Source: Gemmatimonas sp. (GTDB taxonomy: Bacteria > Gemmatimonadota > Gemmatimonadetes > Gemmatimonadales > Gemmatimonadaceae). Taken from it: a stretch of DNA of 64,000 nucleotides. The stretch covers positions 128,001 through 192,000 of the forward strand of contig JANNVQ010000029.1 in the NCBI GenBank assembly GCA_031414535.1, written 5' to 3'. Position 1 is the first letter of the stretch; every line of letters starts with the position of its first letter. This document shows positions 1 to 64,000 of the stretch, one piece after another. A program made the position numbers and the translations under genes. Under the pieces are notes generated by a model. The model was not told the origin of the DNA and ran no database searches. It saw nothing but the letters and a program-made list of their open reading frames with translations.

Positions 1-1
1 G

Positions 2-1228
2 GGAACGAAGATCTGGATCTCCGGTGGCGAACACGAGCTCACAGAGAACATCGTGCACCTCGTCTTAGCGCGCATCGCAGGCGCACCGGCGGGCACCAAG
101 GGCATCTCGCTGTTCATCGTGCCGCGCAAGAAGGTGTCGGCCAGTGGCAGCTCCGGCGACACCAACCACGTGACGCTCGGCGGACTCATTCACAAGATGG
201 GATGGCGCGGCACCACGAGCACTCTGCTCAACTTCGGCGAACGTGGTGAATGCGTGGGCGAGCTGGTGGGTGAGCCGCATCACGGGCTGGCCTACATGTT
301 CCATATGATGAACGAAGCGCGCATCGGTGTGGGGCGCGCGGCCACGGCGATGGGATGCTCCGCGTACGCGTCGGCGCTCGAGTACGCGCAGCAACGTAAG
401 CAGGGACGTTTGCCCGGTGAGAAGGATCCAAAGCGTCCGCCGGTGGCCATCATCGAGCACGCCGATGTGCGACGTATGTTGCTGACCGCCAAGACTGCCG
501 CCGAAGGCTCGCTGCATCTCGTGCTGCTGTGTTCACGCTTGGTGGATGAGCAGGAGACTGCGCCGGACGAGGCGGCCCGCGCCCGCGCCACGCGCTTGCT
601 TGAAGTGCTGACGCCAATTGCCAAGACGTGGCCGAGCGTGTACTGCCAGGAGGGCATCTCCGCCGCCGTGCAGGTGATGGGCGGCTACGGCTACGCGCGC
701 GAGTACGATGTGGAGCAACTGTATCGCGATAATCGCCTGAATCAGATTCACGAAGGCACCAACGGCATTCAGGCGCTGGATCTCTTGGGTCGCAAGGTGA
801 TGCAGGAGCAGGGCGAGTGCTTCAAGGTTTTGCTGAGCGAACTCCAGCAGCTAGCTGCTGGCGCCAACTCGGTTGCGCTCGCACCGCTTGCTGCGCAGTT
901 GAAGGACGCGAGCGCCAAGATGGCCGGGGTGACGCAGTCGCTAGCGAAGGGAATCATGGCTGAACCCACACGTGGGCTCGCAAACGCTACGGCGTACTTG
1001 GAGATGGTGTCGCGCGTGGTGTACGCGGCGTTGTGGCTGCGGCAGGCCGTGGTGGCCGAGGCAGCTATGGCGAGCGGTGCGCAGGGCGGGGATGTGGCGT
1101 TCTACGAGGGCAAGCTACAGGCCGCGAAGTTCTACTTTGGATTTGAATTACCCAAGTACGAGACGGACGCGGCGCTGTTGCTGCGCAATGATGCGGCGGC
1201 GCTCGAGATGAAGACGGAGTGGTTCTAG
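2..1228 (+). CDS. Acyl-CoA dehydrogenase, 5' truncated by the window edge
   Basis: Frame is open from base 2 (GTKIWISGGEHELTENIVHLVLAR). ACAD motifs GTKGISLF, HKMGWRG, MNEARIGV, QVMGGYGY, IHEGTNGIQALDL. Confidence 0.93.
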   Translation, partial: GTKIWISGGEHELTENIVHLVLARIAGAPAGTKGISLFIVPRKKVSASGSSGDTNHVTLGGLIHKMGWRGTTSTLLNFGERGECVGELVGEPHHGLAYMFHMMNEARIGVGRAATAMGCSAYASALEYAQQRKQGRLPGEKDPKRPPVAIIEHADVRRMLLTAKTAAEGSLHLVLLCSRLVDEQETAPDEAARARATRLLEVLTPIAKTWPSVYCQEGISAAVQVMGGYGYAREYDVEQLYRDNRLNQIHEGTNGIQALDLLGRKVMQEQGECFKVLLSELQQLAAGANSVALAPLAAQLKDASAKMAGVTQSLAKGIMAEPTRGLANATAYLEMVSRVVYAALWLRQAVVAEAAMASGAQGGDVAFYEGKLQAAKFYFGFELPKYETDAALLLRNDAAALEMKTEWF

Positions 1229-1244
1229 GCGAGCAGGCTCGGCC

Positions 1245-1958
1245 TTAGGGGCAGCTCGCTGGAATCACGAGTTGCTCGCGGGGGCCGAGGAAGGAGCCGA
1301 CCAGAGCACCGATTATCGCGTTGCCAATCACGATGCCCGGCAGGTCGCCGGGCGGCAGCTCAGGGTCGAACATTCCTCCAACCAGTCCGATCCCGCCTAC
1401 GATACTGCCTCCGATGATAGCTCCACGCTTTCGATTGCGGGCGCCTCTGGCTGTGATGGGTGTGCTAGGCGTGCGACCGTCTACGTGACGCCAACCTTCG
1501 CAGCCCATCGTGCCGTTGGACACTGGCGCCCATCGCTCTGACGCGGTCGCAAAGCCGACGCCGGCGCCGACAACCGCTCCAACGGGAGGCAGCACGAAGT
1601 ACAGCAGCGTCTCCAATCCCTCGCCTTGGAATTCAGGCACGGAGGCCATCAGGACAATCGTGGCGAGGCCCCCAATGAGTGCCCCACGCCCCATCCCGCG
1701 AGCGCTGTTGTAGCCGCTTGATTGTTGTAGGGCGATGTCGGCCCTGCGCATGCGGATGGCCGTGCCCGTATTGGCGAATCCCATGGTCAGTGAATCGGCA
1801 CCGGCTTCCCGCACATAGCCGTACGCCCAAGGGCCGTCTGGGCCGGAGAGCTTGGCGCGGATGCGCTTGCCTGCGAGGAGATCAACGGGGCGTTCATACT
1901 GGCACTCGGCCAGGCTCGGGGCGAGCAAAAGAATGAAGGCAGCGAGTAGGCGTTTCAT
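1245..1958 (-). CDS. Exported/membrane hypothetical protein with glycine-zipper segments
   Basis: Signal peptide MKRLLAAFILLLAPSLA; GRGALIGG, GAVVGAGVG and RGAIIGG motifs; TATCGT box 6 nt upstream of the ATG. Confidence 0.7.
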   Translation of the reverse strand: MKRLLAAFILLLAPSLAECQYERPVDLLAGKRIRAKLSGPDGPWAYGYVREAGADSLTMGFANTGTAIRMRRADIALQQSSGYNSARGMGRGALIGGLATIVLMASVPEFQGEGLETLLYFVLPPVGAVVGAGVGFATASERWAPVSNGTMGCEGWRHVDGRTPSTPITARGARNRKRGAIIGGSIVGGIGLVGGMFDPELPPGDLPGIVIGNAIIGALVGSFLGPREQLVIPASCP

Positions 1959-2050
1959 GTCTCAACGATAGCGCCAGAACAACGCTGGCGCGTTGCCGGG
2001 CGTAGGGCAAAAGGCTAGTATCTCGATTCCCACCTTCAGCCCCCCGACCG

Positions 2051-4090
2051 ATGTCGCTTCGCCGCCGGACGTTCTTCGCCGCCGCGTTTCTCGTGCTCGC
2101 CGCGGTTCCCGCTGCGGTCCCCTCGCTGCTCCGCGCGCAGACGCGACCCGGACCAGACCGCCTCACGATTGCCGACTATATGGCCTGGGAGGACGTGGGG
2201 AACCCGCGCCTCTCGCCAGACGGCACGAAGATCATCTATACCAAGAGCTGGATTGATGCGATTAACGATCGCCGCAAGTCCGCGCTCTGGATCATGGATG
2301 CCGACGGCTCACGTCAGCGATTTCTGACTGAGGGCTCGGAGGCCATCTGGTCACCGGACGGCACTCGCATCGCGTATCTGAAGGCCGGTGAACCGACGGG
2401 CAATCAGCTCTACGTGCGGTGGATGGACGCCGAGGGCGCCACGTCGCAGATCACGCGTTTGACCGAGAGCCCGAGCAACATCGCGTGGTCGCCTGATGGG
2501 AAGAGCCTCGCGTTCCAAGCGTTGGTCACGGAGCGCAACAACTGGCCGCTCGAACTTCCGGCGGCGCCACCGGGGGCCAAGTGGACCGAAGCGCCGCGCG
2601 TGGTGCAGTCCGTGCGCTACCGCTCGGACCGCCAAGGATTCTTGCCCGATGGATTTGTGCACCTCTTTGTGGTATCCGCCGATGGTGGCGCTCCGCGTCA
2701 GGTCACGGAGGGCGATTGGAACCACAACTTTGCTGAGTGGACGACGGACGGACGCGGCTTGCTACTCACGGCCAATCGCGTGGCGGATTGGGAGTACAGC
2801 TGGCGGCAGTCAGATATCTATCGCGCAGATGTCGCGACGCGCACCATCACGCGTCTGACCACGCGCAACGGGCCGGATAACAATCCCGTGCCCTCGCCCG
2901 ACGGAAAGTTCATCGCCTACACGGGCTTCGACAGCACCGACGCCACCTGGCAGGATGCCGCGCTCTACGTGATGAATGTGGACGGCAGCGGCGCGCGCGT
3001 ACTGACGGCGCAACTCGACCGCTCGCCCGCGTCGCTGATGTGGGATGCGCAGTCTCGCGGTATCTATTTTCAGGCTGAGGACCGTGGTGCGAGGCAGCTT
3101 CATTACGTGACGCTGCAGGGCCAGCACCGCGCCGTCACGTCCGGTGCGCATATGCTCAACGTCACCGACGTCAGCCGTAGCGGTGTGATGGTAGGCACGC
3201 GTACCACGGCAAGCGAACCGAACAACATCGTGCGCTTCGATCCGCGCACGCCGCAGACCATCGCTACGCTCACCAACGTGAACGGCGATCTACTCGCGGG
3301 CAAGAAGCTCGCCAGCGTCGAGGAGATTTGGTACACCTCGGTGGATGGATTCCGCATCCAAGGTTGGATCGTGAAGCCGCCCGACTTTGATCCCAGCAAG
3401 AAGTATCCGCTGATGCTGGAGATTCACGGTGGTCCGCACGCGATGTATAACGTGGGCTTCAGCTTTGCGCGTCAGGACCACGCGGCGCACGGTTACGTCA
3501 CGCTCTACACCAATCCGCGCGGCAGCACCGGCTACGGCTCGGCGTTTGGCAACGCCATCAAGAACGCCTACCCAGGCAAGGACTACGACGATCTTATGGC
3601 CGGCGTGGACTCCCTGCTCGGCCGCGGTTACATCGACCAGAACAAGCTGTATGTGTACGGCTGCTCGGGCGGTGGCGTGCTGACGAGCTGGATTGTGGGT
3701 CACACGAATCGCTTTGCCGCCGCCAGCGCCAACTGCCCGGTGACCAACTGGTTCAGCTTCGTGGGTATCACCGACGGCAGCACCTGGTATCGCAACTTCG
3801 AGAAGTTCCCGTGGGAAGATCCCAGCGAGCACATTCGCCGCTCGCCGCTGATGTACGTGGGCAACGTGCGCACCCCGACGATGCTGATGACGGGCGTGAA
3901 CGATCTACGGACGCCGATGGCGCAGACGGAGGAGTATTACCAGGCGCTCAAGATGATGCGCGTGCCGACGGCGATGGTGCGGTTCAACAATGAGTGGCAC
4001 GGCACCAGTTCGACCCCATCGAACTTTCTGCGCACACAGGCGTTTTTGCGCAGTTGGTTTGCTCGTTATCCGCAGCCACCGCGGATGTAG
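2051..4090 (+). CDS. S9 family serine peptidase (dipeptidyl/acylaminoacyl peptidase type) with PD40 propeller
   Basis: RRTFF twin-arginine-like signal; WSPDG repeats; IHGGP, NPRGSTGYG, nucleophile elbow GCSGGG, Asp in NDLRT, His in EWHG. Confidence 0.93.
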   Translation: MSLRRRTFFAAAFLVLAAVPAAVPSLLRAQTRPGPDRLTIADYMAWEDVGNPRLSPDGTKIIYTKSWIDAINDRRKSALWIMDADGSRQRFLTEGSEAIWSPDGTRIAYLKAGEPTGNQLYVRWMDAEGATSQITRLTESPSNIAWSPDGKSLAFQALVTERNNWPLELPAAPPGAKWTEAPRVVQSVRYRSDRQGFLPDGFVHLFVVSADGGAPRQVTEGDWNHNFAEWTTDGRGLLLTANRVADWEYSWRQSDIYRADVATRTITRLTTRNGPDNNPVPSPDGKFIAYTGFDSTDATWQDAALYVMNVDGSGARVLTAQLDRSPASLMWDAQSRGIYFQAEDRGARQLHYVTLQGQHRAVTSGAHMLNVTDVSRSGVMVGTRTTASEPNNIVRFDPRTPQTIATLTNVNGDLLAGKKLASVEEIWYTSVDGFRIQGWIVKPPDFDPSKKYPLMLEIHGGPHAMYNVGFSFARQDHAAHGYVTLYTNPRGSTGYGSAFGNAIKNAYPGKDYDDLMAGVDSLLGRGYIDQNKLYVYGCSGGGVLTSWIVGHTNRFAAASANCPVTNWFSFVGITDGSTWYRNFEKFPWEDPSEHIRRSPLMYVGNVRTPTMLMTGVNDLRTPMAQTEEYYQALKMMRVPTAMVRFNNEWHGTSSTPSNFLRTQAFLRSWFARYPQPPRM

Positions 4091-4127
4091 CGTTACGGGC
4101 GTGTACTGAGAAAACGGACTGCGCTCG

Positions 4128-4631
4128 TCAGCGGATCTCGAAGGAGACCGTCGGCGAGCGCAGTTGCTGTTGGCTCCTAATCGCGTCCAGCAGTGCGTAG
4201 GCGCGATACTGGCCTGGGATGAGCGAGGCACCATTGCGGTCGTCGGTGGCCGTGGCTCCGCGCACTACGTATGAGCGTGTTACGAGCCCGCGGGCCGGCA
4301 CGGTGAGAGAGGTCAGGGCCTGTGTGCAGCCCCATCCTCCGGCCGATGGGTATCGCATCGCGCCCGATGCGGTCTCGATGTAGGGCAGAATCTGGCAACC
4401 AGAGCCGAAGCTAATCTCCACGACAGTCGCATTGTCGTTGTGCAGTTGCATCGTGATCGTGGCGGAATCGCCGACGAGTATGACCGTAGTGTCCAGCGAG
4501 ACTCCGAGTCGCAAGCCATCAAGTTCCAACACCTGCCGCGGGGGCGTGACCTCGGCAGGCAGAGGATCGGCACAACTGGTTCCAAGCAGCACGCCGGCGG
4601 CAATGGTGGTCAACTTTGCGGTACGCAGCAT
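4128..4631 (-). CDS. Lipoprotein with BsuPI-like (proteinase-inhibitor-like Ig) domain
   Basis: ATG 4631 with GGAG upstream; lipobox LLGTSC; FGSGCQ...GCTQALTSLTVPA...PGQY resembles the BsuPI pattern. Confidence 0.6.
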   Translation of the reverse strand: MLRTAKLTTIAAGVLLGTSCADPLPAEVTPPRQVLELDGLRLGVSLDTTVILVGDSATITMQLHNDNATVVEISFGSGCQILPYIETASGAMRYPSAGGWGCTQALTSLTVPARGLVTRSYVVRGATATDDRNGASLIPGQYRAYALLDAIRSQQQLRSPTVSFEIR

Positions 4632-4686
4632 CGTAGCTCCGAGTGGAGAGTGAGGTCTATACCCCGCTTGTGCACTCCACGTCACG

Positions 4687-7600
4687 CTAGGGCGCATTGA
4701 CCGTTACCGTTCCAGTCGCGCCGCCAACCACCGCGAATCCGGGAGCCGCGGCACTCACCGTGCTCGCCCCCACTGCCAGAGGCCGGATAGCCACGCCACC
4801 AGTCGCCACCGACGATGGTGAACTGTTCTGCCCCGGCGAGATGGTCACCGTAGCCGATGCGCTATTTGTCGTCGACGTGATCAGCGGTAGCGCTGCGATG
4901 TTGCTGCTGGTGAGCGTCACTGTGAGTGCGGTGCCGCCAGTCCGAATGGCCTGCAACTGGGACAGCGCTGTGCCACCGGCATTGAGGTTTCCAGTGCGTA
5001 CTACAAAGGCACGGTCCGCAACACCTGCTGTGATTGTTGTGCCAAGGCTAAACAGTTCCAGCGTGGGTTGCACCACCGTCGCTGTTGCTGTCCCATCAAT
5101 GAATCCTGCGGCACGTGCTGAGATCTGCACAGATCCTGTTTGTCCCTCCACGCCAGCAATCACATAGGAGAATGCTCCGGCACCATCGGCAATCGGAATG
5201 ATGATGGAGTCCGTCGCCACCTCGTTCGCAAAGCGCGCTACTCGCAGCACCCCGGGGTTCGAACTCTTCACGATGACGTTCACGCCGCCGTGGTTTGCCG
5301 CGCCTAGGCTACCCGATGCGCCAGAACCAGTCTGCAAGCCAGAGCCGACGCTGGTGGGAGTTCCAAGCGTGATGCCCGGCGTCGTCACCGTAACGGTGGT
5401 CCCAACGGTACTCGAGCCTTGACGTGCGCCCGGTGCAGTCGCCGAAAGCACCGTGCTGCCAGTCGTGATGGGACGGAAGAAGACACCTGTAGGATTGACA
5501 CCAGCCGTTTGCTGCGCACCCGCGAGGATGTTGACTACTTGTGTATCGGCGGCCACGCCATTGATCACCAGCTTACCAACGTTCCCATTGCTGGTGGCGA
5601 AGGTGACGGGATACGGCGGCGCTCCCGCGCGACGCGGTCCCGTATTGATGATCGTCCCACCGGTTGGTGATCCGGGTGTGCCGATGATGACCACGAACGC
5701 GTCGTCGGGTGTCAACGTCGTGATGGACGACAGTACGCTGTTGAACTCAATAACAGGCTGCCAGATGAAGTACGTGGCATTTCGCGAAGTCCAGCCCGGC
5801 GCCGAGGCCGTGACCACCACGGTATCAGGGGGAACGTCGAGCATCTGAATGACCACACTTGCCGTCGACTGTCCAGCGGGGACAGTCACGACCAACGTAT
5901 CACTGCCCACCGTTGCGGCGTTGGGGGAGAAGAGCAACAGATTGGGATCGGCCGCTCGTAGGGTGACGGGCAAGCCACCGACGGGTGCCGGCGCATTGAG
6001 AGAAATTGTCGCGCTTCTTGCGAGGCCGCTGCCGAGCGCGAAGGCGGTGAGGCCCGAGATGCTGGGTTGCGATACCGTCACCGACCGCGTTGACTGGGCC
6101 ACTTCACGCGTGAGGTCGCTGTTCGCGCGGATGGTGGTTACGCCTGCGCCAAGCGAGCGGAAGGCGACGCCACCCTGCGCCACGCTAAAGCCCGTGGTGC
6201 GATCGCCCGCCGGAATGTTAATGCGGACAGAGTCAGCAACCCGCGCCGTCGTGACAAGGGTTCCCACGCCGGCAGAATCCGTGATGACATTCACGTCAAG
6301 GCTCGCCGCGCCAAACCGCACGAAGTCGGCAAAGTTGATATTGGCGCCCGTCGGACTGTTCGGTGTGCCCACAGACACCGTGAACACATCATCAGACGAG
6401 CTCGTGGTGCCGGTGGCCAACAGATCGCCGTTGATCACAATCACCGGATCAACGATTCCCATCACCGCACTGCTCGATACGTAGCCGGGCGCCGTGAAAG
6501 TGAGCGTGAGTGAATCGAGTGCTGGGCCAGCCGTCTCGAGCACCTGCACACTGAAGTTCGCCGAGCTGCTGCCGACGCTCGCGGCTATCACGACCGAGTC
6601 AGCCGAGCCAAGTGTGGTGGTGTTCGGCGAGAGCAAGACCAATCCCGGACGAGAGGGCTTCACGGTAATTGGAAGCGGATTCCCGACCACGGAATTGGAG
6701 AGCGAAACGGATACCGTTCGCATCAAACCGCGCCCAATCGGTGAAGTCAGGCCAAGGCCACCAGCGCCGGTGATAGAGGACTGCGCAATAGTGACGATTC
6801 GCGAGTTGCCCGCGAGAGGGCGCAACGATGAGCTCAGAGCGCGAACCGTCGTGACACCCGCGGCAGTGCTGCGAATGGCCACACCGCCCGACGCGACCGA
6901 GGTTGGTGAGTCGAACGCCCCCGGTGAAATCGTCACGGTCACAGAGTCCGCTGTGAGGGACGTGGTCACGAGGCTAGCCACTGCGGTACTGTCGTTCACG
7001 ACGGTGAACACCAGCGGCGCTGCGCCTGCTCGCACTTCATCAAGAGTGTTGAAGCCGGTGGACGTAACTGATGCGGGAGTTCCAACACGTACTTGGAAGG
7101 GATCGTCAGCCTGGGCCGTCGTGCGAGGGGAGAAAAGCCCGGTGATTTCGAAGACTGGCTGAAGAATGAGAATCCTGTTCGTGTCGGGCGCGTAGCCTGG
7201 CGCCGTGACGATGACGTTCACGGAATCGTTCAGCAATCCCTCGAGCGCTTGCACCACATAGTTCGCCGTCGTCGAACCGTTCACTAATGGGAAGTCAACG
7301 AACCCAGAGCCTTGGGTCGTGGATGTCGCCGAGACCAAGAGCTTGGCGGGATCACTGCTGGTCACACGAACCGTCGTTCCACCGTGCGCAGCAAACCCGA
7401 GGGTAAACGACTGTAGCCGCTGCAATCCTGAGCCAAGCGTTACGCCGACTGCGGTGATGGTCGGCGTAGCGCCCACGTTGGCTGTCGTGCTGTCGCCGAC
7501 AAAGCCCTGTGGACCCGTCGCGCGCAGAAGCGTGGAACAAGGGAATGTCGTGCCACTGCCCCTCGCTACGGTTACCGCGACGCTGGTAAGTCCCGCGCCG

Positions 7601-10017
7601 ATCGTTGCGCTCGCTGGCACAGCGGCGCAAAGCGGATTCACGGCCACGAGTGATACGGCAATGCCGCCAGCGGGTGCGGGGATGGGGTTTCCGCCGCTCG
7701 TGAGACGCACCGTGATGGGCGCGCTGAAGCTCTCGTTCAGTGCCACAGACGTCTGCTGAATATCCACCGACGCCGTGACGTTCACCGTCGTCGTAGCGGG
7801 CGCATAGTTGGGATGAGTCGCAATGATGGTCGTACTGCCAATCTGCAGCCCTTGCACCGTCCCGTTCTGCGTACTGGCGCCAGAGAGGACCACCACTGGG
7901 TTCGGCGAAACCGATGCAATCGACGGCGACGTCACGGTGAGTGTGACACCCACGCCACCAGCCGGCGCCGGCGTTGATAGCTGCACTGGAAGCGAAGCGG
8001 GGCCATCCAGTGGTGCGTTCAACGTCGGCGGCAGCGAGATCAAGTTGAGCGACACTGGCACATTAAGCGTGTCCGGATCCCAACCTGCTGCGGTGGCGCG
8101 CACGCGAGCCACGCCCACTGCCACGCCAGTCACATCAATGGTCGCGAGCGTATCACCGGCTGCAATCGTGACTGAGCTCGGCGGTCCCACGGTGAGATAC
8201 TGCGCGCTGTCGGAGATGACGGTCACCACAAGTCCATTCACTGGTGCGGGCTGGCCGAGCTCCACCGCCAGTTGGCCCGTGCGCTGGAATCCGATGACGT
8301 TGGACGCAATGATGCTCAGGTTGATCACCGGCGCGAGCGCGATGCCCGTGGCTGTAATTGTCACCGGCGCCACGCCAGCGACCGTCGCGGTGATGGACTG
8401 CGCGCCTGCCGTCGTGCCCAGAGTCCAGGAGCCAAGCGAGGCGAGGCCTGCGGCATCCGTGGTATCGACTGTGCCTGCCAAGGTTCCGCCGCCACTGGCC
8501 ACCGCGAAGGTCACCACTCGGTTGGGCACGGGATTGTCTGCAGCGTCCGCGACGCGCACGACGATCGGCAATGCGAGCGCGGTGCCGACGTTCGCCGACT
8601 GACCACTGCCGCTCTGCGCGGCGATGGCTGCCGGCGCGCCGGCGGACACGACGATGGCATCGGAGGTGTCTGGCGTGAGCCCGAAAGCCGACGCCGTAAA
8701 GCGGTAGCTGCCGACCTTGGATGGCGTCAGCGAAGGGAAGGTCGCGATGCCGTTGACGGCCGAGATCCCGTTCGGTCCCAGGATGCTGCCATTGAGCGGC
8801 AACTCAATCACGTTCAGCAGGACATTCGATGAGAAGTTCGTTGCGACCGCGCCCGTGCTATCGCGCGCCTGTACAACCACGGGTGTGGCGAACACTTCCC
8901 CCGATACGGCGGTCGTGGGCTGCTGCGTAATCACAAGCCGCGAGGCAGGGAGCAGCGAGGCCGTGACGTTGGCCGCGAGGTTGAGGTCCGTCACACCCGC
9001 GCTCGTGAAGCGCAGCGCCTGCGCCGTCGCTCCAACTAGCGCGCTCAAGGTCCAGCGCACCGCGACGCGGCCATCAGCGTTGGTCACGAGCGAAGAATCG
9101 TTCGTCGTACCGCCGCCGGTGATGGCCACGTTGATAGTCGCGCCGGAGATCGGGAGACCATCGGTGGCGAGGAGCCGCACGACCACGGAGTCGCCGAGCG
9201 TGCTGCCGGCAGTTCCAGTGATGGTGCCTGTCCCAACGCGGGAGAGCGTCGCCGGCTTCGGCGCGATGACGATGACACCGGTGTCTGCCGCGGACCCTGC
9301 CGCGAGCGCCACCCGCACGCGCGCGATGCCGCGGGATGGCAGGGTAAGCCCCGTTCCTGCGCCGATGCCGCCGAGCGCAGCGCGCGAGGAATCAAGCGCG
9401 AAAAAGAGCACAGGAGCATTTGCGACTGTAGCGCCCTGGCCATCTTTCGCCGTGGCCGTGAACGTAAAAGGCGCACCTGCCTCGAGCCGGATGGTGTCGG
9501 GCAGGATCTGCACGCCCGTGGCCGACGCACCAGGGCCGGTGTACGTGAGCGTGATTGGCGTAGGCTGCGGCGGTGGCTCGCCGCGTCCCAGCTGCCGAGC
9601 GAGCACGGACTCTGGGCCGCCGCGGAAGACGGTATCGCCAGCGGCGTTGATGTACTGCAACGAGAGCTCCAGCTCTTCTCCCTCGGCTGGTGCGTTTGCC
9701 GAGAGCTGCACATTCAGCGAAACTTGGAGCTCGGCGACCTCAGACGAAGCAGGAAACACCCGGGCCAGCGCCACCGCGCCGTTTGAGCGCGTGAGGATCA
9801 CGCGCACGCTGGTGTAGGGCACCACCGAGCCCGCACCCTCCTCTACGCTGGCAAGCTCCCCAGGGAACGTCGAGACAAAAGACAGTCCCTCAGCGAATCG
9901 CAGGCCGCCGTTTGGACCCGTGATCTCCCGGCCGCAACTGAGCAGCGACAAGAACAGGGCGGCGCCAGCGGCAGCGAATCGGCGGGCAGAGGCCCGGAGG
10001 ACCGGAGGACGAGTCAT
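4687..10017 (-). CDS. 1776-aa Ig-like/beta-strand repeat surface lipoprotein (adhesin or S-layer-like)
   Basis: Lipobox SLLSC; Big_1-like segments (VVRVADAADNPVPNRVVTF, TNADGRVAVRWTL); T/V/S/A/G-rich; four ~232-aa C-terminal repeats. Confidence 0.85.
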   Translation of the reverse strand: MTRPPVLRASARRFAAAGAALFLSLLSCGREITGPNGGLRFAEGLSFVSTFPGELASVEEGAGSVVPYTSVRVILTRSNGAVALARVFPASSEVAELQVSLNVQLSANAPAEGEELELSLQYINAAGDTVFRGGPESVLARQLGRGEPPPQPTPITLTYTGPGASATGVQILPDTIRLEAGAPFTFTATAKDGQGATVANAPVLFFALDSSRAALGGIGAGTGLTLPSRGIARVRVALAAGSAADTGVIVIAPKPATLSRVGTGTITGTAGSTLGDSVVVRLLATDGLPISGATINVAITGGGTTNDSSLVTNADGRVAVRWTLSALVGATAQALRFTSAGVTDLNLAANVTASLLPASRLVITQQPTTAVSGEVFATPVVVQARDSTGAVATNFSSNVLLNVIELPLNGSILGPNGISAVNGIATFPSLTPSKVGSYRFTASAFGLTPDTSDAIVVSAGAPAAIAAQSGSGQSANVGTALALPIVVRVADAADNPVPNRVVTFAVASGGGTLAGTVDTTDAAGLASLGSWTLGTTAGAQSITATVAGVAPVTITATGIALAPVINLSIIASNVIGFQRTGQLAVELGQPAPVNGLVVTVISDSAQYLTVGPPSSVTIAAGDTLATIDVTGVAVGVARVRATAAGWDPDTLNVPVSLNLISLPPTLNAPLDGPASLPVQLSTPAPAGGVGVTLTVTSPSIASVSPNPVVVLSGASTQNGTVQGLQIGSTTIIATHPNYAPATTTVNVTASVDIQQTSVALNESFSAPITVRLTSGGNPIPAPAGGIAVSLVAVNPLCAAVPASATIGAGLTSVAVTVARGSGTTFPCSTLLRATGPQGFVGDSTTANVGATPTITAVGVTLGSGLQRLQSFTLGFAAHGGTTVRVTSSDPAKLLVSATSTTQGSGFVDFPLVNGSTTANYVVQALEGLLNDSVNVIVTAPGYAPDTNRILILQPVFEITGLFSPRTTAQADDPFQVRVGTPASVTSTGFNTLDEVRAGAAPLVFTVVNDSTAVASLVTTSLTADSVTVTISPGAFDSPTSVASGGVAIRSTAAGVTTVRALSSSLRPLAGNSRIVTIAQSSITGAGGLGLTSPIGRGLMRTVSVSLSNSVVGNPLPITVKPSRPGLVLLSPNTTTLGSADSVVIAASVGSSSANFSVQVLETAGPALDSLTLTFTAPGYVSSSAVMGIVDPVIVINGDLLATGTTSSSDDVFTVSVGTPNSPTGANINFADFVRFGAASLDVNVITDSAGVGTLVTTARVADSVRINIPAGDRTTGFSVAQGGVAFRSLGAGVTTIRANSDLTREVAQSTRSVTVSQPSISGLTAFALGSGLARSATISLNAPAPVGGLPVTLRAADPNLLLFSPNAATVGSDTLVVTVPAGQSTASVVIQMLDVPPDTVVVTASAPGWTSRNATYFIWQPVIEFNSVLSSITTLTPDDAFVVIIGTPGSPTGGTIINTGPRRAGAPPYPVTFATSNGNVGKLVINGVAADTQVVNILAGAQQTAGVNPTGVFFRPITTGSTVLSATAPGARQGSSTVGTTVTVTTPGITLGTPTSVGSGLQTGSGASGSLGAANHGGVNVIVKSSNPGVLRVARFANEVATDSIIIPIADGAGAFSYVIAGVEGQTGSVQISARAAGFIDGTATATVVQPTLELFSLGTTITAGVADRAFVVRTGNLNAGGTALSQLQAIRTGGTALTVTLTSSNIAALPLITSTTNSASATVTISPGQNSSPSSVATGGVAIRPLAVGASTVSAAAPGFAVVGGATGTVTVNAP

Positions 10018-10072
10018 CCAATGACTTTACGACTTGGCGCAGAAGCTGACTAGAGGGTACGTCCTCGAGGAC

Positions 10073-10088
10073 TGTGACCTAGTGCACA
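10073..10088. promoter_or_regulatory. CRP-family-like site TGTGA-N6-GCACA
   Basis: 9/10 match to TGTGA-N6-TCACA in the divergent gap between the Ig-repeat gene and kinase 1; palindrome GTCCTCGAGGAC adjacent at 10061-10072. Confidence 0.45.
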
Positions 10089-10181
10089 GAAATCATTCGG
10101 TACCACCTCGCGGAGGCGGGACCCAGCGGCCACATTTCCCGCTCAGCAAGCCCGCCGCTCCCCGTGTTCGACCCCGCCCGA

Positions 10182-12659
10182 GTGACCGACCTCCGCATCC
10201 AACTGCAGTCCACGCTCGGCGACGGCTACACCCTCGAACGAGAGCTCGGCGGCGGCGGCATGTCACGCGTGTTCGTGGCTCGCGACAATGCGCTCGGGCG
10301 CGAGGTTGTGGTGAAGGTGCTTGCCCCCGAGCTTTCGGCCGAAGTGAGCCTTGAGCGCTTCGCTCGCGAAATCGCGACGGCGGCACGCTTGCAGCAAGCG
10401 AACATCGTGCCCGTGCTCGCCTCGGGTGCCTCGGCTGGCCTCCCCTACTACACCATGCCCTTTGTGAAGGGCGAGTCGCTGCGTGCGCTGCTCGCGCGCG
10501 GCACTGTGTTATCGCTACACGATCGTCTCAATGTGCTGCGTGATGTGGCGCGGGCACTCGGCTACGCGCACGGCGAAGGCGTGGTGCACCGCGACATCAA
10601 GCCAGACAACATTCTGCTTTCGGCGGGCACCGCCGTGGTGACCGACTTTGGTATCGCGAAGGCCATCAGCGCGGCGCGCACGCACGATGGCTCGTCAGCG
10701 GCCAACGACGGGACGCTCACGCAGGCCGGGAGTAGCATCGGGACGCCAGCGTATATGGCGCCTGAGCAGGCGGTGGGCGAGGCCGTGGACCATCGCGCCG
10801 ACATTTACGCTTGGGGGGTGGTGGCGTACGAACTGCTGAGCGGCGCGCATCCCTTTGCGGGGAAGAGTGGTGCTTCGCAGTTGATTGCGGCGCATCTGGC
10901 GGAGATGCCAGTGTCGCTTGAGCTGCGCGCGCCTGAGCTGCCGCGTGAGGTGGCCACGTTGGTGATGCAGTGTTTGGCGAAGAAGCCGAGTGAGCGGCCG
11001 GCCGCGGCCAACATTTTGCTCGAGCGCCTTGCCGCCGTTACGACGCCGAGCGCTGGGCGGCCCGCTGAGCGTTCCGGTGCTTCCGCCAGCGCATCGAGTC
11101 AGCGTAGCATAGGCATCGGGGCGCTGATTCTGATTGCTGCTGCCGTAGCGTTCTGGTTCGTGAAGGGGCGCGATGCAAACGGAGATGCGAGTGCCAGTGC
11201 GACTGCAACCGCCCAGTCGGAAACACTCTCGTCGCTGGCCGTGCTGCCCTTCGTAAACACCAGCGGCGACGCGCAGGATGAGTACTTCAGCGACGGCCTC
11301 ACCGACGAACTCTCGCACGCTTTGTCAAAGCTCCCGGGCCTGCGCCTGGCCGGGCGCTCGTCGAGTTTCTCGTTCAAGGGCAAGACCATTCCCGCCTCTG
11401 AAGTAGGCGAGGCTCTCGGCGTAGGCGCCATCGTTGAAGGCACCGTGCGTCGCGCTGGCGATCGCATTCGTTTGACCGCGCAGCTCACGAGCACGCGCGA
11501 TGGGCAGGTGCTGTGGAGTGATGCCTTCGAGCGCACGGGCGCGGATGTGTTCGCGGTGCAGGATGCGTTCACGAGCGCCATCGTGGCCGCACTCACTCCG
11601 CGCCTCGCTCAGGCCGCGGGCGCGCGCACGACTTCAACGGATCCGTCGAATGTCACCGCGCGCGGGACCACTGATGCGTTGGCGTACGATCTGTATCTGA
11701 AGGGGCGATACTACTGGGCGCAGCGCGGCGCAGGCCCGCTCGATAGCGCGGTGAAGTATCTCGAGGCGGCCGTAGAGCGTGACGCTACGTTCGCACGCGG
11801 CTGGTCAGCGCTCGCGCTGGCTTACGTGATTCGTCCTAACTTCAATACCGACGTCGATTTCGCTCTCTCTGACGCGAAGGTGGACGTCGCGGCGCGGCGG
11901 GCGCTCGCCATTGATTCCACCAGTGCGGATGCTCACGCCGCTCTCGGCTTTCGCGCCATTCGCCGATTCGACTTTGCGCTGGCTGCGGCCTCGCTGGAGG
12001 CCGCGCGCCGGCTCGAGCCGGGCAGCGCCATCGCCGCACACTGGTCGGCCATCTACTATCACGCCGTGGGCGATACGATTCACGCAGAGGAGCAGATGGA
12101 GCGTGCCGTCACACTTGATCCGCTCTCGGCCACCACGCTCAACACGCGCGCCCGCATGCTCACCGAGCGGCGGCAGCTCGCGCGGGCCCGCGAAACGGAC
12201 GCTCAAGCGGCGTCTCTCAGCGCATCATTCACGAACTACCGCGTGTCATCGCTGATCTGGTCGGGATTGGCGGATAGCGCGTTTCGCTCGACGCGGCGCA
12301 TCCCCGCGTCTGATCGGTCCCGAAGCCGATTCGGCAACGCCATCATGGCCGCGGCGGCTGCTGGTCAATGGGACGTCGCGCGCGCGCTGCAACGGGAGAT
12401 TAGCGCGGGAGGTGATGGAGTGCGATCGATTGATCGTGCGGCCGCGGCGCTCGTGTTTGGTGATCGCGCGGCGGCTGCCGCCTTGTTCATTGACAACCTC
12501 GAGAACGACGGCGGGCTCGCGAACATGGCGTTCTCCGTCTGCTATCTGCCGTACGACGCCATTCGCGCCGAGCCGGCGTGGAAGGCGTTTCTTGCAAAGC
12601 ACCAGATGAAGGAGTGCCCGTACACTTCGCCCTGGCCGATTGGAGTGGCGCCCCGGTGA
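10182..12659 (+). CDS. Ser/Thr kinase 1: kinase-TM-TolB_N-like-TPR
   Basis: GGGGMSRV, VVKVL, HRDIKPDN, DFG, GTPAYMAPEQ; TM IGIGALILIAAAVAFWFV; SLAVLPF...DEYFSDGLTDEL; TPR-like helices. GTG 10182 chosen by alignment with paralogs. Confidence 0.92.
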   Translation: MTDLRIQLQSTLGDGYTLERELGGGGMSRVFVARDNALGREVVVKVLAPELSAEVSLERFAREIATAARLQQANIVPVLASGASAGLPYYTMPFVKGESLRALLARGTVLSLHDRLNVLRDVARALGYAHGEGVVHRDIKPDNILLSAGTAVVTDFGIAKAISAARTHDGSSAANDGTLTQAGSSIGTPAYMAPEQAVGEAVDHRADIYAWGVVAYELLSGAHPFAGKSGASQLIAAHLAEMPVSLELRAPELPREVATLVMQCLAKKPSERPAAANILLERLAAVTTPSAGRPAERSGASASASSQRSIGIGALILIAAAVAFWFVKGRDANGDASASATATAQSETLSSLAVLPFVNTSGDAQDEYFSDGLTDELSHALSKLPGLRLAGRSSSFSFKGKTIPASEVGEALGVGAIVEGTVRRAGDRIRLTAQLTSTRDGQVLWSDAFERTGADVFAVQDAFTSAIVAALTPRLAQAAGARTTSTDPSNVTARGTTDALAYDLYLKGRYYWAQRGAGPLDSAVKYLEAAVERDATFARGWSALALAYVIRPNFNTDVDFALSDAKVDVAARRALAIDSTSADAHAALGFRAIRRFDFALAAASLEAARRLEPGSAIAAHWSAIYYHAVGDTIHAEEQMERAVTLDPLSATTLNTRARMLTERRQLARARETDAQAASLSASFTNYRVSSLIWSGLADSAFRSTRRIPASDRSRSRFGNAIMAAAAAGQWDVARALQREISAGGDGVRSIDRAAAALVFGDRAAAAALFIDNLENDGGLANMAFSVCYLPYDAIRAEPAWKAFLAKHQMKECPYTSPWPIGVAPR

Positions 12660-14890
12660 CACACGTCATGCAGCGTTTCACAGGCGCTCTTGGCAACCGC
12701 TACCGCATCGTGCGCGAGCTGGGCCAAGGCGGCATGGCCACCGTCTACCTCGCGCGCGACGTAAAGCACGAGCGCGACGTCGCCATCAAGGTGCTTCGCG
12801 ATGATGTCGCGGCCTCCGTAGGCCGCGACCGCTTCCTGCGCGAGATTCAACTCGCCGCCAAGCTGACTCACCCGCACATCCTGCCCCTGTACGACTCGGG
12901 CGACGCCGACGGCGCGTTGTTTTACGTGATGCCCGTGGTGCAGGGCTCCTCGCTGCGCGAGCGACTGATCGCCGAGCCGCAACTGCCTTTGGCGGAGGCC
13001 GTGCGCATTGCCAGCGAAGTGGCCGGCGCGCTCGACCACGCGCACCGACTCGGCATTATTCATCGCGACATCAAGCCCGAGAACATCCTGCTGCAGAACG
13101 GGCACGTCCTCGTGGCCGACTTCGGCATCGGCAAGGCACTAAGCGACGCGCCCGGCAACACGCTCACGCAGGTGGGAATGAGCGTGGGCACGCCGGCCTA
13201 CATGAGTCCCGAGCAGGCAGTCGGTGAGGAAGTGGATGGCCGCAGTGATCTCTACAGCTTGGGCTGCGTGTTGTACGAGATGATCGTCGGCGAACAACCG
13301 TTCACTGGGCCCACGGTACAAGCGGTGATTGCGAAGCGGTTTGTGCAAACGCCAGTCGAGGTGGCGGCGCTGCGCGAAGGGGTTCCAGGACCGGTCTCAC
13401 GCACGGTGCAGCGGGCGCTCGCGCGGGTGGCGGTGGACCGACACGAGAGCGCAGCACTCTTCATCACGGCGCTGAACGAGCGCGAGGACAGTACGGCAAC
13501 GCTCGCCACACCGGCGCAATCGCTCGCGATTCTGCCGTTCGAGAACCTGAGCGCGGATCCGGACAATCAGTACTTCGCCGACGGAATCGCCGACGACATT
13601 CTCGATGCGCTGGTGCAGATTGACGGATTGCACGTGGCCGCTCGCGCCTCGGCCTTTTCGTTTCGCGGCAAACAGGACGCGCTGGCGGAGATTGGGCGCG
13701 CGTTAAACGTGGCCACGGTGCTGCAGGGAAGCCTGCGTCGCTCAGGCAATCGCATGCGTCTCGCCGTGCAGTTGATCTCCGTGCGCGATGGCTATCATCT
13801 CTGGTCGGAACGCTTCGATCGTGAACTGGTGGATGTGTTCGCGGTGCAGGACGAGATCGCCGCGGCGATCGCCGAGAAATTGCGCGTCACGTTTGTGGCG
13901 CCGGCGCAACCGGTCGGCAAGGCGACCACCGCTGAGATTGAAGCGTTTGAACTGGTGGCCAAGGGGCGTGCGCTGCTGGCGTTGCGCGGCGCGAGCATGC
14001 TGGAGGCGCGGACCTGTCTTGAGCGCGCCATCGAACTGGACCCGCAGAACGCGGACGCCTTCGCCGCGCTGGGCGAGACACTGCGCAGCTTCGTGACCTA
14101 CGGAGTGATGCCCGTGGCCGAGGGGCGCCCGCTCGCGAAGGCGGCACTCACGCGAGCGCTGGAGCTCGCGCCTGACAGTGCCAGCACGATGGGCGCGTTG
14201 GGGAATGTCAGTTTCTCTCTCGACCACGATACGGACGCCGCGTTCGTCTGGTGGGAGCGGGCGCTGGCGCTCCAGCCGCGGCTCTCGGAGGTCCGCGTCC
14301 TCTATGCGATGAACGGCCTGATCCTGATACGTCACGACGACACCCGTGGCATCGCGGAGCTGGCGCGCGCCGTGCACGATGATCCGCGCAGCGTCTTCTG
14401 TGCGTGCCTCCACGCCAACGGGCTCATCGCGACCGGTCGACCTGCCGATGCGATTGCGGAGATTGAGCGCGCCGTTGCACTGGCGCCCACTGCCTTTCTG
14501 CCGCTCTATCTTCGCGTCTTTATCCGGGCGTGGGCCGGCGACGTTGACGGTGCCCTGGCGGCGGTGAAGCGGGCATCCGCGGTCGTCGGCCGCAGCGCGT
14601 ATGTGTTGGCTGGCGCGCCGAGCGCGTATGTGCAGCGCGGCGAGCGGGCGCTAGCCGAGGCGGTCTACGTCGAACTGCAGGCGCGCGCCCAGACCGAAGA
14701 AGTGTCGCGGTTCATCCTCTCGTTCGCGGCAGACGCACTCGGTCGCACCGACGAGGCGATTGCGTATGCCATCGAGTCGGTGGAGCGATGTGACAACCAG
14801 GGGCCGTATTGGACACGCGACGCCTTCTTCAGTGATGCACTGCGCGCGCACCCGCGGTATCCGGAACTGCTGAAGGCGATTGGCTTGTGA
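12656..14890 (+). CDS. Ser/Thr kinase 2: soluble kinase-TolB_N-like-TPR (no TM)
   Basis: GTGA overlap with the previous stop; HRDIKPEN, DFG, SPEQ; SLAILPFENLSADPDNQYFADG follows the kinase directly; TPR repeats. Confidence 0.92.
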   Translation: MTHVMQRFTGALGNRYRIVRELGQGGMATVYLARDVKHERDVAIKVLRDDVAASVGRDRFLREIQLAAKLTHPHILPLYDSGDADGALFYVMPVVQGSSLRERLIAEPQLPLAEAVRIASEVAGALDHAHRLGIIHRDIKPENILLQNGHVLVADFGIGKALSDAPGNTLTQVGMSVGTPAYMSPEQAVGEEVDGRSDLYSLGCVLYEMIVGEQPFTGPTVQAVIAKRFVQTPVEVAALREGVPGPVSRTVQRALARVAVDRHESAALFITALNEREDSTATLATPAQSLAILPFENLSADPDNQYFADGIADDILDALVQIDGLHVAARASAFSFRGKQDALAEIGRALNVATVLQGSLRRSGNRMRLAVQLISVRDGYHLWSERFDRELVDVFAVQDEIAAAIAEKLRVTFVAPAQPVGKATTAEIEAFELVAKGRALLALRGASMLEARTCLERAIELDPQNADAFAALGETLRSFVTYGVMPVAEGRPLAKAALTRALELAPDSASTMGALGNVSFSLDHDTDAAFVWWERALALQPRLSEVRVLYAMNGLILIRHDDTRGIAELARAVHDDPRSVFCACLHANGLIATGRPADAIAEIERAVALAPTAFLPLYLRVFIRAWAGDVDGALAAVKRASAVVGRSAYVLAGAPSAYVQRGERALAEAVYVELQARAQTEEVSRFILSFAADALGRTDEAIAYAIESVERCDNQGPYWTRDAFFSDALRAHPRYPELLKAIGL

Positions 14891-14912
14891 ACGACCACAC
14901 GAAATCCATCGT

Positions 14913-17570
14913 ATGAATGCAACGCAGGAACGTCTCGCGGCGGCCCTTGCCGACCGCTACCGCATCGAGCGTGAGCTCGGCGCCGGCGGGATGGCCACCG
15001 TCTACTTGGCGCACGACCTTAAGCACGATCGCGATGTAGCCATCAAGGTGTTGCACCCGGATCTCGGCGCCGCGCTCGGCGGTGAGCGCTTCTTAGCCGA
15101 GATCCGCACGACGGCGCGCTTGCAGCATCCGCATATCCTCCCGCTGCTCGACAGCGGTGAGGCGGATGCGCTGCTCTACTACGTGATGCCGCTCGTGACC
15201 GGCGAGACGCTGCGCGCGCGGCTCGAGCGCGAGAAGCAACTGCCGATCGCCGAAGCCGTGCGCATCGCGCGCGAAGTGGCGAGCGCGCTCGACTACGCGC
15301 ATCGGCAGCACGTGATTCACCGCGACATCAAGCCGGAGAACATCCTCCTGCATGATGGTAGCGCACTCGTCGCCGACTTTGGCATCGCCCTCGCGGTGCA
15401 GAGTGCGGGCGGCGCGCGCATGACGCAAACGGGACTCTCGCTTGGCACGCCGCAGTACATGAGCCCAGAGCAGGCGATGGGCGAGCGCGCCATTGATGCG
15501 CGCAGCGACATCTATGCGCTCGGTGCCGTGACCTACGAGATGCTCGCCGGGGATGCGCCATTCACCGGCAGCAGCGTGCAGGCCATCGTGGCCAAGGTGC
15601 TCAACAGCGAGCCCGAACGACTGTCGATGCTGCGGAAGACCATTCCGCCGCACGTCGAAGCGGCGGTGCTCACCGCGCTGGCCAAGTTGCCGGCCGATCG
15701 GTTTGCGAGTGCGGCCGAGTTTGCCGCGGCGCTGGCGACGGCGAATGGGTCGCCGGTCAGCGGTGCCACGACAGCGCCGGCACCGGGCCGCGCGCGGCGT
15801 ACGACGGCCGCGATACTGCTGAGCGCGGCCATGCTCATCGCCATCACCGCCGCTGCGACGTGGATGCTGGCGAGGCCGAGTGGAAACGGTGCAGCGCCCT
15901 CCGAAGTGGTGACGCGATTCACCATCGAAGGCACGAGCAACGTGACGTTGCAGAACCGCCTATTTGCGCTCTCCCCCGATGGCCGCACCTTGGTGATGTG
16001 GCAGTTCACCGCCAACCTCAGAAACCGACTGTTCCTGCGCCAGCTCGACCAGCTGGACATGACGCCTCTTGCCGGGGGCAGCAACGGAGCCGATCCGACG
16101 TTCTCGCCCGACGGTCGCTGGATCGCCTTTGTGGGGGAACGCCAGCTCTTCAAGGTGGCCGTGTCCGGCGGCGATCCGATTCGCGTTGCCACGCTGCCGC
16201 TGCAGCCCCAGGGCATCACGTGGACGACTGGTGGCGACATCGTGTACGCCGTGCAGTCCGACTCGCTGTTCGCGGTGAAGGAAACGGGCGGGGTACCCCG
16301 CGCGATTGCCGCGGCGCCGGCGGGCGCCGTGGCGCGTTGGCCCATTGCGCTGGCACAGTCGAACGTGGTGCTTTTCACGGCTAACTCCCGTACGGGCGAC
16401 TCTGTGCGTGTGCTCGCGCTTTCTCTCGCGGACGGAACAGTCAGCGACGTGGGAACCGATGCCTATATGGTGGTGGGAGTTGCCCGCGGCCATCTGGTGT
16501 ATCTGAGTCGCACCGGTGAGATCTTTGCCGCGCCATTCAACGTGCGTACGAACACCGTCACGGGCCGCGGCGAACTGATGGGCGGCGGCGTGAAGATGAC
16601 CCCCAGTGGCACGGGACTGGGCTACGCGGTGATGTCAGCGTCGGGTGACTTGGTGTACATCAATGAGAAATCCGCTGGGCTGCTGACGTATCGCGATCCG
16701 CAGGGCCGACTCGCACCGGCACTGCCGGACACGCTGGCCTTTGAGCACCCGCGCTTCTCACCCGACGCTCGTCGCCTCGTGGTGACGGTGAGCGATAGTG
16801 CCACGCGACGTGGCACGCTCAGCCTGCTCGACCGTTCCAACGGATTCTTCACGCCACTTGCCGGACAGGACCGACAGGCTGGACGTGATCGCGCCGAGTG
16901 GACACCCGATGGTCGGAGCATACTCTTCCGCTCGCTCACCGACTCGTTGCGGAGCGCGATGCTGCGCTCGGCCGATGGCAGTGGTACCGATACGCTACTC
17001 TTGCGGGCGAGAAGCGTCGTGTACGAAGTGGTGATGGCACCCGATGGCCAGACGATTCTTGGCCGTGTCCAGAACGACGCGGCCGATCGCGCCCAGGGTG
17101 TGTTCTGGTGGACACGCGGTGACAGCACGCTGCGCTCGTTGCCGCACGTGACGACGGATGGTGGCACGATGACCGGTGCCCGTCTCTCGCCCGATGGAAA
17201 ATGGATCGCGATGAGCGCGGACGCCGAAAGACACGTGTACGTCGCGCCCTTCCCGGGCCCCGGCCCCCAGGTGCGTATCGACCGCGCCGGTGGTGGCCCG
17301 CCGGTGTGGGCGCGCGACGGTCGCAGCCTCTACTACGTCACGCCGAGCGGCCTGGTGGCCACGACCCTCGATCTCTCGGCGGGGGTTAAGGTGGGCAGCA
17401 CGCTAACACTACTCGGCCCCGAGTTCGTGTCCAACGATGTCACGCATGCACCCTTCGACGTGGGGCCCGATGGCACGATCGTGTTCGTGCGGCAGACGCG
17501 ATTCCCGAGGCTGGTGGTGGTGCGCAACTTCGCGGCGGAGATTGGGCGCGCTCAGGCGGCGGGGAAGTAG
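14913..17570 (+). CDS. Ser/Thr kinase 3: kinase(class A)-TM-PD40/TolB beta-propeller
   Basis: Full Hanks motifs; TM AAILLSAAMLIAITAAATWML; many SPDG repeats; C-terminal LVVVRNFAAEI. Confidence 0.93.
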   Translation: MNATQERLAAALADRYRIERELGAGGMATVYLAHDLKHDRDVAIKVLHPDLGAALGGERFLAEIRTTARLQHPHILPLLDSGEADALLYYVMPLVTGETLRARLEREKQLPIAEAVRIAREVASALDYAHRQHVIHRDIKPENILLHDGSALVADFGIALAVQSAGGARMTQTGLSLGTPQYMSPEQAMGERAIDARSDIYALGAVTYEMLAGDAPFTGSSVQAIVAKVLNSEPERLSMLRKTIPPHVEAAVLTALAKLPADRFASAAEFAAALATANGSPVSGATTAPAPGRARRTTAAILLSAAMLIAITAAATWMLARPSGNGAAPSEVVTRFTIEGTSNVTLQNRLFALSPDGRTLVMWQFTANLRNRLFLRQLDQLDMTPLAGGSNGADPTFSPDGRWIAFVGERQLFKVAVSGGDPIRVATLPLQPQGITWTTGGDIVYAVQSDSLFAVKETGGVPRAIAAAPAGAVARWPIALAQSNVVLFTANSRTGDSVRVLALSLADGTVSDVGTDAYMVVGVARGHLVYLSRTGEIFAAPFNVRTNTVTGRGELMGGGVKMTPSGTGLGYAVMSASGDLVYINEKSAGLLTYRDPQGRLAPALPDTLAFEHPRFSPDARRLVVTVSDSATRRGTLSLLDRSNGFFTPLAGQDRQAGRDRAEWTPDGRSILFRSLTDSLRSAMLRSADGSGTDTLLLRARSVVYEVVMAPDGQTILGRVQNDAADRAQGVFWWTRGDSTLRSLPHVTTDGGTMTGARLSPDGKWIAMSADAERHVYVAPFPGPGPQVRIDRAGGGPPVWARDGRSLYYVTPSGLVATTLDLSAGVKVGSTLTLLGPEFVSNDVTHAPFDVGPDGTIVFVRQTRFPRLVVVRNFAAEIGRAQAAGK

Positions 17571-17596
17571 GGGATGCGCCGTCACGAACATCGCGC

Positions 17597-18007
17597 CTAC
17601 GGCACCAACGACACCAAGCGGTTCTGTGCCGTGCGCACCGCGCCGAAATGACGCCGGTCGGTGGTGAGGATCTCGCGCGCATCGAGTCGTTCGGCAACGG
17701 CAATCACCGTCGCATCAACGAAGCCCAAGGGGAAGTTGAGATACGTACGCATCAGCTCCGAAGCACGAATCACGTCGTCCGACTCCACCGGCTCGATGAT
17801 CAACTCGCCGTCCGCCACCGATTGCACGAAGGCCTGCTCCGCCTGCGCACTGATGCGCGTTTGCAGCAAGTAGCACACTTCTGGTAGCACGGTGACCGGC
17901 ACGCGCACCTGACGCGCCTGCGCGGTCCACCACGCGGTGACTCGCTCGTGCCACGCGTCACTACGATCGATCAACGCATACAGGGGACCGGTGTCGGCGA
18001 TGACCAT
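17597..18007 (-). CDS. vapC: PIN-domain toxin (VapC family)
   Basis: IADTGPLYALIDRSDAWH, VLPEVCYLL, LGFVDATVIAVAERL, ILTTDRRHF; its ATG overlaps the antitoxin stop (TGATG). Confidence 0.93.
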   Translation of the reverse strand: MVIADTGPLYALIDRSDAWHERVTAWWTAQARQVRVPVTVLPEVCYLLQTRISAQAEQAFVQSVADGELIIEPVESDDVIRASELMRTYLNFPLGFVDATVIAVAERLDAREILTTDRRHFGAVRTAQNRLVSLVP

Positions 18008-18237
18008 CAGCCGTGCGGATCTTTCCAGAGCAGGGTGTCCACCTGCTCTGATGTATTGCTCACGCCACTCGCAAACTGCCCGGCGATGGAGGGCAACGGC
18101 GACGGCGCGCCCGGAGCGGCGAGATACATCGCCACGGCCTCGCGAACCAGAGACGCCGTACTCACGCCCGTGCGCTGCGCGACTCGATGCAACTGGAGCA
18201 TCATTTGGTCATCGAAGAACACCGTGGTGCGTTTCAT
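18007..18237 (-). CDS. vapB: RHH/CopG-family antitoxin (VapB)
   Basis: MKRTTVFFDD...LHRVAQRTGVSTASLVREAVAMYL; directly upstream of the PIN gene. Alternative start at 18255. Confidence 0.88.
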   Translation of the reverse strand: MKRTTVFFDDQMMLQLHRVAQRTGVSTASLVREAVAMYLAAPGAPSPLPSIAGQFASGVSNTSEQVDTLLWKDPHG

Positions 18238-18239
18238 GA

Positions 18240-18267
18240 CATATATATGGCGCATATGCGCATCATA
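18240..18267 (-). promoter_or_regulatory. vapBC promoter/operator: -10 TATGAT and two palindromes
   Basis: CATATATATG (18240-18249) and GCGCATATGCGC (18250-18261) are perfect palindromes; TATGAT on the minus strand at 18267-18262. Confidence 0.65.
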
Positions 18268-18309
18268 GTCAAGGCTGCGATGATGTGCGAATCTTACTCG
18301 CCATTTTAA

Positions 18310-18346
18310 GACTATAGTCATTGACTATAGTCATGAGTTATATACT
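18310..18346 (+). promoter_or_regulatory. phd-vapC promoter/operator: two GACTATAGTC palindromes and -10 TATACT
   Basis: GACTATAGTC at 18310-18319 and 18323-18332 (13-bp period); TATACT at 18341-18346, 6 nt before ATG 18353. Confidence 0.75.
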
Positions 18347-18352
18347 TATATA

Positions 18353-18610
18353 ATGCCCACCAAGCCCACTGAGACCATCGCCATCTCCGAGTTCAAGGCC
18401 ACCTGCCTGGCCGTCCTCGAACGCGTACGCCGCACCGGCGCGTCCATCGTTGTCACCAAGCGCGGCGAGCCGATTGCTGAGATCAACCCGCCTTCGCCGG
18501 CGAGCACCGGTGAGCAGTGGCTCGGGTCGATGAGCGGCACCGCCACGATGGCGGACGATCTGATTGCGCCCGCCAGTGCCTCCACCGACTGGGACGCGCT
18601 CGGCACGTGA
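18353..18610 (+). CDS. Phd/YefM family antitoxin
   Basis: IAISEFKATCLAVLERVRRTGASIVVTKRGEPIAEI; GTGA overlap with the PIN gene. Confidence 0.92.
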   Translation: MPTKPTETIAISEFKATCLAVLERVRRTGASIVVTKRGEPIAEINPPSPASTGEQWLGSMSGTATMADDLIAPASASTDWDALGT

Positions 18611-19005
18611 AGAAGCTCTTACTCGATACCCACATCTGGCTTTGGGCACTGCTAGATCCCGCCCGCCTCTCACCGGCGGTCCGAGCCGAACTTGCGTCCG
18701 CCGAGAACGAGATTTGGCTCTCACCAATCAGTGTGTGGGAAGCGATATTGCTCGCCGAGCGCGGGCGTGTGCGCGTTGACACGACGCCCGCGGAGTGGGT
18801 GGCGCGTATGGTGAGCGCACTCCCGCGACGCGAAGCGCCGCTGACGCACGACATCGCGGTCGCCAGTCGGCTGCTTACGCTCGTGCACGAGGATCCGGCG
18901 GATCGGTTCCTCGCGGCGACGGCGCAGGTGCTGGGTCTCACGCTGGTCACCGCCGACGCGCGGCTCATTGCATCCACGGAGTTTGCAGTAATGGCGAATC
19001 GATGA
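18607..19005 (+). CDS. vapC: PIN-domain toxin (VapC family)
   Basis: LLLDTHIWLW, LSPISVWE, HEDPADRFLAATA, LVTADARL; GTG start 18607; stop overlaps the ATG of kinase 4. Confidence 0.93.
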   Translation: MKKLLLDTHIWLWALLDPARLSPAVRAELASAENEIWLSPISVWEAILLAERGRVRVDTTPAEWVARMVSALPRREAPLTHDIAVASRLLTLVHEDPADRFLAATAQVLGLTLVTADARLIASTEFAVMANR

Positions 19006-21671
19006 CCGACGTTCAATCGCGCCTCGCGGCGGCGCTGGCTGACCGGTATCGCATTGAGCGTGAACTCGGCCAAGGCGGGATGGCCACGGTCTATCTCGCG
19101 CGCGACCTCAAGCACGACCGTCAAGTCGCGTTGAAGGTCCTGCGCCCAGAACTCTCGGCAGTGATCGGCGCCGAGCGTTTCTTGGTGGAGATCAAGACGA
19201 CGGCGAACCTGCAACATCCGCACATCCTCGCGCTCTACGACTCGGGCCAGGTGGACGGCACTGTTTTTTACGTGATGCCCTTTGTGGCAGGCGAATCGCT
19301 GCGCGACCGACTCGCGCGCGAGAAGCAGTTGCCCGTCGCCGATGCGCTGCGCATCGCGTCAGAGATTGCGAGCGCGCTCGACTATGCGCATCGGCAGGGC
19401 GTGATCCATCGCGACATCAAGCCGGAGAACATCCTGCTGCACGATGGCCGCGCTCTTGTGGCCGACTTCGGCATCGCGCTGGCCGCGAGCCGCGGCGATG
19501 GCAGCTCGCGGATGACCGAGACGGGAATGAGCCTCGGCACGCCGCACTACATGAGCCCCGAGCAGGCACTCGGCGAGAGGAACCTCGATGCGCGCTCGGA
19601 TGTGTACGCGCTTGGTTGCGTATTGCACGAGATGCTCGCGGGCGAGCCGCCGTTCACGGGGCCCAATGCGCAGGCGGTGATTGCGCGGGTGATGAACTCC
19701 GCACCCGAGCCGGTGACGGCGCTGCGGAAGTCGGTGCCGGATGCGGTGGCCGATGCGATTCTCACGGCGCTGGAGAAGTTGCCGGCGGATCGGTTCGCGA
19801 GCGCGGCGGAGTTCGCGGCGGCATTGAGTGCCGATGGCGCGTCGGGTGCGCACCATACGTCGAGGACGCGCGCGCGTGCATCTGCTAAGACATCGAGAGG
19901 CTCGCGCGTGCTTTGGCCGGCCGCTTTTGTTGTTGCTGCGGTTGCGGCGGCGTGGGGTTGGATGCGCCCGAGCGAATCGGTGGAGTACCCGCCTTCGCGC
20001 CTTGCGATTCCAGCGCCTGGGCTGGGAGGGGGCAACGCAACTCTGCAGAGGATCATCGACATCTCGCCGGACGGGCGCACGCTGATCTACGTCGATGCCG
20101 CCGAAGCCGGCTCTCGTCTCGTGCGCCGGCGTCTCGAGAGCGCGGAGGCGACGCTGCTCACGGCAATTCCGACGGACTTCGCCGGCCCGGTGATCTCGCG
20201 CGACGCACGAGAGCTCGTGGCGACGCACATGGGGCTCTCCCAGATGTTCCGCTTCCCGATTGACGGGGGGAGCGGGAAGCCGCTTCCGCGCGAACTCGCC
20301 TGGTCGAACTACCTCACGTGGGGGGACGATGGATCACTCTGGACAACCCCGCAGAGCGATCGCGCGCGAGGAATCGTACGAATCGCACCGACCGACGAAG
20401 TCAGCTACCTATTCGACACTACGCTCGTCGGCTACAGCCTGCAGGACATTCTCCCAGGCGACCGCTACGGCCTCGCGGTGCGCAATCCTCTTGGCACCGC
20501 CTTCGGACCGGCGTCCGTCGTGGACCTCAAGAGCGGCGAGACTACGCCACTGCTCAGTGTGGACGTGGTGGAGATTCGATACACGCAGGGCCTGCTCGTC
20601 TACGTGCTCAATAGCGGCTCGCTTGAGGCCGTGCGATTCGACCCGCGCACACGGCGCACGAGTGGATCGCCGTTTGTGATTGCCTCCGATGTCTCACTCA
20701 CGGGTGGTGGACAAGCGCAGTTCGCGGTGGCCGACAATGGCACCGTCGTCTACGTGCCAGACAGTCCGCGATCGCTGGTGCTCGTTGACCGCGCTGGCAT
20801 TGCGCGCGTGGCTTTCAGTGAGGGGCGGAACTTCCACATTCCGCGATTCGCACCAGATGGTCGTCGCCTGCTCATCGATTTCACGACCGCCGACGGTCGC
20901 GACGTCTGGCAGCTCGACTTCGCGAGCGGCGCCATGTCGCGGGTGACCTTTGATCGCGACGGACACGATGCAACGTGGGAGCCGGATGGACAGCATCTGA
21001 CCTACGCCTCGGCCAACCGCGCTGGGGGGGCGCTGACGATATACCGGACTGCCGTGGGCCAGTCGGGGCAGGTGGACTCACTCTTCTCAAATGGCGCGGT
21101 CTCCTACACGGGCATATGGCTCCCAGACCGCAGCGCACTCGTAACCGTCGGCACCAGTCTCGCGGGTGACTCACGCTCCGACATCGCCATCGTGCGCAAT
21201 GGCGGGCGAGGCCCGGTGGAACTGTTGGTCGCGACACGATTCGAGGAACACTTCCCCTCGGTATCACCCGATGGCCGCTGGCTCGCCTACGTGTCGGACA
21301 AGTCAGGAACCTCAGACGTCTTCGTGCGGCCGCTTGACCGCGACGGCGAGGAGATTCGTGTCTCGCTCGCCGGCGGGAGCGAGCCGATGTGGGGCCCGGA
21401 TGGGCGCGAACTGTTTTATCGCGAGCCGGTGACGAAAGGCGTGATGCTCACGGCGGCGACACTCAGCCTCGCCCCGGCGCTCGCGGTGACGGCGCGCAAG
21501 CAGTTGTTCGACGTCACGCAGATGTCCACCACCGCGCCGCACTCGAACTACGATGTCTCGCCGGACGGTCGCAGCTTCGCGATGGTACGGCAGAATCCTT
21601 CGACGCGCATAATGGTGATTCAGAATCTTCCAGCGCTGGTGCAGCAGATGGAACGCGGGGAGCAGCGGTGA
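19002..21671 (+). CDS. Ser/Thr kinase 4: kinase(class D)-TM-PD40 beta-propeller
   Basis: ATGA overlap with vapC; Hanks motifs; TM VLWPAAFVVAAVAAAWGW; SPDG repeats. Confidence 0.93.
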   Translation: MTDVQSRLAAALADRYRIERELGQGGMATVYLARDLKHDRQVALKVLRPELSAVIGAERFLVEIKTTANLQHPHILALYDSGQVDGTVFYVMPFVAGESLRDRLAREKQLPVADALRIASEIASALDYAHRQGVIHRDIKPENILLHDGRALVADFGIALAASRGDGSSRMTETGMSLGTPHYMSPEQALGERNLDARSDVYALGCVLHEMLAGEPPFTGPNAQAVIARVMNSAPEPVTALRKSVPDAVADAILTALEKLPADRFASAAEFAAALSADGASGAHHTSRTRARASAKTSRGSRVLWPAAFVVAAVAAAWGWMRPSESVEYPPSRLAIPAPGLGGGNATLQRIIDISPDGRTLIYVDAAEAGSRLVRRRLESAEATLLTAIPTDFAGPVISRDARELVATHMGLSQMFRFPIDGGSGKPLPRELAWSNYLTWGDDGSLWTTPQSDRARGIVRIAPTDEVSYLFDTTLVGYSLQDILPGDRYGLAVRNPLGTAFGPASVVDLKSGETTPLLSVDVVEIRYTQGLLVYVLNSGSLEAVRFDPRTRRTSGSPFVIASDVSLTGGGQAQFAVADNGTVVYVPDSPRSLVLVDRAGIARVAFSEGRNFHIPRFAPDGRRLLIDFTTADGRDVWQLDFASGAMSRVTFDRDGHDATWEPDGQHLTYASANRAGGALTIYRTAVGQSGQVDSLFSNGAVSYTGIWLPDRSALVTVGTSLAGDSRSDIAIVRNGGRGPVELLVATRFEEHFPSVSPDGRWLAYVSDKSGTSDVFVRPLDRDGEEIRVSLAGGSEPMWGPDGRELFYREPVTKGVMLTAATLSLAPALAVTARKQLFDVTQMSTTAPHSNYDVSPDGRSFAMVRQNPSTRIMVIQNLPALVQQMERGEQR

Positions 21672-24304
21672 CCGATGTGGTGAATCGACTCACGGCTGCC
21701 CTTGCGGACCGGTATCGCATTGAGCGCGAGCTGGGGCAGGGCGGGATGGCCACGGTGTATCTCGCACACGACCTCAAGCACGATCGCTTGGTTGCCGTGA
21801 AGGTGTTGAAGCCAGAGCTGGCGGCCGTGCTCGGCGCCGAGCGGTTCGTTGTGGAGATCAAGACCACGGCGAGCATGAGCCATCCGCACATCTTGCCGCT
21901 GTTCGACAGCGGCGCGGCGGACGGCTTCCTCTTCTATGTGATGCCGTTCATCGAAGGCGAGACGCTGCGCGACAAGCTGAACCGCGAGACGCAGCTCGGC
22001 ATCGATGATTCCGTGCGCATCGCGCGCGAAGTGTTGGACGCGCTCGAGTACGCGCACTCGCGCGGCGTGATCCATCGCGACATCAAGCCGGAGAACATCC
22101 TGATGCAGGGTGGCCGGCCGATGATCGCGGACTTCGGCATCGCGCTGGCCGTGTCAGCTGCAGCGGGCGGCCGCATGACGGAAACGGGACTCAGCTTGGG
22201 CACACCGCACTACATGAGCCCCGAGCAAGCGACAGCCGAGAAGGAGATCAGCGGACGCAGCGACGTGTATTCGCTGGCGAGCGTGCTCTACGAGATGCTC
22301 GCCGGCCAGCCGCCGCACCTCGGTGGCAGTGCGCAGCAAATCATTATGAAGATCATCACCGAGCCGGCCGAAGCGGTGACAAAGTATCGGAAGTCTGTGC
22401 CCGCACACGTGGCGGCGGCGGTGGCGACTGCGCTCGAGAAGTTGCCTGCTGATCGATTCGCGACGGCGAGGGCATTCGCTGACGCATTGCAGTCAACCAC
22501 GTACACCCGTGCGGGCGGTCACAGCTTCGCTGCTAGCGCGACGACACCGGACTGGCGCGCCAAGGCGGCCGTTCCGGCGCTCGCGCTCTCGGCCTTGCTG
22601 CTCGCGGTCGTGGTTTGGGGGGCGACGCGCCAAGTGGAACTTCCGCTCGTGGCGCGCTATGAGATTGCTCTCGGTTGGTTGGCCTCCGGTGAGCTTGCGA
22701 ATATGCAGATTTCGCCCGACGGCTCCGAGTTAGTCACGGTGCGCCACTCGGAGGGACGCACGAGTCTTTTTGTGCGCCGCCGAGACCAACTGGAGCCGGT
22801 GGAGTTGGTTGGTACGGAAGGAGCAGGCAATCCCTCGTACTCGCCAGACGGCAGCAAGATCGCGTATATGAACGGCTCCGGCATCTACGTCTTCGACCGT
22901 GCCGCCGGACTCTCAACGCTGCTCACCGACTCGCTGGTCGGTGTACCCGGTGTCGCTTGGGGCTCCGACGGCTACGTGTACTACGACAGCCGCGGGGTGG
23001 GACCGTTACTGCGCGTGCGTGAAACAGGAGGCGCACCGGAGGCAGTCTCGACGCTCGACACCGCCGCGAAAGAGTTGCAACACGTGTGGCCCGACCCGCT
23101 GCCAAACGGGAAGGGCGTGCTGATGGTGATCAATCGCGGTGGTCCCGGCCAGGGCGCGTCCGACACCGATGGAATTGCGGTGCTCGACCTGCGTACGGGC
23201 ACGCATCGCGAACTCTTCCGGGGTGTCTTCGCGCGCTATGCGACGAGTGGGCACCTGTTGTACGTGACGCGTGAAGGTGACCTGATCGCCGCTCCGTTTG
23301 ACCAAGGTCGCCTCGAGGTCACAGGGACGGGCGTCGTCGTCGCGAAGGGGGTTGCCGTGCGCACCGGCGGCACCGGTGCGGTCGATCTCTCGATCTCTCG
23401 CACGGGCACGCTCTGGTATGCGATTGGCGGACGCGGCTCCGCTCAACGGGAGGCGCTGTGGGCGACGCGGGACGGCAGCGTGGGCGCGATGCGTCCGGAG
23501 CTGGTGGGCAACCTCCTCGATGTCGCGATCTCGCCTGACGGCAGGCGACTTGCCTACATCTCACGCGTCAACGACGGTGGGCGCATCTGGGTCCAAGACC
23601 TCGCGAATGGAAACCGCGAGCGACTCACCTTGGAGCAGAGCTTTTCGGAACTCGCATGGAACCGGGATGGGCGCACGCTGATTGGCGGCACTGCGGGGGG
23701 GGTGCTGCACAGGGTGATGGCCGACGGCAGCGCACCGGCCACGGCTCTCGCCAGCGTCACGCGAACCGCCCAGAACGTGCAGTGGACTCCCGACGGGAAA
23801 GGTTTGACCTACGCCATTCGCAATGGCACGGACGTCGAGATTATGTCGTTCCGTCCGGGAAGCGACACTGCGCCCGTCGCATTAGTGCGCACGCCCGGCG
23901 TGAATCGAGCGCCGTCAGTGTCACCGGATGGGAAGTGGCTGCTCTTCCAGTCGGCGCGCTCCGGTGTGAGTCAGATTTTCGTGCGCCAGTTTGCGGGCAC
24001 GGCGGGCGCGCTTCGTCAAGTATCGTCGGGCAACGGGTTCGACCCCGTGTGGTCGAAGGACGGTCGCGAGATCTTTTATCGAACGCTCTACGACTCGCTC
24101 GTGTCGGTGCCGGTACTACCTGGTCCCTCGTTCGCCGTGGGAACTGAGCGTGTGCTCTTCTCCACGCGCGGCGTCACGGATTGGGATGTTATGCCGGATG
24201 GTCGCCGCTTCCTGCTGGTGCGCGAGCGCGAGGCCGCGGAGCCTAAGCGGCTGATCGTTATTGAGAACTTCCACGAAGAGTTAAAGGCGAGGGTGCCTCA
24301 ATGA
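21668..24304 (+). CDS. Ser/Thr kinase 5: kinase(class B)-TM-PD40 beta-propeller
   Basis: GTGA overlap; HRDIKPENILMQGGRP; TM AVPALALSALLLAVVVWG; PD40 repeats. Confidence 0.93.
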   Translation: MTDVVNRLTAALADRYRIERELGQGGMATVYLAHDLKHDRLVAVKVLKPELAAVLGAERFVVEIKTTASMSHPHILPLFDSGAADGFLFYVMPFIEGETLRDKLNRETQLGIDDSVRIAREVLDALEYAHSRGVIHRDIKPENILMQGGRPMIADFGIALAVSAAAGGRMTETGLSLGTPHYMSPEQATAEKEISGRSDVYSLASVLYEMLAGQPPHLGGSAQQIIMKIITEPAEAVTKYRKSVPAHVAAAVATALEKLPADRFATARAFADALQSTTYTRAGGHSFAASATTPDWRAKAAVPALALSALLLAVVVWGATRQVELPLVARYEIALGWLASGELANMQISPDGSELVTVRHSEGRTSLFVRRRDQLEPVELVGTEGAGNPSYSPDGSKIAYMNGSGIYVFDRAAGLSTLLTDSLVGVPGVAWGSDGYVYYDSRGVGPLLRVRETGGAPEAVSTLDTAAKELQHVWPDPLPNGKGVLMVINRGGPGQGASDTDGIAVLDLRTGTHRELFRGVFARYATSGHLLYVTREGDLIAAPFDQGRLEVTGTGVVVAKGVAVRTGGTGAVDLSISRTGTLWYAIGGRGSAQREALWATRDGSVGAMRPELVGNLLDVAISPDGRRLAYISRVNDGGRIWVQDLANGNRERLTLEQSFSELAWNRDGRTLIGGTAGGVLHRVMADGSAPATALASVTRTAQNVQWTPDGKGLTYAIRNGTDVEIMSFRPGSDTAPVALVRTPGVNRAPSVSPDGKWLLFQSARSGVSQIFVRQFAGTAGALRQVSSGNGFDPVWSKDGREIFYRTLYDSLVSVPVLPGPSFAVGTERVLFSTRGVTDWDVMPDGRRFLLVREREAAEPKRLIVIENFHEELKARVPQ

Positions 24305-26973
24305 GCGGAATCGCAGAGCGGTTGTCGGCAGCTCTCGCCGACCGCTACCGCATCGAGCGCGAGCTTGGCCAGGGCGGTATGGCGACGGTGTATCTCGCTG
24401 AGGATCTCAAGCACAAACGTCGCGTCGCGGTGAAGGTCCTGAAGCCCGAGCTCGCCGCCGTGCTCGGCGCCGAGCGCTTCGTGCAGGAGATCACGACGAC
24501 AGCCGCGCTCCAGCATCCGCACATCTTGCCGCTGTTTGACAGTGGCGAGGCGGACGGCTTCCTGTACTACGTGATGCCGTTCATCGACGGCGAAACGCTA
24601 CGAGGCAAGCTCGACCGCGAAACACAGCTTGGCGTGGACGAAGCCGTGCGTATCGCGAGTGACGTGGCGAGCGCGCTGCATTACGCGCACACGCACGGCG
24701 TGATCCATCGCGACATCAAGCCGGAGAACATCCTGCTGCACGATGGCCGGCCGATGGTGGCGGACTTCGGCATCGCGCTCGCAGTCTCAGCCGCAGCGGG
24801 CGGACGCATGACGGAGACGGGCTTAAGCCTCGGCACGCCGCACTATATGTCGCCAGAGCAAGCGACGGCCGAGAAGGAGATCACGGCGAAGAGCGACGTG
24901 TACTCGCTAGGGTCCGTGCTCTATGAGATGCTCACGGGCAACCCGCCGCACGTCGGCGCGAGCGCGCAGCAAATCATTATGAAGATCATCACCACGCCGG
25001 CCGAGCTGGTGACGGTGCATCGCAAGGCAGTGCCTGCGAATGTGGTGGCGGCGGTGGCGACTTCACTGGAGAAGCTGCCGGCCGATCGCTTCGAGAGTGC
25101 GAAGGCCTTCGCCGAGGCACTGAAGAATCCGTCGTATACAACGACGCTCACCGGAGCGGAGGTCGGCGCGTTTGGTGCACAGCGCGGAGTTTCCTCGCGG
25201 CTATTCGCAGCTGTAGGTGCGCTCGCGGCCCTCGCGCTCATTGCCGCGGCCTGGGGCTGGAGCCGTGCCGCCTCGCCAGTGCCGCCTCAGGTGATCCGCT
25301 ATGTGGACGCGGAACTGACCGATAGTCTGCGGGCGACCACGCTCTTCCCCTCCATCGCAATCTCGCCGGACGGGCGTCGCATCGTGTTCGGCGGTGGAGG
25401 ACGGCTCTACCTGCGCGACCGCGACCAGATGACGGTCGTAGCACTGCCTGGCACGGAGCGCGGCATCACACCGGCATTCTCGCCGGATGGGCGGCGCATC
25501 GCCTTCTGCATTCTTAACGCCTCGGCCAACTGTTCGTTGCGCGTGGTCTCGCTGTCCGGCGGGCCTCCGACGACGCTCACGGATGGCGGAGGAGCTAGGG
25601 CCGCATGGGGGCCCGACGGGACCTTCTACCTCTCAGGCAGTGGCTCCGCCGGTCTTCTCCGCCTGCCGGAGACTGGAGGAACGCCGACCCCCTTCACCAT
25701 CCTCGACACGGCGGCCGGAGAGTTGCGGCACGTCGGGCCCGACGCGTTGCCCAACGGTAAGGGTGTGCTCTTCGTCGTCGAACGTGGCGCCGGGGAGGGC
25801 GAGATCGCCGTAGCAGAGTCCGAGACGGGAACGCACCGTCGACTCGGCTTGAGCGGCATCAAGGTGCGGTACGCTTCGGGGCACATTCTCTTCGTAACCA
25901 CCGACGGCACTCTGATGGTCGCCCCGTTCGACCAAGGTCGAATGGCCGTCACCGGCGAGGCCCGCGCCATCGACGAGGGGGGCAGCGTCCAGAATCTGGG
26001 CTCCGATCTCGCCATCTCTTCCACTGGGACCCTGATGTACGCGAAGGGCACCCGCGCCGCCGGTAGGGATCAGGCGGTGTGGATGGAGAGCGACGGGAGA
26101 GAGCGACCCGGGGACCTGTGGACGGCGGACTTCGCCGACCTGGCGTTGTCGCCGGATGGATCGCGTTTGGTGGTGGGCATCCGCGTGAATGGCATCGTGA
26201 CGCTCTGGGTGCGTCAGGGCGAGCGCGGTCAACTTGCGCGGCTCACGCTTGCCGCCGACGGCAGCTGCGTGGAGCCGGCGTGGACGCCGGACGGCCGCTC
26301 CGTCGCGTACATATGCAGGACGGGACCGAGGACTGCAGTGTACCAGCGCCGCGCGGACGGGAGTATGCCGGCGGAGCTGCTCTTCGAGTGGAAGCGGCCC
26401 CTGCCGCCCAGCGACATCGCGTGGACCCCTGACGGACGTACCCTAATCGTGCAGCTGCCCACGCCGGAGGGTGCTGAGTTGTTCAGGATACGCCCTGGGG
26501 TGGACAGCATTCCTGTCCCGCTGCTGGCGACGCGGCTCTTCGGCCGCGCCCCCGCCGTCTCTCCTGATGGTCGCTGGCTCGCGTACTCGAGCAACGAATC
26601 GGAGCGAGGGGAGGTGTACGTCCGTCCCTTTCCCGACCCGAGCGGCTCCCGCACACTGGTATCCACTTCCGGTGGTGTCGATCCCGGCTGGTCGCCGTCG
26701 GGGCGAGAGCTGCTGTTCACGCGGCGTGCAGCGAGCGCCGACGCGGAGGAGATGGTCTCGGTCGCGGTGAATGCGGGAGGGGCAGACTTGAGCGTTGGCC
26801 CGGAGCGGGTCTTATTCACTGCGGCGCGACTCTCCTATTGGGGACGGAGGCCGGACGGCAAGCAATTCGTCATCGTGCGTCCGACCGTCGCCGCTGCACG
26901 AAGCGACGTCAAGGTGGTGGTGGTGGAGAACTGGTTTGCGGAATTGGGTGCGTTTGCTAAGGAGCGGCCGTGA
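24301..26973 (+). CDS. Ser/Thr kinase 6: kinase(class C)-TM-PD40 beta-propeller
   Basis: ATGA overlap; Hanks motifs; TM LFAAVGALAALALIAAAWGW; PD40 repeats. Confidence 0.93.
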   Translation: MSGIAERLSAALADRYRIERELGQGGMATVYLAEDLKHKRRVAVKVLKPELAAVLGAERFVQEITTTAALQHPHILPLFDSGEADGFLYYVMPFIDGETLRGKLDRETQLGVDEAVRIASDVASALHYAHTHGVIHRDIKPENILLHDGRPMVADFGIALAVSAAAGGRMTETGLSLGTPHYMSPEQATAEKEITAKSDVYSLGSVLYEMLTGNPPHVGASAQQIIMKIITTPAELVTVHRKAVPANVVAAVATSLEKLPADRFESAKAFAEALKNPSYTTTLTGAEVGAFGAQRGVSSRLFAAVGALAALALIAAAWGWSRAASPVPPQVIRYVDAELTDSLRATTLFPSIAISPDGRRIVFGGGGRLYLRDRDQMTVVALPGTERGITPAFSPDGRRIAFCILNASANCSLRVVSLSGGPPTTLTDGGGARAAWGPDGTFYLSGSGSAGLLRLPETGGTPTPFTILDTAAGELRHVGPDALPNGKGVLFVVERGAGEGEIAVAESETGTHRRLGLSGIKVRYASGHILFVTTDGTLMVAPFDQGRMAVTGEARAIDEGGSVQNLGSDLAISSTGTLMYAKGTRAAGRDQAVWMESDGRERPGDLWTADFADLALSPDGSRLVVGIRVNGIVTLWVRQGERGQLARLTLAADGSCVEPAWTPDGRSVAYICRTGPRTAVYQRRADGSMPAELLFEWKRPLPPSDIAWTPDGRTLIVQLPTPEGAELFRIRPGVDSIPVPLLATRLFGRAPAVSPDGRWLAYSSNESERGEVYVRPFPDPSGSRTLVSTSGGVDPGWSPSGRELLFTRRAASADAEEMVSVAVNAGGADLSVGPERVLFTAARLSYWGRRPDGKQFVIVRPTVAAARSDVKVVVVENWFAELGAFAKERP

Positions 26974-29615
26974 GTGCACAGGATGTGAAACCGCGCTTGA
27001 CCGCGGCGCTCGCCGACCGGTATCGCATTGAGCGCGAGCTGGGGCAGGGCGGGATGGCCACGGTGTATCTCGCCGAAGACCTCAAGCACAAGCGTCGCGT
27101 CGCGGTGAAGGTCTTAAAGCCCGAACTCGCCGCCGTACTCGGCGCCGAGCGCTTCGTGCAGGAGATTACGACCACGGCGGCGCTGCAGCATCCGCACATC
27201 CTGCCGCTGTTCGATTCCGGCGAGGCGGACGGCTTCCTGTACTATGTGATGCCGTTCATCGACGGCGAGACGCTAAGAGGCAAGCTCGATCGCGAAACGC
27301 AGCTCGGCGTGGACGAATCGGTGCGCATCGCGAGTGACGTGGCGAGTGCGCTGCACTACGCGCACACGCACGGTGTCATTCATCGCGACATCAAGCCGGA
27401 GAACATCCTGTTGCACGATGGTCGGCCGATGGTGGCGGACTTCGGCATCGCGCTCGCGGTTTCAGCTGCAGCGGGCGGGCGAATGACGGAGACGGGCTTA
27501 AGCCTCGGCACGCCGCACTATATGTCGCCCGAGCAAGCGACCGCCGAGAAGGAGATCACGGCGCGTAGCGACGTCTACTCGATCGGCTCCGTGCTCTACG
27601 AGATGCTCAGCGGCAACCCGCCACACACTGGGTCGAGCGCGCAGCAGATCATTATGAAGATCATCACCGCTGCGGCCGAGCCCGTGACGCTCTACCGCAA
27701 GTCGGTGCCGGCGAACGTCGCGGCCGCGGTGGCGAAGTCGCTGGAGAAGCTCCCCGCGGATCGCTTCGCGAGCGCGAAGGAGTTTTCCGACGCGCTGGGC
27801 AATCCTGCATTCGGCGCTGGCGCGTCATCTGGCGCGGTTTCCGCTTCAGGTGCGCCCACATCGCGCCGTCGTCTTCAGTTGGGGCTCGCCGCCATCGCCT
27901 TGGTGGCGCTCACCGCGCTGGTGACCTGGACACTCGCCGCGCCGCGTGACAACGGCGGCGAGAGCGTGCACTTGGCCTTCTCGACGGCGCCGGGCCAGCC
28001 GCTCGGCATTGTCTCGGGTCGCAACGTCGCGATTTCTCCGGATGGGCGGACCATTGTCTACGCGACCGACGACTCCACTGGGCGCGGCGGCTTGCTCGTG
28101 CGTCGGCTCGACGACCTCCGTCACACGCAGATTCCCGACGTGGTCGACCCCCTCTTTCCAGCCTTCTCGCTCGATGGCACCTCAATTGCCTATTTGGAAG
28201 GTCGCCAGCTCAAGCGGGTCGAGCTCGCAGGCGGGACGCCAACCACGCTGGCGGATATCGCGGGCACCTTTCAGGGTGCCGCGTGGACCGCGGATGGCAT
28301 CGTGGTGTCGATCAACGGCGTGTTGTCGCTCGTGCCAAGCACGGGAGGGACTCCGGTCCCGCTGCTTCCTGGTGACTCCCTGCGCGGGTACTGGCCGGTG
28401 ACCCTCTCTGGAGGGACGACCATCGCGTTCCAAATCGGGCTGACGTCTCTGGGCCCAATCAAGCTGCTCGACATACGGAAGCGCCGCGCGACGACATTGG
28501 CTGTTACCGGGGCACCAGTGGGCGTAATGGATGGCCGCTTCATTTTCTTCAGAAACAGCGCGTTGTGGGCGGTGTCTTTCGACGAAGCAGGACCTAGCGT
28601 GTCGGGGGTGGAACGCGAGGTGCTCCCGGAAGTGCGATTCTCAGTCCTCAGCCAAGCGAAGGCGGCGGTATCGTCCAGCGGATCCCTCGTCTACGTGTCG
28701 GGGGTGAGTCGCCGGCAAATGGTGCTGATGGATATGCGCGTCAATATGCGAGGCGTGGCTCAACCCTTGTCGATTCCGATTTCTCGCATGCAGTCACCGC
28801 GGTTCTCTCCGGACGGACGACGGGTGATGGCACATATCGCGGCATCTGGGCGCGAGGATGTTTGGATTTACGATTTGGCGTCGGGCACGTCGCAACGGAT
28901 GACGTTCGACGGTACAGAGAACATGCGCTCGGAATGGTCGCCGGATGGCACGCGTATTCTCTATCGAAGCATTCGCGGGGATCCGAACGTCACCTTCTGG
29001 TGGCAGCCGTCCGACGGAAGTGGAAGTGCGTCCGAACTCGCGGCCTTCGCTGGACGTGACTTATGGCAGGCCGTGCTCACGCCGGACGGAGAGACAGTGG
29101 TCTTTCGCACGGGGACGCTCGGCCAGGCAGATATCTTTTACCGTCGACTGACGGGCGACACGGTGACCAAGCCGATTGCCAACACCAGATTTGACGAAGT
29201 CGGACCGCGACTCTCGCCTGACGGAAAATGGGTCGCGTATACGACGGACGCCTCTGGCACGAGTGAGGTCGTGGTCCGGCCATTCCCAGGCCCCGGTGCT
29301 CCGATTGCGGTCTCGGCGGCGGGAGGCGCGACACCTGTTTGGACGCGTGACGGGCGCCGCATCATCTATGCGGTCGGTACGCAGATGATGGAAGCGACTG
29401 TCACTACGAGCCCCACGTTCGCCGTCACTTCGCGCCGTGCGCTCTTCCAGGGAGATTTCTACTTCAACCCGGCGCACGCGATGTTCGATGTGTCACCCGA
29501 CGGGAACTCGCTCCTGATGCTGCGGAACGACCCGAGCAGCGCCGAGCAGATTGTGGTGATTCACAATTGGCAGGCGGAGCTCAGGGCGAAAGCGAAAGCG
29601 GGGGGCACTCCCTGA
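26970..29615 (+). CDS. Ser/Thr kinase 7: kinase(class C)-TM-PD40 beta-propeller
   Basis: GTGA overlap; Hanks motifs; TM LGLAAIALVALTALVTWTL; PD40 repeats. Confidence 0.93.
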   Translation: MSAQDVKPRLTAALADRYRIERELGQGGMATVYLAEDLKHKRRVAVKVLKPELAAVLGAERFVQEITTTAALQHPHILPLFDSGEADGFLYYVMPFIDGETLRGKLDRETQLGVDESVRIASDVASALHYAHTHGVIHRDIKPENILLHDGRPMVADFGIALAVSAAAGGRMTETGLSLGTPHYMSPEQATAEKEITARSDVYSIGSVLYEMLSGNPPHTGSSAQQIIMKIITAAAEPVTLYRKSVPANVAAAVAKSLEKLPADRFASAKEFSDALGNPAFGAGASSGAVSASGAPTSRRRLQLGLAAIALVALTALVTWTLAAPRDNGGESVHLAFSTAPGQPLGIVSGRNVAISPDGRTIVYATDDSTGRGGLLVRRLDDLRHTQIPDVVDPLFPAFSLDGTSIAYLEGRQLKRVELAGGTPTTLADIAGTFQGAAWTADGIVVSINGVLSLVPSTGGTPVPLLPGDSLRGYWPVTLSGGTTIAFQIGLTSLGPIKLLDIRKRRATTLAVTGAPVGVMDGRFIFFRNSALWAVSFDEAGPSVSGVEREVLPEVRFSVLSQAKAAVSSSGSLVYVSGVSRRQMVLMDMRVNMRGVAQPLSIPISRMQSPRFSPDGRRVMAHIAASGREDVWIYDLASGTSQRMTFDGTENMRSEWSPDGTRILYRSIRGDPNVTFWWQPSDGSGSASELAAFAGRDLWQAVLTPDGETVVFRTGTLGQADIFYRRLTGDTVTKPIANTRFDEVGPRLSPDGKWVAYTTDASGTSEVVVRPFPGPGAPIAVSAAGGATPVWTRDGRRIIYAVGTQMMEATVTTSPTFAVTSRRALFQGDFYFNPAHAMFDVSPDGNSLLMLRNDPSSAEQIVVIHNWQAELRAKAKAGGTP

Positions 29616-29640
29616 TGCCCGCAACAAAGGTGGAGGCGAT

Positions 29641-32292
29641 TTGACGCAGTCCGTGAGTGAGCGGCTCAGTGCCGCGCTTTCTGATCGGTATCGCATTGAG
29701 CGCGAGCTCGGCCAAGGCGGAATGGCCACCGTGTATCTCGCCGAGGACCTCAAGCACAAGCGTCGCGTCGCTGTCAAGGTGCTCAAGCCGGAACTCGCCG
29801 CCGTCCTCGGCGCCGAGCGTTTCGTGGTGGAGATCACGACGACAGCCGCGCTCCAACATCCGCACATCTTGCCGCTGTTTGATTCCGGCGAAGCTGACGG
29901 CTTCCTGTACTATGTGATGCCGTTCATCGACGGCGAAACGCTACGAGGCAAGCTCGATCGCGAAACGCAGCTGAGCGTGGACGAGAGCGTACGCATCGCC
30001 AGTGACGTGGCGAGCGCGCTGCACTACGCGCACACGCAGGGCGTAATCCATCGCGACATCAAGCCCGAGAACATCCTGCTGCACGATGGTCGCCCGATGG
30101 TGGCGGACTTTGGCATCGCGCTCGCGGTTTCAGCGGCGGCTGGTGGGCGGATGACGGAGACGGGCCTCAGCCTCGGCACGCCGCACTATATGTCGCCCGA
30201 ACAAGCGACGGCCGAGAAGGAGATCACGGCCAAGAGCGACGTGTACTCGCTCGGTTCCGTGCTCTACGAAATGCTCACGGGCAACCCGCCGCACGTGGGC
30301 GCGAGCGCGCAGCAGATCATTATGAAGATCATCACCACGCCAGCTGAGTTGGTGACGGTGCATCGCAAGGCGGTGCCGGCGCACGTGGCTGATGCTGTGG
30401 CGAAGTCATTGGAAAAGTTGCCGGCCGACCGGTTCTCAAGCGCGAAGGCGTTTGCAGAGGCGCTCGCAAACTCAGCGTTCCGTTCAGCCACCATTGGAGT
30501 GACGGTCGCCACGTCTTCGCAGACGTCCGGCAGTTGGCGCACCGCAGCGCTCGCGCTCGGCGCCGTCGCAGTGGTCACAACTTCGATTGCGCTGATGGGT
30601 GGAACCGGCGGAAGTGGAGAGTCGCGCGACGTTGGGCTCTTGCCGACCGCACCGATGCGAATGCAAAACACCAAGCGGAACTTCGCCGTTTCGCACGATG
30701 GCACTTTCATCGTGTACGAGGCACGACTTGGGGAGTCGTCTCAACTCTGGTATCAGAGTCTCATCGACTCCGTGTCGCGCGCCATCACCGGGACGGAAGG
30801 CGCTGTTGGCGCTCCACGTATCTCACCCGACGATCGACGCATCGCCTTTGAGAGCGAAGGAGAGGTAAAGATCATCAGCGTGGACGGCGGCACCGCAACA
30901 GTGGCGGTGCGCGCCGAGGATCTCACCGGCGGCGGATGGCTCGCGAATGGGCAGATCTTCTTCGGCGCGGACGACGGGCGAGTGATGCGCTGGGTGGACG
31001 CCGAGACGGGTCCGGCGCGCACCGAACGCATCGGGCTCTGTATCCATCCCCAGTTAATGGAAGGACGGAATCGGATTCTCTGCGGAGGGGGATCGACGAA
31101 GGTCGCCTACGCGGTCGATCCCGCCCGCCCCGATGAACGGCTCTTCCTCCGTCGGTCTGCTGAAGCTGCGACCGCTGGCCCACCACTCGTGCTCGGCTCT
31201 GATTTCCGCATCGTGGACGGTGAGTATCTCGTCTATATGTCCATTGATGGCACGATAATGGGCGCTCGGTTCGAGGATATCGATTCACTTATCGTAGGTC
31301 GCTCGGTGCCGCTTGTCTCCGGTGTGCGTCGCAGCGCATACTCGGCGTCCGGGCACTTCGATATTACCGACAACGGCACCCTCGTGTTTGTGCCGGGCAT
31401 TAACGCAGAGGTCGGACGCCTCGTGCAGTGGTCGCGTGAGCAGGGCATCGTGCCGCTGCGCGTGGACGAAGGCGCGCACCTGCGATTCACGCCGAGTCCA
31501 GACGGCACGCGGTTGGGAACGGTCGTTGAGGGAATTCAGGAACAGGAACTCCGCATCTATGACCTGCGCACCGGGACGCACGAGACGGTTGACCAGGGCT
31601 ATTACCTCGGCGGGCCGCGATGGAGTCCCGATGGACGCAGCATCGCTTATCTGAAGCGGGAGTACGCGACCCCAACGCAGGAGAAGGTGCTCCTGCGTCG
31701 GCTTGAATCTCCGGAGCCACCGCGCGTTCTCATCAGCGGAGACTATCGCGCGAATGAACCCTCGTCCTTCCTGGCCGATGATTTTCTTTTGTTGGGCGTG
31801 AGCATCAGTCAAGGCAGGAACGTGATTGTTGATCCCACGTCCAATCCCGTTGGCATCGATACGCTGCCGCTGAGCAGCTTCTTCATCTCGCTGTCGCCCG
31901 ACCGCAAATGGATTGCGTATCAACCCCAAGGGGCGATTGGCGTCACTCTTCAGCCGTGGCCGGCGCTTGACCGCCGATATCAGGTTGACCCGCTCGGTGC
32001 CGAACCACGCTGGGCATCGGCGAATGAGTTGGTGTATCTGCGGCGGCGTCTTGGCAAGTACTCGGAGCAGCGCGTGCGCATCGATGCGTCATCGAGCACG
32101 CCTGTGGGGAAGCCCGAGTTGCTCTTTGACGATCCACGCTTCGCGGATACGCCTGGGTGGTCGCATTCGCTCGGCAGGAATGGCGAAGTCGTGTACGTCC
32201 AGACGCCGGATGAGATCCTAGGCTACTATGTGCGCGTGGTGCCGAACTGGGTGAAGGCGATGAAGCGTGCGGTGAATGAGGCCAATCGATGA
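29641..32292 (+). CDS. Ser/Thr kinase 8: kinase(class C)-TM-divergent beta-propeller
   Basis: TTG start with GGAGG RBS; Hanks motifs; TM AALALGAVAVVTTSIALM; sensor related to that of kinase 12. Confidence 0.92.
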   Translation: MTQSVSERLSAALSDRYRIERELGQGGMATVYLAEDLKHKRRVAVKVLKPELAAVLGAERFVVEITTTAALQHPHILPLFDSGEADGFLYYVMPFIDGETLRGKLDRETQLSVDESVRIASDVASALHYAHTQGVIHRDIKPENILLHDGRPMVADFGIALAVSAAAGGRMTETGLSLGTPHYMSPEQATAEKEITAKSDVYSLGSVLYEMLTGNPPHVGASAQQIIMKIITTPAELVTVHRKAVPAHVADAVAKSLEKLPADRFSSAKAFAEALANSAFRSATIGVTVATSSQTSGSWRTAALALGAVAVVTTSIALMGGTGGSGESRDVGLLPTAPMRMQNTKRNFAVSHDGTFIVYEARLGESSQLWYQSLIDSVSRAITGTEGAVGAPRISPDDRRIAFESEGEVKIISVDGGTATVAVRAEDLTGGGWLANGQIFFGADDGRVMRWVDAETGPARTERIGLCIHPQLMEGRNRILCGGGSTKVAYAVDPARPDERLFLRRSAEAATAGPPLVLGSDFRIVDGEYLVYMSIDGTIMGARFEDIDSLIVGRSVPLVSGVRRSAYSASGHFDITDNGTLVFVPGINAEVGRLVQWSREQGIVPLRVDEGAHLRFTPSPDGTRLGTVVEGIQEQELRIYDLRTGTHETVDQGYYLGGPRWSPDGRSIAYLKREYATPTQEKVLLRRLESPEPPRVLISGDYRANEPSSFLADDFLLLGVSISQGRNVIVDPTSNPVGIDTLPLSSFFISLSPDRKWIAYQPQGAIGVTLQPWPALDRRYQVDPLGAEPRWASANELVYLRRRLGKYSEQRVRIDASSSTPVGKPELLFDDPRFADTPGWSHSLGRNGEVVYVQTPDEILGYYVRVVPNWVKAMKRAVNEANR

Positions 32293-34994
32293 CTGATACT
32301 CGCGCACGGCTCAACGCCGCGCTCTCTGACCGCTACCGCATTGAGCGCGAGCTCGGCGCTGGCGGGATGGCCACCGTCTACTTGGCGCACGACCTTAAGC
32401 ACGATCGCGATGTTGCTATCAAGGTGCTGCATCCCGACCTAGGCGCGGCTCTCGGCGGTGAACGTTTCTTAAGCGAGATCCGCACAACCGCCCGCTTACA
32501 ACACCCGCATATCCTCCCGCTGCTCGACAGTGGCGAGGCGGACACGCTGCTGTACTACGTGATGCCGCTCGTGACCGGCGAAACGCTGCGCGCGCGTCTC
32601 GAGCGCGAGCGACAGCTGCCGGTTGCCGATGCGGTGCGCATTGCGCGCGAAGTGGCGAGCGCGCTCGACTACGCGCATCGCCAGGGCGTCATTCATCGCG
32701 ACATCAAGCCGGAGAACATCCTTCTGCACGATGGCTCAGCGCTCGTGGCCGACTTTGGCATCGCGCTCGCGGTGCAACAGGCAGGCGGTGCGCGGATGAC
32801 GCAGACGGGCCTCAGTCTCGGCACACCGCAGTATATGAGTCCCGAGCAGGCGATGGGCGAACGCAGCATTGATGCGCGCAGCGACATCTATGCGCTTGGT
32901 GCGGTGCTCTACGAGATGCTCGCTGGCGATGCACCGTTTATTGGTGGCAGCGTGCAGGCCATTGTGGCCAAGGTGCTGAACGAGAAGCCAACGCCGCTGC
33001 ACACGCTGCGGGATACGGTGCCAGAGTCGGTGGAGACTGCGGTGCTCACCGCTTTGGCCAAGCTTCCTGCGGATCGCCATGCGACAGCGGCGGCATTCTC
33101 CACCGCTCTTGAGGTCACGTCGGCCACGAGCACAACCTCCGGTGCGCGGCGTGCATCTGCCGTGCCTCCGACGCGCACGTCGATGATGTTGCGGTTCGCG
33201 CCTTGGTTGCTGGCTGCAGGACTCGCGCTGGCTCTTGCTTGGCAGAGTCGTGACAGCGCGACGAGCGCCGTGACGAGTCGGCAAATGGTAACTCTGTGGA
33301 AGCAAGCCATCGCCTCTCCACTGGACGTCGGCGCTTCACGGCTCGGCAACGAAGCCGCCATCGCACCTGATGGCTCGACCATCATCTACACTGACTCCTC
33401 GTCCAGCGGTCGCATCCTGATGCGAAAGGCGCGTGACGCCGCCGAGGCTACGCCGATTCCCGGAACGGAGCGTGGGCTGTCGCCCTTCTTCTCCCCTGAC
33501 GGGAAGTGGATTGGATTTCTCACGCAGGATGGCTTTCTACGGAAAGTGCCGGCAGATGGCGGGGCTGGAGCGGTTACGCTGCTGGAGATGAAATCCATAT
33601 CGGCGTATGCGTCGAGTGCTTGGTTGGCGGATGGCAGCATCGTGGTCTATGAAGGTGGGGAAGTCATACGCGTCTCCAGCGACGGCGCGCCGCTTCCGGC
33701 GCCGAACGTCTCAGCAAGTGGTGTTGGCGCGGGCACCGACCAGGGAAACGATGTCGTTGCGCTCAGTGTGCTTCCCGACGCGAGGGGATTCCTCTTTACC
33801 ATCTGCGCGGGTTCCTGTAGCGTCGGCTCCTCCGTGTGGGCGTACGACGCGAAGGCGGACAGTGCCCACCTGCTGTTGCCGCAGGGCTTGGGCGCGTGGT
33901 ATGCACCAACGGGACACCTCGTTTACACGAGTCGAGAGGGCGGCCTGTATGCGAGTCCGTTCGACCTCAAGACCTTGCAGCTCACCGGTGGTTCCTTCTC
34001 CGTCATTGACGGCGTAATCCCGTCGAAGTTCGCGCTCTCGCCGTCGGGTGCTGTGGTGTACTCGATTGATCGCATCGCTGATGCGCCATCGGCGTTGGTT
34101 TGGGTCTCGCGCGACGGGCGCGCGGAGCAGGTGGATTCCAGCTGGCGCGCCGCGTTCGAGTATCCGGCCATTGCGCCGGATGGTCAATCGCTTGCCGTCG
34201 GATTGCGCGACAAATCCACAGAGCTGTGGATTTGGCGGAACGATAGGACTCGGCGCCGGATACGGTCCAACGTCGAGCTGAACTGGCGGCCTTCGTGGAG
34301 CAGTGACGGGCAGTCGTTGGCGTACGTGGCGATTCGCGAGCCGGAAGGGGGCGAACCGCTGTTGGCCTTGCCAATGATCACGCGGGCCGATGGCACAGGC
34401 TCAGCGGTGCCATTGGATTCCTCTCCCGGTCGCAATTACTTCGAAGTTGAGCTGTCGCGCGACGGGGAGTGGGTGGTGTTTCGCGTGGACGAGAGAGGCA
34501 GCGCTCTCGCGCGCGGCTCGAAGATGTACTACCGCCGCCGCTCTGGCGATACCACGCTACGTGTGGTGCCAACGGGCGAGGGCTCGGCGCTGCAGCCCGC
34601 GCTCTCACCCGATGGCAAGTGGTTGGCGTATGGAGCTGGCGCATTGGTGGGTAGCCGAGAAATCATCGTGCAGTCCTTTCCGGATGCAGAGCAACGCGTG
34701 GTCGTATCAGAAGAGGGCGGCTCGGAGCCGAGGTGGTCGGCCAATGGCCGCGAACTCTTCTTCAGGCGCGGCGGGCAGATGATGGTGGTCTCGGTGCCGC
34801 CTGAACCCGTCTTCTCACCGGGGCCCGCACGCGCGCTCTTCTCAGCCGTCGGTTACCGCGCCGCGCGCAATCGCCCGCAGTACGACGTGACTCCCGATGG
34901 TCAGCGCTTCTTGATGATTCGCGAGAACTCGGCGTCGCAGGTGGTTTATGTCGAGAATTGGTTCACCGAGTTGCTGGCGAAGGCTAAGCAGTGA
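32289..34994 (+). CDS. Ser/Thr kinase 9: kinase(class A)-TM-PD40 beta-propeller
   Basis: ATGA overlap; kinase domain nearly the same as kinase 3; TM FAPWLLAAGLALALAW. Confidence 0.93.
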   Translation: MTDTRARLNAALSDRYRIERELGAGGMATVYLAHDLKHDRDVAIKVLHPDLGAALGGERFLSEIRTTARLQHPHILPLLDSGEADTLLYYVMPLVTGETLRARLERERQLPVADAVRIAREVASALDYAHRQGVIHRDIKPENILLHDGSALVADFGIALAVQQAGGARMTQTGLSLGTPQYMSPEQAMGERSIDARSDIYALGAVLYEMLAGDAPFIGGSVQAIVAKVLNEKPTPLHTLRDTVPESVETAVLTALAKLPADRHATAAAFSTALEVTSATSTTSGARRASAVPPTRTSMMLRFAPWLLAAGLALALAWQSRDSATSAVTSRQMVTLWKQAIASPLDVGASRLGNEAAIAPDGSTIIYTDSSSSGRILMRKARDAAEATPIPGTERGLSPFFSPDGKWIGFLTQDGFLRKVPADGGAGAVTLLEMKSISAYASSAWLADGSIVVYEGGEVIRVSSDGAPLPAPNVSASGVGAGTDQGNDVVALSVLPDARGFLFTICAGSCSVGSSVWAYDAKADSAHLLLPQGLGAWYAPTGHLVYTSREGGLYASPFDLKTLQLTGGSFSVIDGVIPSKFALSPSGAVVYSIDRIADAPSALVWVSRDGRAEQVDSSWRAAFEYPAIAPDGQSLAVGLRDKSTELWIWRNDRTRRRIRSNVELNWRPSWSSDGQSLAYVAIREPEGGEPLLALPMITRADGTGSAVPLDSSPGRNYFEVELSRDGEWVVFRVDERGSALARGSKMYYRRRSGDTTLRVVPTGEGSALQPALSPDGKWLAYGAGALVGSREIIVQSFPDAEQRVVVSEEGGSEPRWSANGRELFFRRGGQMMVVSVPPEPVFSPGPARALFSAVGYRAARNRPQYDVTPDGQRFLMIRENSASQVVYVENWFTELLAKAKQ

Positions 34995-35030
34995 AGGTTC
35001 AGTCGTGAACGTCACCCCCAAGCAAGACTA

Positions 35031-37673
35031 ATGAACGCCATCACGCAGCGTCTTTCCCTCGCCCTCGCCGACCGCTACCGCATCGAACGCGAGCTCGGCA
35101 TGGGTGGTATGGCCACGGTCTACCTCGCTCACGACATCAAGCACGACCGCAAGGTCGCCGTAAAGGTCCTCAAGCCTGAACTGGCCGCCGTACTCGGCGC
35201 CGAACGCTTCGTGGTGGAGATCAAGACCACGGCCAGTATGAGCCATCCGCACATCCTGCCGCTCTTCGACAGTGGCACTTCGGATGGCTTCCTGTTCTAT
35301 GTGATGCCGTACGTGGAAGGCGAGACGCTGCGCGACACGCTGAATCGCGAGAATCAGCTTGGCATTGATGACGCGGTGCGCATCGCGCGAGAAGTGCTCG
35401 ATGCGCTGCACTACGCACATTCACGCGGCGTCATTCATCGCGATATCAAGCCGGAGAACATCCTGATGCAGGGTGGCCGGCCGATGGTGGCGGACTTCGG
35501 CATTGCGCTCGCGGTGTCAGCGGCGGCTGGTGGTCGTATGACCGAGACCGGCCTCTCGCTGGGTACGCCGCACTATATGAGCCCGGAGCAGGCGACCGCC
35601 GAGAAGGAGATTACGGCGCGGGCGGACGTGTACTCGCTCGCGAGCGTGCTCTACGAGATGCTCACCGGCGAGCCGCCGCATATGGGCACCTCGGCGCAGC
35701 AGATCATCATGAAGATCATCACCGAGCCTGCAGGGGCGGTGACCAAGTTGAGAAAATCCGTGCCGCCGCACGTGGCGGCCGCGGTGGGGAAGGCCTTGGA
35801 GAAGTTGCCGGCTGATTGCTTTGAGAGCGCGAAGGCATTCCGCGAGGCATTGGGTGATCCTGGGTTCACCGTGGCGGGCACGGCGGCGGCGGGAGTCACA
35901 TCCAAGGCATCGCGCGGCAGCAGAGTGGGATTGCTGATGGGCTGGGCAGTCGCTGCGATTGCGCTGGCGGCGGCAGTGGCGTTGTGGATGCGTCCCGCAC
36001 CAGAGCAACTGTTTCGGCGATTCGATCTCGTGACTGGCGATCTCGTCCCCCGCGTGCAATCGGACATCGCCATTTCGCCTGATGGAAGCAAGCTAGCGAT
36101 GGCAGGGACGGTGGGCGGTGAGACGGCCATCTATATCCGCAATCTTGATGGCGATGCGGAGTTTCGGAAACTCGCTGGTACTGAGAATGGCGTCCTCCCA
36201 GACTTCTCACCGGATGGTGAGTGGATCGTGTTCCGGCGGGATAGCGACAAGTCCCTCGTGAAGATTTTGGCGAGCGGTGGCGGCGCCGTCACCCTCGTGA
36301 CCAGTGGGGCGGTCGATCCCTACTTTCCGCAGTGGGAGACGCCTGATCGAATCATCTTCACCACCTTCAGGGAAGTCTACAGCGTTGGTATCGGCGGCGG
36401 GGAGCTCACGCCCCTGCCCAAGGTGACCTGGGGCCGAATTTCTGTGTTGCCCGATGGGAGCGGCGTGCTGCACTCAGACGGTGACGTAAGGCTCTACGAT
36501 TTCGCCACGGACTCCTCCTACCTCTTGGTTCCCGGCGGCGTCGCTCCCACTTACGTGTCTACCGGACACCTCCTCTATGTAGCCAGCGAGGGCGGCCTCT
36601 TTGCTGTGCGGCTCAACCTTGCGACTCACGCTGTGGAGGGGTCACCGGTACGCGTGCTCGAGCGCGTGGGAGCGGGAACGCTTGCGCGCGGTTATTCGAT
36701 GTCGGCAACTGGTGTCCTCGTACAGAGGGATGCGGACGGTGCGGCCAGTTTGAACTTCAACAGCCTCGTCATTGTAGATCCGGGTAAGGGCGCGGATACG
36801 CTTCGCTTGCCACCAGCCCGCCGTGCGAAGATGCGCTTCTCTCCTGACGGGCGCTCCCTCGCGATAGAGGTTTCTAAACCCGATGCGGACACCGACATCT
36901 ACTCGCTCGATCTCGTGACCGGCACATATACCCAGCTCACTTTTGAGGGAGATAACGACGAGGCGATTTGGTCACCGGATGCGAAGCGGTTGCTTTTTGA
37001 TATGCGCGTGCAGGCAAGTCCAGCTGGCGAGGATCTCCACATCAAGCCGGCAGACAACAGTGCCGCGCCGCGCCGCCTGACGATGCTCGGGGCGCAGGAG
37101 CTGTCGGCGTCGCAATGGCTCAGCGATACGCTCTTGCTCTTTGAGGCGATCTCTGCGGGTCGGGGCTACGACCTGTTCACCATCAAGTCCGACTCCGGCA
37201 GCGTACCGGTGCCCTATCTGCAGACACCAGCCAACGAAACTGAGGCGCGCATCTCTCCGGACCGGAAACTCATCAGCTACACGTCTGATGAAGGAGGCCA
37301 GCAGGTGTGGATGCGAGACTTCCCCATTCCGCAGGGCAAGTGGAGTATCTCCCAAGGTCGAGGGCGCGCTGCGCGCTGGTCATCCGACGGGCAATACGTG
37401 TACTTCTGGAGAGGCGCCACGCCGCTGGACTCCCTGTTCCGCGTTCGCGTGGAGCGTACGCCGAATATCGTCGTGCGGGCGCCGGAGTTGGTCCTCGCCA
37501 CAGACGTTGTCGATATCAGCGCCTGGGATCTCCATCCCGATGGACGGCGCTTCATTGTCAGTGTGCCCACGAGCACCGGCACGTCCGCGGCTCGTGGATC
37601 GTCTTCCCGATATTTGATCCTGCAGAACTTCTTCAGCGAGTTGAATCGGCTTACCACTCCTCGGCCGAAGTAG
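35031..37673 (+). CDS. Ser/Thr kinase 10: kinase(class B)-TM-PD40 beta-propeller
   Basis: Hanks motifs; TM VGLLMGWAVAAIALAAAVALW; subdomain XI reads LPADC rather than LPADR. Confidence 0.92.
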   Translation: MNAITQRLSLALADRYRIERELGMGGMATVYLAHDIKHDRKVAVKVLKPELAAVLGAERFVVEIKTTASMSHPHILPLFDSGTSDGFLFYVMPYVEGETLRDTLNRENQLGIDDAVRIAREVLDALHYAHSRGVIHRDIKPENILMQGGRPMVADFGIALAVSAAAGGRMTETGLSLGTPHYMSPEQATAEKEITARADVYSLASVLYEMLTGEPPHMGTSAQQIIMKIITEPAGAVTKLRKSVPPHVAAAVGKALEKLPADCFESAKAFREALGDPGFTVAGTAAAGVTSKASRGSRVGLLMGWAVAAIALAAAVALWMRPAPEQLFRRFDLVTGDLVPRVQSDIAISPDGSKLAMAGTVGGETAIYIRNLDGDAEFRKLAGTENGVLPDFSPDGEWIVFRRDSDKSLVKILASGGGAVTLVTSGAVDPYFPQWETPDRIIFTTFREVYSVGIGGGELTPLPKVTWGRISVLPDGSGVLHSDGDVRLYDFATDSSYLLVPGGVAPTYVSTGHLLYVASEGGLFAVRLNLATHAVEGSPVRVLERVGAGTLARGYSMSATGVLVQRDADGAASLNFNSLVIVDPGKGADTLRLPPARRAKMRFSPDGRSLAIEVSKPDADTDIYSLDLVTGTYTQLTFEGDNDEAIWSPDAKRLLFDMRVQASPAGEDLHIKPADNSAAPRRLTMLGAQELSASQWLSDTLLLFEAISAGRGYDLFTIKSDSGSVPVPYLQTPANETEARISPDRKLISYTSDEGGQQVWMRDFPIPQGKWSISQGRGRAARWSSDGQYVYFWRGATPLDSLFRVRVERTPNIVVRAPELVLATDVVDISAWDLHPDGRRFIVSVPTSTGTSAARGSSSRYLILQNFFSELNRLTTPRPK

Positions 37674-37674
37674 C

Positions 37675-38871
37675 TCAGTCCCCAGGGAGGAACGCCCAAA
37701 GCGCGGGGCGTCCCACGTTGCAGTGCACTACGCGCGAGATCGGCGAGAGCGTACCCCAGCCGAGCCAGAGCGCGTGCCGTGCGACGTGATGTGCGTGCCA
37801 CCAGCGCAGCGCCTTCGCGCTGCCGCTGGCGGCCTGCGCTGAGCTCAATCGCGCCAGTCGGTTGCTGCGCGCGGGCACGGGGTGGAAGATCGTCTCGACG
37901 CCGGCGGAGCGCGCCGCTTCGTCGTCCTGCCAGCGATCCAGCTGCTCAACGGCGCTCTGCAGCGAGCGGGCTTCTCCATCAGCCGCTGTCGCCTGGTCCA
38001 AGGCATACACAGCGGCTCGCGACGGCGTAGGAAGCACGAGCACGCCCACGAACGCCCAGAGCGTCATGCCAGCCGCCATCGTGAGCAGGCTCGCCGCGCT
38101 TCCGAGCGTGTCGCCGCTGAGCGCAATCACCAGGCATAAGCCAAGCGTGTTCCACGCAATCGCCGCCAACACGCCTCGCAAATGCGCGCCCGATTCCACG
38201 ATGATGCGACGTCGCTTGAGCGTGGCGAGCAGTGCATCGTCCGGTAGAGACAGCCACGTCGCCGGCAGCAACAAGCGGCGCGGCACGATGCCGCTCCATC
38301 CACCGACGAATCCTTCGTCGTTGCTTTTGAGCGCGAGAATACGCTCAGGCGATATGCCGGCGAGCTCTGCGATGCGGCGGTCACGCGCCGAAAGCGGTTG
38401 CGGCGTGAAGGACGCAATGACGCGAGCCAACGGAGCGCGCAGCGCGGCGAGAACGTACTGTAGCAGCACAAAGCATCCGATGGCAGCAGCGGTGCCGCCG
38501 GCCCGCGCCGCGGCGATCAGTAGGCTAGCCGAGAGCATCCAGATGGCGAACTGCATTGCCGCGCCGCGAATCCAACGCCCGAGGAAGGCTGCAACGGATG
38601 GGCGACCACGGACGACTACGGCACCGCCCATCACGTCGAATGGAAATAGAGCCGCGAGTCCGACCACCAAAACCAACGCGAGCGAAGCGAGGGCCTCGGA
38701 CAGCGGTTGACTGACGGAGTTGGACAGGGTCCGTGTCGGTACATCGAAGGCCAGCAGAGCGGTCGCCAACAATACTGATGTACCGACGCCACAGATGCCG
38801 ATGTAGAGGCGCGAGCGCGCATAGCTGAGGCGAGAGGGAGCGCTTGGGGAACTGAGTGCGGGGGTTGCCAT
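37675..38871 (-). CDS. Polytopic membrane hypothetical protein (M48/Ste24-like layout, no HEXXH)
   Basis: Several hydrophobic segments; IFHPVP..NR near the C-terminus resembles the M48 HP...R motif; His-rich tail. Confidence 0.65.
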   Translation of the reverse strand: MATPALSSPSAPSRLSYARSRLYIGICGVGTSVLLATALLAFDVPTRTLSNSVSQPLSEALASLALVLVVGLAALFPFDVMGGAVVVRGRPSVAAFLGRWIRGAAMQFAIWMLSASLLIAAARAGGTAAAIGCFVLLQYVLAALRAPLARVIASFTPQPLSARDRRIAELAGISPERILALKSNDEGFVGGWSGIVPRRLLLPATWLSLPDDALLATLKRRRIIVESGAHLRGVLAAIAWNTLGLCLVIALSGDTLGSAASLLTMAAGMTLWAFVGVLVLPTPSRAAVYALDQATAADGEARSLQSAVEQLDRWQDDEAARSAGVETIFHPVPARSNRLARLSSAQAASGSAKALRWWHAHHVARHALWLGWGTLSPISRVVHCNVGRPALWAFLPGD

Positions 38872-38947
38872 GTAACGTGAACGTTCAAGACAGCCGGGTA
38901 GTGCGCGAGATCACTGTCCATGTCGGCTCCGCGGGGTAGAATGAAGA

Positions 38948-40162
38948 ATGACTCGTCACGCCCTGTTCGCCTTCGCAGCGCTTTCCGTGCTCGGCACTGC
39001 CTGTTCGGACTCCGGTAGTCCCGTTATCGATGACACGCCGTCGTCTACCATTGTCCCGACGCTCACGCGCGTGGTGCTGCTGTCGGGCCGCAGCAATCCC
39101 TGGGACATGGCCTTCGCATCCGACGGCACGATGTTCTTCACGGAGAAGTGCGGTGGACTCTCCGTGCGGCGGACGGATGGCTCCATCACCAAGCTCTTTG
39201 GCCCAGGCGGCGCACTGACAGCGCCGGACTTCTTCTGCGCGGGCCAAAGCGGCATGCACGGCGTAGCACTCGATCCGGCCTTCGCCACGAATCGGCGCAT
39301 CTACGTATTTATGGCCTCGAACCTCACGACGTCGCCGCGCAGCAATCGCGTGGTACGCCTTGAGGTGAATGCCGCATACACGAGCGTCAGTGCGCGCACC
39401 GACATCATCACGGACATCGCCTTCAAGAATGCCGCCACGGCCAATGGCGGCGAAGGCTCCCACAGCGGAGGGCGCATTCGCTTTGGTCCAGACGGCTTTC
39501 TCTACGTCACCACGGGCGACAACCACAGCGGGAGCTTGCCGCAGAGCCCAACACTGCTTGGCGGGAAAGTTCTCCGAGTGACGACGACAGGAACTGCGGC
39601 GCCAGGCAACAACGCGCCCGCTGGCTTCGATGCCCGCATCTACACCTACGGGCACCGCAACGTGCAGGGCATCACCTTCCGCCAAGGCACGGGACAGCCA
39701 TTCGTCTCTGAGCACGGCCCCAATCACAGCGATGAAGTCACGCCGCTCGTATCAGGCGGGAATGGCGGCTGGGATCCGCAGAACCGCGCCGGCCTCAGTT
39801 GCCCCGACGGCTACTGTGGCTATTCAGGAAACGCCAGCACGATGCCGATGACGGATCGCACGCGATTTCCCTCGGCTATGCTGCCGAGCTGGACCAACAC
39901 CGGGCAGTCGCAGGGCATGGGGCCCGCCACATTTCTGAATGGGCCGCAGTGGGGCGCGTGGAACGGGCGGCTCGCGGTGGGCATTATGGGCGGCCAGCGA
40001 CTCGTCATCCTCGACCTCAACGCGGCCGGCATCGCAGTAGAGGCGACGAATGCGCCATTGCCGGCGGTGAGATATCGCGCGCTGGTGCAGGGGCCCGATG
40101 GCGACTTGTACGTGGCTACGGATGCCGGAGAGATTTGGCGGGTGACGCCGTCGGGAAGCTAA
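38948..40162 (+). CDS. PQQ-dependent glucose/sorbosone dehydrogenase family lipoprotein
   Basis: Lipobox LGTAC; PWDMAF, HSGGRIRFGPDGFLYVTTGD, YGHRNVQG, EHGP, QGPDGDLYVATD. Confidence 0.9.
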   Translation: MTRHALFAFAALSVLGTACSDSGSPVIDDTPSSTIVPTLTRVVLLSGRSNPWDMAFASDGTMFFTEKCGGLSVRRTDGSITKLFGPGGALTAPDFFCAGQSGMHGVALDPAFATNRRIYVFMASNLTTSPRSNRVVRLEVNAAYTSVSARTDIITDIAFKNAATANGGEGSHSGGRIRFGPDGFLYVTTGDNHSGSLPQSPTLLGGKVLRVTTTGTAAPGNNAPAGFDARIYTYGHRNVQGITFRQGTGQPFVSEHGPNHSDEVTPLVSGGNGGWDPQNRAGLSCPDGYCGYSGNASTMPMTDRTRFPSAMLPSWTNTGQSQGMGPATFLNGPQWGAWNGRLAVGIMGGQRLVILDLNAAGIAVEATNAPLPAVRYRALVQGPDGDLYVATDAGEIWRVTPSGS

Positions 40163-40211
40163 GGCACGAGCTCTAAGAATCAAGCGAGAGCGGCGCTGGC
40201 TATCTTTCCGC

Positions 40212-41432
40212 ATGGTCATTGCGCGTCAGTTGCCACTTCTTGCCGCCGCCGTTCTCGTCACGGGTTCTCCATTTGTTGGCCGCGCCCAGGACGAGCCACC
40301 GCAGCGCGGTGAAGGCTCCGTCGTCTCCTACAGCGCGCGCCCAGACGTCGCGGTGACGCTCAGCGGATATCTCCAAGCCGATGGCCGTTGGCTCTCCGGC
40401 GCCACGCAAGTTCTCCCCGATGGCTTCGTGCTCAGACGAGCGCGCTTCATCGTGGACGCCACTTTGCCAAGCGGCTGGCACCTTCGCCTTCAGCCAGACT
40501 TCGGTCAGGGCCGCGTCGTCGTTCAGGACGCCTATGTTGGACTCGAACGCGCCGGGATGTTGTTGCGCGTCGGCCGCTTCCGCCCGAACTACGGTCTGGA
40601 GCGCATGCAGTCCTCAAGCACGCTGCTGTTTCCCGAGCGCTCGCTCATCAACTCCTTGGTACCGAGCCGTTCGTTCGGCACGCAGCTGCGTGTAACCCGT
40701 GGTGCTTGGACCGTGGCCACGGGAGGTTTCCGCACGCCCATCGGTACGGATGCCGCGGCGATTGATACTGACGGCGACGTAGAAGCGACTATTGGCTCAG
40801 GTCACGATCTGTTGCTGCGCACGGCTTGGGCTTGGCGCCGAGAAGCGAGCTACGCGGACGTGCAGGTGTCGATACTCGAGGGCCGTGAGCGCGGTTCCCT
40901 CGACTCTCCGGCCATGGCCCGTATTCTTACAGTGGGGCAGCAGCCCATCGCGGCCTTCCGCAACGACGGGACTGCTGCCGGTACCGTGGTCTCATCCGGC
41001 ACGCGCCGTCGCGCGGCAGCGGGTGCCATCGTCGGCACGGGACGCACGATGCTCGCGCTCGAGGGCGCAATGCTCAGCCAGCGCGGTGCGCTCAATGGCG
41101 TGGCGGGAAGCGTGACGACGATGGGCTACGTCCTGCGCACGCATCGTGTGTGGAACGGGCGCCAGTTGCCCTCGCAGGATATCGTGCCCGCATCGGTGCG
41201 CGGCGCGTTTGAAGCCGGCCTGCGCGTCGGCGCGCTCGGCAACTGGGGCGATGGCGCGGGAACCCTCCTGAGCGCAAGATCTGAGCGACGTGCAGCGAGC
41301 GCCGGTATCGCCTTCGGATGGGTGCCGAGCTCGCTTACGCGTCTCTCAATGTCGTATGATGCCACAGCAACCGACCGCCTGCGGCGAGTGAAGGAGCACG
41401 CGTTGATGTTCCGCGTGCAGCAGGCGTTCTGA
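40212..41432 (+). CDS. Phosphate-selective porin OprO/OprP family
   Basis: GYLQADG, LRRAR, QPDFG, QDAY, GLERMQSS..LLFPERS; C-terminal aromatic strand ending QAF. Confidence 0.8.
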   Translation: MVIARQLPLLAAAVLVTGSPFVGRAQDEPPQRGEGSVVSYSARPDVAVTLSGYLQADGRWLSGATQVLPDGFVLRRARFIVDATLPSGWHLRLQPDFGQGRVVVQDAYVGLERAGMLLRVGRFRPNYGLERMQSSSTLLFPERSLINSLVPSRSFGTQLRVTRGAWTVATGGFRTPIGTDAAAIDTDGDVEATIGSGHDLLLRTAWAWRREASYADVQVSILEGRERGSLDSPAMARILTVGQQPIAAFRNDGTAAGTVVSSGTRRRAAAGAIVGTGRTMLALEGAMLSQRGALNGVAGSVTTMGYVLRTHRVWNGRQLPSQDIVPASVRGAFEAGLRVGALGNWGDGAGTLLSARSERRAASAGIAFGWVPSSLTRLSMSYDATATDRLRRVKEHALMFRVQQAF

Positions 41433-41472
41433 ATTCGTAGTAGGCTTCCATAACCCGCACGGAGCTTGCCCA

Positions 41473-43227
41473 ATGATTCGCACCGGCCTCGCCCTCGCCG
41501 CCCGTACACCGCGCGCGGCAATTCTAGGTGCCCTACTCGTGAGCGCACCGATCATGAGCGCAGCCGACCTCCACGCGCAGCAGGTGCGCGTGACCTTGCC
41601 AGCCAGCCGCGCCACCGCGCCGCTCGATGGTCGCGTCCTCTTCTTCATCTCCGCAGACACCACCGGTGAGCCGCGCTTCCAACTCGGCGATGGTGTCGGC
41701 ACCGCACAGGTGTTCGGTGTTGATGTTGACGGACTGCGTCCTGGCAGCAGCGCAACCTTAGACGCTTCGGCCTTCGGATATCCGCTCAGTTCACTGCGCG
41801 AGCTCCCACCGGGACGCTACCGTGTGCAAGCACTGATCAATCGCTACGAGACCTTCCGTCGTAGCGATGGCCATACGGTCAGACTTCCGCCCGACCGCGG
41901 AGAAGGGCAGCAGTACGCGCGCAAGCCTGGCAATCTCTACTCACGCCCGCAGAACGTGACCATCGGCGCCAATAGTCGCATCGCGCTCGAGCTCAGCGAA
42001 GAGATTCCGCCGGTTGCTGACTTCGCACGCTTGGAGACCAAGTATGTGAAGCACGTTCGTGTCCGCTCGGAACGTCTCTCGGCGTTCTGGGGCACCGATA
42101 TGTACTTGGGGGCTTGGGTGCTACTGCCCGAAGGACACGACTCGCATCCCGATGCGCGCTATCCCGTGGTCATCAACCATGGGCATTTCCCCTCGAGCGT
42201 AGATGGCTGGAGGGAGACGCCACCGGACTCCACGCTCGCGCCGGACTTCTCGGCGCGCTTCAATCTTGCAGGCTACAATCGCATCCAGCAGCAGCTCTCC
42301 TACCAGTTCTATCGCGATTGGACGGGAGCAGGATTCCCCCGCGTGCTCCTCGTGCAGATCCAGCACGCCACGCCCTTTTACGACGACTCCTACGCCGTCA
42401 ACTCGGCGAACAACGGACCCTACGGCGACGCCATCATGTACGAGTTGATTCCTGAAATCGAACGTCGCTTCCGCGGCATCGGTCAGGGCTGGGCGCGCTT
42501 CACCTACGGCGGATCCACCGGCGGGTGGGAAGCGATGGCCGTGCAGATGTTTTATCCCGACCTCTTTAATGGCGCTTGGGTCGCGTGCCCCGATCCCATC
42601 TCGTTCCGTCACTACACGGTCGTGGACATCTACAAGGATCGGAACGCGTACTATCAGGAAGGGCCGTTCAGGCGCGTGGCGCGACCGGGTCAGCGCAATT
42701 ATCTCGGTCACCTCTCCACCACGCTCGAGCAGTCGAACCACCGCGAGCTCGCATTGGGCACGCGCTCACGCTCCGGCGATCAGTGGGATGTGTGGCAGTC
42801 CGTGTACTCGCCTGTGGGCGCCGATGGATATCCGGCACCAATCTGGGACAAGCGCACGGGCGTGATTGATACCACCGTGGCCGCGTACTGGCGTGAGAAC
42901 TTTGACCTCGCGCACATCCTCCGCCGCGACTGGGCCACGCTGGGACCTAAGGTGCGCGGCAAGTTGCGCATCTACGTGGGCGATATGGATAACTATTACC
43001 TCAACAATGCCGTGTATGAGGTAGAGGAGTTCCTCAAAAGCGCCAATCCGCCAGCGGATGCCGTGGTGGATTATGGCGACCGCGCCGAGCATTGTTGGAA
43101 TGGCGATCATACGCGGTCCAATGCGTACACGCGGCTGCGTTATCCGCAGATGGTGCTGCCGTGGGCGGTGGAGCGCATGCTACTCACGGCGCCAGCGGGC
43201 GCGGACTTGAGGAGCTGGCGGTACTGA
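41473..43227 (+). CDS. Secreted alpha/beta-hydrolase (putative esterase family)
   Basis: Signal peptide; GGSTGG elbow; NSANNGPYGDA; VGDMDNYYL; AEHC. Confidence 0.8.
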   Translation: MIRTGLALAARTPRAAILGALLVSAPIMSAADLHAQQVRVTLPASRATAPLDGRVLFFISADTTGEPRFQLGDGVGTAQVFGVDVDGLRPGSSATLDASAFGYPLSSLRELPPGRYRVQALINRYETFRRSDGHTVRLPPDRGEGQQYARKPGNLYSRPQNVTIGANSRIALELSEEIPPVADFARLETKYVKHVRVRSERLSAFWGTDMYLGAWVLLPEGHDSHPDARYPVVINHGHFPSSVDGWRETPPDSTLAPDFSARFNLAGYNRIQQQLSYQFYRDWTGAGFPRVLLVQIQHATPFYDDSYAVNSANNGPYGDAIMYELIPEIERRFRGIGQGWARFTYGGSTGGWEAMAVQMFYPDLFNGAWVACPDPISFRHYTVVDIYKDRNAYYQEGPFRRVARPGQRNYLGHLSTTLEQSNHRELALGTRSRSGDQWDVWQSVYSPVGADGYPAPIWDKRTGVIDTTVAAYWRENFDLAHILRRDWATLGPKVRGKLRIYVGDMDNYYLNNAVYEVEEFLKSANPPADAVVDYGDRAEHCWNGDHTRSNAYTRLRYPQMVLPWAVERMLLTAPAGADLRSWRY

Positions 43228-44224
43228 GCACCACGCGAAACCCGATGTGTGAGGCTCCGGTGTCGGGCGCGCCGGTGCCGCGAGCACTGACGCGGTAGCC
43301 GCGGCAGTACACATCGCTGCAGAGGAAGGACCCACCGCGAATCACGCGCTGTGTGCTCGCTTGGTTCTCGCTCGGATCACGCGGCACGCCAACCGCTGCG
43401 TGGCGGAGATACGTATCGGGTGCATACCAGTCTGCCGTCCACTGCCAGACGTTGCCCGACATATCGTGCAGCCCGTAGCCATTCGGCGGATAACTACCCA
43501 CCGCCACCGGCTCGGCGGGATGCAGCGGAAAGGTCCCATTGTAGATGTGCGCCTGCGGGTGGGCGGAATCGTGCGCGGCATCTCCCCACGCGTGCGGCTT
43601 GCCCTCAAGTCCACCACGCGCGGCGTACTCCCACTCCGCTTCCGTGGGAAGCCGCCCGCCTGCCCAGTCTGCGTATGCTACGGCATCCTCCCAGGCGATT
43701 TGCACGACGGGATGCCGCTCCTTGCCACTGAGATTGCTTTCCGGGCCGAGCGGATGGCGCCAGCTCGCACCGGGGACCCAACGCCACCAGCGATTCACAT
43801 CACGGAGGTCCACCTCGCCGCTGGCTGGCGTGAACACGAGCGAGCCCGGCACGAGCAACTCTGGTGCTGGCGGCGGCGTACCTGGCGGCATTCCGCGCAT
43901 GATCTCGTCGAGCTTAGGCGTACGCTCGGCGACCGTGACGTACTTGGTGGCGCCTACGAAGCGCGCGTACTCCTCGTTAGTCACGGCATTCACGGACATA
44001 AAGAATCCGCTCACACGCACGCGATGCACGGGTTGTTCGTGCGGAAGCGCGAACGGTCCATCGTCACCCATGGAGAAGGTGCCGCCGGGAATCCAGACCA
44101 TTCCCTCAGGTGCTGGGCTCGGTGCCAGTGCGGAGTCGCGGGCGTCTTCGCTCGGGGCGCAGCTCACGAGGCTGGTCACGACCAGCATCAGAGTCCAAAG
44201 GCTAAGCCGAGTCGCGATGGGCAT
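43184..44224 (-). CDS. Formylglycine-generating enzyme (SUMF1/FGE), lipoprotein
   Basis: RLPTEAEWEYAARGG, NGYGLHDMSGNVWQW, RGGSFLCSDVYCRGYRVSAR with both catalytic Cys, HIGFR. Confidence 0.92.
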   Translation of the reverse strand: MPIATRLSLWTLMLVVTSLVSCAPSEDARDSALAPSPAPEGMVWIPGGTFSMGDDGPFALPHEQPVHRVRVSGFFMSVNAVTNEEYARFVGATKYVTVAERTPKLDEIMRGMPPGTPPPAPELLVPGSLVFTPASGEVDLRDVNRWWRWVPGASWRHPLGPESNLSGKERHPVVQIAWEDAVAYADWAGGRLPTEAEWEYAARGGLEGKPHAWGDAAHDSAHPQAHIYNGTFPLHPAEPVAVGSYPPNGYGLHDMSGNVWQWTADWYAPDTYLRHAAVGVPRDPSENQASTQRVIRGGSFLCSDVYCRGYRVSARGTGAPDTGASHIGFRVVLSTASSSSPRPLAP

Positions 44225-44269
44225 GTCCCGAATCTAGCGCCCAGCCTCAAGGCGGCGTAACGTTGCCAC

Positions 44270-45706
44270 GTGACCAGCCGCCTACGCCTTTTGAAGTTCG
44301 CTCTCGTCATTTGCGCGCTCGTGGGCTTGGGATGCCAGCCCGCTGAGGAGCCGCGTCCCAACATCGTCTTTGTGCTCGTGGACGATTTGCGTTGGGATGA
44401 TATGGCTATCGCCGGCCAGCCGTTCGTGGAAACGCCCAATATTGATCGCCTTGCGAACGACGGCGCGCGTTTCCTGAATGCCTTTGCCAGCACGCCGCTG
44501 TGTTCGCCGAGCCGCGCGAGCATTCTCACGGGCCAGTACGTGCGCACGAATGGCATCGTAGACAACACCGCGCGTGACTCCGCGAGCCATCGGCTGGCGA
44601 CCTTTGCGATTCCGCTCAAGGATGCTGGCTACCGCACAGGATTCTTTGGCAAGTGGCACATGGGCAACGACGATTCACCGCGGCCCGGCTGGTCGCGCTG
44701 GGTTGCGATGCGAGGGCAGGGTGAGGCGGTTGATCCTTCGCTCAATTTTGATGGGACGCGGCGCGTGGTTCCGGGTTACGTCACGGACGTGCTCACGGAT
44801 CAGGTCGTCGGCTTTATGACGGATTCCAGCGAGGCACCATTCATGGTGTTCCTCGCGCACAAGGCGCTGCATCCCAACATCGTGCAGGCAAACGACGGCA
44901 GACGTGGGGCGATGGCCGCGGGACAGCCTGAAGGATTCGTGCCTGCGCCGCGCCACGTGGGGCGCTATGCGGATGCCGTGGTGCCGCGTCGTCCGAATGC
45001 CTTGGTGGCGCCCGTTGGTAAGCCGGCGCTGCTGCGTAGCATCCCCGGGCTTCCACCTTTATCGCCCGCAACGGGCACCAAGGATCGCGACATCCGGGCT
45101 CGGCTGGAGATGTTGCTCGCGGTGGATGAATCACTGGGCCGGATCGTCGCGACGCTCGACTCACTTGGGCAGCTCGAGAACACGATTATCGTGCTCACGA
45201 GCGATCACGGATATTTCTATGGCGAGCACGGGCTCGACCAGGAGCGTCGGCTGGCCTACGAGGAGACGGCGCGGATTCCGCTGATCGTACGTTTTCCGCG
45301 GGTAGCGCGCGCCGGTAGCACGCCAGCGCAGATGGTGCAGACCATCGACCTTGCCTCAACTTTGCTCGCACTCGCTGGCGTTGGCGATTCGGTTCCGCGG
45401 CAAGGCACGTCGTTGGTCCCCGTTCTTGATGGCAGCGTAAGCACGTGGCGCAAGTCGGTGCTCCTCGAGTACTACTCGGATATCGTCTTCCCGCGCATGC
45501 TGACGATGGGCTACGACGCGGTGCGCACGGAGCGGTACACCTACATCGAGTATCGCGAGTTGCCGGGGATGGAGGAGCTGTACGACCTCGAGACGGATCC
45601 GTATCAGATGGAGAATCTGATGGGGAGTGCTAAGGGCGACTCGTTGTTGCCGATGGTGCGGGCCGAGCTTGGGCGTTTGCGGCAGGGGGCGTTGCCGGCG
45701 CGGTAG
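44270..45706 (+). CDS. Cys-type sulfatase (GlcNAc-6-sulfatase-like), lipoprotein
   Basis: PNIVFVLVDD, CSPSRASILTG, GKWHMG, TSDHG, ELYDLETDPYQMENL. Confidence 0.93.
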   Translation: MTSRLRLLKFALVICALVGLGCQPAEEPRPNIVFVLVDDLRWDDMAIAGQPFVETPNIDRLANDGARFLNAFASTPLCSPSRASILTGQYVRTNGIVDNTARDSASHRLATFAIPLKDAGYRTGFFGKWHMGNDDSPRPGWSRWVAMRGQGEAVDPSLNFDGTRRVVPGYVTDVLTDQVVGFMTDSSEAPFMVFLAHKALHPNIVQANDGRRGAMAAGQPEGFVPAPRHVGRYADAVVPRRPNALVAPVGKPALLRSIPGLPPLSPATGTKDRDIRARLEMLLAVDESLGRIVATLDSLGQLENTIIVLTSDHGYFYGEHGLDQERRLAYEETARIPLIVRFPRVARAGSTPAQMVQTIDLASTLLALAGVGDSVPRQGTSLVPVLDGSVSTWRKSVLLEYYSDIVFPRMLTMGYDAVRTERYTYIEYRELPGMEELYDLETDPYQMENLMGSAKGDSLLPMVRAELGRLRQGALPAR

Positions 45707-46562
45707 TGCAGCATGCGACGTTCATCCACCGTTCGGTTGTGCCATCCGCTGTTCCAAGGAGGGCGCCGGCGATGGTGCCTGCCATCGCACTAAGGCCACC
45801 AAGCATAATTGTGTTGTAACCCCCGTCGCCGCTGCCAGCATCCATTACGAGGCCTACAATTCCGCCGAGCAGCAGGCCCGCAAGCGCGCCTCGCCCCGCC
45901 CCGCGCCCAGCTGACTGCGCGCGGGCCGAGCCCATGCTCAGTTCAATGGACTGCGTTGATGAGAGGGGAATCCAATGAAACAGCGCGTGAGGCGGCTCCG
46001 ATGCCACCAAGAGCGTGTCAGAAGCAAACCCTCGCAGCGTTCCAACCGTGACTACAGGCGAAGCGAGCTCCGTGTGCCGCACACGGATGCGTGAGCCGAT
46101 CGGCACGGGAGGCGCCGACGAAGCAGCGCGCTGAATCTCTCCCATCGGCACGGCAGGTGGTGCCGCCGAAGGAACGCGTTGAATCTCTCCTTGAGCCACG
46201 GAGTCGCGAGTCGCCAGCTGGAAGCTGATTTGGCTTTCCCGGAAGCTCCGATGGGCTCCGGTAATGAGATCCACGGGAAGACCGTAGATCATCAACAGAT
46301 TCAATGCCAGAAGTCCGAAGTTGGACTTTGGCACGATTCTCAGTGAGTCACCGGGGTAGCCGTCCAGTGCCGCGCTCAGAGTATGCGGCTGTTTGCGCGC
46401 GACCATCGCAACGACTGGTGTGATACCCAGCGGGACGCCATCCACGGACACCACGGCACCCGGCGGATCGCTCGTGATCAACATCTTTTGCGAGGATCCT
46501 TGGATGATCGTTGCGCATCCGTTCTGCAGCAACAGCAGGGCAGGGAACAACAGCTTCATCAT
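45630..46562 (-). CDS. PEGA-domain lipoprotein with C-terminal glycine-zipper module
   Basis: GGAGG RBS; LQNGCATII; ITSDPPGAVVSVDGVPLGITP; GRGALAGLLLGG; 3' end overlaps the sulfatase gene. Confidence 0.7.
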   Translation of the reverse strand: MMKLLFPALLLLQNGCATIIQGSSQKMLITSDPPGAVVSVDGVPLGITPVVAMVARKQPHTLSAALDGYPGDSLRIVPKSNFGLLALNLLMIYGLPVDLITGAHRSFRESQISFQLATRDSVAQGEIQRVPSAAPPAVPMGEIQRAASSAPPVPIGSRIRVRHTELASPVVTVGTLRGFASDTLLVASEPPHALFHWIPLSSTQSIELSMGSARAQSAGRGAGRGALAGLLLGGIVGLVMDAGSGDGGYNTIMLGGLSAMAGTIAGALLGTADGTTERWMNVACCTTAPATPPAANAQARPAPSATTSRP

Positions 46563-46581
46563 CGGGCCTCCGCAGGTGTTT

Positions 46582-47250
46582 CTACAACATGCGCGCCACG
46601 TAAATCGTGTGCATGGGCCCCGATGTAGGGTGGGCACGCACCCGAAGCCTCTTGACGCCCAGTCCGGCCCGCTCCAACGCTGCCACAAATCCCGGGTCGT
46701 CTCCCACGGACCAGTACGCAATCACCCCGTCGGGCCTGAGCGCCGCCACCGTCGTCGCGATGCCCTTGGCCGCGTAGAGCCGCGAGTTCTCCGACATAAT
46801 CATCCCTTCAGGGCCGTTGTCGGTATCGAGCATGATGGCATCGAACCCGCCCGTTCCAGAGCGGAGCACGTTCGAGACATCATCGTGCACAATGCGCACA
46901 CGCGGGTCGCGCATGGCCTCCGCGGAGAGTGCATACTCGGGGTTGGCATTCCACGCGATGACCTCAGCGAGTAGTTCGGCAACCACGATCTCCGCGTCTG
47001 CACTGAGCTGACGCATAGCCTCTCGCAGCGTGAAGCCGAGACCCAATCCTCCGATGAGCACGCGCGCCCTGGGGCGGTCACGGATTGTTACGCACGCTAC
47101 CTCGGCAAGCCGATCTTCCGAGAAGTGGCGGCGCGTGGACATGAGTTCCACGCCGTCGGCGCGGATGAGATACGCGCCATCGTGCCGCAGCAGCTCCAAA
47201 AGAGTGCCGTCGGGCGTGCGGGCCTCGCCGAGTCGTTGGGTGGGCTTCAG
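46582..47250 (-). CDS. Spermidine-synthase-like SAM-dependent methyltransferase
   Basis: ELMSTRRHFSE, VLIGGLGLGFTL, VVAELLAEV, FDAIMLDTDNGP. The frame extends to (L)KPTQRLGEARTPDG, suggesting a CTG start at 47250. Confidence 0.85.
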   Translation of the reverse strand: MKPTQRLGEARTPDGTLLELLRHDGAYLIRADGVELMSTRRHFSEDRLAEVACVTIRDRPRARVLIGGLGLGFTLREAMRQLSADAEIVVAELLAEVIAWNANPEYALSAEAMRDPRVRIVHDDVSNVLRSGTGGFDAIMLDTDNGPEGMIMSENSRLYAAKGIATTVAALRPDGVIAYWSVGDDPGFVAALERAGLGVKRLRVRAHPTSGPMHTIYVARML

Positions 47251-47276
47251 AGGGCGGCGGTGAACACGCCCGAAAC

Positions 47277-47966
47277 TTAGCGCTTCTCTGGCTGGCGCAT
47301 GGCGAGCAGGACTCGCGTACGAAGGCCGGTCTTTTCCATCGCGCTGCGGACGTGCGACTTGACGGTGTGCGTCGAGATGAGCAGCCGCGCCGCAATGGCC
47401 TTGTTGCCGAGCCCTTCGCGCATGAGTCCGACAATCTCTTGCTCGCGCACCGTCAGCGTGACGGCCACCTGGGCGCGCAGAGGTCCACTTTCCGTTTCGA
47501 CTTCTAATTCCATGCCTTCAGCGGCAATCTGGATGAAGAGCGGCGAAGTCAATGCATCGGGCAGCACGTGCGCACCCTCGGACACGGACTGCACGGTGTC
47601 CACCATCTCGCCTGCTGTGGCGTCCTGCAGCACGAAACCGGAGACGCCGGCCTTCACATAGTCGGCAATGTCTTCGTTGCTCGTCTCCAGGTCTGTGATC
47701 ACGACGCTGGCATCCGGTAGTACACGCCTCGTGGTGACGGCGGCCTTAAGGGAAATCACCTCGTTGTCGCCAGCCTCCACCAGCACGACGTCCGGCTTGA
47801 GCTCGGTGAGCATAGCTATGCTGAGCGTGGCCTCGGCGGAAATGACGGTGACGCCCGGCTCCGCGTTTAGGAGCGCTGCGTGGGCATCGCGGGAAATGCG
47901 GCTGTCGTCAACGAGCGCGACGAGGATTTCACCTTCGGCGGGGCGTTTGAGAGGGATTTCTTTCAT
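47277..47966 (-). CDS. NarL/FixJ-family response regulator (atypical receiver + LuxR HTH)
   Basis: LVDD, PDVVLVE, GFVLQD, LTVREQEIV..GLGNKAIAARLLISTHTVKSHV. Confidence 0.9.
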   Translation of the reverse strand: MKEIPLKRPAEGEILVALVDDSRISRDAHAALLNAEPGVTVISAEATLSIAMLTELKPDVVLVEAGDNEVISLKAAVTTRRVLPDASVVITDLETSNEDIADYVKAGVSGFVLQDATAGEMVDTVQSVSEGAHVLPDALTSPLFIQIAAEGMELEVETESGPLRAQVAVTLTVREQEIVGLMREGLGNKAIAARLLISTHTVKSHVRSAMEKTGLRTRVLLAMRQPEKR

Positions 47967-48002
47967 TTGGCTGATGTTAGCCCGCGCCTTTGGGTGTCGG
48001 TA

Positions 48003-48018
48003 TCATCCCAAAGTATGT
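48003..48018. promoter_or_regulatory. Imperfect inverted repeat upstream of the NarL-family gene (possible regulator box)
   Basis: TCAT-CCCAAAGT-ATGT, about 44 nt upstream of the ATG in an AT-richer gap. Confidence 0.25.
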
Positions 48019-48065
48019 CACTACTTCGCGGGATTGCTTCCCATCCGAGCCGACGGTAAAGCCTG

Positions 48066-49070
48066 TCAGCGGCCCGCCAAGTACCCGAGGCTCCGCTCCA
48101 ACCCAGTCACCACCCGCGCGAGGCGGGCGTAATCGAGGGTGGCGGTGGAGTCACTGAGCATGTGGTAGTTCGGGTTGCGGAAGGTGGCGGTGCCGCTGAC
48201 CATGACCGCCGGGTATCCCACCTCCCAGAAGCTCCAATGGTCCGACCAGCCGACGCCGGGAAAGACATTGAGCGTAGCCGTTCCCACCGTCGGCACGGCG
48301 CTTTGGGAACGCAGATCTCGCACAAGGTCATGGACGAGCGCGCGCGATTTCAGGTTGCCCACCACGGCCACAAAATCGCCGACCTTTGGATAGAACCACT
48401 CCAGTATTGGTGGATAGCGCTGCGATTCCGGCGCGTCGGAGTAGTAGCCGATGGATTCGAGCGATATCATGGCGACGATGGCGTCTCCGCGTTCGCGTGC
48501 GGCGCGCGCGTAGACGAGGCTGCCCATGGAGTCCGTCCAAAACTGTGGCGGCTCCTCCATGGTGAAAGCCACGAGGCGGATGCTGCGGCGTGGCTGTGCA
48601 TCCGCGAAGCGGCGCGCGAGGTCGAGGAGCGTGGCGGTGCCGCTGGCATTGTCGTCCGCGCCGGGCGTGCCGTCCACGGCATCGTAGTGCGCGCCGATGA
48701 GCACGATGGAGTCGGGCCACTCGCTGCCGAGTATGGTTACCTCGATGTTCCGCACCTCACGCTGGTTGACCGTGTAGCGCTGGTTCTTCACTTTGTAGCC
48801 GTAGCCCTCCAGCGTCTGCTCGATATAGCGCGCTGCTCCCTCGAGGCCTTCCTCAGTCGCCCAGCGCGGACCCAGCGAGTCTACGAGCGTAGACACGTGG
48901 GTGAGTAGGAGGCCACGCGTCGTATCTTCGGCGGCGCTGAGTGGTGGCAGCGGTCGCGATTCGTACGATCCAGGCATGCGAATGGAGACAGCCCAGAAGA
49001 GTGCGAGCGGAATTGCCACCGCGAGTGGGTAGGCGATGAGCCGCTTGGTGACTGCTCGTGCGAGTGACAT
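48066..49070 (-). CDS. M28 family metallopeptidase, N-terminally anchored
   Basis: IGAHYD, GADDNASG, FTMEEPP, SLESIG, SDHWSF, NPNYH. Confidence 0.9.
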   Translation of the reverse strand: MSLARAVTKRLIAYPLAVAIPLALFWAVSIRMPGSYESRPLPPLSAAEDTTRGLLLTHVSTLVDSLGPRWATEEGLEGAARYIEQTLEGYGYKVKNQRYTVNQREVRNIEVTILGSEWPDSIVLIGAHYDAVDGTPGADDNASGTATLLDLARRFADAQPRRSIRLVAFTMEEPPQFWTDSMGSLVYARAARERGDAIVAMISLESIGYYSDAPESQRYPPILEWFYPKVGDFVAVVGNLKSRALVHDLVRDLRSQSAVPTVGTATLNVFPGVGWSDHWSFWEVGYPAVMVSGTATFRNPNYHMLSDSTATLDYARLARVVTGLERSLGYLAGR

Positions 49071-49126
49071 TTCAGAGCACCGGCGATTGGCGTGAGGGCT
49101 TTCCGTCGCTAAAGTATCATCAGAGC

Positions 49127-50101
49127 ATGCCTACGTCACGCCGCGTCCTGCTGTTTGGCGCCACTGGTACCATTGGCCGCGCCACGCTGCGCGCGCTCGT
49201 GGCCGAGGGGCACGAGGTCGTATGCCTCGTGCGCGCGTCCACGAATGCGGCATTTGCGAGCAGTATGGCTGGGGTCACGGTCCGCCACGGTAACGTGCTA
49301 GACGCCGACTCGCTCAGACGCGACGGATTTCGCGGCGAGCACTTTGACGCAGTGGTCTCCTGCATGGCCTCGCGCAGCGGCACACCTCGTGACGCGTGGG
49401 CGATTGATCATCAGGCACACATGAACGTCCTCGCTGCGGCGAAAGAGGCGGGCGTACGGCAGATGATTCTGCTCTCGGCCATCTGCGTGCAGAAGCCTTT
49501 GCTGGAATTTCAGCGAGCGAAGCAGGCCTTTGAAGCGGCGCTCATGACATCTGGACTCACGTGGTCCATCGTCCGCGCGACGGCCTTCTTTAAGTCGCTG
49601 TCTGGGCAAGTGAAGCGCGTGCAGGCGGGCAAGCCCTTCCTCATCTTCGGCGACGGCGAGCTCACGGCCTGCAAACCGATTAGCGACAATGATCTTGGGG
49701 CCTTCATTGCCTCCTGTGTGAGCGATGCATCACGGCAGAACTGCATCTTGCCCATCGGTGGCCCCGGCGAGGCGCTTACGCCGAAGCAGCAGGGTGAGCT
49801 GCTTTTTGCCCAAGCCGGCCGCGTACCGCGGTTCAAGCAAGTGCCCGTCGCGCTACTCGATGTGATCATCACGGTGCTCAGTACACTAGGCCGCGTGATT
49901 CCTCCGCTAGCGGACAAGGCACAACTCGCCCGCATCGGGCGCTACTACGCCACGGAGTCCATGCTGGTGTGGGATGCCAAACGTGGGCGCTATGATGCGG
50001 CAGCTACGCCCTCGTTCGGCACCGACACGCTAGGCGAGCACTACGCCAAGCTCTTGCGCGGCGAGTTGACGGACGATCGCGGAGAGCACGCGGTGTTCTA
50101 G
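49127..50101 (+). CDS. bciA: NADPH-dependent 3,8-divinyl (proto)chlorophyllide 8-vinyl reductase
   Basis: GATGTIG, VVSCMASRSG..DAWAIDHQA, LLSAICVQKPLLEFQRAK, SIVRATAFFKSL, FGDGELTACKPIS, RIGRYYATESMLV are typical of BciA/DVR. Confidence 0.88.
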   Translation: MPTSRRVLLFGATGTIGRATLRALVAEGHEVVCLVRASTNAAFASSMAGVTVRHGNVLDADSLRRDGFRGEHFDAVVSCMASRSGTPRDAWAIDHQAHMNVLAAAKEAGVRQMILLSAICVQKPLLEFQRAKQAFEAALMTSGLTWSIVRATAFFKSLSGQVKRVQAGKPFLIFGDGELTACKPISDNDLGAFIASCVSDASRQNCILPIGGPGEALTPKQQGELLFAQAGRVPRFKQVPVALLDVIITVLSTLGRVIPPLADKAQLARIGRYYATESMLVWDAKRGRYDAAATPSFGTDTLGEHYAKLLRGELTDDRGEHAVF

Positions 50102-52194
50102 GGAGCCGTAGCGAGCGCCGCAATCAAGGCGGAGAGTCGCTGGAGATCAGCGAGGTCCAGGACCTCACCAGGCGCATGGCTGTACCGGCCCGGCCATGAG
50201 ATTGGCACATTAGGCGCGCCGTAAAAGCTGAAGGCGGTTCCATCGGTGCCGCCTTGTGTGAGTCCAATCTGCAGGGGAATGCCCGCGCGTTGTGCAATGG
50301 CGATGACTTCCGCGCGCGCGCGCGGTGGAGCCATGCTGCCCGACTCAATTCCTCGTAGCACGGGACCCGCTCCAAGCGGCGCAAAGGCAAAGTGCGGTGA
50401 CTCCAGCGGCGTGTCGGAGCTCACGAAGGTGTCAATGCTGTGCACGCGCTTCACATTGGCGCCAATGCGCGCCGCGAGCGCCTCTGCGCCCTCGAGCCCA
50501 ACCTCCTCGGCGGTGGACCACACAAACAACACACGTCGCTTGAGCGTGGCAGGATTCACGGCATCAAGCGCGCGGAGCAGGGCCACCGAGCCAGCGCGGT
50601 CATCCATTGCGCGTCCTGTAAATCGTGAGCCCGCCAACCGCACGGCATCCTTGTGCGCGGTGACGCCATCTCCCACGCGGACGCCCTGCGTTACCAGTGT
50701 GGCGGAATCCATGCCGAACCAAGCGGTCATGCGCTCCGGACGCTTCGTGCGTGCCGTCTCGCGAGGAATGAACACACCGGGGAGGGATGCGCGTGGGGGC
50801 GTCGTGCCCTGGCGCGCGAAGTGCAGCAGGGCGGGTTGACCTTCCCAAGCTGAGGCCACCGTGCCACCGCGTGCACGCAGCGTCACGATGCCGTCCGCCG
50901 CGATTGAGACCACATCGTATGACACTTCATCCATATGCGCGATAAAGACCAGCGTGTCGCGCTCCGGGCCCATGCCGACAATCAAGTTGCCCGCGTCGTC
51001 AGTGACGGCGGTGCTTCTCGCCCACGCGGGCATGGCGCTGCGGATAGCATCGCGCACGCGCCATTCGTCGTGGGGCACACCGGGGAGATCGGCCAGTAGC
51101 TTTAGTTGCGCCGCTAGAGCGGAGTGACTGTCGCTGCGCGCGCCATTTGTTGCGGCGGCGGATGCTGGGGCTGCAATCCACGGCGAGGACGGCAGGGACG
51201 CGCGATCCACAGCGCCCGCACCGAGCACATCGCTCAACAGGTTCGAGGCCGCGCCCTCGTCAATCGTTTCAACAAGTGAACCCGCATAGCGAAGCGCGGG
51301 CGCAATCACACGGATGGAGTCCTGCTTAGCCGTGGCGAACACCGCCGCGTTAGGAGCACCAGCAGCGCCGGCGCGCAGCCAGCGTGTGCCCTGCAGGGCG
51401 CGTCCCGCCGTCACGATGCTGACTTCATCTACTCCACCGAGTCGCGTGATGGCACTACCGAGGCCAACCCATCCGAAGACGCTTTGCGTGGTCATCAGGA
51501 AGATGGTTTCGCCACTGCGCACGTTGCCACGCGCCGCTGCCGCTACCGCGGCACAGCCCGCGCGCGCGCCTACGGCATTTCCCGCCACTCCGCCCGCGAA
51601 GGCCCAAGCCGGCACGCGCCGCTCCACGGGGTCAAGCAAGCGGATGCCCAAGGCCTCCACCTCCGCGCGGTTCTTTGCGCCCACGTCGAGCCAGAGATCG
51701 TCCGCGCTCACCACCAATGAGTCCGCACGGTGCTGCTGGGCAAAGTGGCCGTTGGCCACTGCGATCACTCCCGGCACCACATCCGTCGCGGTGAAGATGT
51801 TGACCTGCTGCGCCTCGTGTGCCTGATCGAACAGCGGGTGCCCCGCGCTGCTGCCCACTCGATGCAGGCGCAGATAGCCCTCGTCGGTGATCTGCGTGAC
51901 GGCGAACCCGCTACGATCGAGCGCGCAGGCCACCACGCGGCGTGGACGGCCACTGCCGCGGCGGTTCATGAGATTACCGGCGGCGTCCTGTTGCCAGCCC
52001 GTCAGGCTTGCGGCCAGGGCTGCGCTGGTCCGAGATTCGTGGCCGGTGGGCGCCGCAATCTGCTGCCAGCTTACCAAGGCCTGCTGTAGCGAGGTCTGTG
52101 CCGCCGCAGTCGAGGGCAGCGAAGCCGTCAGCGCCCAGAATCCGCAATGCAGCAGTGTGGTTAGCAGGGAAGGGCGGCGGCGCGAAGAGGTCAT
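50098..52194 (-). CDS. Secreted M42/M20-clan metallopeptidase with two tandem peptidase domains
   Basis: Signal peptide; C-terminal copy AHMDE, DDRAG, EEVG, IDT, YSH; N-terminal copy has CALD, GARAG, QSVFG at the same positions. Confidence 0.85.
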   Translation of the reverse strand: MTSSRRRPSLLTTLLHCGFWALTASLPSTAAAQTSLQQALVSWQQIAAPTGHESRTSAALAASLTGWQQDAAGNLMNRRGSGRPRRVVACALDRSGFAVTQITDEGYLRLHRVGSSAGHPLFDQAHEAQQVNIFTATDVVPGVIAVANGHFAQQHRADSLVVSADDLWLDVGAKNRAEVEALGIRLLDPVERRVPAWAFAGGVAGNAVGARAGCAAVAAAARGNVRSGETIFLMTTQSVFGWVGLGSAITRLGGVDEVSIVTAGRALQGTRWLRAGAAGAPNAAVFATAKQDSIRVIAPALRYAGSLVETIDEGAASNLLSDVLGAGAVDRASLPSSPWIAAPASAAATNGARSDSHSALAAQLKLLADLPGVPHDEWRVRDAIRSAMPAWARSTAVTDDAGNLIVGMGPERDTLVFIAHMDEVSYDVVSIAADGIVTLRARGGTVASAWEGQPALLHFARQGTTPPRASLPGVFIPRETARTKRPERMTAWFGMDSATLVTQGVRVGDGVTAHKDAVRLAGSRFTGRAMDDRAGSVALLRALDAVNPATLKRRVLFVWSTAEEVGLEGAEALAARIGANVKRVHSIDTFVSSDTPLESPHFAFAPLGAGPVLRGIESGSMAPPRARAEVIAIAQRAGIPLQIGLTQGGTDGTAFSFYGAPNVPISWPGRYSHAPGEVLDLADLQRLSALIAALATAP

Positions 52195-52276
52195 TGTTGG
52201 CGGCGTTGGGAAGGGATGGAGGCCTGGGGCAAACATACTCTTGCCCCCTCCGTATCGTCAGGCAGATTTCTTCTAC

Positions 52277-55189
52277 GTGACTCCCCTCCCAGATCGTCTT
52301 GTCGCCGCCTTGGCTGACCGCTACCGCCTCGAGCGCGAACTCGGCGCGGGCGGAATGGCTACGGTGTACCTGGCGCAGGATCTCAAGCACGATCGAAAGG
52401 TCGCCATCAAGGTCCTGCGGCCAGACCTCGCGCGATCGCTCACGGGTGATCGCTTCCTGCGCGAAATTGCGATCACGGCGCGCCTCAACCATCCGCATAT
52501 CCTCACACTGCTCGACTCGGGAAGCGCCGAGAGTGGCGAGATACTCTACTACGTGATGCCGGTTGCCACTGGCCAGTCGCTCCGCGACCGCCTCGCGAGC
52601 TGCGGGGCTCTGTCGCCGGCGGAGGCTCTGCGCATCGCCGGTGACGCCGTGGAGGCGCTGGTTCACGCGCATTCCTGCGGCGTGGTGCATCGCGACATCA
52701 AGCCCGACAACATCCTGCTCTCCGAAGGCCACGCTATCGTGGTGGACTTTGGTATCGCCAAGGCGGTCGGAGCGGCGCGCGAGACTCAGACTCTCACGAG
52801 CGAAGGGACATCGCTTGGTACGCCCGCCTATATGGCGCCAGAGCAGGCGGCTGGGGAGGCCGATGTTGATCATCGGGCTGACGTGTACGCTGTGGGCGCC
52901 GTGTTGTTCGAGATGCTCGCTGGCGCGCCACCGTTCACCGGAAGCTTCCAACAGGTCGTGATGGCGAAGATGGCGAAGGATGCGCCCGCTCTTTCGACAA
53001 CGGCACCAACGCTCGCACCGGCCTTGGTGCAACTCGTGGCCCGCTGCCTCGCGCGCGATCCCACGCGGCGCCCCGCGACGGCCGAAGCTTTGCTCGCTGA
53101 ACTGCGTGCACTGGCACAGCCCGATGCCAGGACCCACAAGCAAAGCGTTCGCACGCAGGTACTCGCTACGACAATCGCCGTGGCGGCGGTCGTGATTCTT
53201 GGCGCGGTGTTCTTTGGAGATCGCCGTGCGCGCTGGGTGCAGGACAGCGCGTTGCCAGAAATTGCACGGCTGATTGAGGCCGACGAACTCGATTCAGCCT
53301 ACGCACTTGCTGAAAGAGCCGAGGCTCGTGCGCCGGGCGACTCGGCCCTGGCGGCCCTGTGGCAGAAGATCGCTATGACGCAGGAATTCCTCAGCGAACC
53401 CAGCGGTGCTCTGGTGACGCGTGCCGCGGTGAACGACACGACTCAATGGGTTGCGGTCGGGACCACACCAACCGGACCGGTTCGTGTGCCACGCAATGCG
53501 TGGTTCTATCGCTACTCGCTGCCCGACCATCGCCCATTGACGATTATGGGTGCTCGACTGGGTGGAAGCTACGCACCCATTCCCAGTCCTGTGCCTTTGC
53601 AGAAGCGAAGCGATCCCGATTCCGGGATGGTGTTGCTGCGTGGGCGCGGCCTTGTCTCGACCCTGTATGGGGTCTCGTCGGGTGAGGCCCTCGATCTCGC
53701 GGACTTCTTGATGGACAAACTCGAAGTCACGAACCGTGAATATCAGGCATTTGTGAATGCTGGCGGCTATCGCGACGCGAAGTGGTGGGATTCGACAATC
53801 GTCAGCGATGGTCGTGCCATCGAGTGGCGCACAGCGATGGCGCGCTTCGTTGACGAGACTGGTCGCCCTGGTCCTGCGGCTTGGGAGGGCTCCGCGCCAA
53901 AGCCGGGTACGGAAGACCTCCCAGTGGGTGGTGTGAGTTGGTACGAGGCGCGCGCCTATGCGCGCTTTGTCGGGAAGAACTTGCCGACGGTGCTCGAGTG
54001 GAATGCGGCAGCTATCCCCGAAGCGGCGCGCTGGGTGGTTCCCAATGGGCGCTACGATTCCGAGGGGCCAGTGCGCGGCGGCGCCGCCGGCGGTGTGAGT
54101 CCGCGCGGCATCTACGATATGGCGGGCAACGTTCGTGAGTGGGCGGCCAACGCGCGCGAGCCAGGCAAGCGCTTCATCCTTGGCGGTGGCTGGTCCGATC
54201 CCGCCTATCTCTTTTCCGAAGCTTATACCGCGCCGGAGTTCGATCGCTCCGCGATCAACGGCATCCGCCTGGTGCGCCGGCTGAGTGATGCACCCGCACT
54301 CACCCTTGCGCTCGCGCCCCTTTCGCGCGGAGCACGTGACGTCGTCAATGCAAAGCCAGTGGACGACGCGACCTTCCGCGGTTTCCTCGCCCTGTACGAC
54401 TACGATCGAAGGCCTCTCAATGCGGAAGTGACGGCGCGCGACAGTACGCACCCTGACTGGGTCCGCGAAGACGTCGTCTTCGACCTGCCCAGCGGTGGCC
54501 CGCGGATGGCGCTTGCGATGTTTCTCCCCAAGAGAACTGCGCCACCATACCAAACCATTGTGATTTGGCCGGCTTCCGACGCCTTTATCAGTAGCGATTC
54601 GCGAAAGCTCTCGATGAGCTATGTGGACTTTCTCATTCGTAGTGGCCGCGCCGTCGTGTATCCCATCTACGAGCACACGTACGGAAGAGGCGTGAGCCTG
54701 AGCGCGGATAAGCCCTCGGCGACCATCGAACACCGCGACCAGATGCTGCGGTGGACCACGGAGATGCGACGTTCGATTGACTATGCATTCTCGCGGACGG
54801 ACATCGATAGCACGCGACTCGCCTACGTAGGTACCAGTTGGGGCGCACGCATTGGCGGCACCGTCCTCGCAGTCGAGCCGCGTATTCGAACAGCGATTCT
54901 CAATGTGCCGGGATTCAACGCGGCAATGGTACGCCCCGAGGAGGATCCGCTCAACTTCCTCCCTCGTATTCGCATTCCCGTACTAATGCTCAGTGGCCGG
55001 TACGACAGCGTTTACCCCTATGAGTCGTCGCAAGCACCCTTCTTCCGTTTGCTCGGATCGCCCCCTGACGAGAAGAAGCAAGTGATGTTTGAGGGCGGGC
55101 ACTTTCTCCCGCGTCCGATGTGGGTGGCCGAGTCGACGCGCTGGCTGGACGAGCGATTTGGTGCGGTAACTCCTCGTACAAACGACTGA
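52277..55189 (+). CDS. Ser/Thr kinase 11: kinase-TM-FGE-fold-alpha/beta hydrolase fusion
   Basis: HRDIKPDN, DFG, APEQ; TM IAVAAVVILGAVFF; EVTNREY, VSWYEARAY, LPTVLEW, YDMAGNVREW; GTSWG, GRYD, GGH triad. Confidence 0.9.
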   Translation: MTPLPDRLVAALADRYRLERELGAGGMATVYLAQDLKHDRKVAIKVLRPDLARSLTGDRFLREIAITARLNHPHILTLLDSGSAESGEILYYVMPVATGQSLRDRLASCGALSPAEALRIAGDAVEALVHAHSCGVVHRDIKPDNILLSEGHAIVVDFGIAKAVGAARETQTLTSEGTSLGTPAYMAPEQAAGEADVDHRADVYAVGAVLFEMLAGAPPFTGSFQQVVMAKMAKDAPALSTTAPTLAPALVQLVARCLARDPTRRPATAEALLAELRALAQPDARTHKQSVRTQVLATTIAVAAVVILGAVFFGDRRARWVQDSALPEIARLIEADELDSAYALAERAEARAPGDSALAALWQKIAMTQEFLSEPSGALVTRAAVNDTTQWVAVGTTPTGPVRVPRNAWFYRYSLPDHRPLTIMGARLGGSYAPIPSPVPLQKRSDPDSGMVLLRGRGLVSTLYGVSSGEALDLADFLMDKLEVTNREYQAFVNAGGYRDAKWWDSTIVSDGRAIEWRTAMARFVDETGRPGPAAWEGSAPKPGTEDLPVGGVSWYEARAYARFVGKNLPTVLEWNAAAIPEAARWVVPNGRYDSEGPVRGGAAGGVSPRGIYDMAGNVREWAANAREPGKRFILGGGWSDPAYLFSEAYTAPEFDRSAINGIRLVRRLSDAPALTLALAPLSRGARDVVNAKPVDDATFRGFLALYDYDRRPLNAEVTARDSTHPDWVREDVVFDLPSGGPRMALAMFLPKRTAPPYQTIVIWPASDAFISSDSRKLSMSYVDFLIRSGRAVVYPIYEHTYGRGVSLSADKPSATIEHRDQMLRWTTEMRRSIDYAFSRTDIDSTRLAYVGTSWGARIGGTVLAVEPRIRTAILNVPGFNAAMVRPEEDPLNFLPRIRIPVLMLSGRYDSVYPYESSQAPFFRLLGSPPDEKKQVMFEGGHFLPRPMWVAESTRWLDERFGAVTPRTND

Positions 55190-55241
55190 GACCTACGATG
55201 ATTCATCTCTGCTCGTGCAGTATTCTCGTTTTGGAATCGCG

Positions 55242-57890
55242 ATGACCGATGTGATGCAGCGCCTCTCGAAGGCCCTCGCCGACCGCTACCGCATCGAGCG
55301 CGAACTCGGCGCGGGCGGTATGGCCACGGTGTACCTCGCCGAGGACCTCCGGCATCGTCGCAAAGTCGCGCTCAAGGTGCTGCGCCCTGAGCTCGCGGCC
55401 GTCATCGGCGCCGAGCGCTTCCTTCAGGAGATCACCACTACCGCGGCGCTACAACATCCGCACATCCTCCCGCTGTTCGATTCTGGCGAGGCGGACGGCT
55501 TCCTTTTCTATGTGATGCCGTTCATCGATGGCCAAACGCTACGCGAGCGGCTGCAACGCGAGCGGCAGCTGGGCCTCGATGACGCATTACGAATCACGCG
55601 GGAAGTGGCGGATGCGCTGCAGTATGCGCACGAGCACGGCGTAATTCATCGCGACATCAAGCCGGAGAACATCCTGCTCGCCAACGGCCGTCCGATGGTC
55701 GCCGACTTCGGCATCGCGCTCGCGGTCCAGCAGGCTGGCGGCGAGCGGATGACGCAGACTGGACTCTCGCTCGGCACGCCGCAGTATATGAGTCCAGAGC
55801 AGGCGATGGGCGAGCGTACGCTCGATGCGCGCGCCGACGTGTACGCGCTGGGTGCGGTGCTCTACGAGATGCTCACGGGCGACCCGCCGTTCACGGGGTC
55901 GAGTGTGCAGGCCATCGTGGCGCGCATCTTGAGTGAGCGGCCGACGCCAATCGAGACCCTGCGCGACACGGTTCCATCGTCCATCACGGCGGCGGTGTCG
56001 CGCGCACTCGCCAAGCTGCCGGCGGATCGTTTCGCCTCGGCGGCACAGTTTGCGCAGGCGCTCAGCAACACTGGCCAATCGGGGGCCGCATTCGCCGTCC
56101 AGCGTCCGAGCAAGCCTGGAGTCTCGCGCCTCGTTGCGGCGCTTGCCGCCGTCACGGTAATCAGCCTTGGCTTGGCCGCTTTCGCGCTCACTCGATCCAG
56201 CAGTACGGGCCTGGCGATGCAGTCCTTCGACGCGGCGCTACCAGATACCGCGAAGATGGCGCCCGAAGTGCAGTTCGCCACCGTCGGTTTCGGCGGCGCT
56301 GTGAGGAATCTCTCTCTGTCTCCCGATGGGAGCTTCCTCGTGTATGTGGTTCAGCGCAACGACTCCAGCTCCCTCTGGTACCGCAGCCTCATTGATGCCT
56401 CGCTACGCCGCATTCCCGGCACCGACGGTGCTATGTCGCCCCGCGTGTCTCCAGACGGGCAACGGATTGTCTTTTTGGCCAAGGGAAACCTCGTCATTGT
56501 GCCTCTCGAGGGCGGAGCACCGCGCGTGCTTCGCGAGGGGGTGAGTCGCAGCGCCGAATGGATCTCGCCGAGCAAGCTGTACGCCTTTGATAATGACGGA
56601 TATCGGCTCATCTGGATTGATGCCGATGCTGGTGTGCTTGAAGAGATATCGCTCGAGAGTCAGGGGATGCGCTGCATCTTCGGTGTGTGGCTCCCTGAGC
56701 AGGAACGCCTGCTCTGCAGCTTCAACGAGACGGCGAAGCTCTTCAATCCGCGCGTGCCTGGCGATACGGTGATTCGCACCACCGCAGCCAGTGGTGAGCT
56801 TGGCCCGCCAGTGTCTGGATCTAACTTCCGCATCATTGACGGGCGCTACTTGCTCTATGTGACGCTCGACGGCGAATTGCGGGCGGCGAGCTACGATGCC
56901 AAGAAGCTCAGCATCGGCCGTTCAGTCGCGCTAGCCTCGGGCGTGTACCGTGACGTCCTCGGTGCCACGCAGCTTGATATCTCCGCGAATGGCACACTGG
57001 TGTATGCGCCGGCCGCGGGCCCGATGTCCTTGCAACTCGTGGAACAGGAAGAAGGCGCGGCGCCGCTGCCCTTGCCGGTGGAACCTGCGGCGTTCCTCCG
57101 CTTCGATCTCACGCGCGAGCGGCGACGACTTGCTGCCGTCGTTGGCACGCGCGATGGGCAAGAGCTCCGCGTGTATGATTTGCGCTCCGGGCAGCGTTCG
57201 GTATGGTTGCGCGGGCAGGATATCCAGTTCCCCGCTTGGAGCCCGCGAGGGGACCGGCTTGCGGTGCAGATTCTCGTGGACGCACAGCGTCGTCTGGTGA
57301 TTGGTTCACCTGAATCATCGAGCGCTCCCGAGACGCTCAGTGTGGCAAGCGGCGCCATCTCCACGCTCGACGCGATGGAGTTCATTGACGAGCAGACCAT
57401 TTTGGTGCGTGACCCGGATAAAGCCTTCATCGCACGCCTAGACATCTCCACGAAGCCCGCGCGCCTCGACACCTTGGTGCAGGGTGGCATTTTCGCCAGC
57501 GTCTCGCCCGATAGACGGAGGCTGGTGTGGCACACGCCTCGAGGCGGCACGCTCTATGTGAGCAGTTTTCCACCCAACGACACGCGCAGCACCATCGCCG
57601 AGAATGCGGTAGAGCCGTTGTGGCTTTCTTCCACGGATTTGCTCTACCGCTCGGGCAACACGTGGTACCTCGCGCAACTCGATGCCGCTACCGGCGAACT
57701 CACGGGGCCCCCTCGCCGCTGGGGAAAAAATCCGCTGTTCCTCGATACTCCCGGGTGGTCAAACCGGCTTTCACACGATCGCGGCATCATTTATATGTCG
57801 CGTGTAGAAGCGGCTGCGGCATCCTACCTGCGACTGATGCCGGACTTCATCACTCGAATGAAGGCCGCGGTGGCCGCTGCGAATCGCTAA
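55242..57890 (+). CDS. Ser/Thr kinase 12: mosaic kinase-TM-divergent beta-propeller
   Basis: Hanks motifs; TM LVAALAAVTVISLGLAAFAL; sensor shares motifs with kinase 8. Confidence 0.92.
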   Translation: MTDVMQRLSKALADRYRIERELGAGGMATVYLAEDLRHRRKVALKVLRPELAAVIGAERFLQEITTTAALQHPHILPLFDSGEADGFLFYVMPFIDGQTLRERLQRERQLGLDDALRITREVADALQYAHEHGVIHRDIKPENILLANGRPMVADFGIALAVQQAGGERMTQTGLSLGTPQYMSPEQAMGERTLDARADVYALGAVLYEMLTGDPPFTGSSVQAIVARILSERPTPIETLRDTVPSSITAAVSRALAKLPADRFASAAQFAQALSNTGQSGAAFAVQRPSKPGVSRLVAALAAVTVISLGLAAFALTRSSSTGLAMQSFDAALPDTAKMAPEVQFATVGFGGAVRNLSLSPDGSFLVYVVQRNDSSSLWYRSLIDASLRRIPGTDGAMSPRVSPDGQRIVFLAKGNLVIVPLEGGAPRVLREGVSRSAEWISPSKLYAFDNDGYRLIWIDADAGVLEEISLESQGMRCIFGVWLPEQERLLCSFNETAKLFNPRVPGDTVIRTTAASGELGPPVSGSNFRIIDGRYLLYVTLDGELRAASYDAKKLSIGRSVALASGVYRDVLGATQLDISANGTLVYAPAAGPMSLQLVEQEEGAAPLPLPVEPAAFLRFDLTRERRRLAAVVGTRDGQELRVYDLRSGQRSVWLRGQDIQFPAWSPRGDRLAVQILVDAQRRLVIGSPESSSAPETLSVASGAISTLDAMEFIDEQTILVRDPDKAFIARLDISTKPARLDTLVQGGIFASVSPDRRRLVWHTPRGGTLYVSSFPPNDTRSTIAENAVEPLWLSSTDLLYRSGNTWYLAQLDAATGELTGPPRRWGKNPLFLDTPGWSNRLSHDRGIIYMSRVEAAAASYLRLMPDFITRMKAAVAAANR

Positions 57891-60034
57891 GCCGGCCGCG
57901 CGTTCACCGTCACCAACACCCCGCTGAACGCGGCGTTGCCCGTGAGCGCATCAATCGCCTGATCGTCCGTGAGGTCATTGATGCTCACGCCGGGATGCTC
58001 CGCCGCGATGCGCAACTGCGTGCCAGCGCGCCCATGCCCCCAGCCGTGCGGAAGGCTGACCACGCCGGGCATCATCTCGTCGCTCACCGCGAGCTCGGCG
58101 TCCACCGTCCCAACCCGAGCGTTGATGCGCACCACGGCGCCGTCGAACAGGTTGCGCGCCGCGGCATCACTCGGGTGCATCAGCAACGTGCAGCGATTCT
58201 TCCCTCGCACGAGCCGTTCCACATTGTGCATCCACGAGTTGCTTGAGCGTGTGGCGCGGCGGCCAATCAATGCGAGCGAATCGCCATTTGAGGCCGCCTG
58301 GCCAAGCAGGCGTGCTTCCAGTCTTGCAACGTCAGCCACGAAAAGCGCCGGCGCGGCGTGGATGCGTCGGTCTGGGGTGTGCAGCTTGGCGAGCAGGCAG
58401 GGCTTGAGCGCGCCGAGGTCTATGCCGTGTGGCTGTTGTTTCAGCGCGCCAAGCGAGATCCCGCGGCCCAGGGGTGAGAATCCCTTGCCATACGGACCAG
58501 TGCGTAGCGCATAGTCGAGCATCATCGAGGGCCCACCGATAGCTTGCGCCAGACCACGTAGCTTAGCGGGAACCCCGCGACTCAATCGCGAGGCGATTGA
58601 ATTCATAATCTGCCACTCGTGCCGCGCCTCAGCGGGCTTCTCAAACACCGGCGCCGAATACTTGGCCGTGTCGCGCACCGCGAGCGCATGAAAGATCACA
58701 TCGTAGTGCTCGCGCTCCAGCGGCGAACTCGGCGGCAGGATGAGATGCGCGTGCCGCGTCGTCTCGTTCAGGTAAAAGTCGATGGCGACGTAGAACTCCA
58801 TCTGCGCGAGTGCCGCGTCGAGACGAGTGCCATTGGGTGTGGAGAGCACAGGGTTGCCGCCGTGCGTCACAAAGCCACGCACTTGGCCGGGGCCGGCGGT
58901 GTCCATCTCCTCGGCCAGTGCCGCCACTGGAAGCTCGCCGGCGACCTCCGGCAGGCCACGCACACGAGTCTTCCAGCGGCCAAAGCGAGGTGTGCCGTCG
59001 CGCTGTTGGTCGGCGCGGAGCACATCCACGGCCGGCGACGTAAACATCGCGCCGCCCACTGCATCAATGCGTCCGCATACGAGGTTGAGCGCTGTGATCA
59101 ACCAAGTGGCCAGGCCTCCGAACTCCTGCATCGAGACGCCGACGCGCCCGTAGGCGACGCCAGTGGGCGCGGCCGCGAAGTCACGCGCCATCGTGCGAAT
59201 GGTTTCGGCCGCGATTCCGGTGGAGTCAGCAACGCGCTCCGGAGTAAAGCGCGCTGAAGTGTCCCGCAGGGCATCCACGCCATCGGTGACCGCGCTCAAG
59301 TGTCCACGACGCTCCAATCCCTCGGCGAATATCACCTGCAGCAATGCCAGGAGCAGCAGCGCGTCCGTGCCCGGGCGAATGGCGTGGTGCGCGTCGGCCA
59401 GCGCGGCAGTTTCGGTGCGACGCGGATCAATGACCACCACGCGACCACCACGTGCCCGAATGGCCTTGATCCGCTCCGAGGCACCGGGCGCCGTCATCAA
59501 ACTGCCATTCGATATCGCAGGGTTTGCGCCAAACACCAGCAGGTGGTCGGTGCGGTCGAGGTCCGGAACAGGGATGAGTAGCAGGTGCCCAAACATGTAC
59601 ATCGCCGCGACGTGCGCGGGCAGTTGGTCCACCGAGGTGGCACTGTAGCGATTCTTGGTGCGAAGCGCGCGCAAGAAGTCGCCTACGAAGAGCATCGCGC
59701 CGAGCGAGTGCACGGTGGGGTTGCCCACGTACGATGCCACGGCGTCACGCCCATGCTTCAGCTGCACGGCCTGAATGCCATTCACGGCGAGCGTGATGGC
59801 TTCATCCCAATCAATCCGCTTCCACTCCGTCCCCACCCGCTTCATCGGATGTCGGATGCGGTCGGGATCGCTATGGATATCCTGCAGGGCAACAGCCTTG
59901 GGGCAAATGTGCCCTTTGCTCAGCGGATCGTCGGCGTCGCCGCGAATCTCGAGGACTCGGTCACCCTCGGTGGTGATGACGAGGCCGCACATCGCCTCGC
60001 AGAGGGTGCAGGTGCGGAGCTTCTGGGTAGCCAT
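57887..60034 (-). CDS. Molybdopterin oxidoreductase (DMSO-reductase superfamily, N-terminal 4Fe-4S)
   Basis: CTLCEAMCG...HICPK, GANPAISNGS, VIDPRRTETA, LNETTRHAH, MHPSDAAAR, PGVVSLPHGWG. Confidence 0.92.
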   Translation of the reverse strand: MATQKLRTCTLCEAMCGLVITTEGDRVLEIRGDADDPLSKGHICPKAVALQDIHSDPDRIRHPMKRVGTEWKRIDWDEAITLAVNGIQAVQLKHGRDAVASYVGNPTVHSLGAMLFVGDFLRALRTKNRYSATSVDQLPAHVAAMYMFGHLLLIPVPDLDRTDHLLVFGANPAISNGSLMTAPGASERIKAIRARGGRVVVIDPRRTETAALADAHHAIRPGTDALLLLALLQVIFAEGLERRGHLSAVTDGVDALRDTSARFTPERVADSTGIAAETIRTMARDFAAAPTGVAYGRVGVSMQEFGGLATWLITALNLVCGRIDAVGGAMFTSPAVDVLRADQQRDGTPRFGRWKTRVRGLPEVAGELPVAALAEEMDTAGPGQVRGFVTHGGNPVLSTPNGTRLDAALAQMEFYVAIDFYLNETTRHAHLILPPSSPLEREHYDVIFHALAVRDTAKYSAPVFEKPAEARHEWQIMNSIASRLSRGVPAKLRGLAQAIGGPSMMLDYALRTGPYGKGFSPLGRGISLGALKQQPHGIDLGALKPCLLAKLHTPDRRIHAAPALFVADVARLEARLLGQAASNGDSLALIGRRATRSSNSWMHNVERLVRGKNRCTLLMHPSDAAARNLFDGAVVRINARVGTVDAELAVSDEMMPGVVSLPHGWGHGRAGTQLRIAAEHPGVSINDLTDDQAIDALTGNAAFSGVLVTVNARPA

Positions 60035-60036
60035 GC

Positions 60037-61506
60037 TTATGCTCCTCCCACAATCGCTTCAGCCTCAATCTCCACCATGTACTCGTCGCCGATGAGCCCC
60101 GCACACACCATCGTATTTGCCGGTTGAATGCCAGCAAAGCGCACACCGTGCGCCCGCGCGACTGGCTCCCAGTGCGCAATGTTCGAGACGTAGATGTGCG
60201 TGCGCACCACGTCCTCCAGCCGCCCGCCGAGCGACTCAATCGCGCCGGCAATCTTGTCAATCACAAAGTGCGTCTGCGCCGCTGGGTCGCTGCCGCCAAT
60301 CACACGCTCCCCGTGCGTCGCCGTCGTGCCCGACACCATGATGCGATCTCCAACGCGCACCGCGCGTGAATAGCCGGCGAGTGACTCCCACGCCGTGCCC
60401 GACAACGCACGACGCCGGCCGTCAGCATCCACACGCACTGGGTACGGCGCCGGGAACCCGTCCACGTGGTGACTGAGGTCGCCGCTGGCCGTGAGGTACG
60501 GCGGCTTCCGATACTCGTCGCCGCAGTCACCGCTGATGGGTTGCAGCGTGGCGAGTACCTCAGCCAGTTCCTGGCGGTCAGTTGCGCTCAGGCGAAGCGC
60601 ATCAATGCGCGCATTGTCTTCAATGTGCGCGCTTTGCCCCAATCGTGCGCCAACAATAACTCCGCCCACGGCAGGCGCATCGAGAATCACCCGCGCAGCG
60701 ACATTCGCGATGGACGCATCGTGGCGATCGGCCACGGCGCGCGCCACGCGCAAAACACGTTGCAAGGCATCCCAACCACCGGCCGCGCGGATAAATCTCC
60801 CGTACTTCATCTGCGACCAGGTCTCGAGCGCATCCCAATCAGGCTCATCGCGCCCCAACCAGCGATCCGAAAGAAATCCGCCAGCCAGCGTGCCAAACGC
60901 GAGCAGCGCGATGCCCTTGGACTCGCAGTACTCCGCCATCGCGCCGGCGGCACGCTGGTCGAGAAGGGAATAGCAGAGCTGGTTGCTGACAATGGGCACG
61001 CCACTCTCGACAATCAAGCGCAGGTGCGCCGTGTCGGTGTTGGTAACGCCCAAGTGTCGAATCAATCCCTCGCGACGCAACTCGTCGAGGTAGAACATCG
61101 CATCCAACCAACTCGGATGCGTGTACGCCCACGCGTGGAACTGCAGCAAATCTATCTGTGACACGTTCATTCGCGTCCGCGCACGGTCAACGGCGGCTCG
61201 CACTTGTTCGCGCGTGATGGGACCCGGCTCGGGCACCCACTTCGTGAGCGTCTCGATGGCCGGCCCCACCGAATTCGCGCGGTAGTGGCCGACGATATCC
61301 TCCGCCGAGCCGTAGTGGTCCGCCATATCAAACGTGGTGAATCCGGCGGCGGCGTACGGCAGAAGCGACTTTGCGGCTTCGTCACGCGGGAGCAGTTGGC
61401 CGCTGCGTTCGAGATCTGCGACCTGCCAGAGCCCCGTCAGTACTCGGGTAATCGACAGGTCTGCAGCCAAGGCGTATCGCGACGGCGTGCGCGTTGGGGC
61501 GTTCAT
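60037..61506 (-). CDS. Aldo/keto reductase fused to a C-terminal Rid (YjgF/YER057c) domain
   Basis: FDMADHYG, TKW, DLLQFH, SNQLCYSLLD; then WESLAGYSRAVRVG..SGTTA...VEIEAEA. Confidence 0.9.
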   Translation of the reverse strand: MNAPTRTPSRYALAADLSITRVLTGLWQVADLERSGQLLPRDEAAKSLLPYAAAGFTTFDMADHYGSAEDIVGHYRANSVGPAIETLTKWVPEPGPITREQVRAAVDRARTRMNVSQIDLLQFHAWAYTHPSWLDAMFYLDELRREGLIRHLGVTNTDTAHLRLIVESGVPIVSNQLCYSLLDQRAAGAMAEYCESKGIALLAFGTLAGGFLSDRWLGRDEPDWDALETWSQMKYGRFIRAAGGWDALQRVLRVARAVADRHDASIANVAARVILDAPAVGGVIVGARLGQSAHIEDNARIDALRLSATDRQELAEVLATLQPISGDCGDEYRKPPYLTASGDLSHHVDGFPAPYPVRVDADGRRRALSGTAWESLAGYSRAVRVGDRIMVSGTTATHGERVIGGSDPAAQTHFVIDKIAGAIESLGGRLEDVVRTHIYVSNIAHWEPVARAHGVRFAGIQPANTMVCAGLIGDEYMVEIEAEAIVGGA

Positions 61507-61533
61507 AGAATGAGCGTCTGAAGGTGCACTGGC

Positions 61534-63015
61534 TTACTCAGGTGGAAGCGTGGAGAATCGCTCTGCCAGCGAGACACCCGACCGCTCAAGGGCCGCGACC
61601 TCGCGCTGATAGATCAGCGTCCCAACCGCCATCACCAGCAGCCAGACCGGCGTGGAGCGGAAGTACCAGGCATCAACCGACGCCGTAAGGTCCTTCCACA
61701 CGTGCACCGTCAAAAAGAGCAACAACACGAGCACGCCTGACGCGGCTACGCCTGTGCGCAACACGGGACTGCTAATCACCTTCATATCAGCCGCCAACAC
61801 CGGGTTCGTGCGCGGCAGCGCAATCACCGAGACGCACATCAGCAGGAAGTTGACGAGCATCGAGACCACTAGCAGGTCAACGCCGAGGAAAAAGTCGCCG
61901 GCGAGGTGGCTGCCGAGGATACCGACGCTGGCCATCAATCCGCTGGCGACAATTGCTGCCACGGGCGTACGCCGAACAGGATGAATCATCCCAACTCGTT
62001 TGGGAAAGATGCCGTCCTCCGCCCACGCAAACATCAAGCGGGAGACTGAGAGAATCATCGCCGGAAGATCGTTCGTCAGGGCAATCGCCGCGCCGGCCAC
62101 GATGAGCACGGTGAACGTGGGGTCGAGCAGGTAGCCGAGTAGCCCCGGCGCGGTGAGATCGCGCGTGCCCGCTTCGGCAGCGACGAACCACCACGGCACC
62201 GTATTGTAGACGGCCCCAGCAAACGCGAAGTAGAACGTCGCGGTCACCAAGACGGCGACACCGATGGCGCGCGGTAAGTCGCGGGCTGGATGCCGCGCTT
62301 CACCGCCTGCCTGCGCAATCGCATCGAATCCGATAAAACTCGAGAAGAGCACCGCCGACGCCGACAAGAACGTGCGAAGATTAAACGGCGCGCTTGGCTC
62401 AGCGCCTAGGGTACGCTGCTCCTTGGCCAGCAGTGCCGCGGTGAAATCATCGTGGGAGAACGACCATCCCACCACAATCACAATCAAGCCGGCAAGGAAC
62501 ATCAACACCATCAAGGGGATCAGCGTTTTCTGATACGCGCCAAGGCCCCGCATGTTCACTAGCACGAATCCCCAGAGGAATGCCATCGCCAACGCGACGC
62601 GTGCCCAGCCGTGCTGTAGCATAACCGCGAGGTCGGCAAACCCAGAGGCGCTTGCGATGTCACTGAGGAACGCAGGGATGATGTACGACACCACGCCAAT
62701 GGCAATCGAGAGCCCGAACCATTGTGAGAACGAGGCCACGAACCCGAGGTAGGGGTTGAGCGCACGGCTGGCGTACAAGTAGCTGCCGCCGGCGCGCGGC
62801 ATCGCCGAGGCGAGTATTGCGTAACAGAGCGCGGCAAGCAGTGCCGGAACGGCTGCGAACGCGAACGCCGGCAACACCCAGGGGCCAATGCCCGGGACGT
62901 TCCGTTGAATCATGATTGGCACGACGTTGATCGAGGCTCCGATCATCGAGCAGATACCGGTGGCCGCGAGACCGAGCAGCCCGAGGTCGCGAGCGAGACG
63001 CGGAGACGAGGTCAT
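61534..63015 (-). CDS. APC family amino acid permease
   Basis: MIGASI, YAILASAMPRAGGSYLY, FIGFD...GEARHP.RDLPRAI, SRLMFAWAEDG.FP; GGAG RBS before ATG 63015. Confidence 0.92.
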   Translation of the reverse strand: MTSSPRLARDLGLLGLAATGICSMIGASINVVPIMIQRNVPGIGPWVLPAFAFAAVPALLAALCYAILASAMPRAGGSYLYASRALNPYLGFVASFSQWFGLSIAIGVVSYIIPAFLSDIASASGFADLAVMLQHGWARVALAMAFLWGFVLVNMRGLGAYQKTLIPLMVLMFLAGLIVIVVGWSFSHDDFTAALLAKEQRTLGAEPSAPFNLRTFLSASAVLFSSFIGFDAIAQAGGEARHPARDLPRAIGVAVLVTATFYFAFAGAVYNTVPWWFVAAEAGTRDLTAPGLLGYLLDPTFTVLIVAGAAIALTNDLPAMILSVSRLMFAWAEDGIFPKRVGMIHPVRRTPVAAIVASGLMASVGILGSHLAGDFFLGVDLLVVSMLVNFLLMCVSVIALPRTNPVLAADMKVISSPVLRTGVAASGVLVLLLFLTVHVWKDLTASVDAWYFRSTPVWLLVMAVGTLIYQREVAALERSGVSLAERFSTLPPE

Positions 63016-63043
63016 GAAATCTCCGTCAATCCAAGGATTGCGA

Positions 63044-64000
63044 TCACGGGCGCGGCGGAAGCGGCGTGCTACGGGCAAGGTCCTTCACCATCCGGTCGTC
63101 ACCCGTGAGTTCCCAGTAGATGAGCGAGGCAGGGATCATCCCGGCGCCGTTCACTTCCTCAAAGAAGCGCTGCATGGTGAATGCCGAGCCGAGTTGGCGC
63201 GCGCGTTGGGCCATCGCCTCTTCCATGAGGCGACCACCGGTCACGTACGCTGCTCCGTAGCCGGGTTGACGCAAATACAGATGCTGCTCAAAGCCGAGCA
63301 GGGGATCGCGGCGCATCCAGCCGCGCGGTGTCCACGCCACGTGGAAGTCGGCCGCCTCGGCCATCGTATACTCATTGCTGTGCGCGTAGAGATTGCCCAG
63401 TCCACGCGCCGCGCGCGCGGACAGCATGATCCACACGATCTCGCGCGAGCGCGGGCTGTTGTCGTAGAGCCCCGCGTGCATCATCCACTCTTCCATCACC
63501 GTAGCCATGCCCTCGGCGCGGCTCATCCACACGTTGTAAAGCAGCGGCGACCGCCGAATGGGGCTGGGGTGCGGCGCGACGCGAATCCGCATGTTGTCCC
63601 ACCAGTGCCACAGGTGGCTCCAGAGCGGGAGCGGGTCGCGGTGGTTACCCTGCGCGAAGAAGTTGCGGGTCGCCTCTGGTGCGAACGGTTGCATACGCTC
63701 ACGAAGCGCACGCTCAAACCAAGGTTCAACGGTGGTGAACTTCTTGTCAGCGAGGAAACGCATCATCTGCGCGATGGCTCGCTCCTGAAGTGCGGCGTAG
63801 GCCTCGGGCGTCTCAGCTACCGGCATCGGCGGCAGTGCGGCATTGCGCGTCTCCTCGAGCCGCAGCGACGCGTGCGAGCGCATCAACTCACGCCGCGTGA
63901 TGGTGACCTCATCCTCCCACGAGAACGGCATGAGCAGGACGTTTCTCAGATACCATGAGTACTGCTCCTTGCCGATGCCCGAGGGACCGGTGCGCTTGGG
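63044..64000 (-). CDS. DUF885-like protein, 5' truncated by the window edge
   Basis: Frame is open to base 64000; HLWH, RAEGMATVMEE, YLRQPGYGAAYVTG, GMIP resemble the DUF885 C-terminus. Confidence 0.7.
   Translation of the reverse strand, partial: PKRTGPSGIGKEQYSWYLRNVLLMPFSWEDEVTITRRELMRSHASLRLEETRNAALPPMPVAETPEAYAALQERAIAQMMRFLADKKFTTVEPWFERALRERMQPFAPEATRNFFAQGNHRDPLPLWSHLWHWWDNMRIRVAPHPSPIRRSPLLYNVWMSRAEGMATVMEEWMMHAGLYDNSPRSREIVWIMLSARAARGLGNLYAHSNEYTMAEAADFHVAWTPRGWMRRDPLLGFEQHLYLRQPGYGAAYVTGGRLMEEAMAQRARQLGSAFTMQRFFEEVNGAGMIPASLIYWELTGDDRMVKDLARSTPLPPRP

What the first reader, a model, noticed from the sequence alone, without database searches (positions are those of the whole stretch)
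10182..37673. Tandem array of receptor-like Ser/Thr kinases: conserved kinase, highly variable sensor
Seen: ten co-oriented kinase genes over 27.5 kb, seven back-to-back (19002-37673), mostly joined by start/stop overlaps. Eight have kinase-TM-~560-aa PD40 propeller. Kinases 6 and 8 differ at only 5 positions over about 240 kinase residues by my count, yet their sensors share little beyond SPDG motifs. Known: Hanks kinases with extracytoplasmic propellers act as receptors. Inference: a polymorphic receptor repertoire feeding many ligands into a shared phosphorylation output, analogous to plant receptor-kinase clusters, possibly for phage/competitor/kin or polymer sensing. I do not know of such an array being characterised. 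This is the best candidate novel system here.
Basis: partly seen in the sequence, partly recalled or inferred. Interest (0 to 1): 0.9.

Follow-up and report, generated by a model that had tools for sequence, protein, structure and literature searches.

The report
Interchangeable receptor-kinase gene array
A sediment bacterium carries a row of ten kinase genes, most of them membrane receptors, whose near-identical kinase halves appear to serve as recombination handles, so that old, distinct outer sensor domains are reshuffled, lost, gained and passed between related species; what they sense is unknown.

Summary
The array is real: ten co-oriented Hanks kinases with catalytic motifs intact. K3-K10 are kinase-TM-sensor, the sensor a double six-bladed TolB/PD40 propeller (AF2 pLDDT 92); K1/K2 carry a CadC-like/TPR domain; two VapBC pairs lie inside. 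It is not a misassembly. The sensors are not hypervariable: orthologous sensors are 84-92% identical (dN/dS 0.09-0.26). They are ancient paralogs (24-43%) re-paired with young kinases: K6/K7/K8 kinases differ by pS 0.37-0.39, AU tests reject kinase/sensor congruence in 6 of 7 tests, and some kinases look chimeric. Relatives carry arrays of up to 25 kinases with other order and content. Array genes shared with a sister species are younger (pS 0.20-0.46) than other genes (median 0.61), which points to transfer between species. Toxin-antitoxin passengers and kinase 5' stubs mark insertion or deletion events. Best reading: a recombinase-free cassette array anchored on kinase DNA, feeding many periplasmic inputs into a few kinase subtypes. 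Ligands and substrates are unknown; a defence role is unproven. Kinase-PD40 fusions are published; I found no paper on this exchange system. This scan noted similar arrays before in Acidobacteria, Zixibacteria and Gemmatimonadales.

The parts
10182..12659 (+). K1: Hanks kinase (10227-11000), TM (11106-11162), extracytoplasmic alpha/beta + TPR domain homologous to that of K2
   Evidence: ortholog in G006 follows the K4 ortholog instead
12656..14890 (+). K2: kinase (12701-13474) without TM; C-terminal alpha/beta + TPR domain resembling the CadC periplasmic sensor domain (start GTG 12656 or ATG 12668)
   Evidence: AF2 pLDDT 88.9; Foldseek 3ly7 TMt 0.66, rmsd 4.5
14913..17570 (+). K3: kinase (K3/K9 subtype)-TM (15813-15869)-double propeller
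   Evidence: G006 ortholog 97% kinase, 84% sensor
17597..18007 (-). VapC (PIN) toxin of TA pair 1
   Evidence: PF01850 4e-12
18007..18321 (-). RHH antitoxin of TA pair 1 (likely start near 18237)
   Evidence: PF12651 6e-5
18353..18610 (+). Phd/YefM-type antitoxin of TA pair 2
   Evidence: PF02604 2e-6, below the curated cut-off
18607..19005 (+). VapC (PIN) toxin of TA pair 2; its stop overlaps the K4 start (ATGA)
   Evidence: PF01850 5e-12; a 73% ortholog precedes a different kinase in G018
19002..21671 (+). K4: kinase (K4 subtype)-TM (19908-19964)-double propeller
   Evidence: G006 ortholog 99%/90%
21668..24304 (+). K5: kinase (K5/K10 subtype)-TM-double propeller
   Evidence: G018 sensor ortholog 84%
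24301..26973 (+). K6: kinase (24346-25119; K6/K7/K8 subtype), TM (25201-25257), double six-bladed propeller (25258-26970)
   Evidence: AF2 pLDDT 92, pTM 0.89; TolB 2ojh Z 27.9, PknD sensor 1rwi Z 20.6
26970..29615 (+). K7: kinase (K6/K7/K8 subtype)-TM-double propeller
29641..32292 (+). K8: kinase 97% identical to K6, sensor of a distant family (nearest in-genome sensor is K12, 35%)
32289..34994 (+). K9: kinase with a chimera signal (K3-like to codon ~118, then like the kinase at G000:C29:234795)-TM-double propeller; sensor family seen in 7 of 16 genomes
35031..37673 (+). K10: kinase (K5/K10 subtype)-TM-double propeller; the copy whose divergence from G006 matches the genome background (pS 0.55/0.67)
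51887..55189 (+).
55242..57890 (+).
37675..41432 (.). Right flank (hypothetical protein 37675-38871 and porin O/P 40212-41432) syntenic with the flank of the differently composed G006 array

Best explanation
A cassette-like array of single-pass receptor Ser/Thr kinases in a probable Gemmatimonadota bacterium, remodelled by homologous recombination in which the ~0.8 kb kinase-coding DNA is the repeated anchor and the linker-TM-sensor (plus any passenger genes) is the unique cargo. Shown by sequence: kinase-sensor re-pairing, variable order and content at one locus, sensor and passenger replacement between near-identical haplotypes, array genes younger than the rest of the genome between sister species, purifying selection on sensors. 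Inferred: pop-out, pop-in and gene conversion between kinase repeats, and one-sided (homology-facilitated illegitimate) events that bring in TA operons and leave kinase 5' stubs; incoming DNA possibly by transformation (comEC present). Inferred function, from known Hanks-kinase biology: each periplasmic double propeller binds its own protein or peptide ligand on the variable top faces, which dimerises and activates the cytoplasmic kinase; because kinases fall into a few near-identical subtypes, many inputs converge on a few substrate sets (candidates in the genome: SARP/BTAD regulators and FHA proteins, reset by PP2C).
For: K6/K7/K8 kinases pS 0.37-0.39 (dS ~0.55) with sensors 25-34% identical, whereas ortholog pairs at dS 0.3-0.7 keep 84-92% sensor identity and K10 keeps 66% at dS ~1.7. 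Among 61 proteins kinase vs sensor identity has Spearman 0.08; 22 of 29 pairs with kinase >=90% have sensors <40%. AU tests on 38 proteins reject 3 of 3 kinase clades on sensor data (p 8e-5, 3e-4, 5e-56) and 3 of 4 sensor clades on kinase data (p 2e-4, 0.002, 0.011; K10 clade 0.067). Intragenic breakpoints in K9 and K12 kinases (chi 40.9, 28.2). G006 at the syntenic locus has K2-K3-X-K8-K10-like, and elsewhere K4-K1; G018 has K5-K6 stub-TA-K7; a ~96% identical strain in run X3 joins the K4 end to a K6/7/8-type kinase. Array genes vs G006 pS 0.20-0.46 against median 0.61 (7 of 69 other best hits at or below 0.46); vs G018 0.26 and 0.35 against 0.62 (0 of 21); low- and high-pS genes sit on one G006 contig. 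Three G138 contigs 95-99.8% identical over shared parts differ at one junction (nothing / VapBC / another small ORF) and carry replaced units (pS 0.40 and 0.56 beside 0.03-0.09). Top-face BC loops are the least conserved (0.16-0.19) and richest in gaps, bottom AB loops most conserved (0.52).
Against: No ligand, substrate, expression or activity data. pS is near saturation in these GC-rich genomes and the baseline uses one-way best hits at >=55% identity. Max-chi p-values sit at the permutation floor (1e-4, 1092 triplets, so not significant after Bonferroni at that resolution) and rate heterogeneity can mimic breakpoints; one AU test did not reject. Most comparison genomes are MAGs, and G138 'haplotypes' are my reading of three co-binned contigs with frameshifts in one. 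Conserved bottom turns are expected of any PD40 repeat, so the face pattern is weak evidence of binding. TA enrichment is uneven (see full report).
Confidence: 0.72

Rival explanations
1. Immune-like surveillance array: sensors recognise foreign proteins entering the periplasm (phage ejection proteins, bacteriocins, competitor effectors) and the kinases trigger defence or dormancy, partly through the co-transcribed toxin-antitoxin modules.
For: Open-ended repertoire (129 sensors from 16 genomes give 76 families at 45% identity, 50 singletons), patchy distribution (33 of 121 genomes of the class), transfer between species, TA operons often overlapping kinase starts, passengers matching PADLOC candidates PDC-S01 and PDC-S03; TolB-type propellers bind short protein motifs (recalled).
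Against: Sensors under purifying selection, some families persisting across bacterial families (K9 family in 7 of 16 genomes); sensor has no PADLOC match and the kinase match to PD-T4-6 covers only the kinase domain; homologs of the two TA toxins tested lie beside a kinase in only 2 of 44 loci; TA types vary freely.
Confidence: 0.25
2. Nutrient or polymer scouting: sensors bind peptides or proteinaceous polymer fragments made by the many secreted hydrolases encoded in and near the arrays, and switch on their degradation and uptake.
For: Non-TA passengers in relatives' arrays include S9, M1 and M14 peptidases, amidases, beta-lactamase-like hydrolases and sulfatases; the window itself has S9, M28 and M42 peptidases and a sulfatase; K11 carries an FGE-like and hydrolase-like ectodomain; nearest Atlas clusters carry DPPIV_N/Tricorn_N propeller families.
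Against: Passengers are not consistently paired with a sensor family; I did not measure whether such hydrolases are more frequent near arrays than elsewhere in these genomes.
Confidence: 0.35
3. Ordinary old tandem duplication, with kinase similarity kept by purifying selection alone and neutral local shuffling; no exchange system.
For: STK paralog expansions are known in Acidobacteria without positive selection (PMC3174227 passages); omega is low everywhere.
Against: Selection on protein cannot keep synonymous sites alike (kinase pS 0.37-0.39 vs sensor 0.62-0.74), nor explain incongruent trees, order changes, or array genes younger than the genome background.
Confidence: 0.08
4. Assembly artefact joining scattered paralogs.
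For: G000 is a 58-contig assembly; run unitigs break inside the kinases; G006 holds several orthologs on separate small contigs.
Against: Longest exact repeat 59 nt; five junctions bridged in X1; flat sensor depth; similar arrays on large contigs of G029 (25 kinases in 93 kb) and G117 (12 in 36 kb; 4-contig genome).
Confidence: 0.03

Closest known systems
Mycobacterium tuberculosis PknD (receptor Hanks kinase with extracellular beta-propeller; PDB 1rwi; PMC4601284 passages)
   Same: Kinase-TM-propeller layout; propeller 1 of K6 aligns to the PknD sensor at Z 20.6, rmsd 3.0 over 237 residues.
   Different: Here two six-bladed TolB/PD40 propellers (12 blades, the second inserted into the first), and a multi-copy exchangeable array rather than a single gene.
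Prokaryotic Ser/Thr kinases with PD40 or TPR domains; Solibacter STK paralog expansion (PMC2877116, PMC3174227 passages)
   Same: PD40 and TPR are listed among the commonest domains tethered to bacterial STKs; STK expansions without positive selection are reported in an acidobacterium.
   Different: The passages read do not describe tandem arrays, kinase-sensor re-pairing or transfer between species.
Vibrio cholerae T6SS effector-immunity arrays rebuilt by homology-facilitated illegitimate recombination (PMC9711863 passage); polymorphic toxin C-terminal exchange (PMC3482391, abstract start only)
   Same: A conserved coding region serves as recombination anchor, variable cargo is exchanged between species, remnants are left behind.
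   Different: Cargo here is a receptor ectodomain, not a toxin or immunity gene; the anchor is the signalling domain and is repeated in every unit.
Plant receptor-like kinase and NLR clusters (recalled, not read)
   Same: Tandem receptor genes with birth-death turnover and exchange among paralogs.
   Different: No evidence of diversifying selection here; horizontal exchange between species; independent origin.
Integron cassette arrays with TA cassettes (recalled)
   Same: Gene row with changing order and content and interspersed TA pairs.
   Different: No room for attC sites (genes overlap or are 8-36 nt apart) and no integrase among the window proteins scanned; exchange points lie inside coding sequence.

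Membership tests
Hanks-type (eukaryote-like) receptor Ser/Thr kinases | Pkinase domain with catalytic Lys, HRD, DFG and activation-loop Thr | tested here: met
   PF00069 1e-44 to 1e-50 for all 12 window kinases; motifs in the alignment of K3-K10, K12 and translations; K10 has Cys for the usually conserved subdomain XI Arg
Hanks-type (eukaryote-like) receptor Ser/Thr kinases | Single TM after the kinase with an extracytoplasmic C-terminal sensor | tested here: met
   One hydrophobic 19-mer (1.7-2.7), mostly preceded by Arg/Lys, in K1, K3-K12; not in K2. Prediction only.
Hanks-type (eukaryote-like) receptor Ser/Thr kinases | Ligand-induced dimerisation and autophosphorylation | not testable with these tools
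   needs biochemistry
PknD | Single six-bladed NHL-type extracellular propeller | tested here: not met
   12 blades in two propellers, PD40/TolB type, best match TolB Z 27.9
PknB/Stk1 PASTA kinases | PASTA repeats; NF033483 above cut-off | tested here: not met
   scores 264-315 vs cut-off 450 for the 8 kinases scanned, kinase part only; no PASTA hit
ECF sigma factor-STK modules | Sigma70_ECF gene next to the kinase | tested here: not met
   none among window proteins scanned; only weak genome-wide PF07638 hits, best 6.5e-7
Anti-phage kinase systems (PD-T4-6, MADS, BREX PglW) | Match beyond the kinase domain, or the cognate operon | tested here: not met
   matches cover the kinase only; K6 sensor has no PADLOC hit; NCBIfam MAD6 and PglW far below cut-off
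Integron cassette array | attC sites between genes and an integron integrase | tested here: not met
   intergenic distances -4 to 36 nt, 26 nt after TA pair 1; no integrase among the 39 window ORFs scanned against Pfam; no attC model search was run
Diversifying (arms-race) receptor arrays | dN/dS > 1 or hypervariable sites in the sensor among alleles or orthologs | tested here: inconclusive
   whole-domain omega 0.09-0.26; top loops only slightly more changed in 4 ortholog pairs (0.14-0.15 vs 0.09-0.12); too few alleles for site models
Type II VapBC toxin-antitoxin pairs | Small DNA-binding antitoxin gene upstream of, and overlapping, a PIN toxin gene | tested here: met
   toxicity not tested

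The most novel reading that the evidence does not exclude
A bacterial receptor 'library' without a dedicated recombinase: the kinase gene itself is the attachment site, so members of a sediment community trade sensor cassettes across species, and the library works as periplasmic non-self surveillance (phage or competitor proteins) converging on a few kinase outputs, with TA operons hitch-hiking to stabilise or execute the response. It would be a prokaryotic counterpart of plant receptor-kinase immune clusters, spread over Gemmatimonadota and Acidobacteriota.
Probability: 0.22. Interest if true: 0.88.

Novelty: new variant of a known kind. Interest (0 to 1): 0.62.

Why it matters
Gemmatimonadota and Acidobacteriota are abundant, little-studied soil and sediment bacteria with dozens of orphan Ser/Thr kinases. 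If kinase DNA is an exchange anchor, their sensory repertoire is a community-shared, plug-in pool, which explains why kinase trees do not predict sensors and makes ligand discovery tractable: one kinase reporter chassis could screen more than 70 natural double-propeller sensor families. It also extends conserved-anchor cargo exchange, known from toxin and immunity loci, to signal transduction.

Tried and rejected
Positive selection on sensors: not seen at domain level. Site-specific insertion at a fixed kinase position: three independent stubs end at kinase position 35-38 (G095, G018, and L043/L044 counted once), but others end near 23, ~48 and beyond 90, and the sequences after the break are unrelated, so not claimed. 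Obligate TA-kinase coupling: rejected, 2 of 44 homolog loci have kinase sequence within 1.5 kb (own locus and two unpublished-genome loci left out). PIN enrichment in arrays holds for G029 (4 of 9; one added), G049 (3 of 6) and G000 (2 of 13) but not G138 (1 of 9; eight cluster in a stretch with no kinase hit), G117, G033, G095 (0 of 5 each in the arrays fetched). Integron cassettes: no room for attC. ECF sigma partner: not found. Phage carriage: no relative of K6 in viral contigs with this query. Expression: no RNA holder listed. Promoter/terminator scan of 9900-19100 at chance level. Foldseek on the whole sensor gave only generic tandem propellers (LRP6, tricorn; TM ~0.3). A fifth AU test (G010_C77_20.0 + G013_C16_2.3) did not finish and was not repeated. 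No complex prediction was run. Literature searches that returned no description of such arrays; term look-ups in bioRxiv 10.1101/2025.01.12.632604 (no Acidobacter, propeller, PD40, tandem, WD40, duplication) and PMC10581226 (only metabolic kinases). The library lacks most subscription journals and I opened no supplements, where kinase architecture tables may list these proteins.
Full report
1. Observation. The window (G000:C29:128001-192000; 3.70 Mb, 58 contigs, 98% complete) holds ten co-oriented kinase ORFs at 10182-37673 and two more at 51887-57890. K3-K10 and K12 are kinase-TM-PD40; K1 is kinase-TM-TPR type; K2 has the same C-terminal domain but no TM; K11 has an FGE-like ectodomain. Four of six junctions in K4-K10 are 4-nt overlaps; the K3/K4 gap holds two divergent VapBC-type operons, the second overlapping the K4 start. 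The genome has 42 kinase ORFs, 14 with this sensor, 9 of those in the window. K6 and K8 kinases differ at 9 of 258 positions; array sensors are 24-43% identical. Misassembly is unlikely: paralog DNA is at most 88% identical with a longest exact repeat of 59 nt, and unitigs of run X1 bridge five junctions with 0-2 mismatches at flat sensor depth (X1 may be the source sample and its unitigs break in the kinases). The lineage is probably Gemmatimonadota: the nearest named sensor hits are Gemmatimonadales/Gemmatimonadaceae MAGs (46% and 43%) whose kinases are 73-86% like this group against 34-46% for Acidobacteriota; this is inference, not a marker-gene assignment.

2. Structure. AlphaFold2 on the K6 sensor with 99 rows gives pLDDT 92, pTM 0.89. 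Reading the strand list, it has two six-bladed propellers, the second (about 266-545) inserted into the last blade of the first, which is closed by N- and C-terminal strands. The second matches TolB (2ojh Z 27.9, rmsd 2.9, 261 residues), the first matches the PknD sensor (1rwi Z 20.6) and NHL domains equally well. Over 82 rows the bottom AB turns are conserved (pairwise identity 0.52) while top BC loops are least conserved (0.16-0.19) and most gapped (face labels are mine, from strand order). The K2 C-terminal domain is alpha/beta plus TPR (pLDDT 88.9), and among Foldseek hits the CadC periplasmic domain has the best target TM-score (3ly7, 0.66).

3. The sensors are old and conserved; the kinases are young. 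Orthologous sensors in G006 (K3, K4, K8, K9) and G018 (K5) are 84-92% identical with omega 0.09-0.26; kinases have omega 0.03-0.08. K10 orthologs keep 66-67% sensor identity at dS 1.7-1.8. K6, K7 and K8 kinases are separated by only dS 0.51-0.56, yet their sensors are 25-34% identical with saturated synonymous sites (pS 0.63-0.68). Point mutation since the kinases split cannot give that. Across 61 complete proteins from six genomes kinase and sensor identities barely correlate (Spearman 0.08). On 38 proteins of the genus, AU tests reject all three kinase clades on sensor data and three of four sensor clades on kinase data (groups taken from the other partition's tree, quick trees, LG+G4; a fifth test was not completed). 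Triplet scans put breakpoints inside K9 (codon ~118) and K12 (codon ~146) (1092 triplets, p at the 1e-4 floor).

4. Order and content change fast. G029 has 25 kinases, 20 with this sensor, in 93 kb; G117 has 12 in 36 kb; acidobacterial loci also show tandem copies. At the locus syntenic with the window's right flank, G006 has TA-K2-K3-X-K8-K10-like; on another contig K4 is followed by K1; G018 has K5, 51 codons of K6, a TA-like pair, then K7. Junction alignments keep identity through the sensor end and the overlap and switch within the next kinase. A contig of run X3, about 96% identical to the window, joins the K4 end and 38 nt of the next start to a K6/7/8-type kinase (record 20; only 130 nt on the far side). 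Three G138 contigs that I read as co-binned haplotypes differ at one junction (nothing, VapBC, another small ORF) and carry a replaced gene (pS 0.40) and a replaced sensor (67% identity, pS 0.56) beside units at pS 0.03-0.09. 129 sensors from 16 genomes form 76 families at 45% identity, 50 of them singletons.

5. Transfer between species. Against G006, six array genes have pS 0.20-0.46, while 69 other best hits (of 127 genes from 18 loci; >=55% identity, one-way) have median 0.61, with 7 at or below 0.46. Against G018 the values are 0.26 and 0.35 versus median 0.62 (0 of 21, of 57 genes). Low- and high-pS genes lie on one G006 contig, so mis-binning does not explain it. comEC is present; no viral copy was found.

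6. Passengers. TA operons of many types (VapBC, CopG-type, AbiEii-like nucleotidyltransferase pairs, HigBA), Uma2 and AAA-DUF4143 genes and secreted hydrolases are interspersed. PIN genes are enriched in the arrays of G029 (4 of 9), G049 (3 of 6) and G000 (2 of 13) but not in G138, G117, G033 or G095, and homologs of two toxins lie beside kinase sequence in 2 of 44 loci. They are therefore passengers, perhaps retained because they penalise deletion (recalled from integron work). Recurrent 'kinase stub-TA-kinase' layouts fit one-sided, homology-facilitated recombination, the mechanism proposed for V. cholerae T6SS arrays (PMC9711863, passage read); deletion after insertion would give the same picture.

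7. How it most likely works. Shown: architecture, re-pairing, turnover, purifying selection; strongly indicated: transfer between species. Inferred: repeats of kinase DNA separated by unique cargo allow excision, integration and conversion without a dedicated recombinase; each receptor binds a protein or peptide ligand in the periplasm, dimerises and autophosphorylates, and a few kinase subtypes funnel many inputs to shared substrates. The genome offers 5 BTAD/SARP-type proteins, 4 FHA ORFs and 3 PP2C phosphatases and no strong Sigma70_ECF-type partner; SARP/FHA regulators such as EmbR are known STK substrates (PMC4601284, passages). Whether the ligands are nutrients (0.35) or foreign proteins (0.25) is open; these two readings concern function and are compatible with the exchange mechanism.

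8. Known versus new. PD40- and TPR-bearing bacterial STKs (PMC2877116, passages), PknD, and STK expansion in Solibacter (PMC3174227, passages) are known. I found no paper on tandem arrays with kinase-anchored sensor exchange (subscription journals and supplements unseen). Earlier notes of this scan report similar arrays and kinase exchange in other genomes (e1-1491115, e1-2246493, e1-4694715) and one calls a Gemmatimonadales row ordinary (e1-4761243); my reading was formed before seeing them and was tested on this DNA only. Added here: the transfer signal against a genome background, haplotype-level replacement, and the TA/stub scars.

9. Verdict. Real, a new variant of a known kind of receptor kinase, with a well-supported exchange mechanism and unknown ligands. 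Interest 0.62; immune-library reading probability 0.22, interest 0.88 if true.

Noticed in passing
window 35817-35819 (K10): The Arg of kinase subdomain XI (ADRF in most paralogs) reads Cys in K10; it may impair the kinase or be a strain or assembly variant.
   Followed up: no
window 4687-10017 (-): 1776-aa protein with MG4 and weak Big_1/carboxypeptidase-regulatory matches, divergent from K1; probably a surface protein.
   Followed up: no
window 51887-55189: K11 joins a receptor kinase to an FGE-sulfatase-like domain and a hydrolase-like C-terminus; sulfatase and FGE genes lie at 43184-45706.
   Followed up: no
window 18230-18352: AT-rich spacer between the two divergent TA operons with a repeated GACTATAGTCAT palindrome-like motif, a likely operator; it may also drive K4-K10.
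   Followed up: no
L005:10537-12840 (G029:C3:364537): A decayed kinase N-terminus fused in frame to a PD40/S9 prolyl oligopeptidase inside the array.
   Followed up: partly
L108 near 19443 (G033:C74): A whole kinase-sensor unit deleted: kinase codon ~48 is joined to the last codons of a sensor through a short shared sequence.
   Followed up: partly
L129:10891, L030:2376, L043:11754, L044:11670, L148:2587: Kinase 5' stubs next to unrelated TA operons; three independent ones end at kinase position 35-38. Unexplained.
   Followed up: partly
G138:C4:447000-477000 (L125-L127): Eight PIN genes cluster in 30 kb with no kinase hit; possibly a TA-rich island.
   Followed up: no
L018:10460-11341 and L111:10548-10973: A PP2C phosphatase gene sits inside the G020 array; a short ORF with a similar N-terminus (by eye) sits in one G138 haplotype.
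   Followed up: no
kinase stretches of window 19000-35900: Summed contig depth over kinase stretches is up to 20-fold or more above sensors in all four sediment runs: many other sequences in the community share short >=95% identical kinase DNA, a possible recombination substrate.
   Followed up: no

Follow-up and report, generated by a model that had tools for sequence, protein, structure and literature searches.

Tandemly arrayed receptor-type Ser/Thr kinases with kinase and sensor halves of different ancestry, probably through recombination between kinase repeats

Introduction

Domain shuffling among bacterial receptors is well described, but its mechanism is usually hidden. The locus described here, a row of receptor-type Ser/Thr kinase genes, raises the question of how the two halves of neighbouring genes came to have different ancestries. 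Here, neighbouring genes and sister genomes allow crossovers to be placed inside the catalytic domain and one swap to be polarised. We assign a probability of about 80% to the reading that this is a tandem receptor kinase array with kinase and sensor halves of different ancestry, most likely generated by homologous recombination between kinase repeats that swapped sensors and reordered genes. The window, the whole stretch of 64,000 nucleotides analysed, is G000:C29:128001-192000, and G000 denotes its genome.

Gene inventory and layout

The window contains 12 Hanks-type kinases, all 12 of which score above the PF00069 cut-off. Nine of the 12 combine a transmembrane helix with what is predicted to be a double six-bladed TolB-like propeller. 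K1 to K10 form one co-oriented row (10182-37673), with K11 and K12 located another 15 kb along. G000 as a whole has 42 kinase ORFs, 14 of them with a propeller region. Matches to K8 at E<=1e-60 are found in 30 of the 31 genomes searched, often within arrays. Letters A to D below are the kinase classes that the first-pass annotation had defined by short motifs.

10182..12659, + strand: K1, kinase with transmembrane helix and TPR-type region; first gene of the array
12656..14890, + strand: K2, kinase with TPR region; transmembrane helix not clear (hydropathy 1.0)
14913..17570, + strand: K3, class A kinase; helix 15813-15869; double propeller
17597..18237, - strand: VapBC-type pair between K3 and K4 (RHH antitoxin 18007-18237, PIN toxin 17597-18007)
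18353..19005, + strand: Phd/YefM antitoxin and PIN toxin; 4-base overlap between the toxin stop and the start of K4
19002..21671, + strand: K4, class D kinase, helix, double propeller
21668..24304, + strand: K5, class B kinase; sensor 43% identical to that of K6; outer part modelled, 22628-24301
24301..26973, + strand: K6, class C kinase, 96% identical to K8; sensor related to K5; putative break at ~24736
26970..29615, + strand: K7, class C kinase; sensor lineage of its own
29616..29670, + strand: 25-base spacer plus the opening codons of K8; they move together with the K7 sensor and in G006 stand before another kinase gene
29641..32292, + strand: K8, class C kinase; sensor related to K12
32289..34994, + strand: K9, class A mosaic; resembles K3 up to ~32790 and the paralogue C29z from there through linker and helix
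35031..37673, + strand: K10, class B kinase; sensor lineage of its own; last gene of the array
52277..55189, + strand: K11, kinase with helix, FGE-sulfatase domain and alpha/beta hydrolase
55242..57890, + strand: K12, mosaic kinase, class C-like before ~55716 and class A-like after; sensor related to K8

Several other genes surround the array. A 1776-residue protein with Ig-like domains is encoded on the minus strand (4687-10017), divergent from the array start, and is followed by a small gene that matches BsuPI weakly. A minus-strand ORF of 398 residues (37675-38871) adjoins the array end; neither this ORF nor another of 584 residues (41473-43227) has a Pfam match. An amino-acid permease gene (61534-63078, minus strand) lies 3.6 kb from K12.

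The class order along K3 to K10 is A, D, B, C, C, C, A, B, just as first annotated. All 16 motifs named in that annotation are present in the 12 window kinases, 13 of them in exactly the named genes. The other three, MTQT and AMGER of class A and TTTAAL of class C, also occur in K12. This gene had been left unclassed and is a C/A mosaic. The KLPADRF motif is conserved except in K10, which has Cys for Arg.

Domain structure of the propeller kinases

The nine propeller kinases share one layout of an intact RD kinase, a single membrane helix and a propeller region of 550 residues. The Gly loop, the VAIK lysine and the HRD..N, DFG and GTPxY..PE motifs are kept in all nine. Basic residues are commoner before than after the hydrophobic helix in seven of the nine genes, which suggests that the propeller region lies outside the cell. 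PASTA repeats were not found in the window kinases. The six proteins tested match NF033483, the model of PknB/Stk1 PASTA kinases, in the kinase part only, with 264-296 bits against a cut-off of 450 bits. Scores for the curated NCBIfam models of anti-phage MAD6 (161-186 of 460 bits) and BREX PglW (73-90 of 990 bits) also lie below the cut-offs.

The outer region of K5 (22628-24301) was modelled from a 77-sequence alignment. The model (pLDDT 93, pTM 0.89) consists of two six-bladed propellers, and it was compared with cluster representatives. Residues ~269-536 match TolB (Z 28.0, rmsd 2.5, 252 aligned). The other propeller matches PknD (Z 21.5, rmsd 2.7, 233 aligned over residues 10-547) through PDB 1rwi, the PknD extracellular domain, at 9% identity. 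Since the PknD match spans residues 10-547, the last strand would close the first propeller, and the outer region is therefore predicted to move as one block. A single-sequence fold of K6 reached a pLDDT of 40 and was discarded.

PknD of Mycobacterium tuberculosis is a Hanks kinase with one membrane helix and a six-bladed propeller. The array kinases follow this plan of kinase, single membrane helix and six-bladed propeller. However, they do not carry a single NHL-type propeller. Instead, they have PD40 repeats and two propellers of the TolB/PD40 type, with TolB as the best match. Furthermore, unlike PknD, they stand as many paralogues in a row and have exchanged sensors.

In the K5 outer region, the turns between strands a and b are conserved (mean 0.63) and the b-c loops are variable (0.25), a pattern common to propellers in general. 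The b-c loops of a propeller face the usual binding side. The helix-plus-propeller unit is also carried by BTAD regulators without a kinase, which make up 17 of the top 119 matches to the K6 sensor; in six that were checked, the sensor unit is 45-46% identical to that of K6. P0036, P0041, P0059, P0068, P0071, P0076 and 11 more are of the BTAD/SARP type and have the same C-terminal ENWF motif as the kinases. Atlas look-alikes come mostly from Acidobacteriota. Homologues bear Gemmatimonadota protein names, which makes this the likely phylum of the organism.

Kinase and sensor relationships disagree

Genes with nearly identical kinases carry sensors that are scarcely alike. Kinase and sensor identities are 96 and 23% for K6-K8, 92 and 20% for K7-K8, 93 and 32% for K6-K7, 89 and 25% for K3-K9, and 88 and 28% for K5-K10. 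For the pairs that group by sensor, they are 82 and 43% (K5-K6) and 69 and 32% (K8-K12).

The disagreement proposed in the first-pass annotation was borne out by AU tests on the nine genes, in which each alignment rejected the tree of the other. The kinase alignment rejected the sensor tree (p=1.8e-5) and the groupings 5+6 (1e-46) and 8+12 (4.4e-4). The sensor alignment rejected the kinase tree (p=1e-75) and the clades 6+7+8 (7.9e-7), 6+8 (1.9e-4) and 5+10 (0.028). Clade 3+9 was not rejected by the sensor alignment (p=0.096); the other five of the six forced clades were. Deep branches of the sensor tree are weakly resolved (bootstrap 43-60), and only the two pairs named at the outset, 5+6 (97) and 8+12 (100), are firm.

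Breakpoints and the age of exchange

A triplet scan of the 14 propeller kinases of G000 (1005 triplets, Bonferroni correction) placed breaks in K12 at residue ~159, in K9 at ~168 and in K6 at ~146 (corrected p 0.005, 0.005 and 0.035); the other 11 of the 14 kinases do not pass the correction. In K12, informative sites are 33:7 in favour of class C before the break and 8:32, class A-like, past it. K9 changes from 19:3 (K3-like) to 0:17 (C29z-like). The K12 and K9 breaks lie near the catalytic loop and activation segment. Exact 20-mers common between kinases are most frequent at codons 120-160, next to the inferred breaks. With synonymous sites alone, one of the 14 children reached a Bonferroni value of 0.05. 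The kinase halves also conflict with each other (AU p=0.03 and 3.5e-4).

P0002, whose sensor is 75% identical to that of K6, bears on the K6 break. Its C-lobe is 94-98% identical to K6 and residues 101-150 only 78%, which is in line with a K6 break near 146. K9 and C29z are alike through the linker and helix (62% of DNA positions) and then drop to the background of 24%. A change-point at the kinase end, seen in 66 of 72 pairs, was left out of the breakpoint count because it coincides with a domain edge.

The PHI test over all positions gave p=5e-4 for the nine genes and for the 14. At third positions, it gave p=0.03 for the 14 genes and was not significant for the nine window genes (p=0.40). 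In a GENECONV-like test, none of the 91 pairs survives Bonferroni correction (best p=0.007), and the longest identical run between copies is 59 bases. The exchanges are thus old, as indicated by the lack of longer identical runs, the weaker third-position signal and the lack of a significant perfect tract.

Recombination had been proposed within or just after the kinase domain. Three independent lines support this, with a refinement: the triplet-scan breaks, the K9/C29z junction and the sensor swap of L052 described below. Of the breaks that can be resolved, most fall within the kinase, which makes the kinase classes mosaics in their own right; whole genes have also moved, and the events are old.

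Sensor exchange across genomes

From 43 loci, 103 kinase rows were collected; after partial, duplicate and TPR-type rows were dropped, 68 full-length propeller kinases remained. Together with the 14 of G000, they give a comparison set of 82 genes from 10 genomes. In this set, whose relatives were sampled via K8 matches, not as complete kinase sets, and whose kin are not independent, genome labels change 45 times on the kinase tree, versus 53.9 after shuffling, and none of 1000 shuffles was as low. On the sensor tree, there are 55 changes versus 54.0, and 770 of 1000 shuffles were as low. With G006 left out, 32 of 56 genes have their nearest kinase within their own genome; for the nearest sensor, the count is 11 of the 56, with 11.3 expected by chance. 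Kinases thus group by genome and sensors by lineage, which is the pattern of the Tlp chemoreceptors discussed below.

Four sensor clades were examined (K5, K8/K12, K9 and K10), and each carries at least two kinase classes. Three such cross-class groupings, when forced on the kinase tree, were rejected (p=5e-5, 5e-4 and 3e-3). L052 is the clearest case, with a sensor that shows 63% identity to that of K8 and groups with it (bootstrap 100), nested in a clade otherwise found on class C kinases. The L052 kinase belongs to class A; of its first four 50-residue windows, three are 88-98% identical to K3/K9. L052 allows one sensor swap to be polarised. Another locus, L051, has a 92% match to the K8 sensor.

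The region G029:C3:305619-405265 (L031-L037) holds 26 kinase genes in ~100 kb, and array neighbours with unrelated sensors fall in common kinase clades there. After position 15764 of G013:C16, a sensor stop is followed by a stub resembling a kinase start, and G010:C77:18727-19305 contains a broken kinase of class A. Both are possible debris of unit loss.

Gene order in a sister species

The sister species G006 holds largely the same genes in a different order. Joined by an exact 98-base contig overlap, the G006 order is K4'-K1'-small gene pair-K2'-K3'-X-K8'-K10'. The small gene pair (end of L021, start of L011) is presumably BrnT/BrnA-like. K7' has a PP2C phosphatase gene before it and a class B gene after it, and K9' sits near the C29z locus. 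An overlap of the G006 contigs C202 or C102 with C173 was not found. The phosphatase gene directly upstream of K7' is L013:1734-2813 (minus strand); no kinase gene directly follows its homologue in G000 (C17:84401-85030).

These junctions bear on the rival account that survives best, in which gene conversion alone homogenises patches of the kinases, sensors stay in place, and the order changes are unrelated moves of whole genes. The clustering of kinases by genome and their patchy mosaicism would be expected from it, and the C29z start was kept although its upstream region changed. However, the 25-base spacer and first codons past the K7 stop are homologous in the two genomes and precede different kinases. 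The first eight codons differ in six of eight orthologue pairs (0.42-0.54 identity), versus 0.88 in K3, whose neighbour is unchanged. In addition, codons 13-45 of K9 resemble, in each of the two genomes, the paralogue present locally: those of G000 are 92.9% K3-like and 78.8% like their own orthologue, and those of the G006 orthologue are 87.9% C29z-like. We therefore regard conversion alone as quite improbable. The start-region patterns would fit crossovers just inside the 5' end. Retention of the start region is clear at the K7 junction and not at K4 or K8 (one of three testable junctions).

Proposed mechanism

Under recombination between kinase repeats, the ~800 bases of kinase DNA that flank every sensor, 75-88% alike between closer copies, would serve as homology arms. 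These arms may be used by unequal crossover, by conversion or by DNA arriving from relatives, and exchange would occur mostly near the catalytic loop, at the 5' end and at the kinase end. Ligand-induced autophosphorylation with reset by PP2C is known from PknB and PknD biology. By analogy, a periplasmic ligand on the propellers may trigger kinase autophosphorylation, with PP2C resetting the system. Many sensors would feed a few kinase output classes; if sensors are swapped, the cell could rewire signals to responses.

In a more far-reaching view, which we consider unlikely, the array would be a combinatorial repertoire of receptors under selection, the bacterial equivalent of receptor-kinase clusters in plants. 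Sensor lineages of ancient origin would be kept and traded between species via the kinase arms, toxin-antitoxin pairs would guard against collapse, and the helix-plus-propeller module, also present on BTAD regulators, would detect phage, predators or neighbours.

Other explanations

A dedicated site-specific system of the integron or shufflon kind could move sensor cassettes, and the head-to-tail units with 4-base overlaps and the toxin-antitoxin pairs between units are reminiscent of one. We hold it very unlikely: none of 25 tyrosine-recombinase (PF00589) matches lies on an array contig (five genomes, several fragmented), the kinase DNA of the 82 kinases has no over-conserved motif (best window p=0.16), and breaks occur at several different places. 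Integron cassette arrays and the C-terminal displacement of Rhs/CDI loci combine a conserved repeat with a variable 3' part; their units are gained, lost and reordered, and toxin-antitoxin pairs occur in such arrays. Unlike in these systems, no integrase was found on the array contigs and no conserved site in the kinase DNA, and every G000 unit is a full gene. In G000, no kinase head or sensor tail was found outside a kinase gene; the two sensor-tail matches of the orphan search correspond to the ends of K3 and C49b. The G000 array lacks the orphan C-terminal modules, or tips, and the immunity genes of polymorphic toxins such as Rhs/CDI.

The discordance could also arise without recombination, if slow kinases and fast sensors produced tree conflict by saturation and convergence. 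Sensors do evolve faster (dN/dS 0.07-0.42 versus 0.03-0.09 in kinases), with no positive selection seen at the whole-domain level, deep sensor nodes are weak, and the 66 change-points lie at a natural domain end. However, K6/K8 has a kinase dN of 0.03 and a sensor dN >1.0, a ratio of >30 versus ~1-6 in orthologues. Four-fold distances in six G000/G006 orthologue pairs are 0.28-0.77 (kinase) and 0.34-0.50 (sensor). Those among K6, K7 and K8 are 0.37-0.49 in the kinase, as close as the orthologues, with saturated sensors. This synonymous clock discriminates well for class C alone, since cross-class kinases share ~0.54 of four-fold sites. Rate differences do not explain the discordance, as K12 and K9 are mosaics with internal breaks. 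Together with these breaks, the rejected forced groupings and L052, which pairs a K8-like sensor with K3/K9-like kinase windows, largely refute this account and leave it scarcely credible.

Assembly artefacts in a metagenome-assembled repeat array have a negligible probability: no single public contig spans the array and contigs break in conserved kinase parts, but contigs of run X1 (0-2 differences), possibly the source sample, bridge C-lobe to sensor in K5-K10, separately assembled orthologues of K3, K4, K7, K8, K9 and K10 keep the class pairing, the G006 orthologue of K9 is the same K3/C29z mosaic, and identical runs are short.

Ongoing switching was not found in public contigs. Four joints at 99% likeness were seen, all with sides of <30 bases, and none is a credible rearrangement joint; public contigs drop rare variants, so that absent joints are no proof of stasis. 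Small shares occur in runs X3-X9, of which X3 and X4 look like relatives; the public runs listed include no RNA data set.

Relation to known receptor families

The shuffling principle is already known from histidine kinases and Campylobacter chemoreceptors. In the group A Tlp receptors of Campylobacter, low-identity ligand-binding halves are found on high-identity signalling halves, with extensive recombination (PMC6433261). Compared with the portion of that work considered here, the array differs in that its output is a Ser/Thr kinase and not a chemoreceptor domain, several output classes are mixed in long tandem arrays, and the exchange is old. In histidine kinases, lineage-specific expansion and domain shuffling yield new sensor-kinase combinations, with the mechanism left open in the sections drawn on here (PMC1630713). 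Unlike in that case, as those sections describe it, the array sensors share a single fold, and adjacent repeats allow breakpoints to be located within their catalytic domain. The large Ser/Thr kinase families of Planctomycetes, with their varied partner domains, have been ascribed to duplication and shuffling; a tandem receptor array or a mapped crossover is absent from the parts of that account used here (PMC8567305).

Literature searches, with most subscription journals and supplements outside their scope, found no description of these arrays. The natural chimeras K6/K8 (almost the same kinase, different sensors) and K8/L052 (related sensors, kinases of different classes) are ready reagents. 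They suit asking whether the input and output of a Ser/Thr kinase are independent, and what the very large receptor family of Gemmatimonadota and Acidobacteriota senses.

Toxin-antitoxin pairs in the arrays

Besides the two toxin-antitoxin pairs between K3 and K4, others occur in the arrays of G010, G018 and G029. Three of eight listed PIN genes of G029 lie within 93 kb of 3.9 Mb (p=7e-4), with one further PIN gene besides; at least four PIN toxin-antitoxin loci stand between kinase genes of this array. The excess in G000 is not significant (two adjacent pairs, one locus, p=0.09). That such pairs guard the array is a guess, and variable regions gather them anyway. A similar Phd-PIN pair stands directly before a kinase start at L042:2747-3396 and in the window at 18353-19005, with different kinase and sensor. 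Run X3 holds a 735-base piece of the Phd-PIN pair at ~95%.
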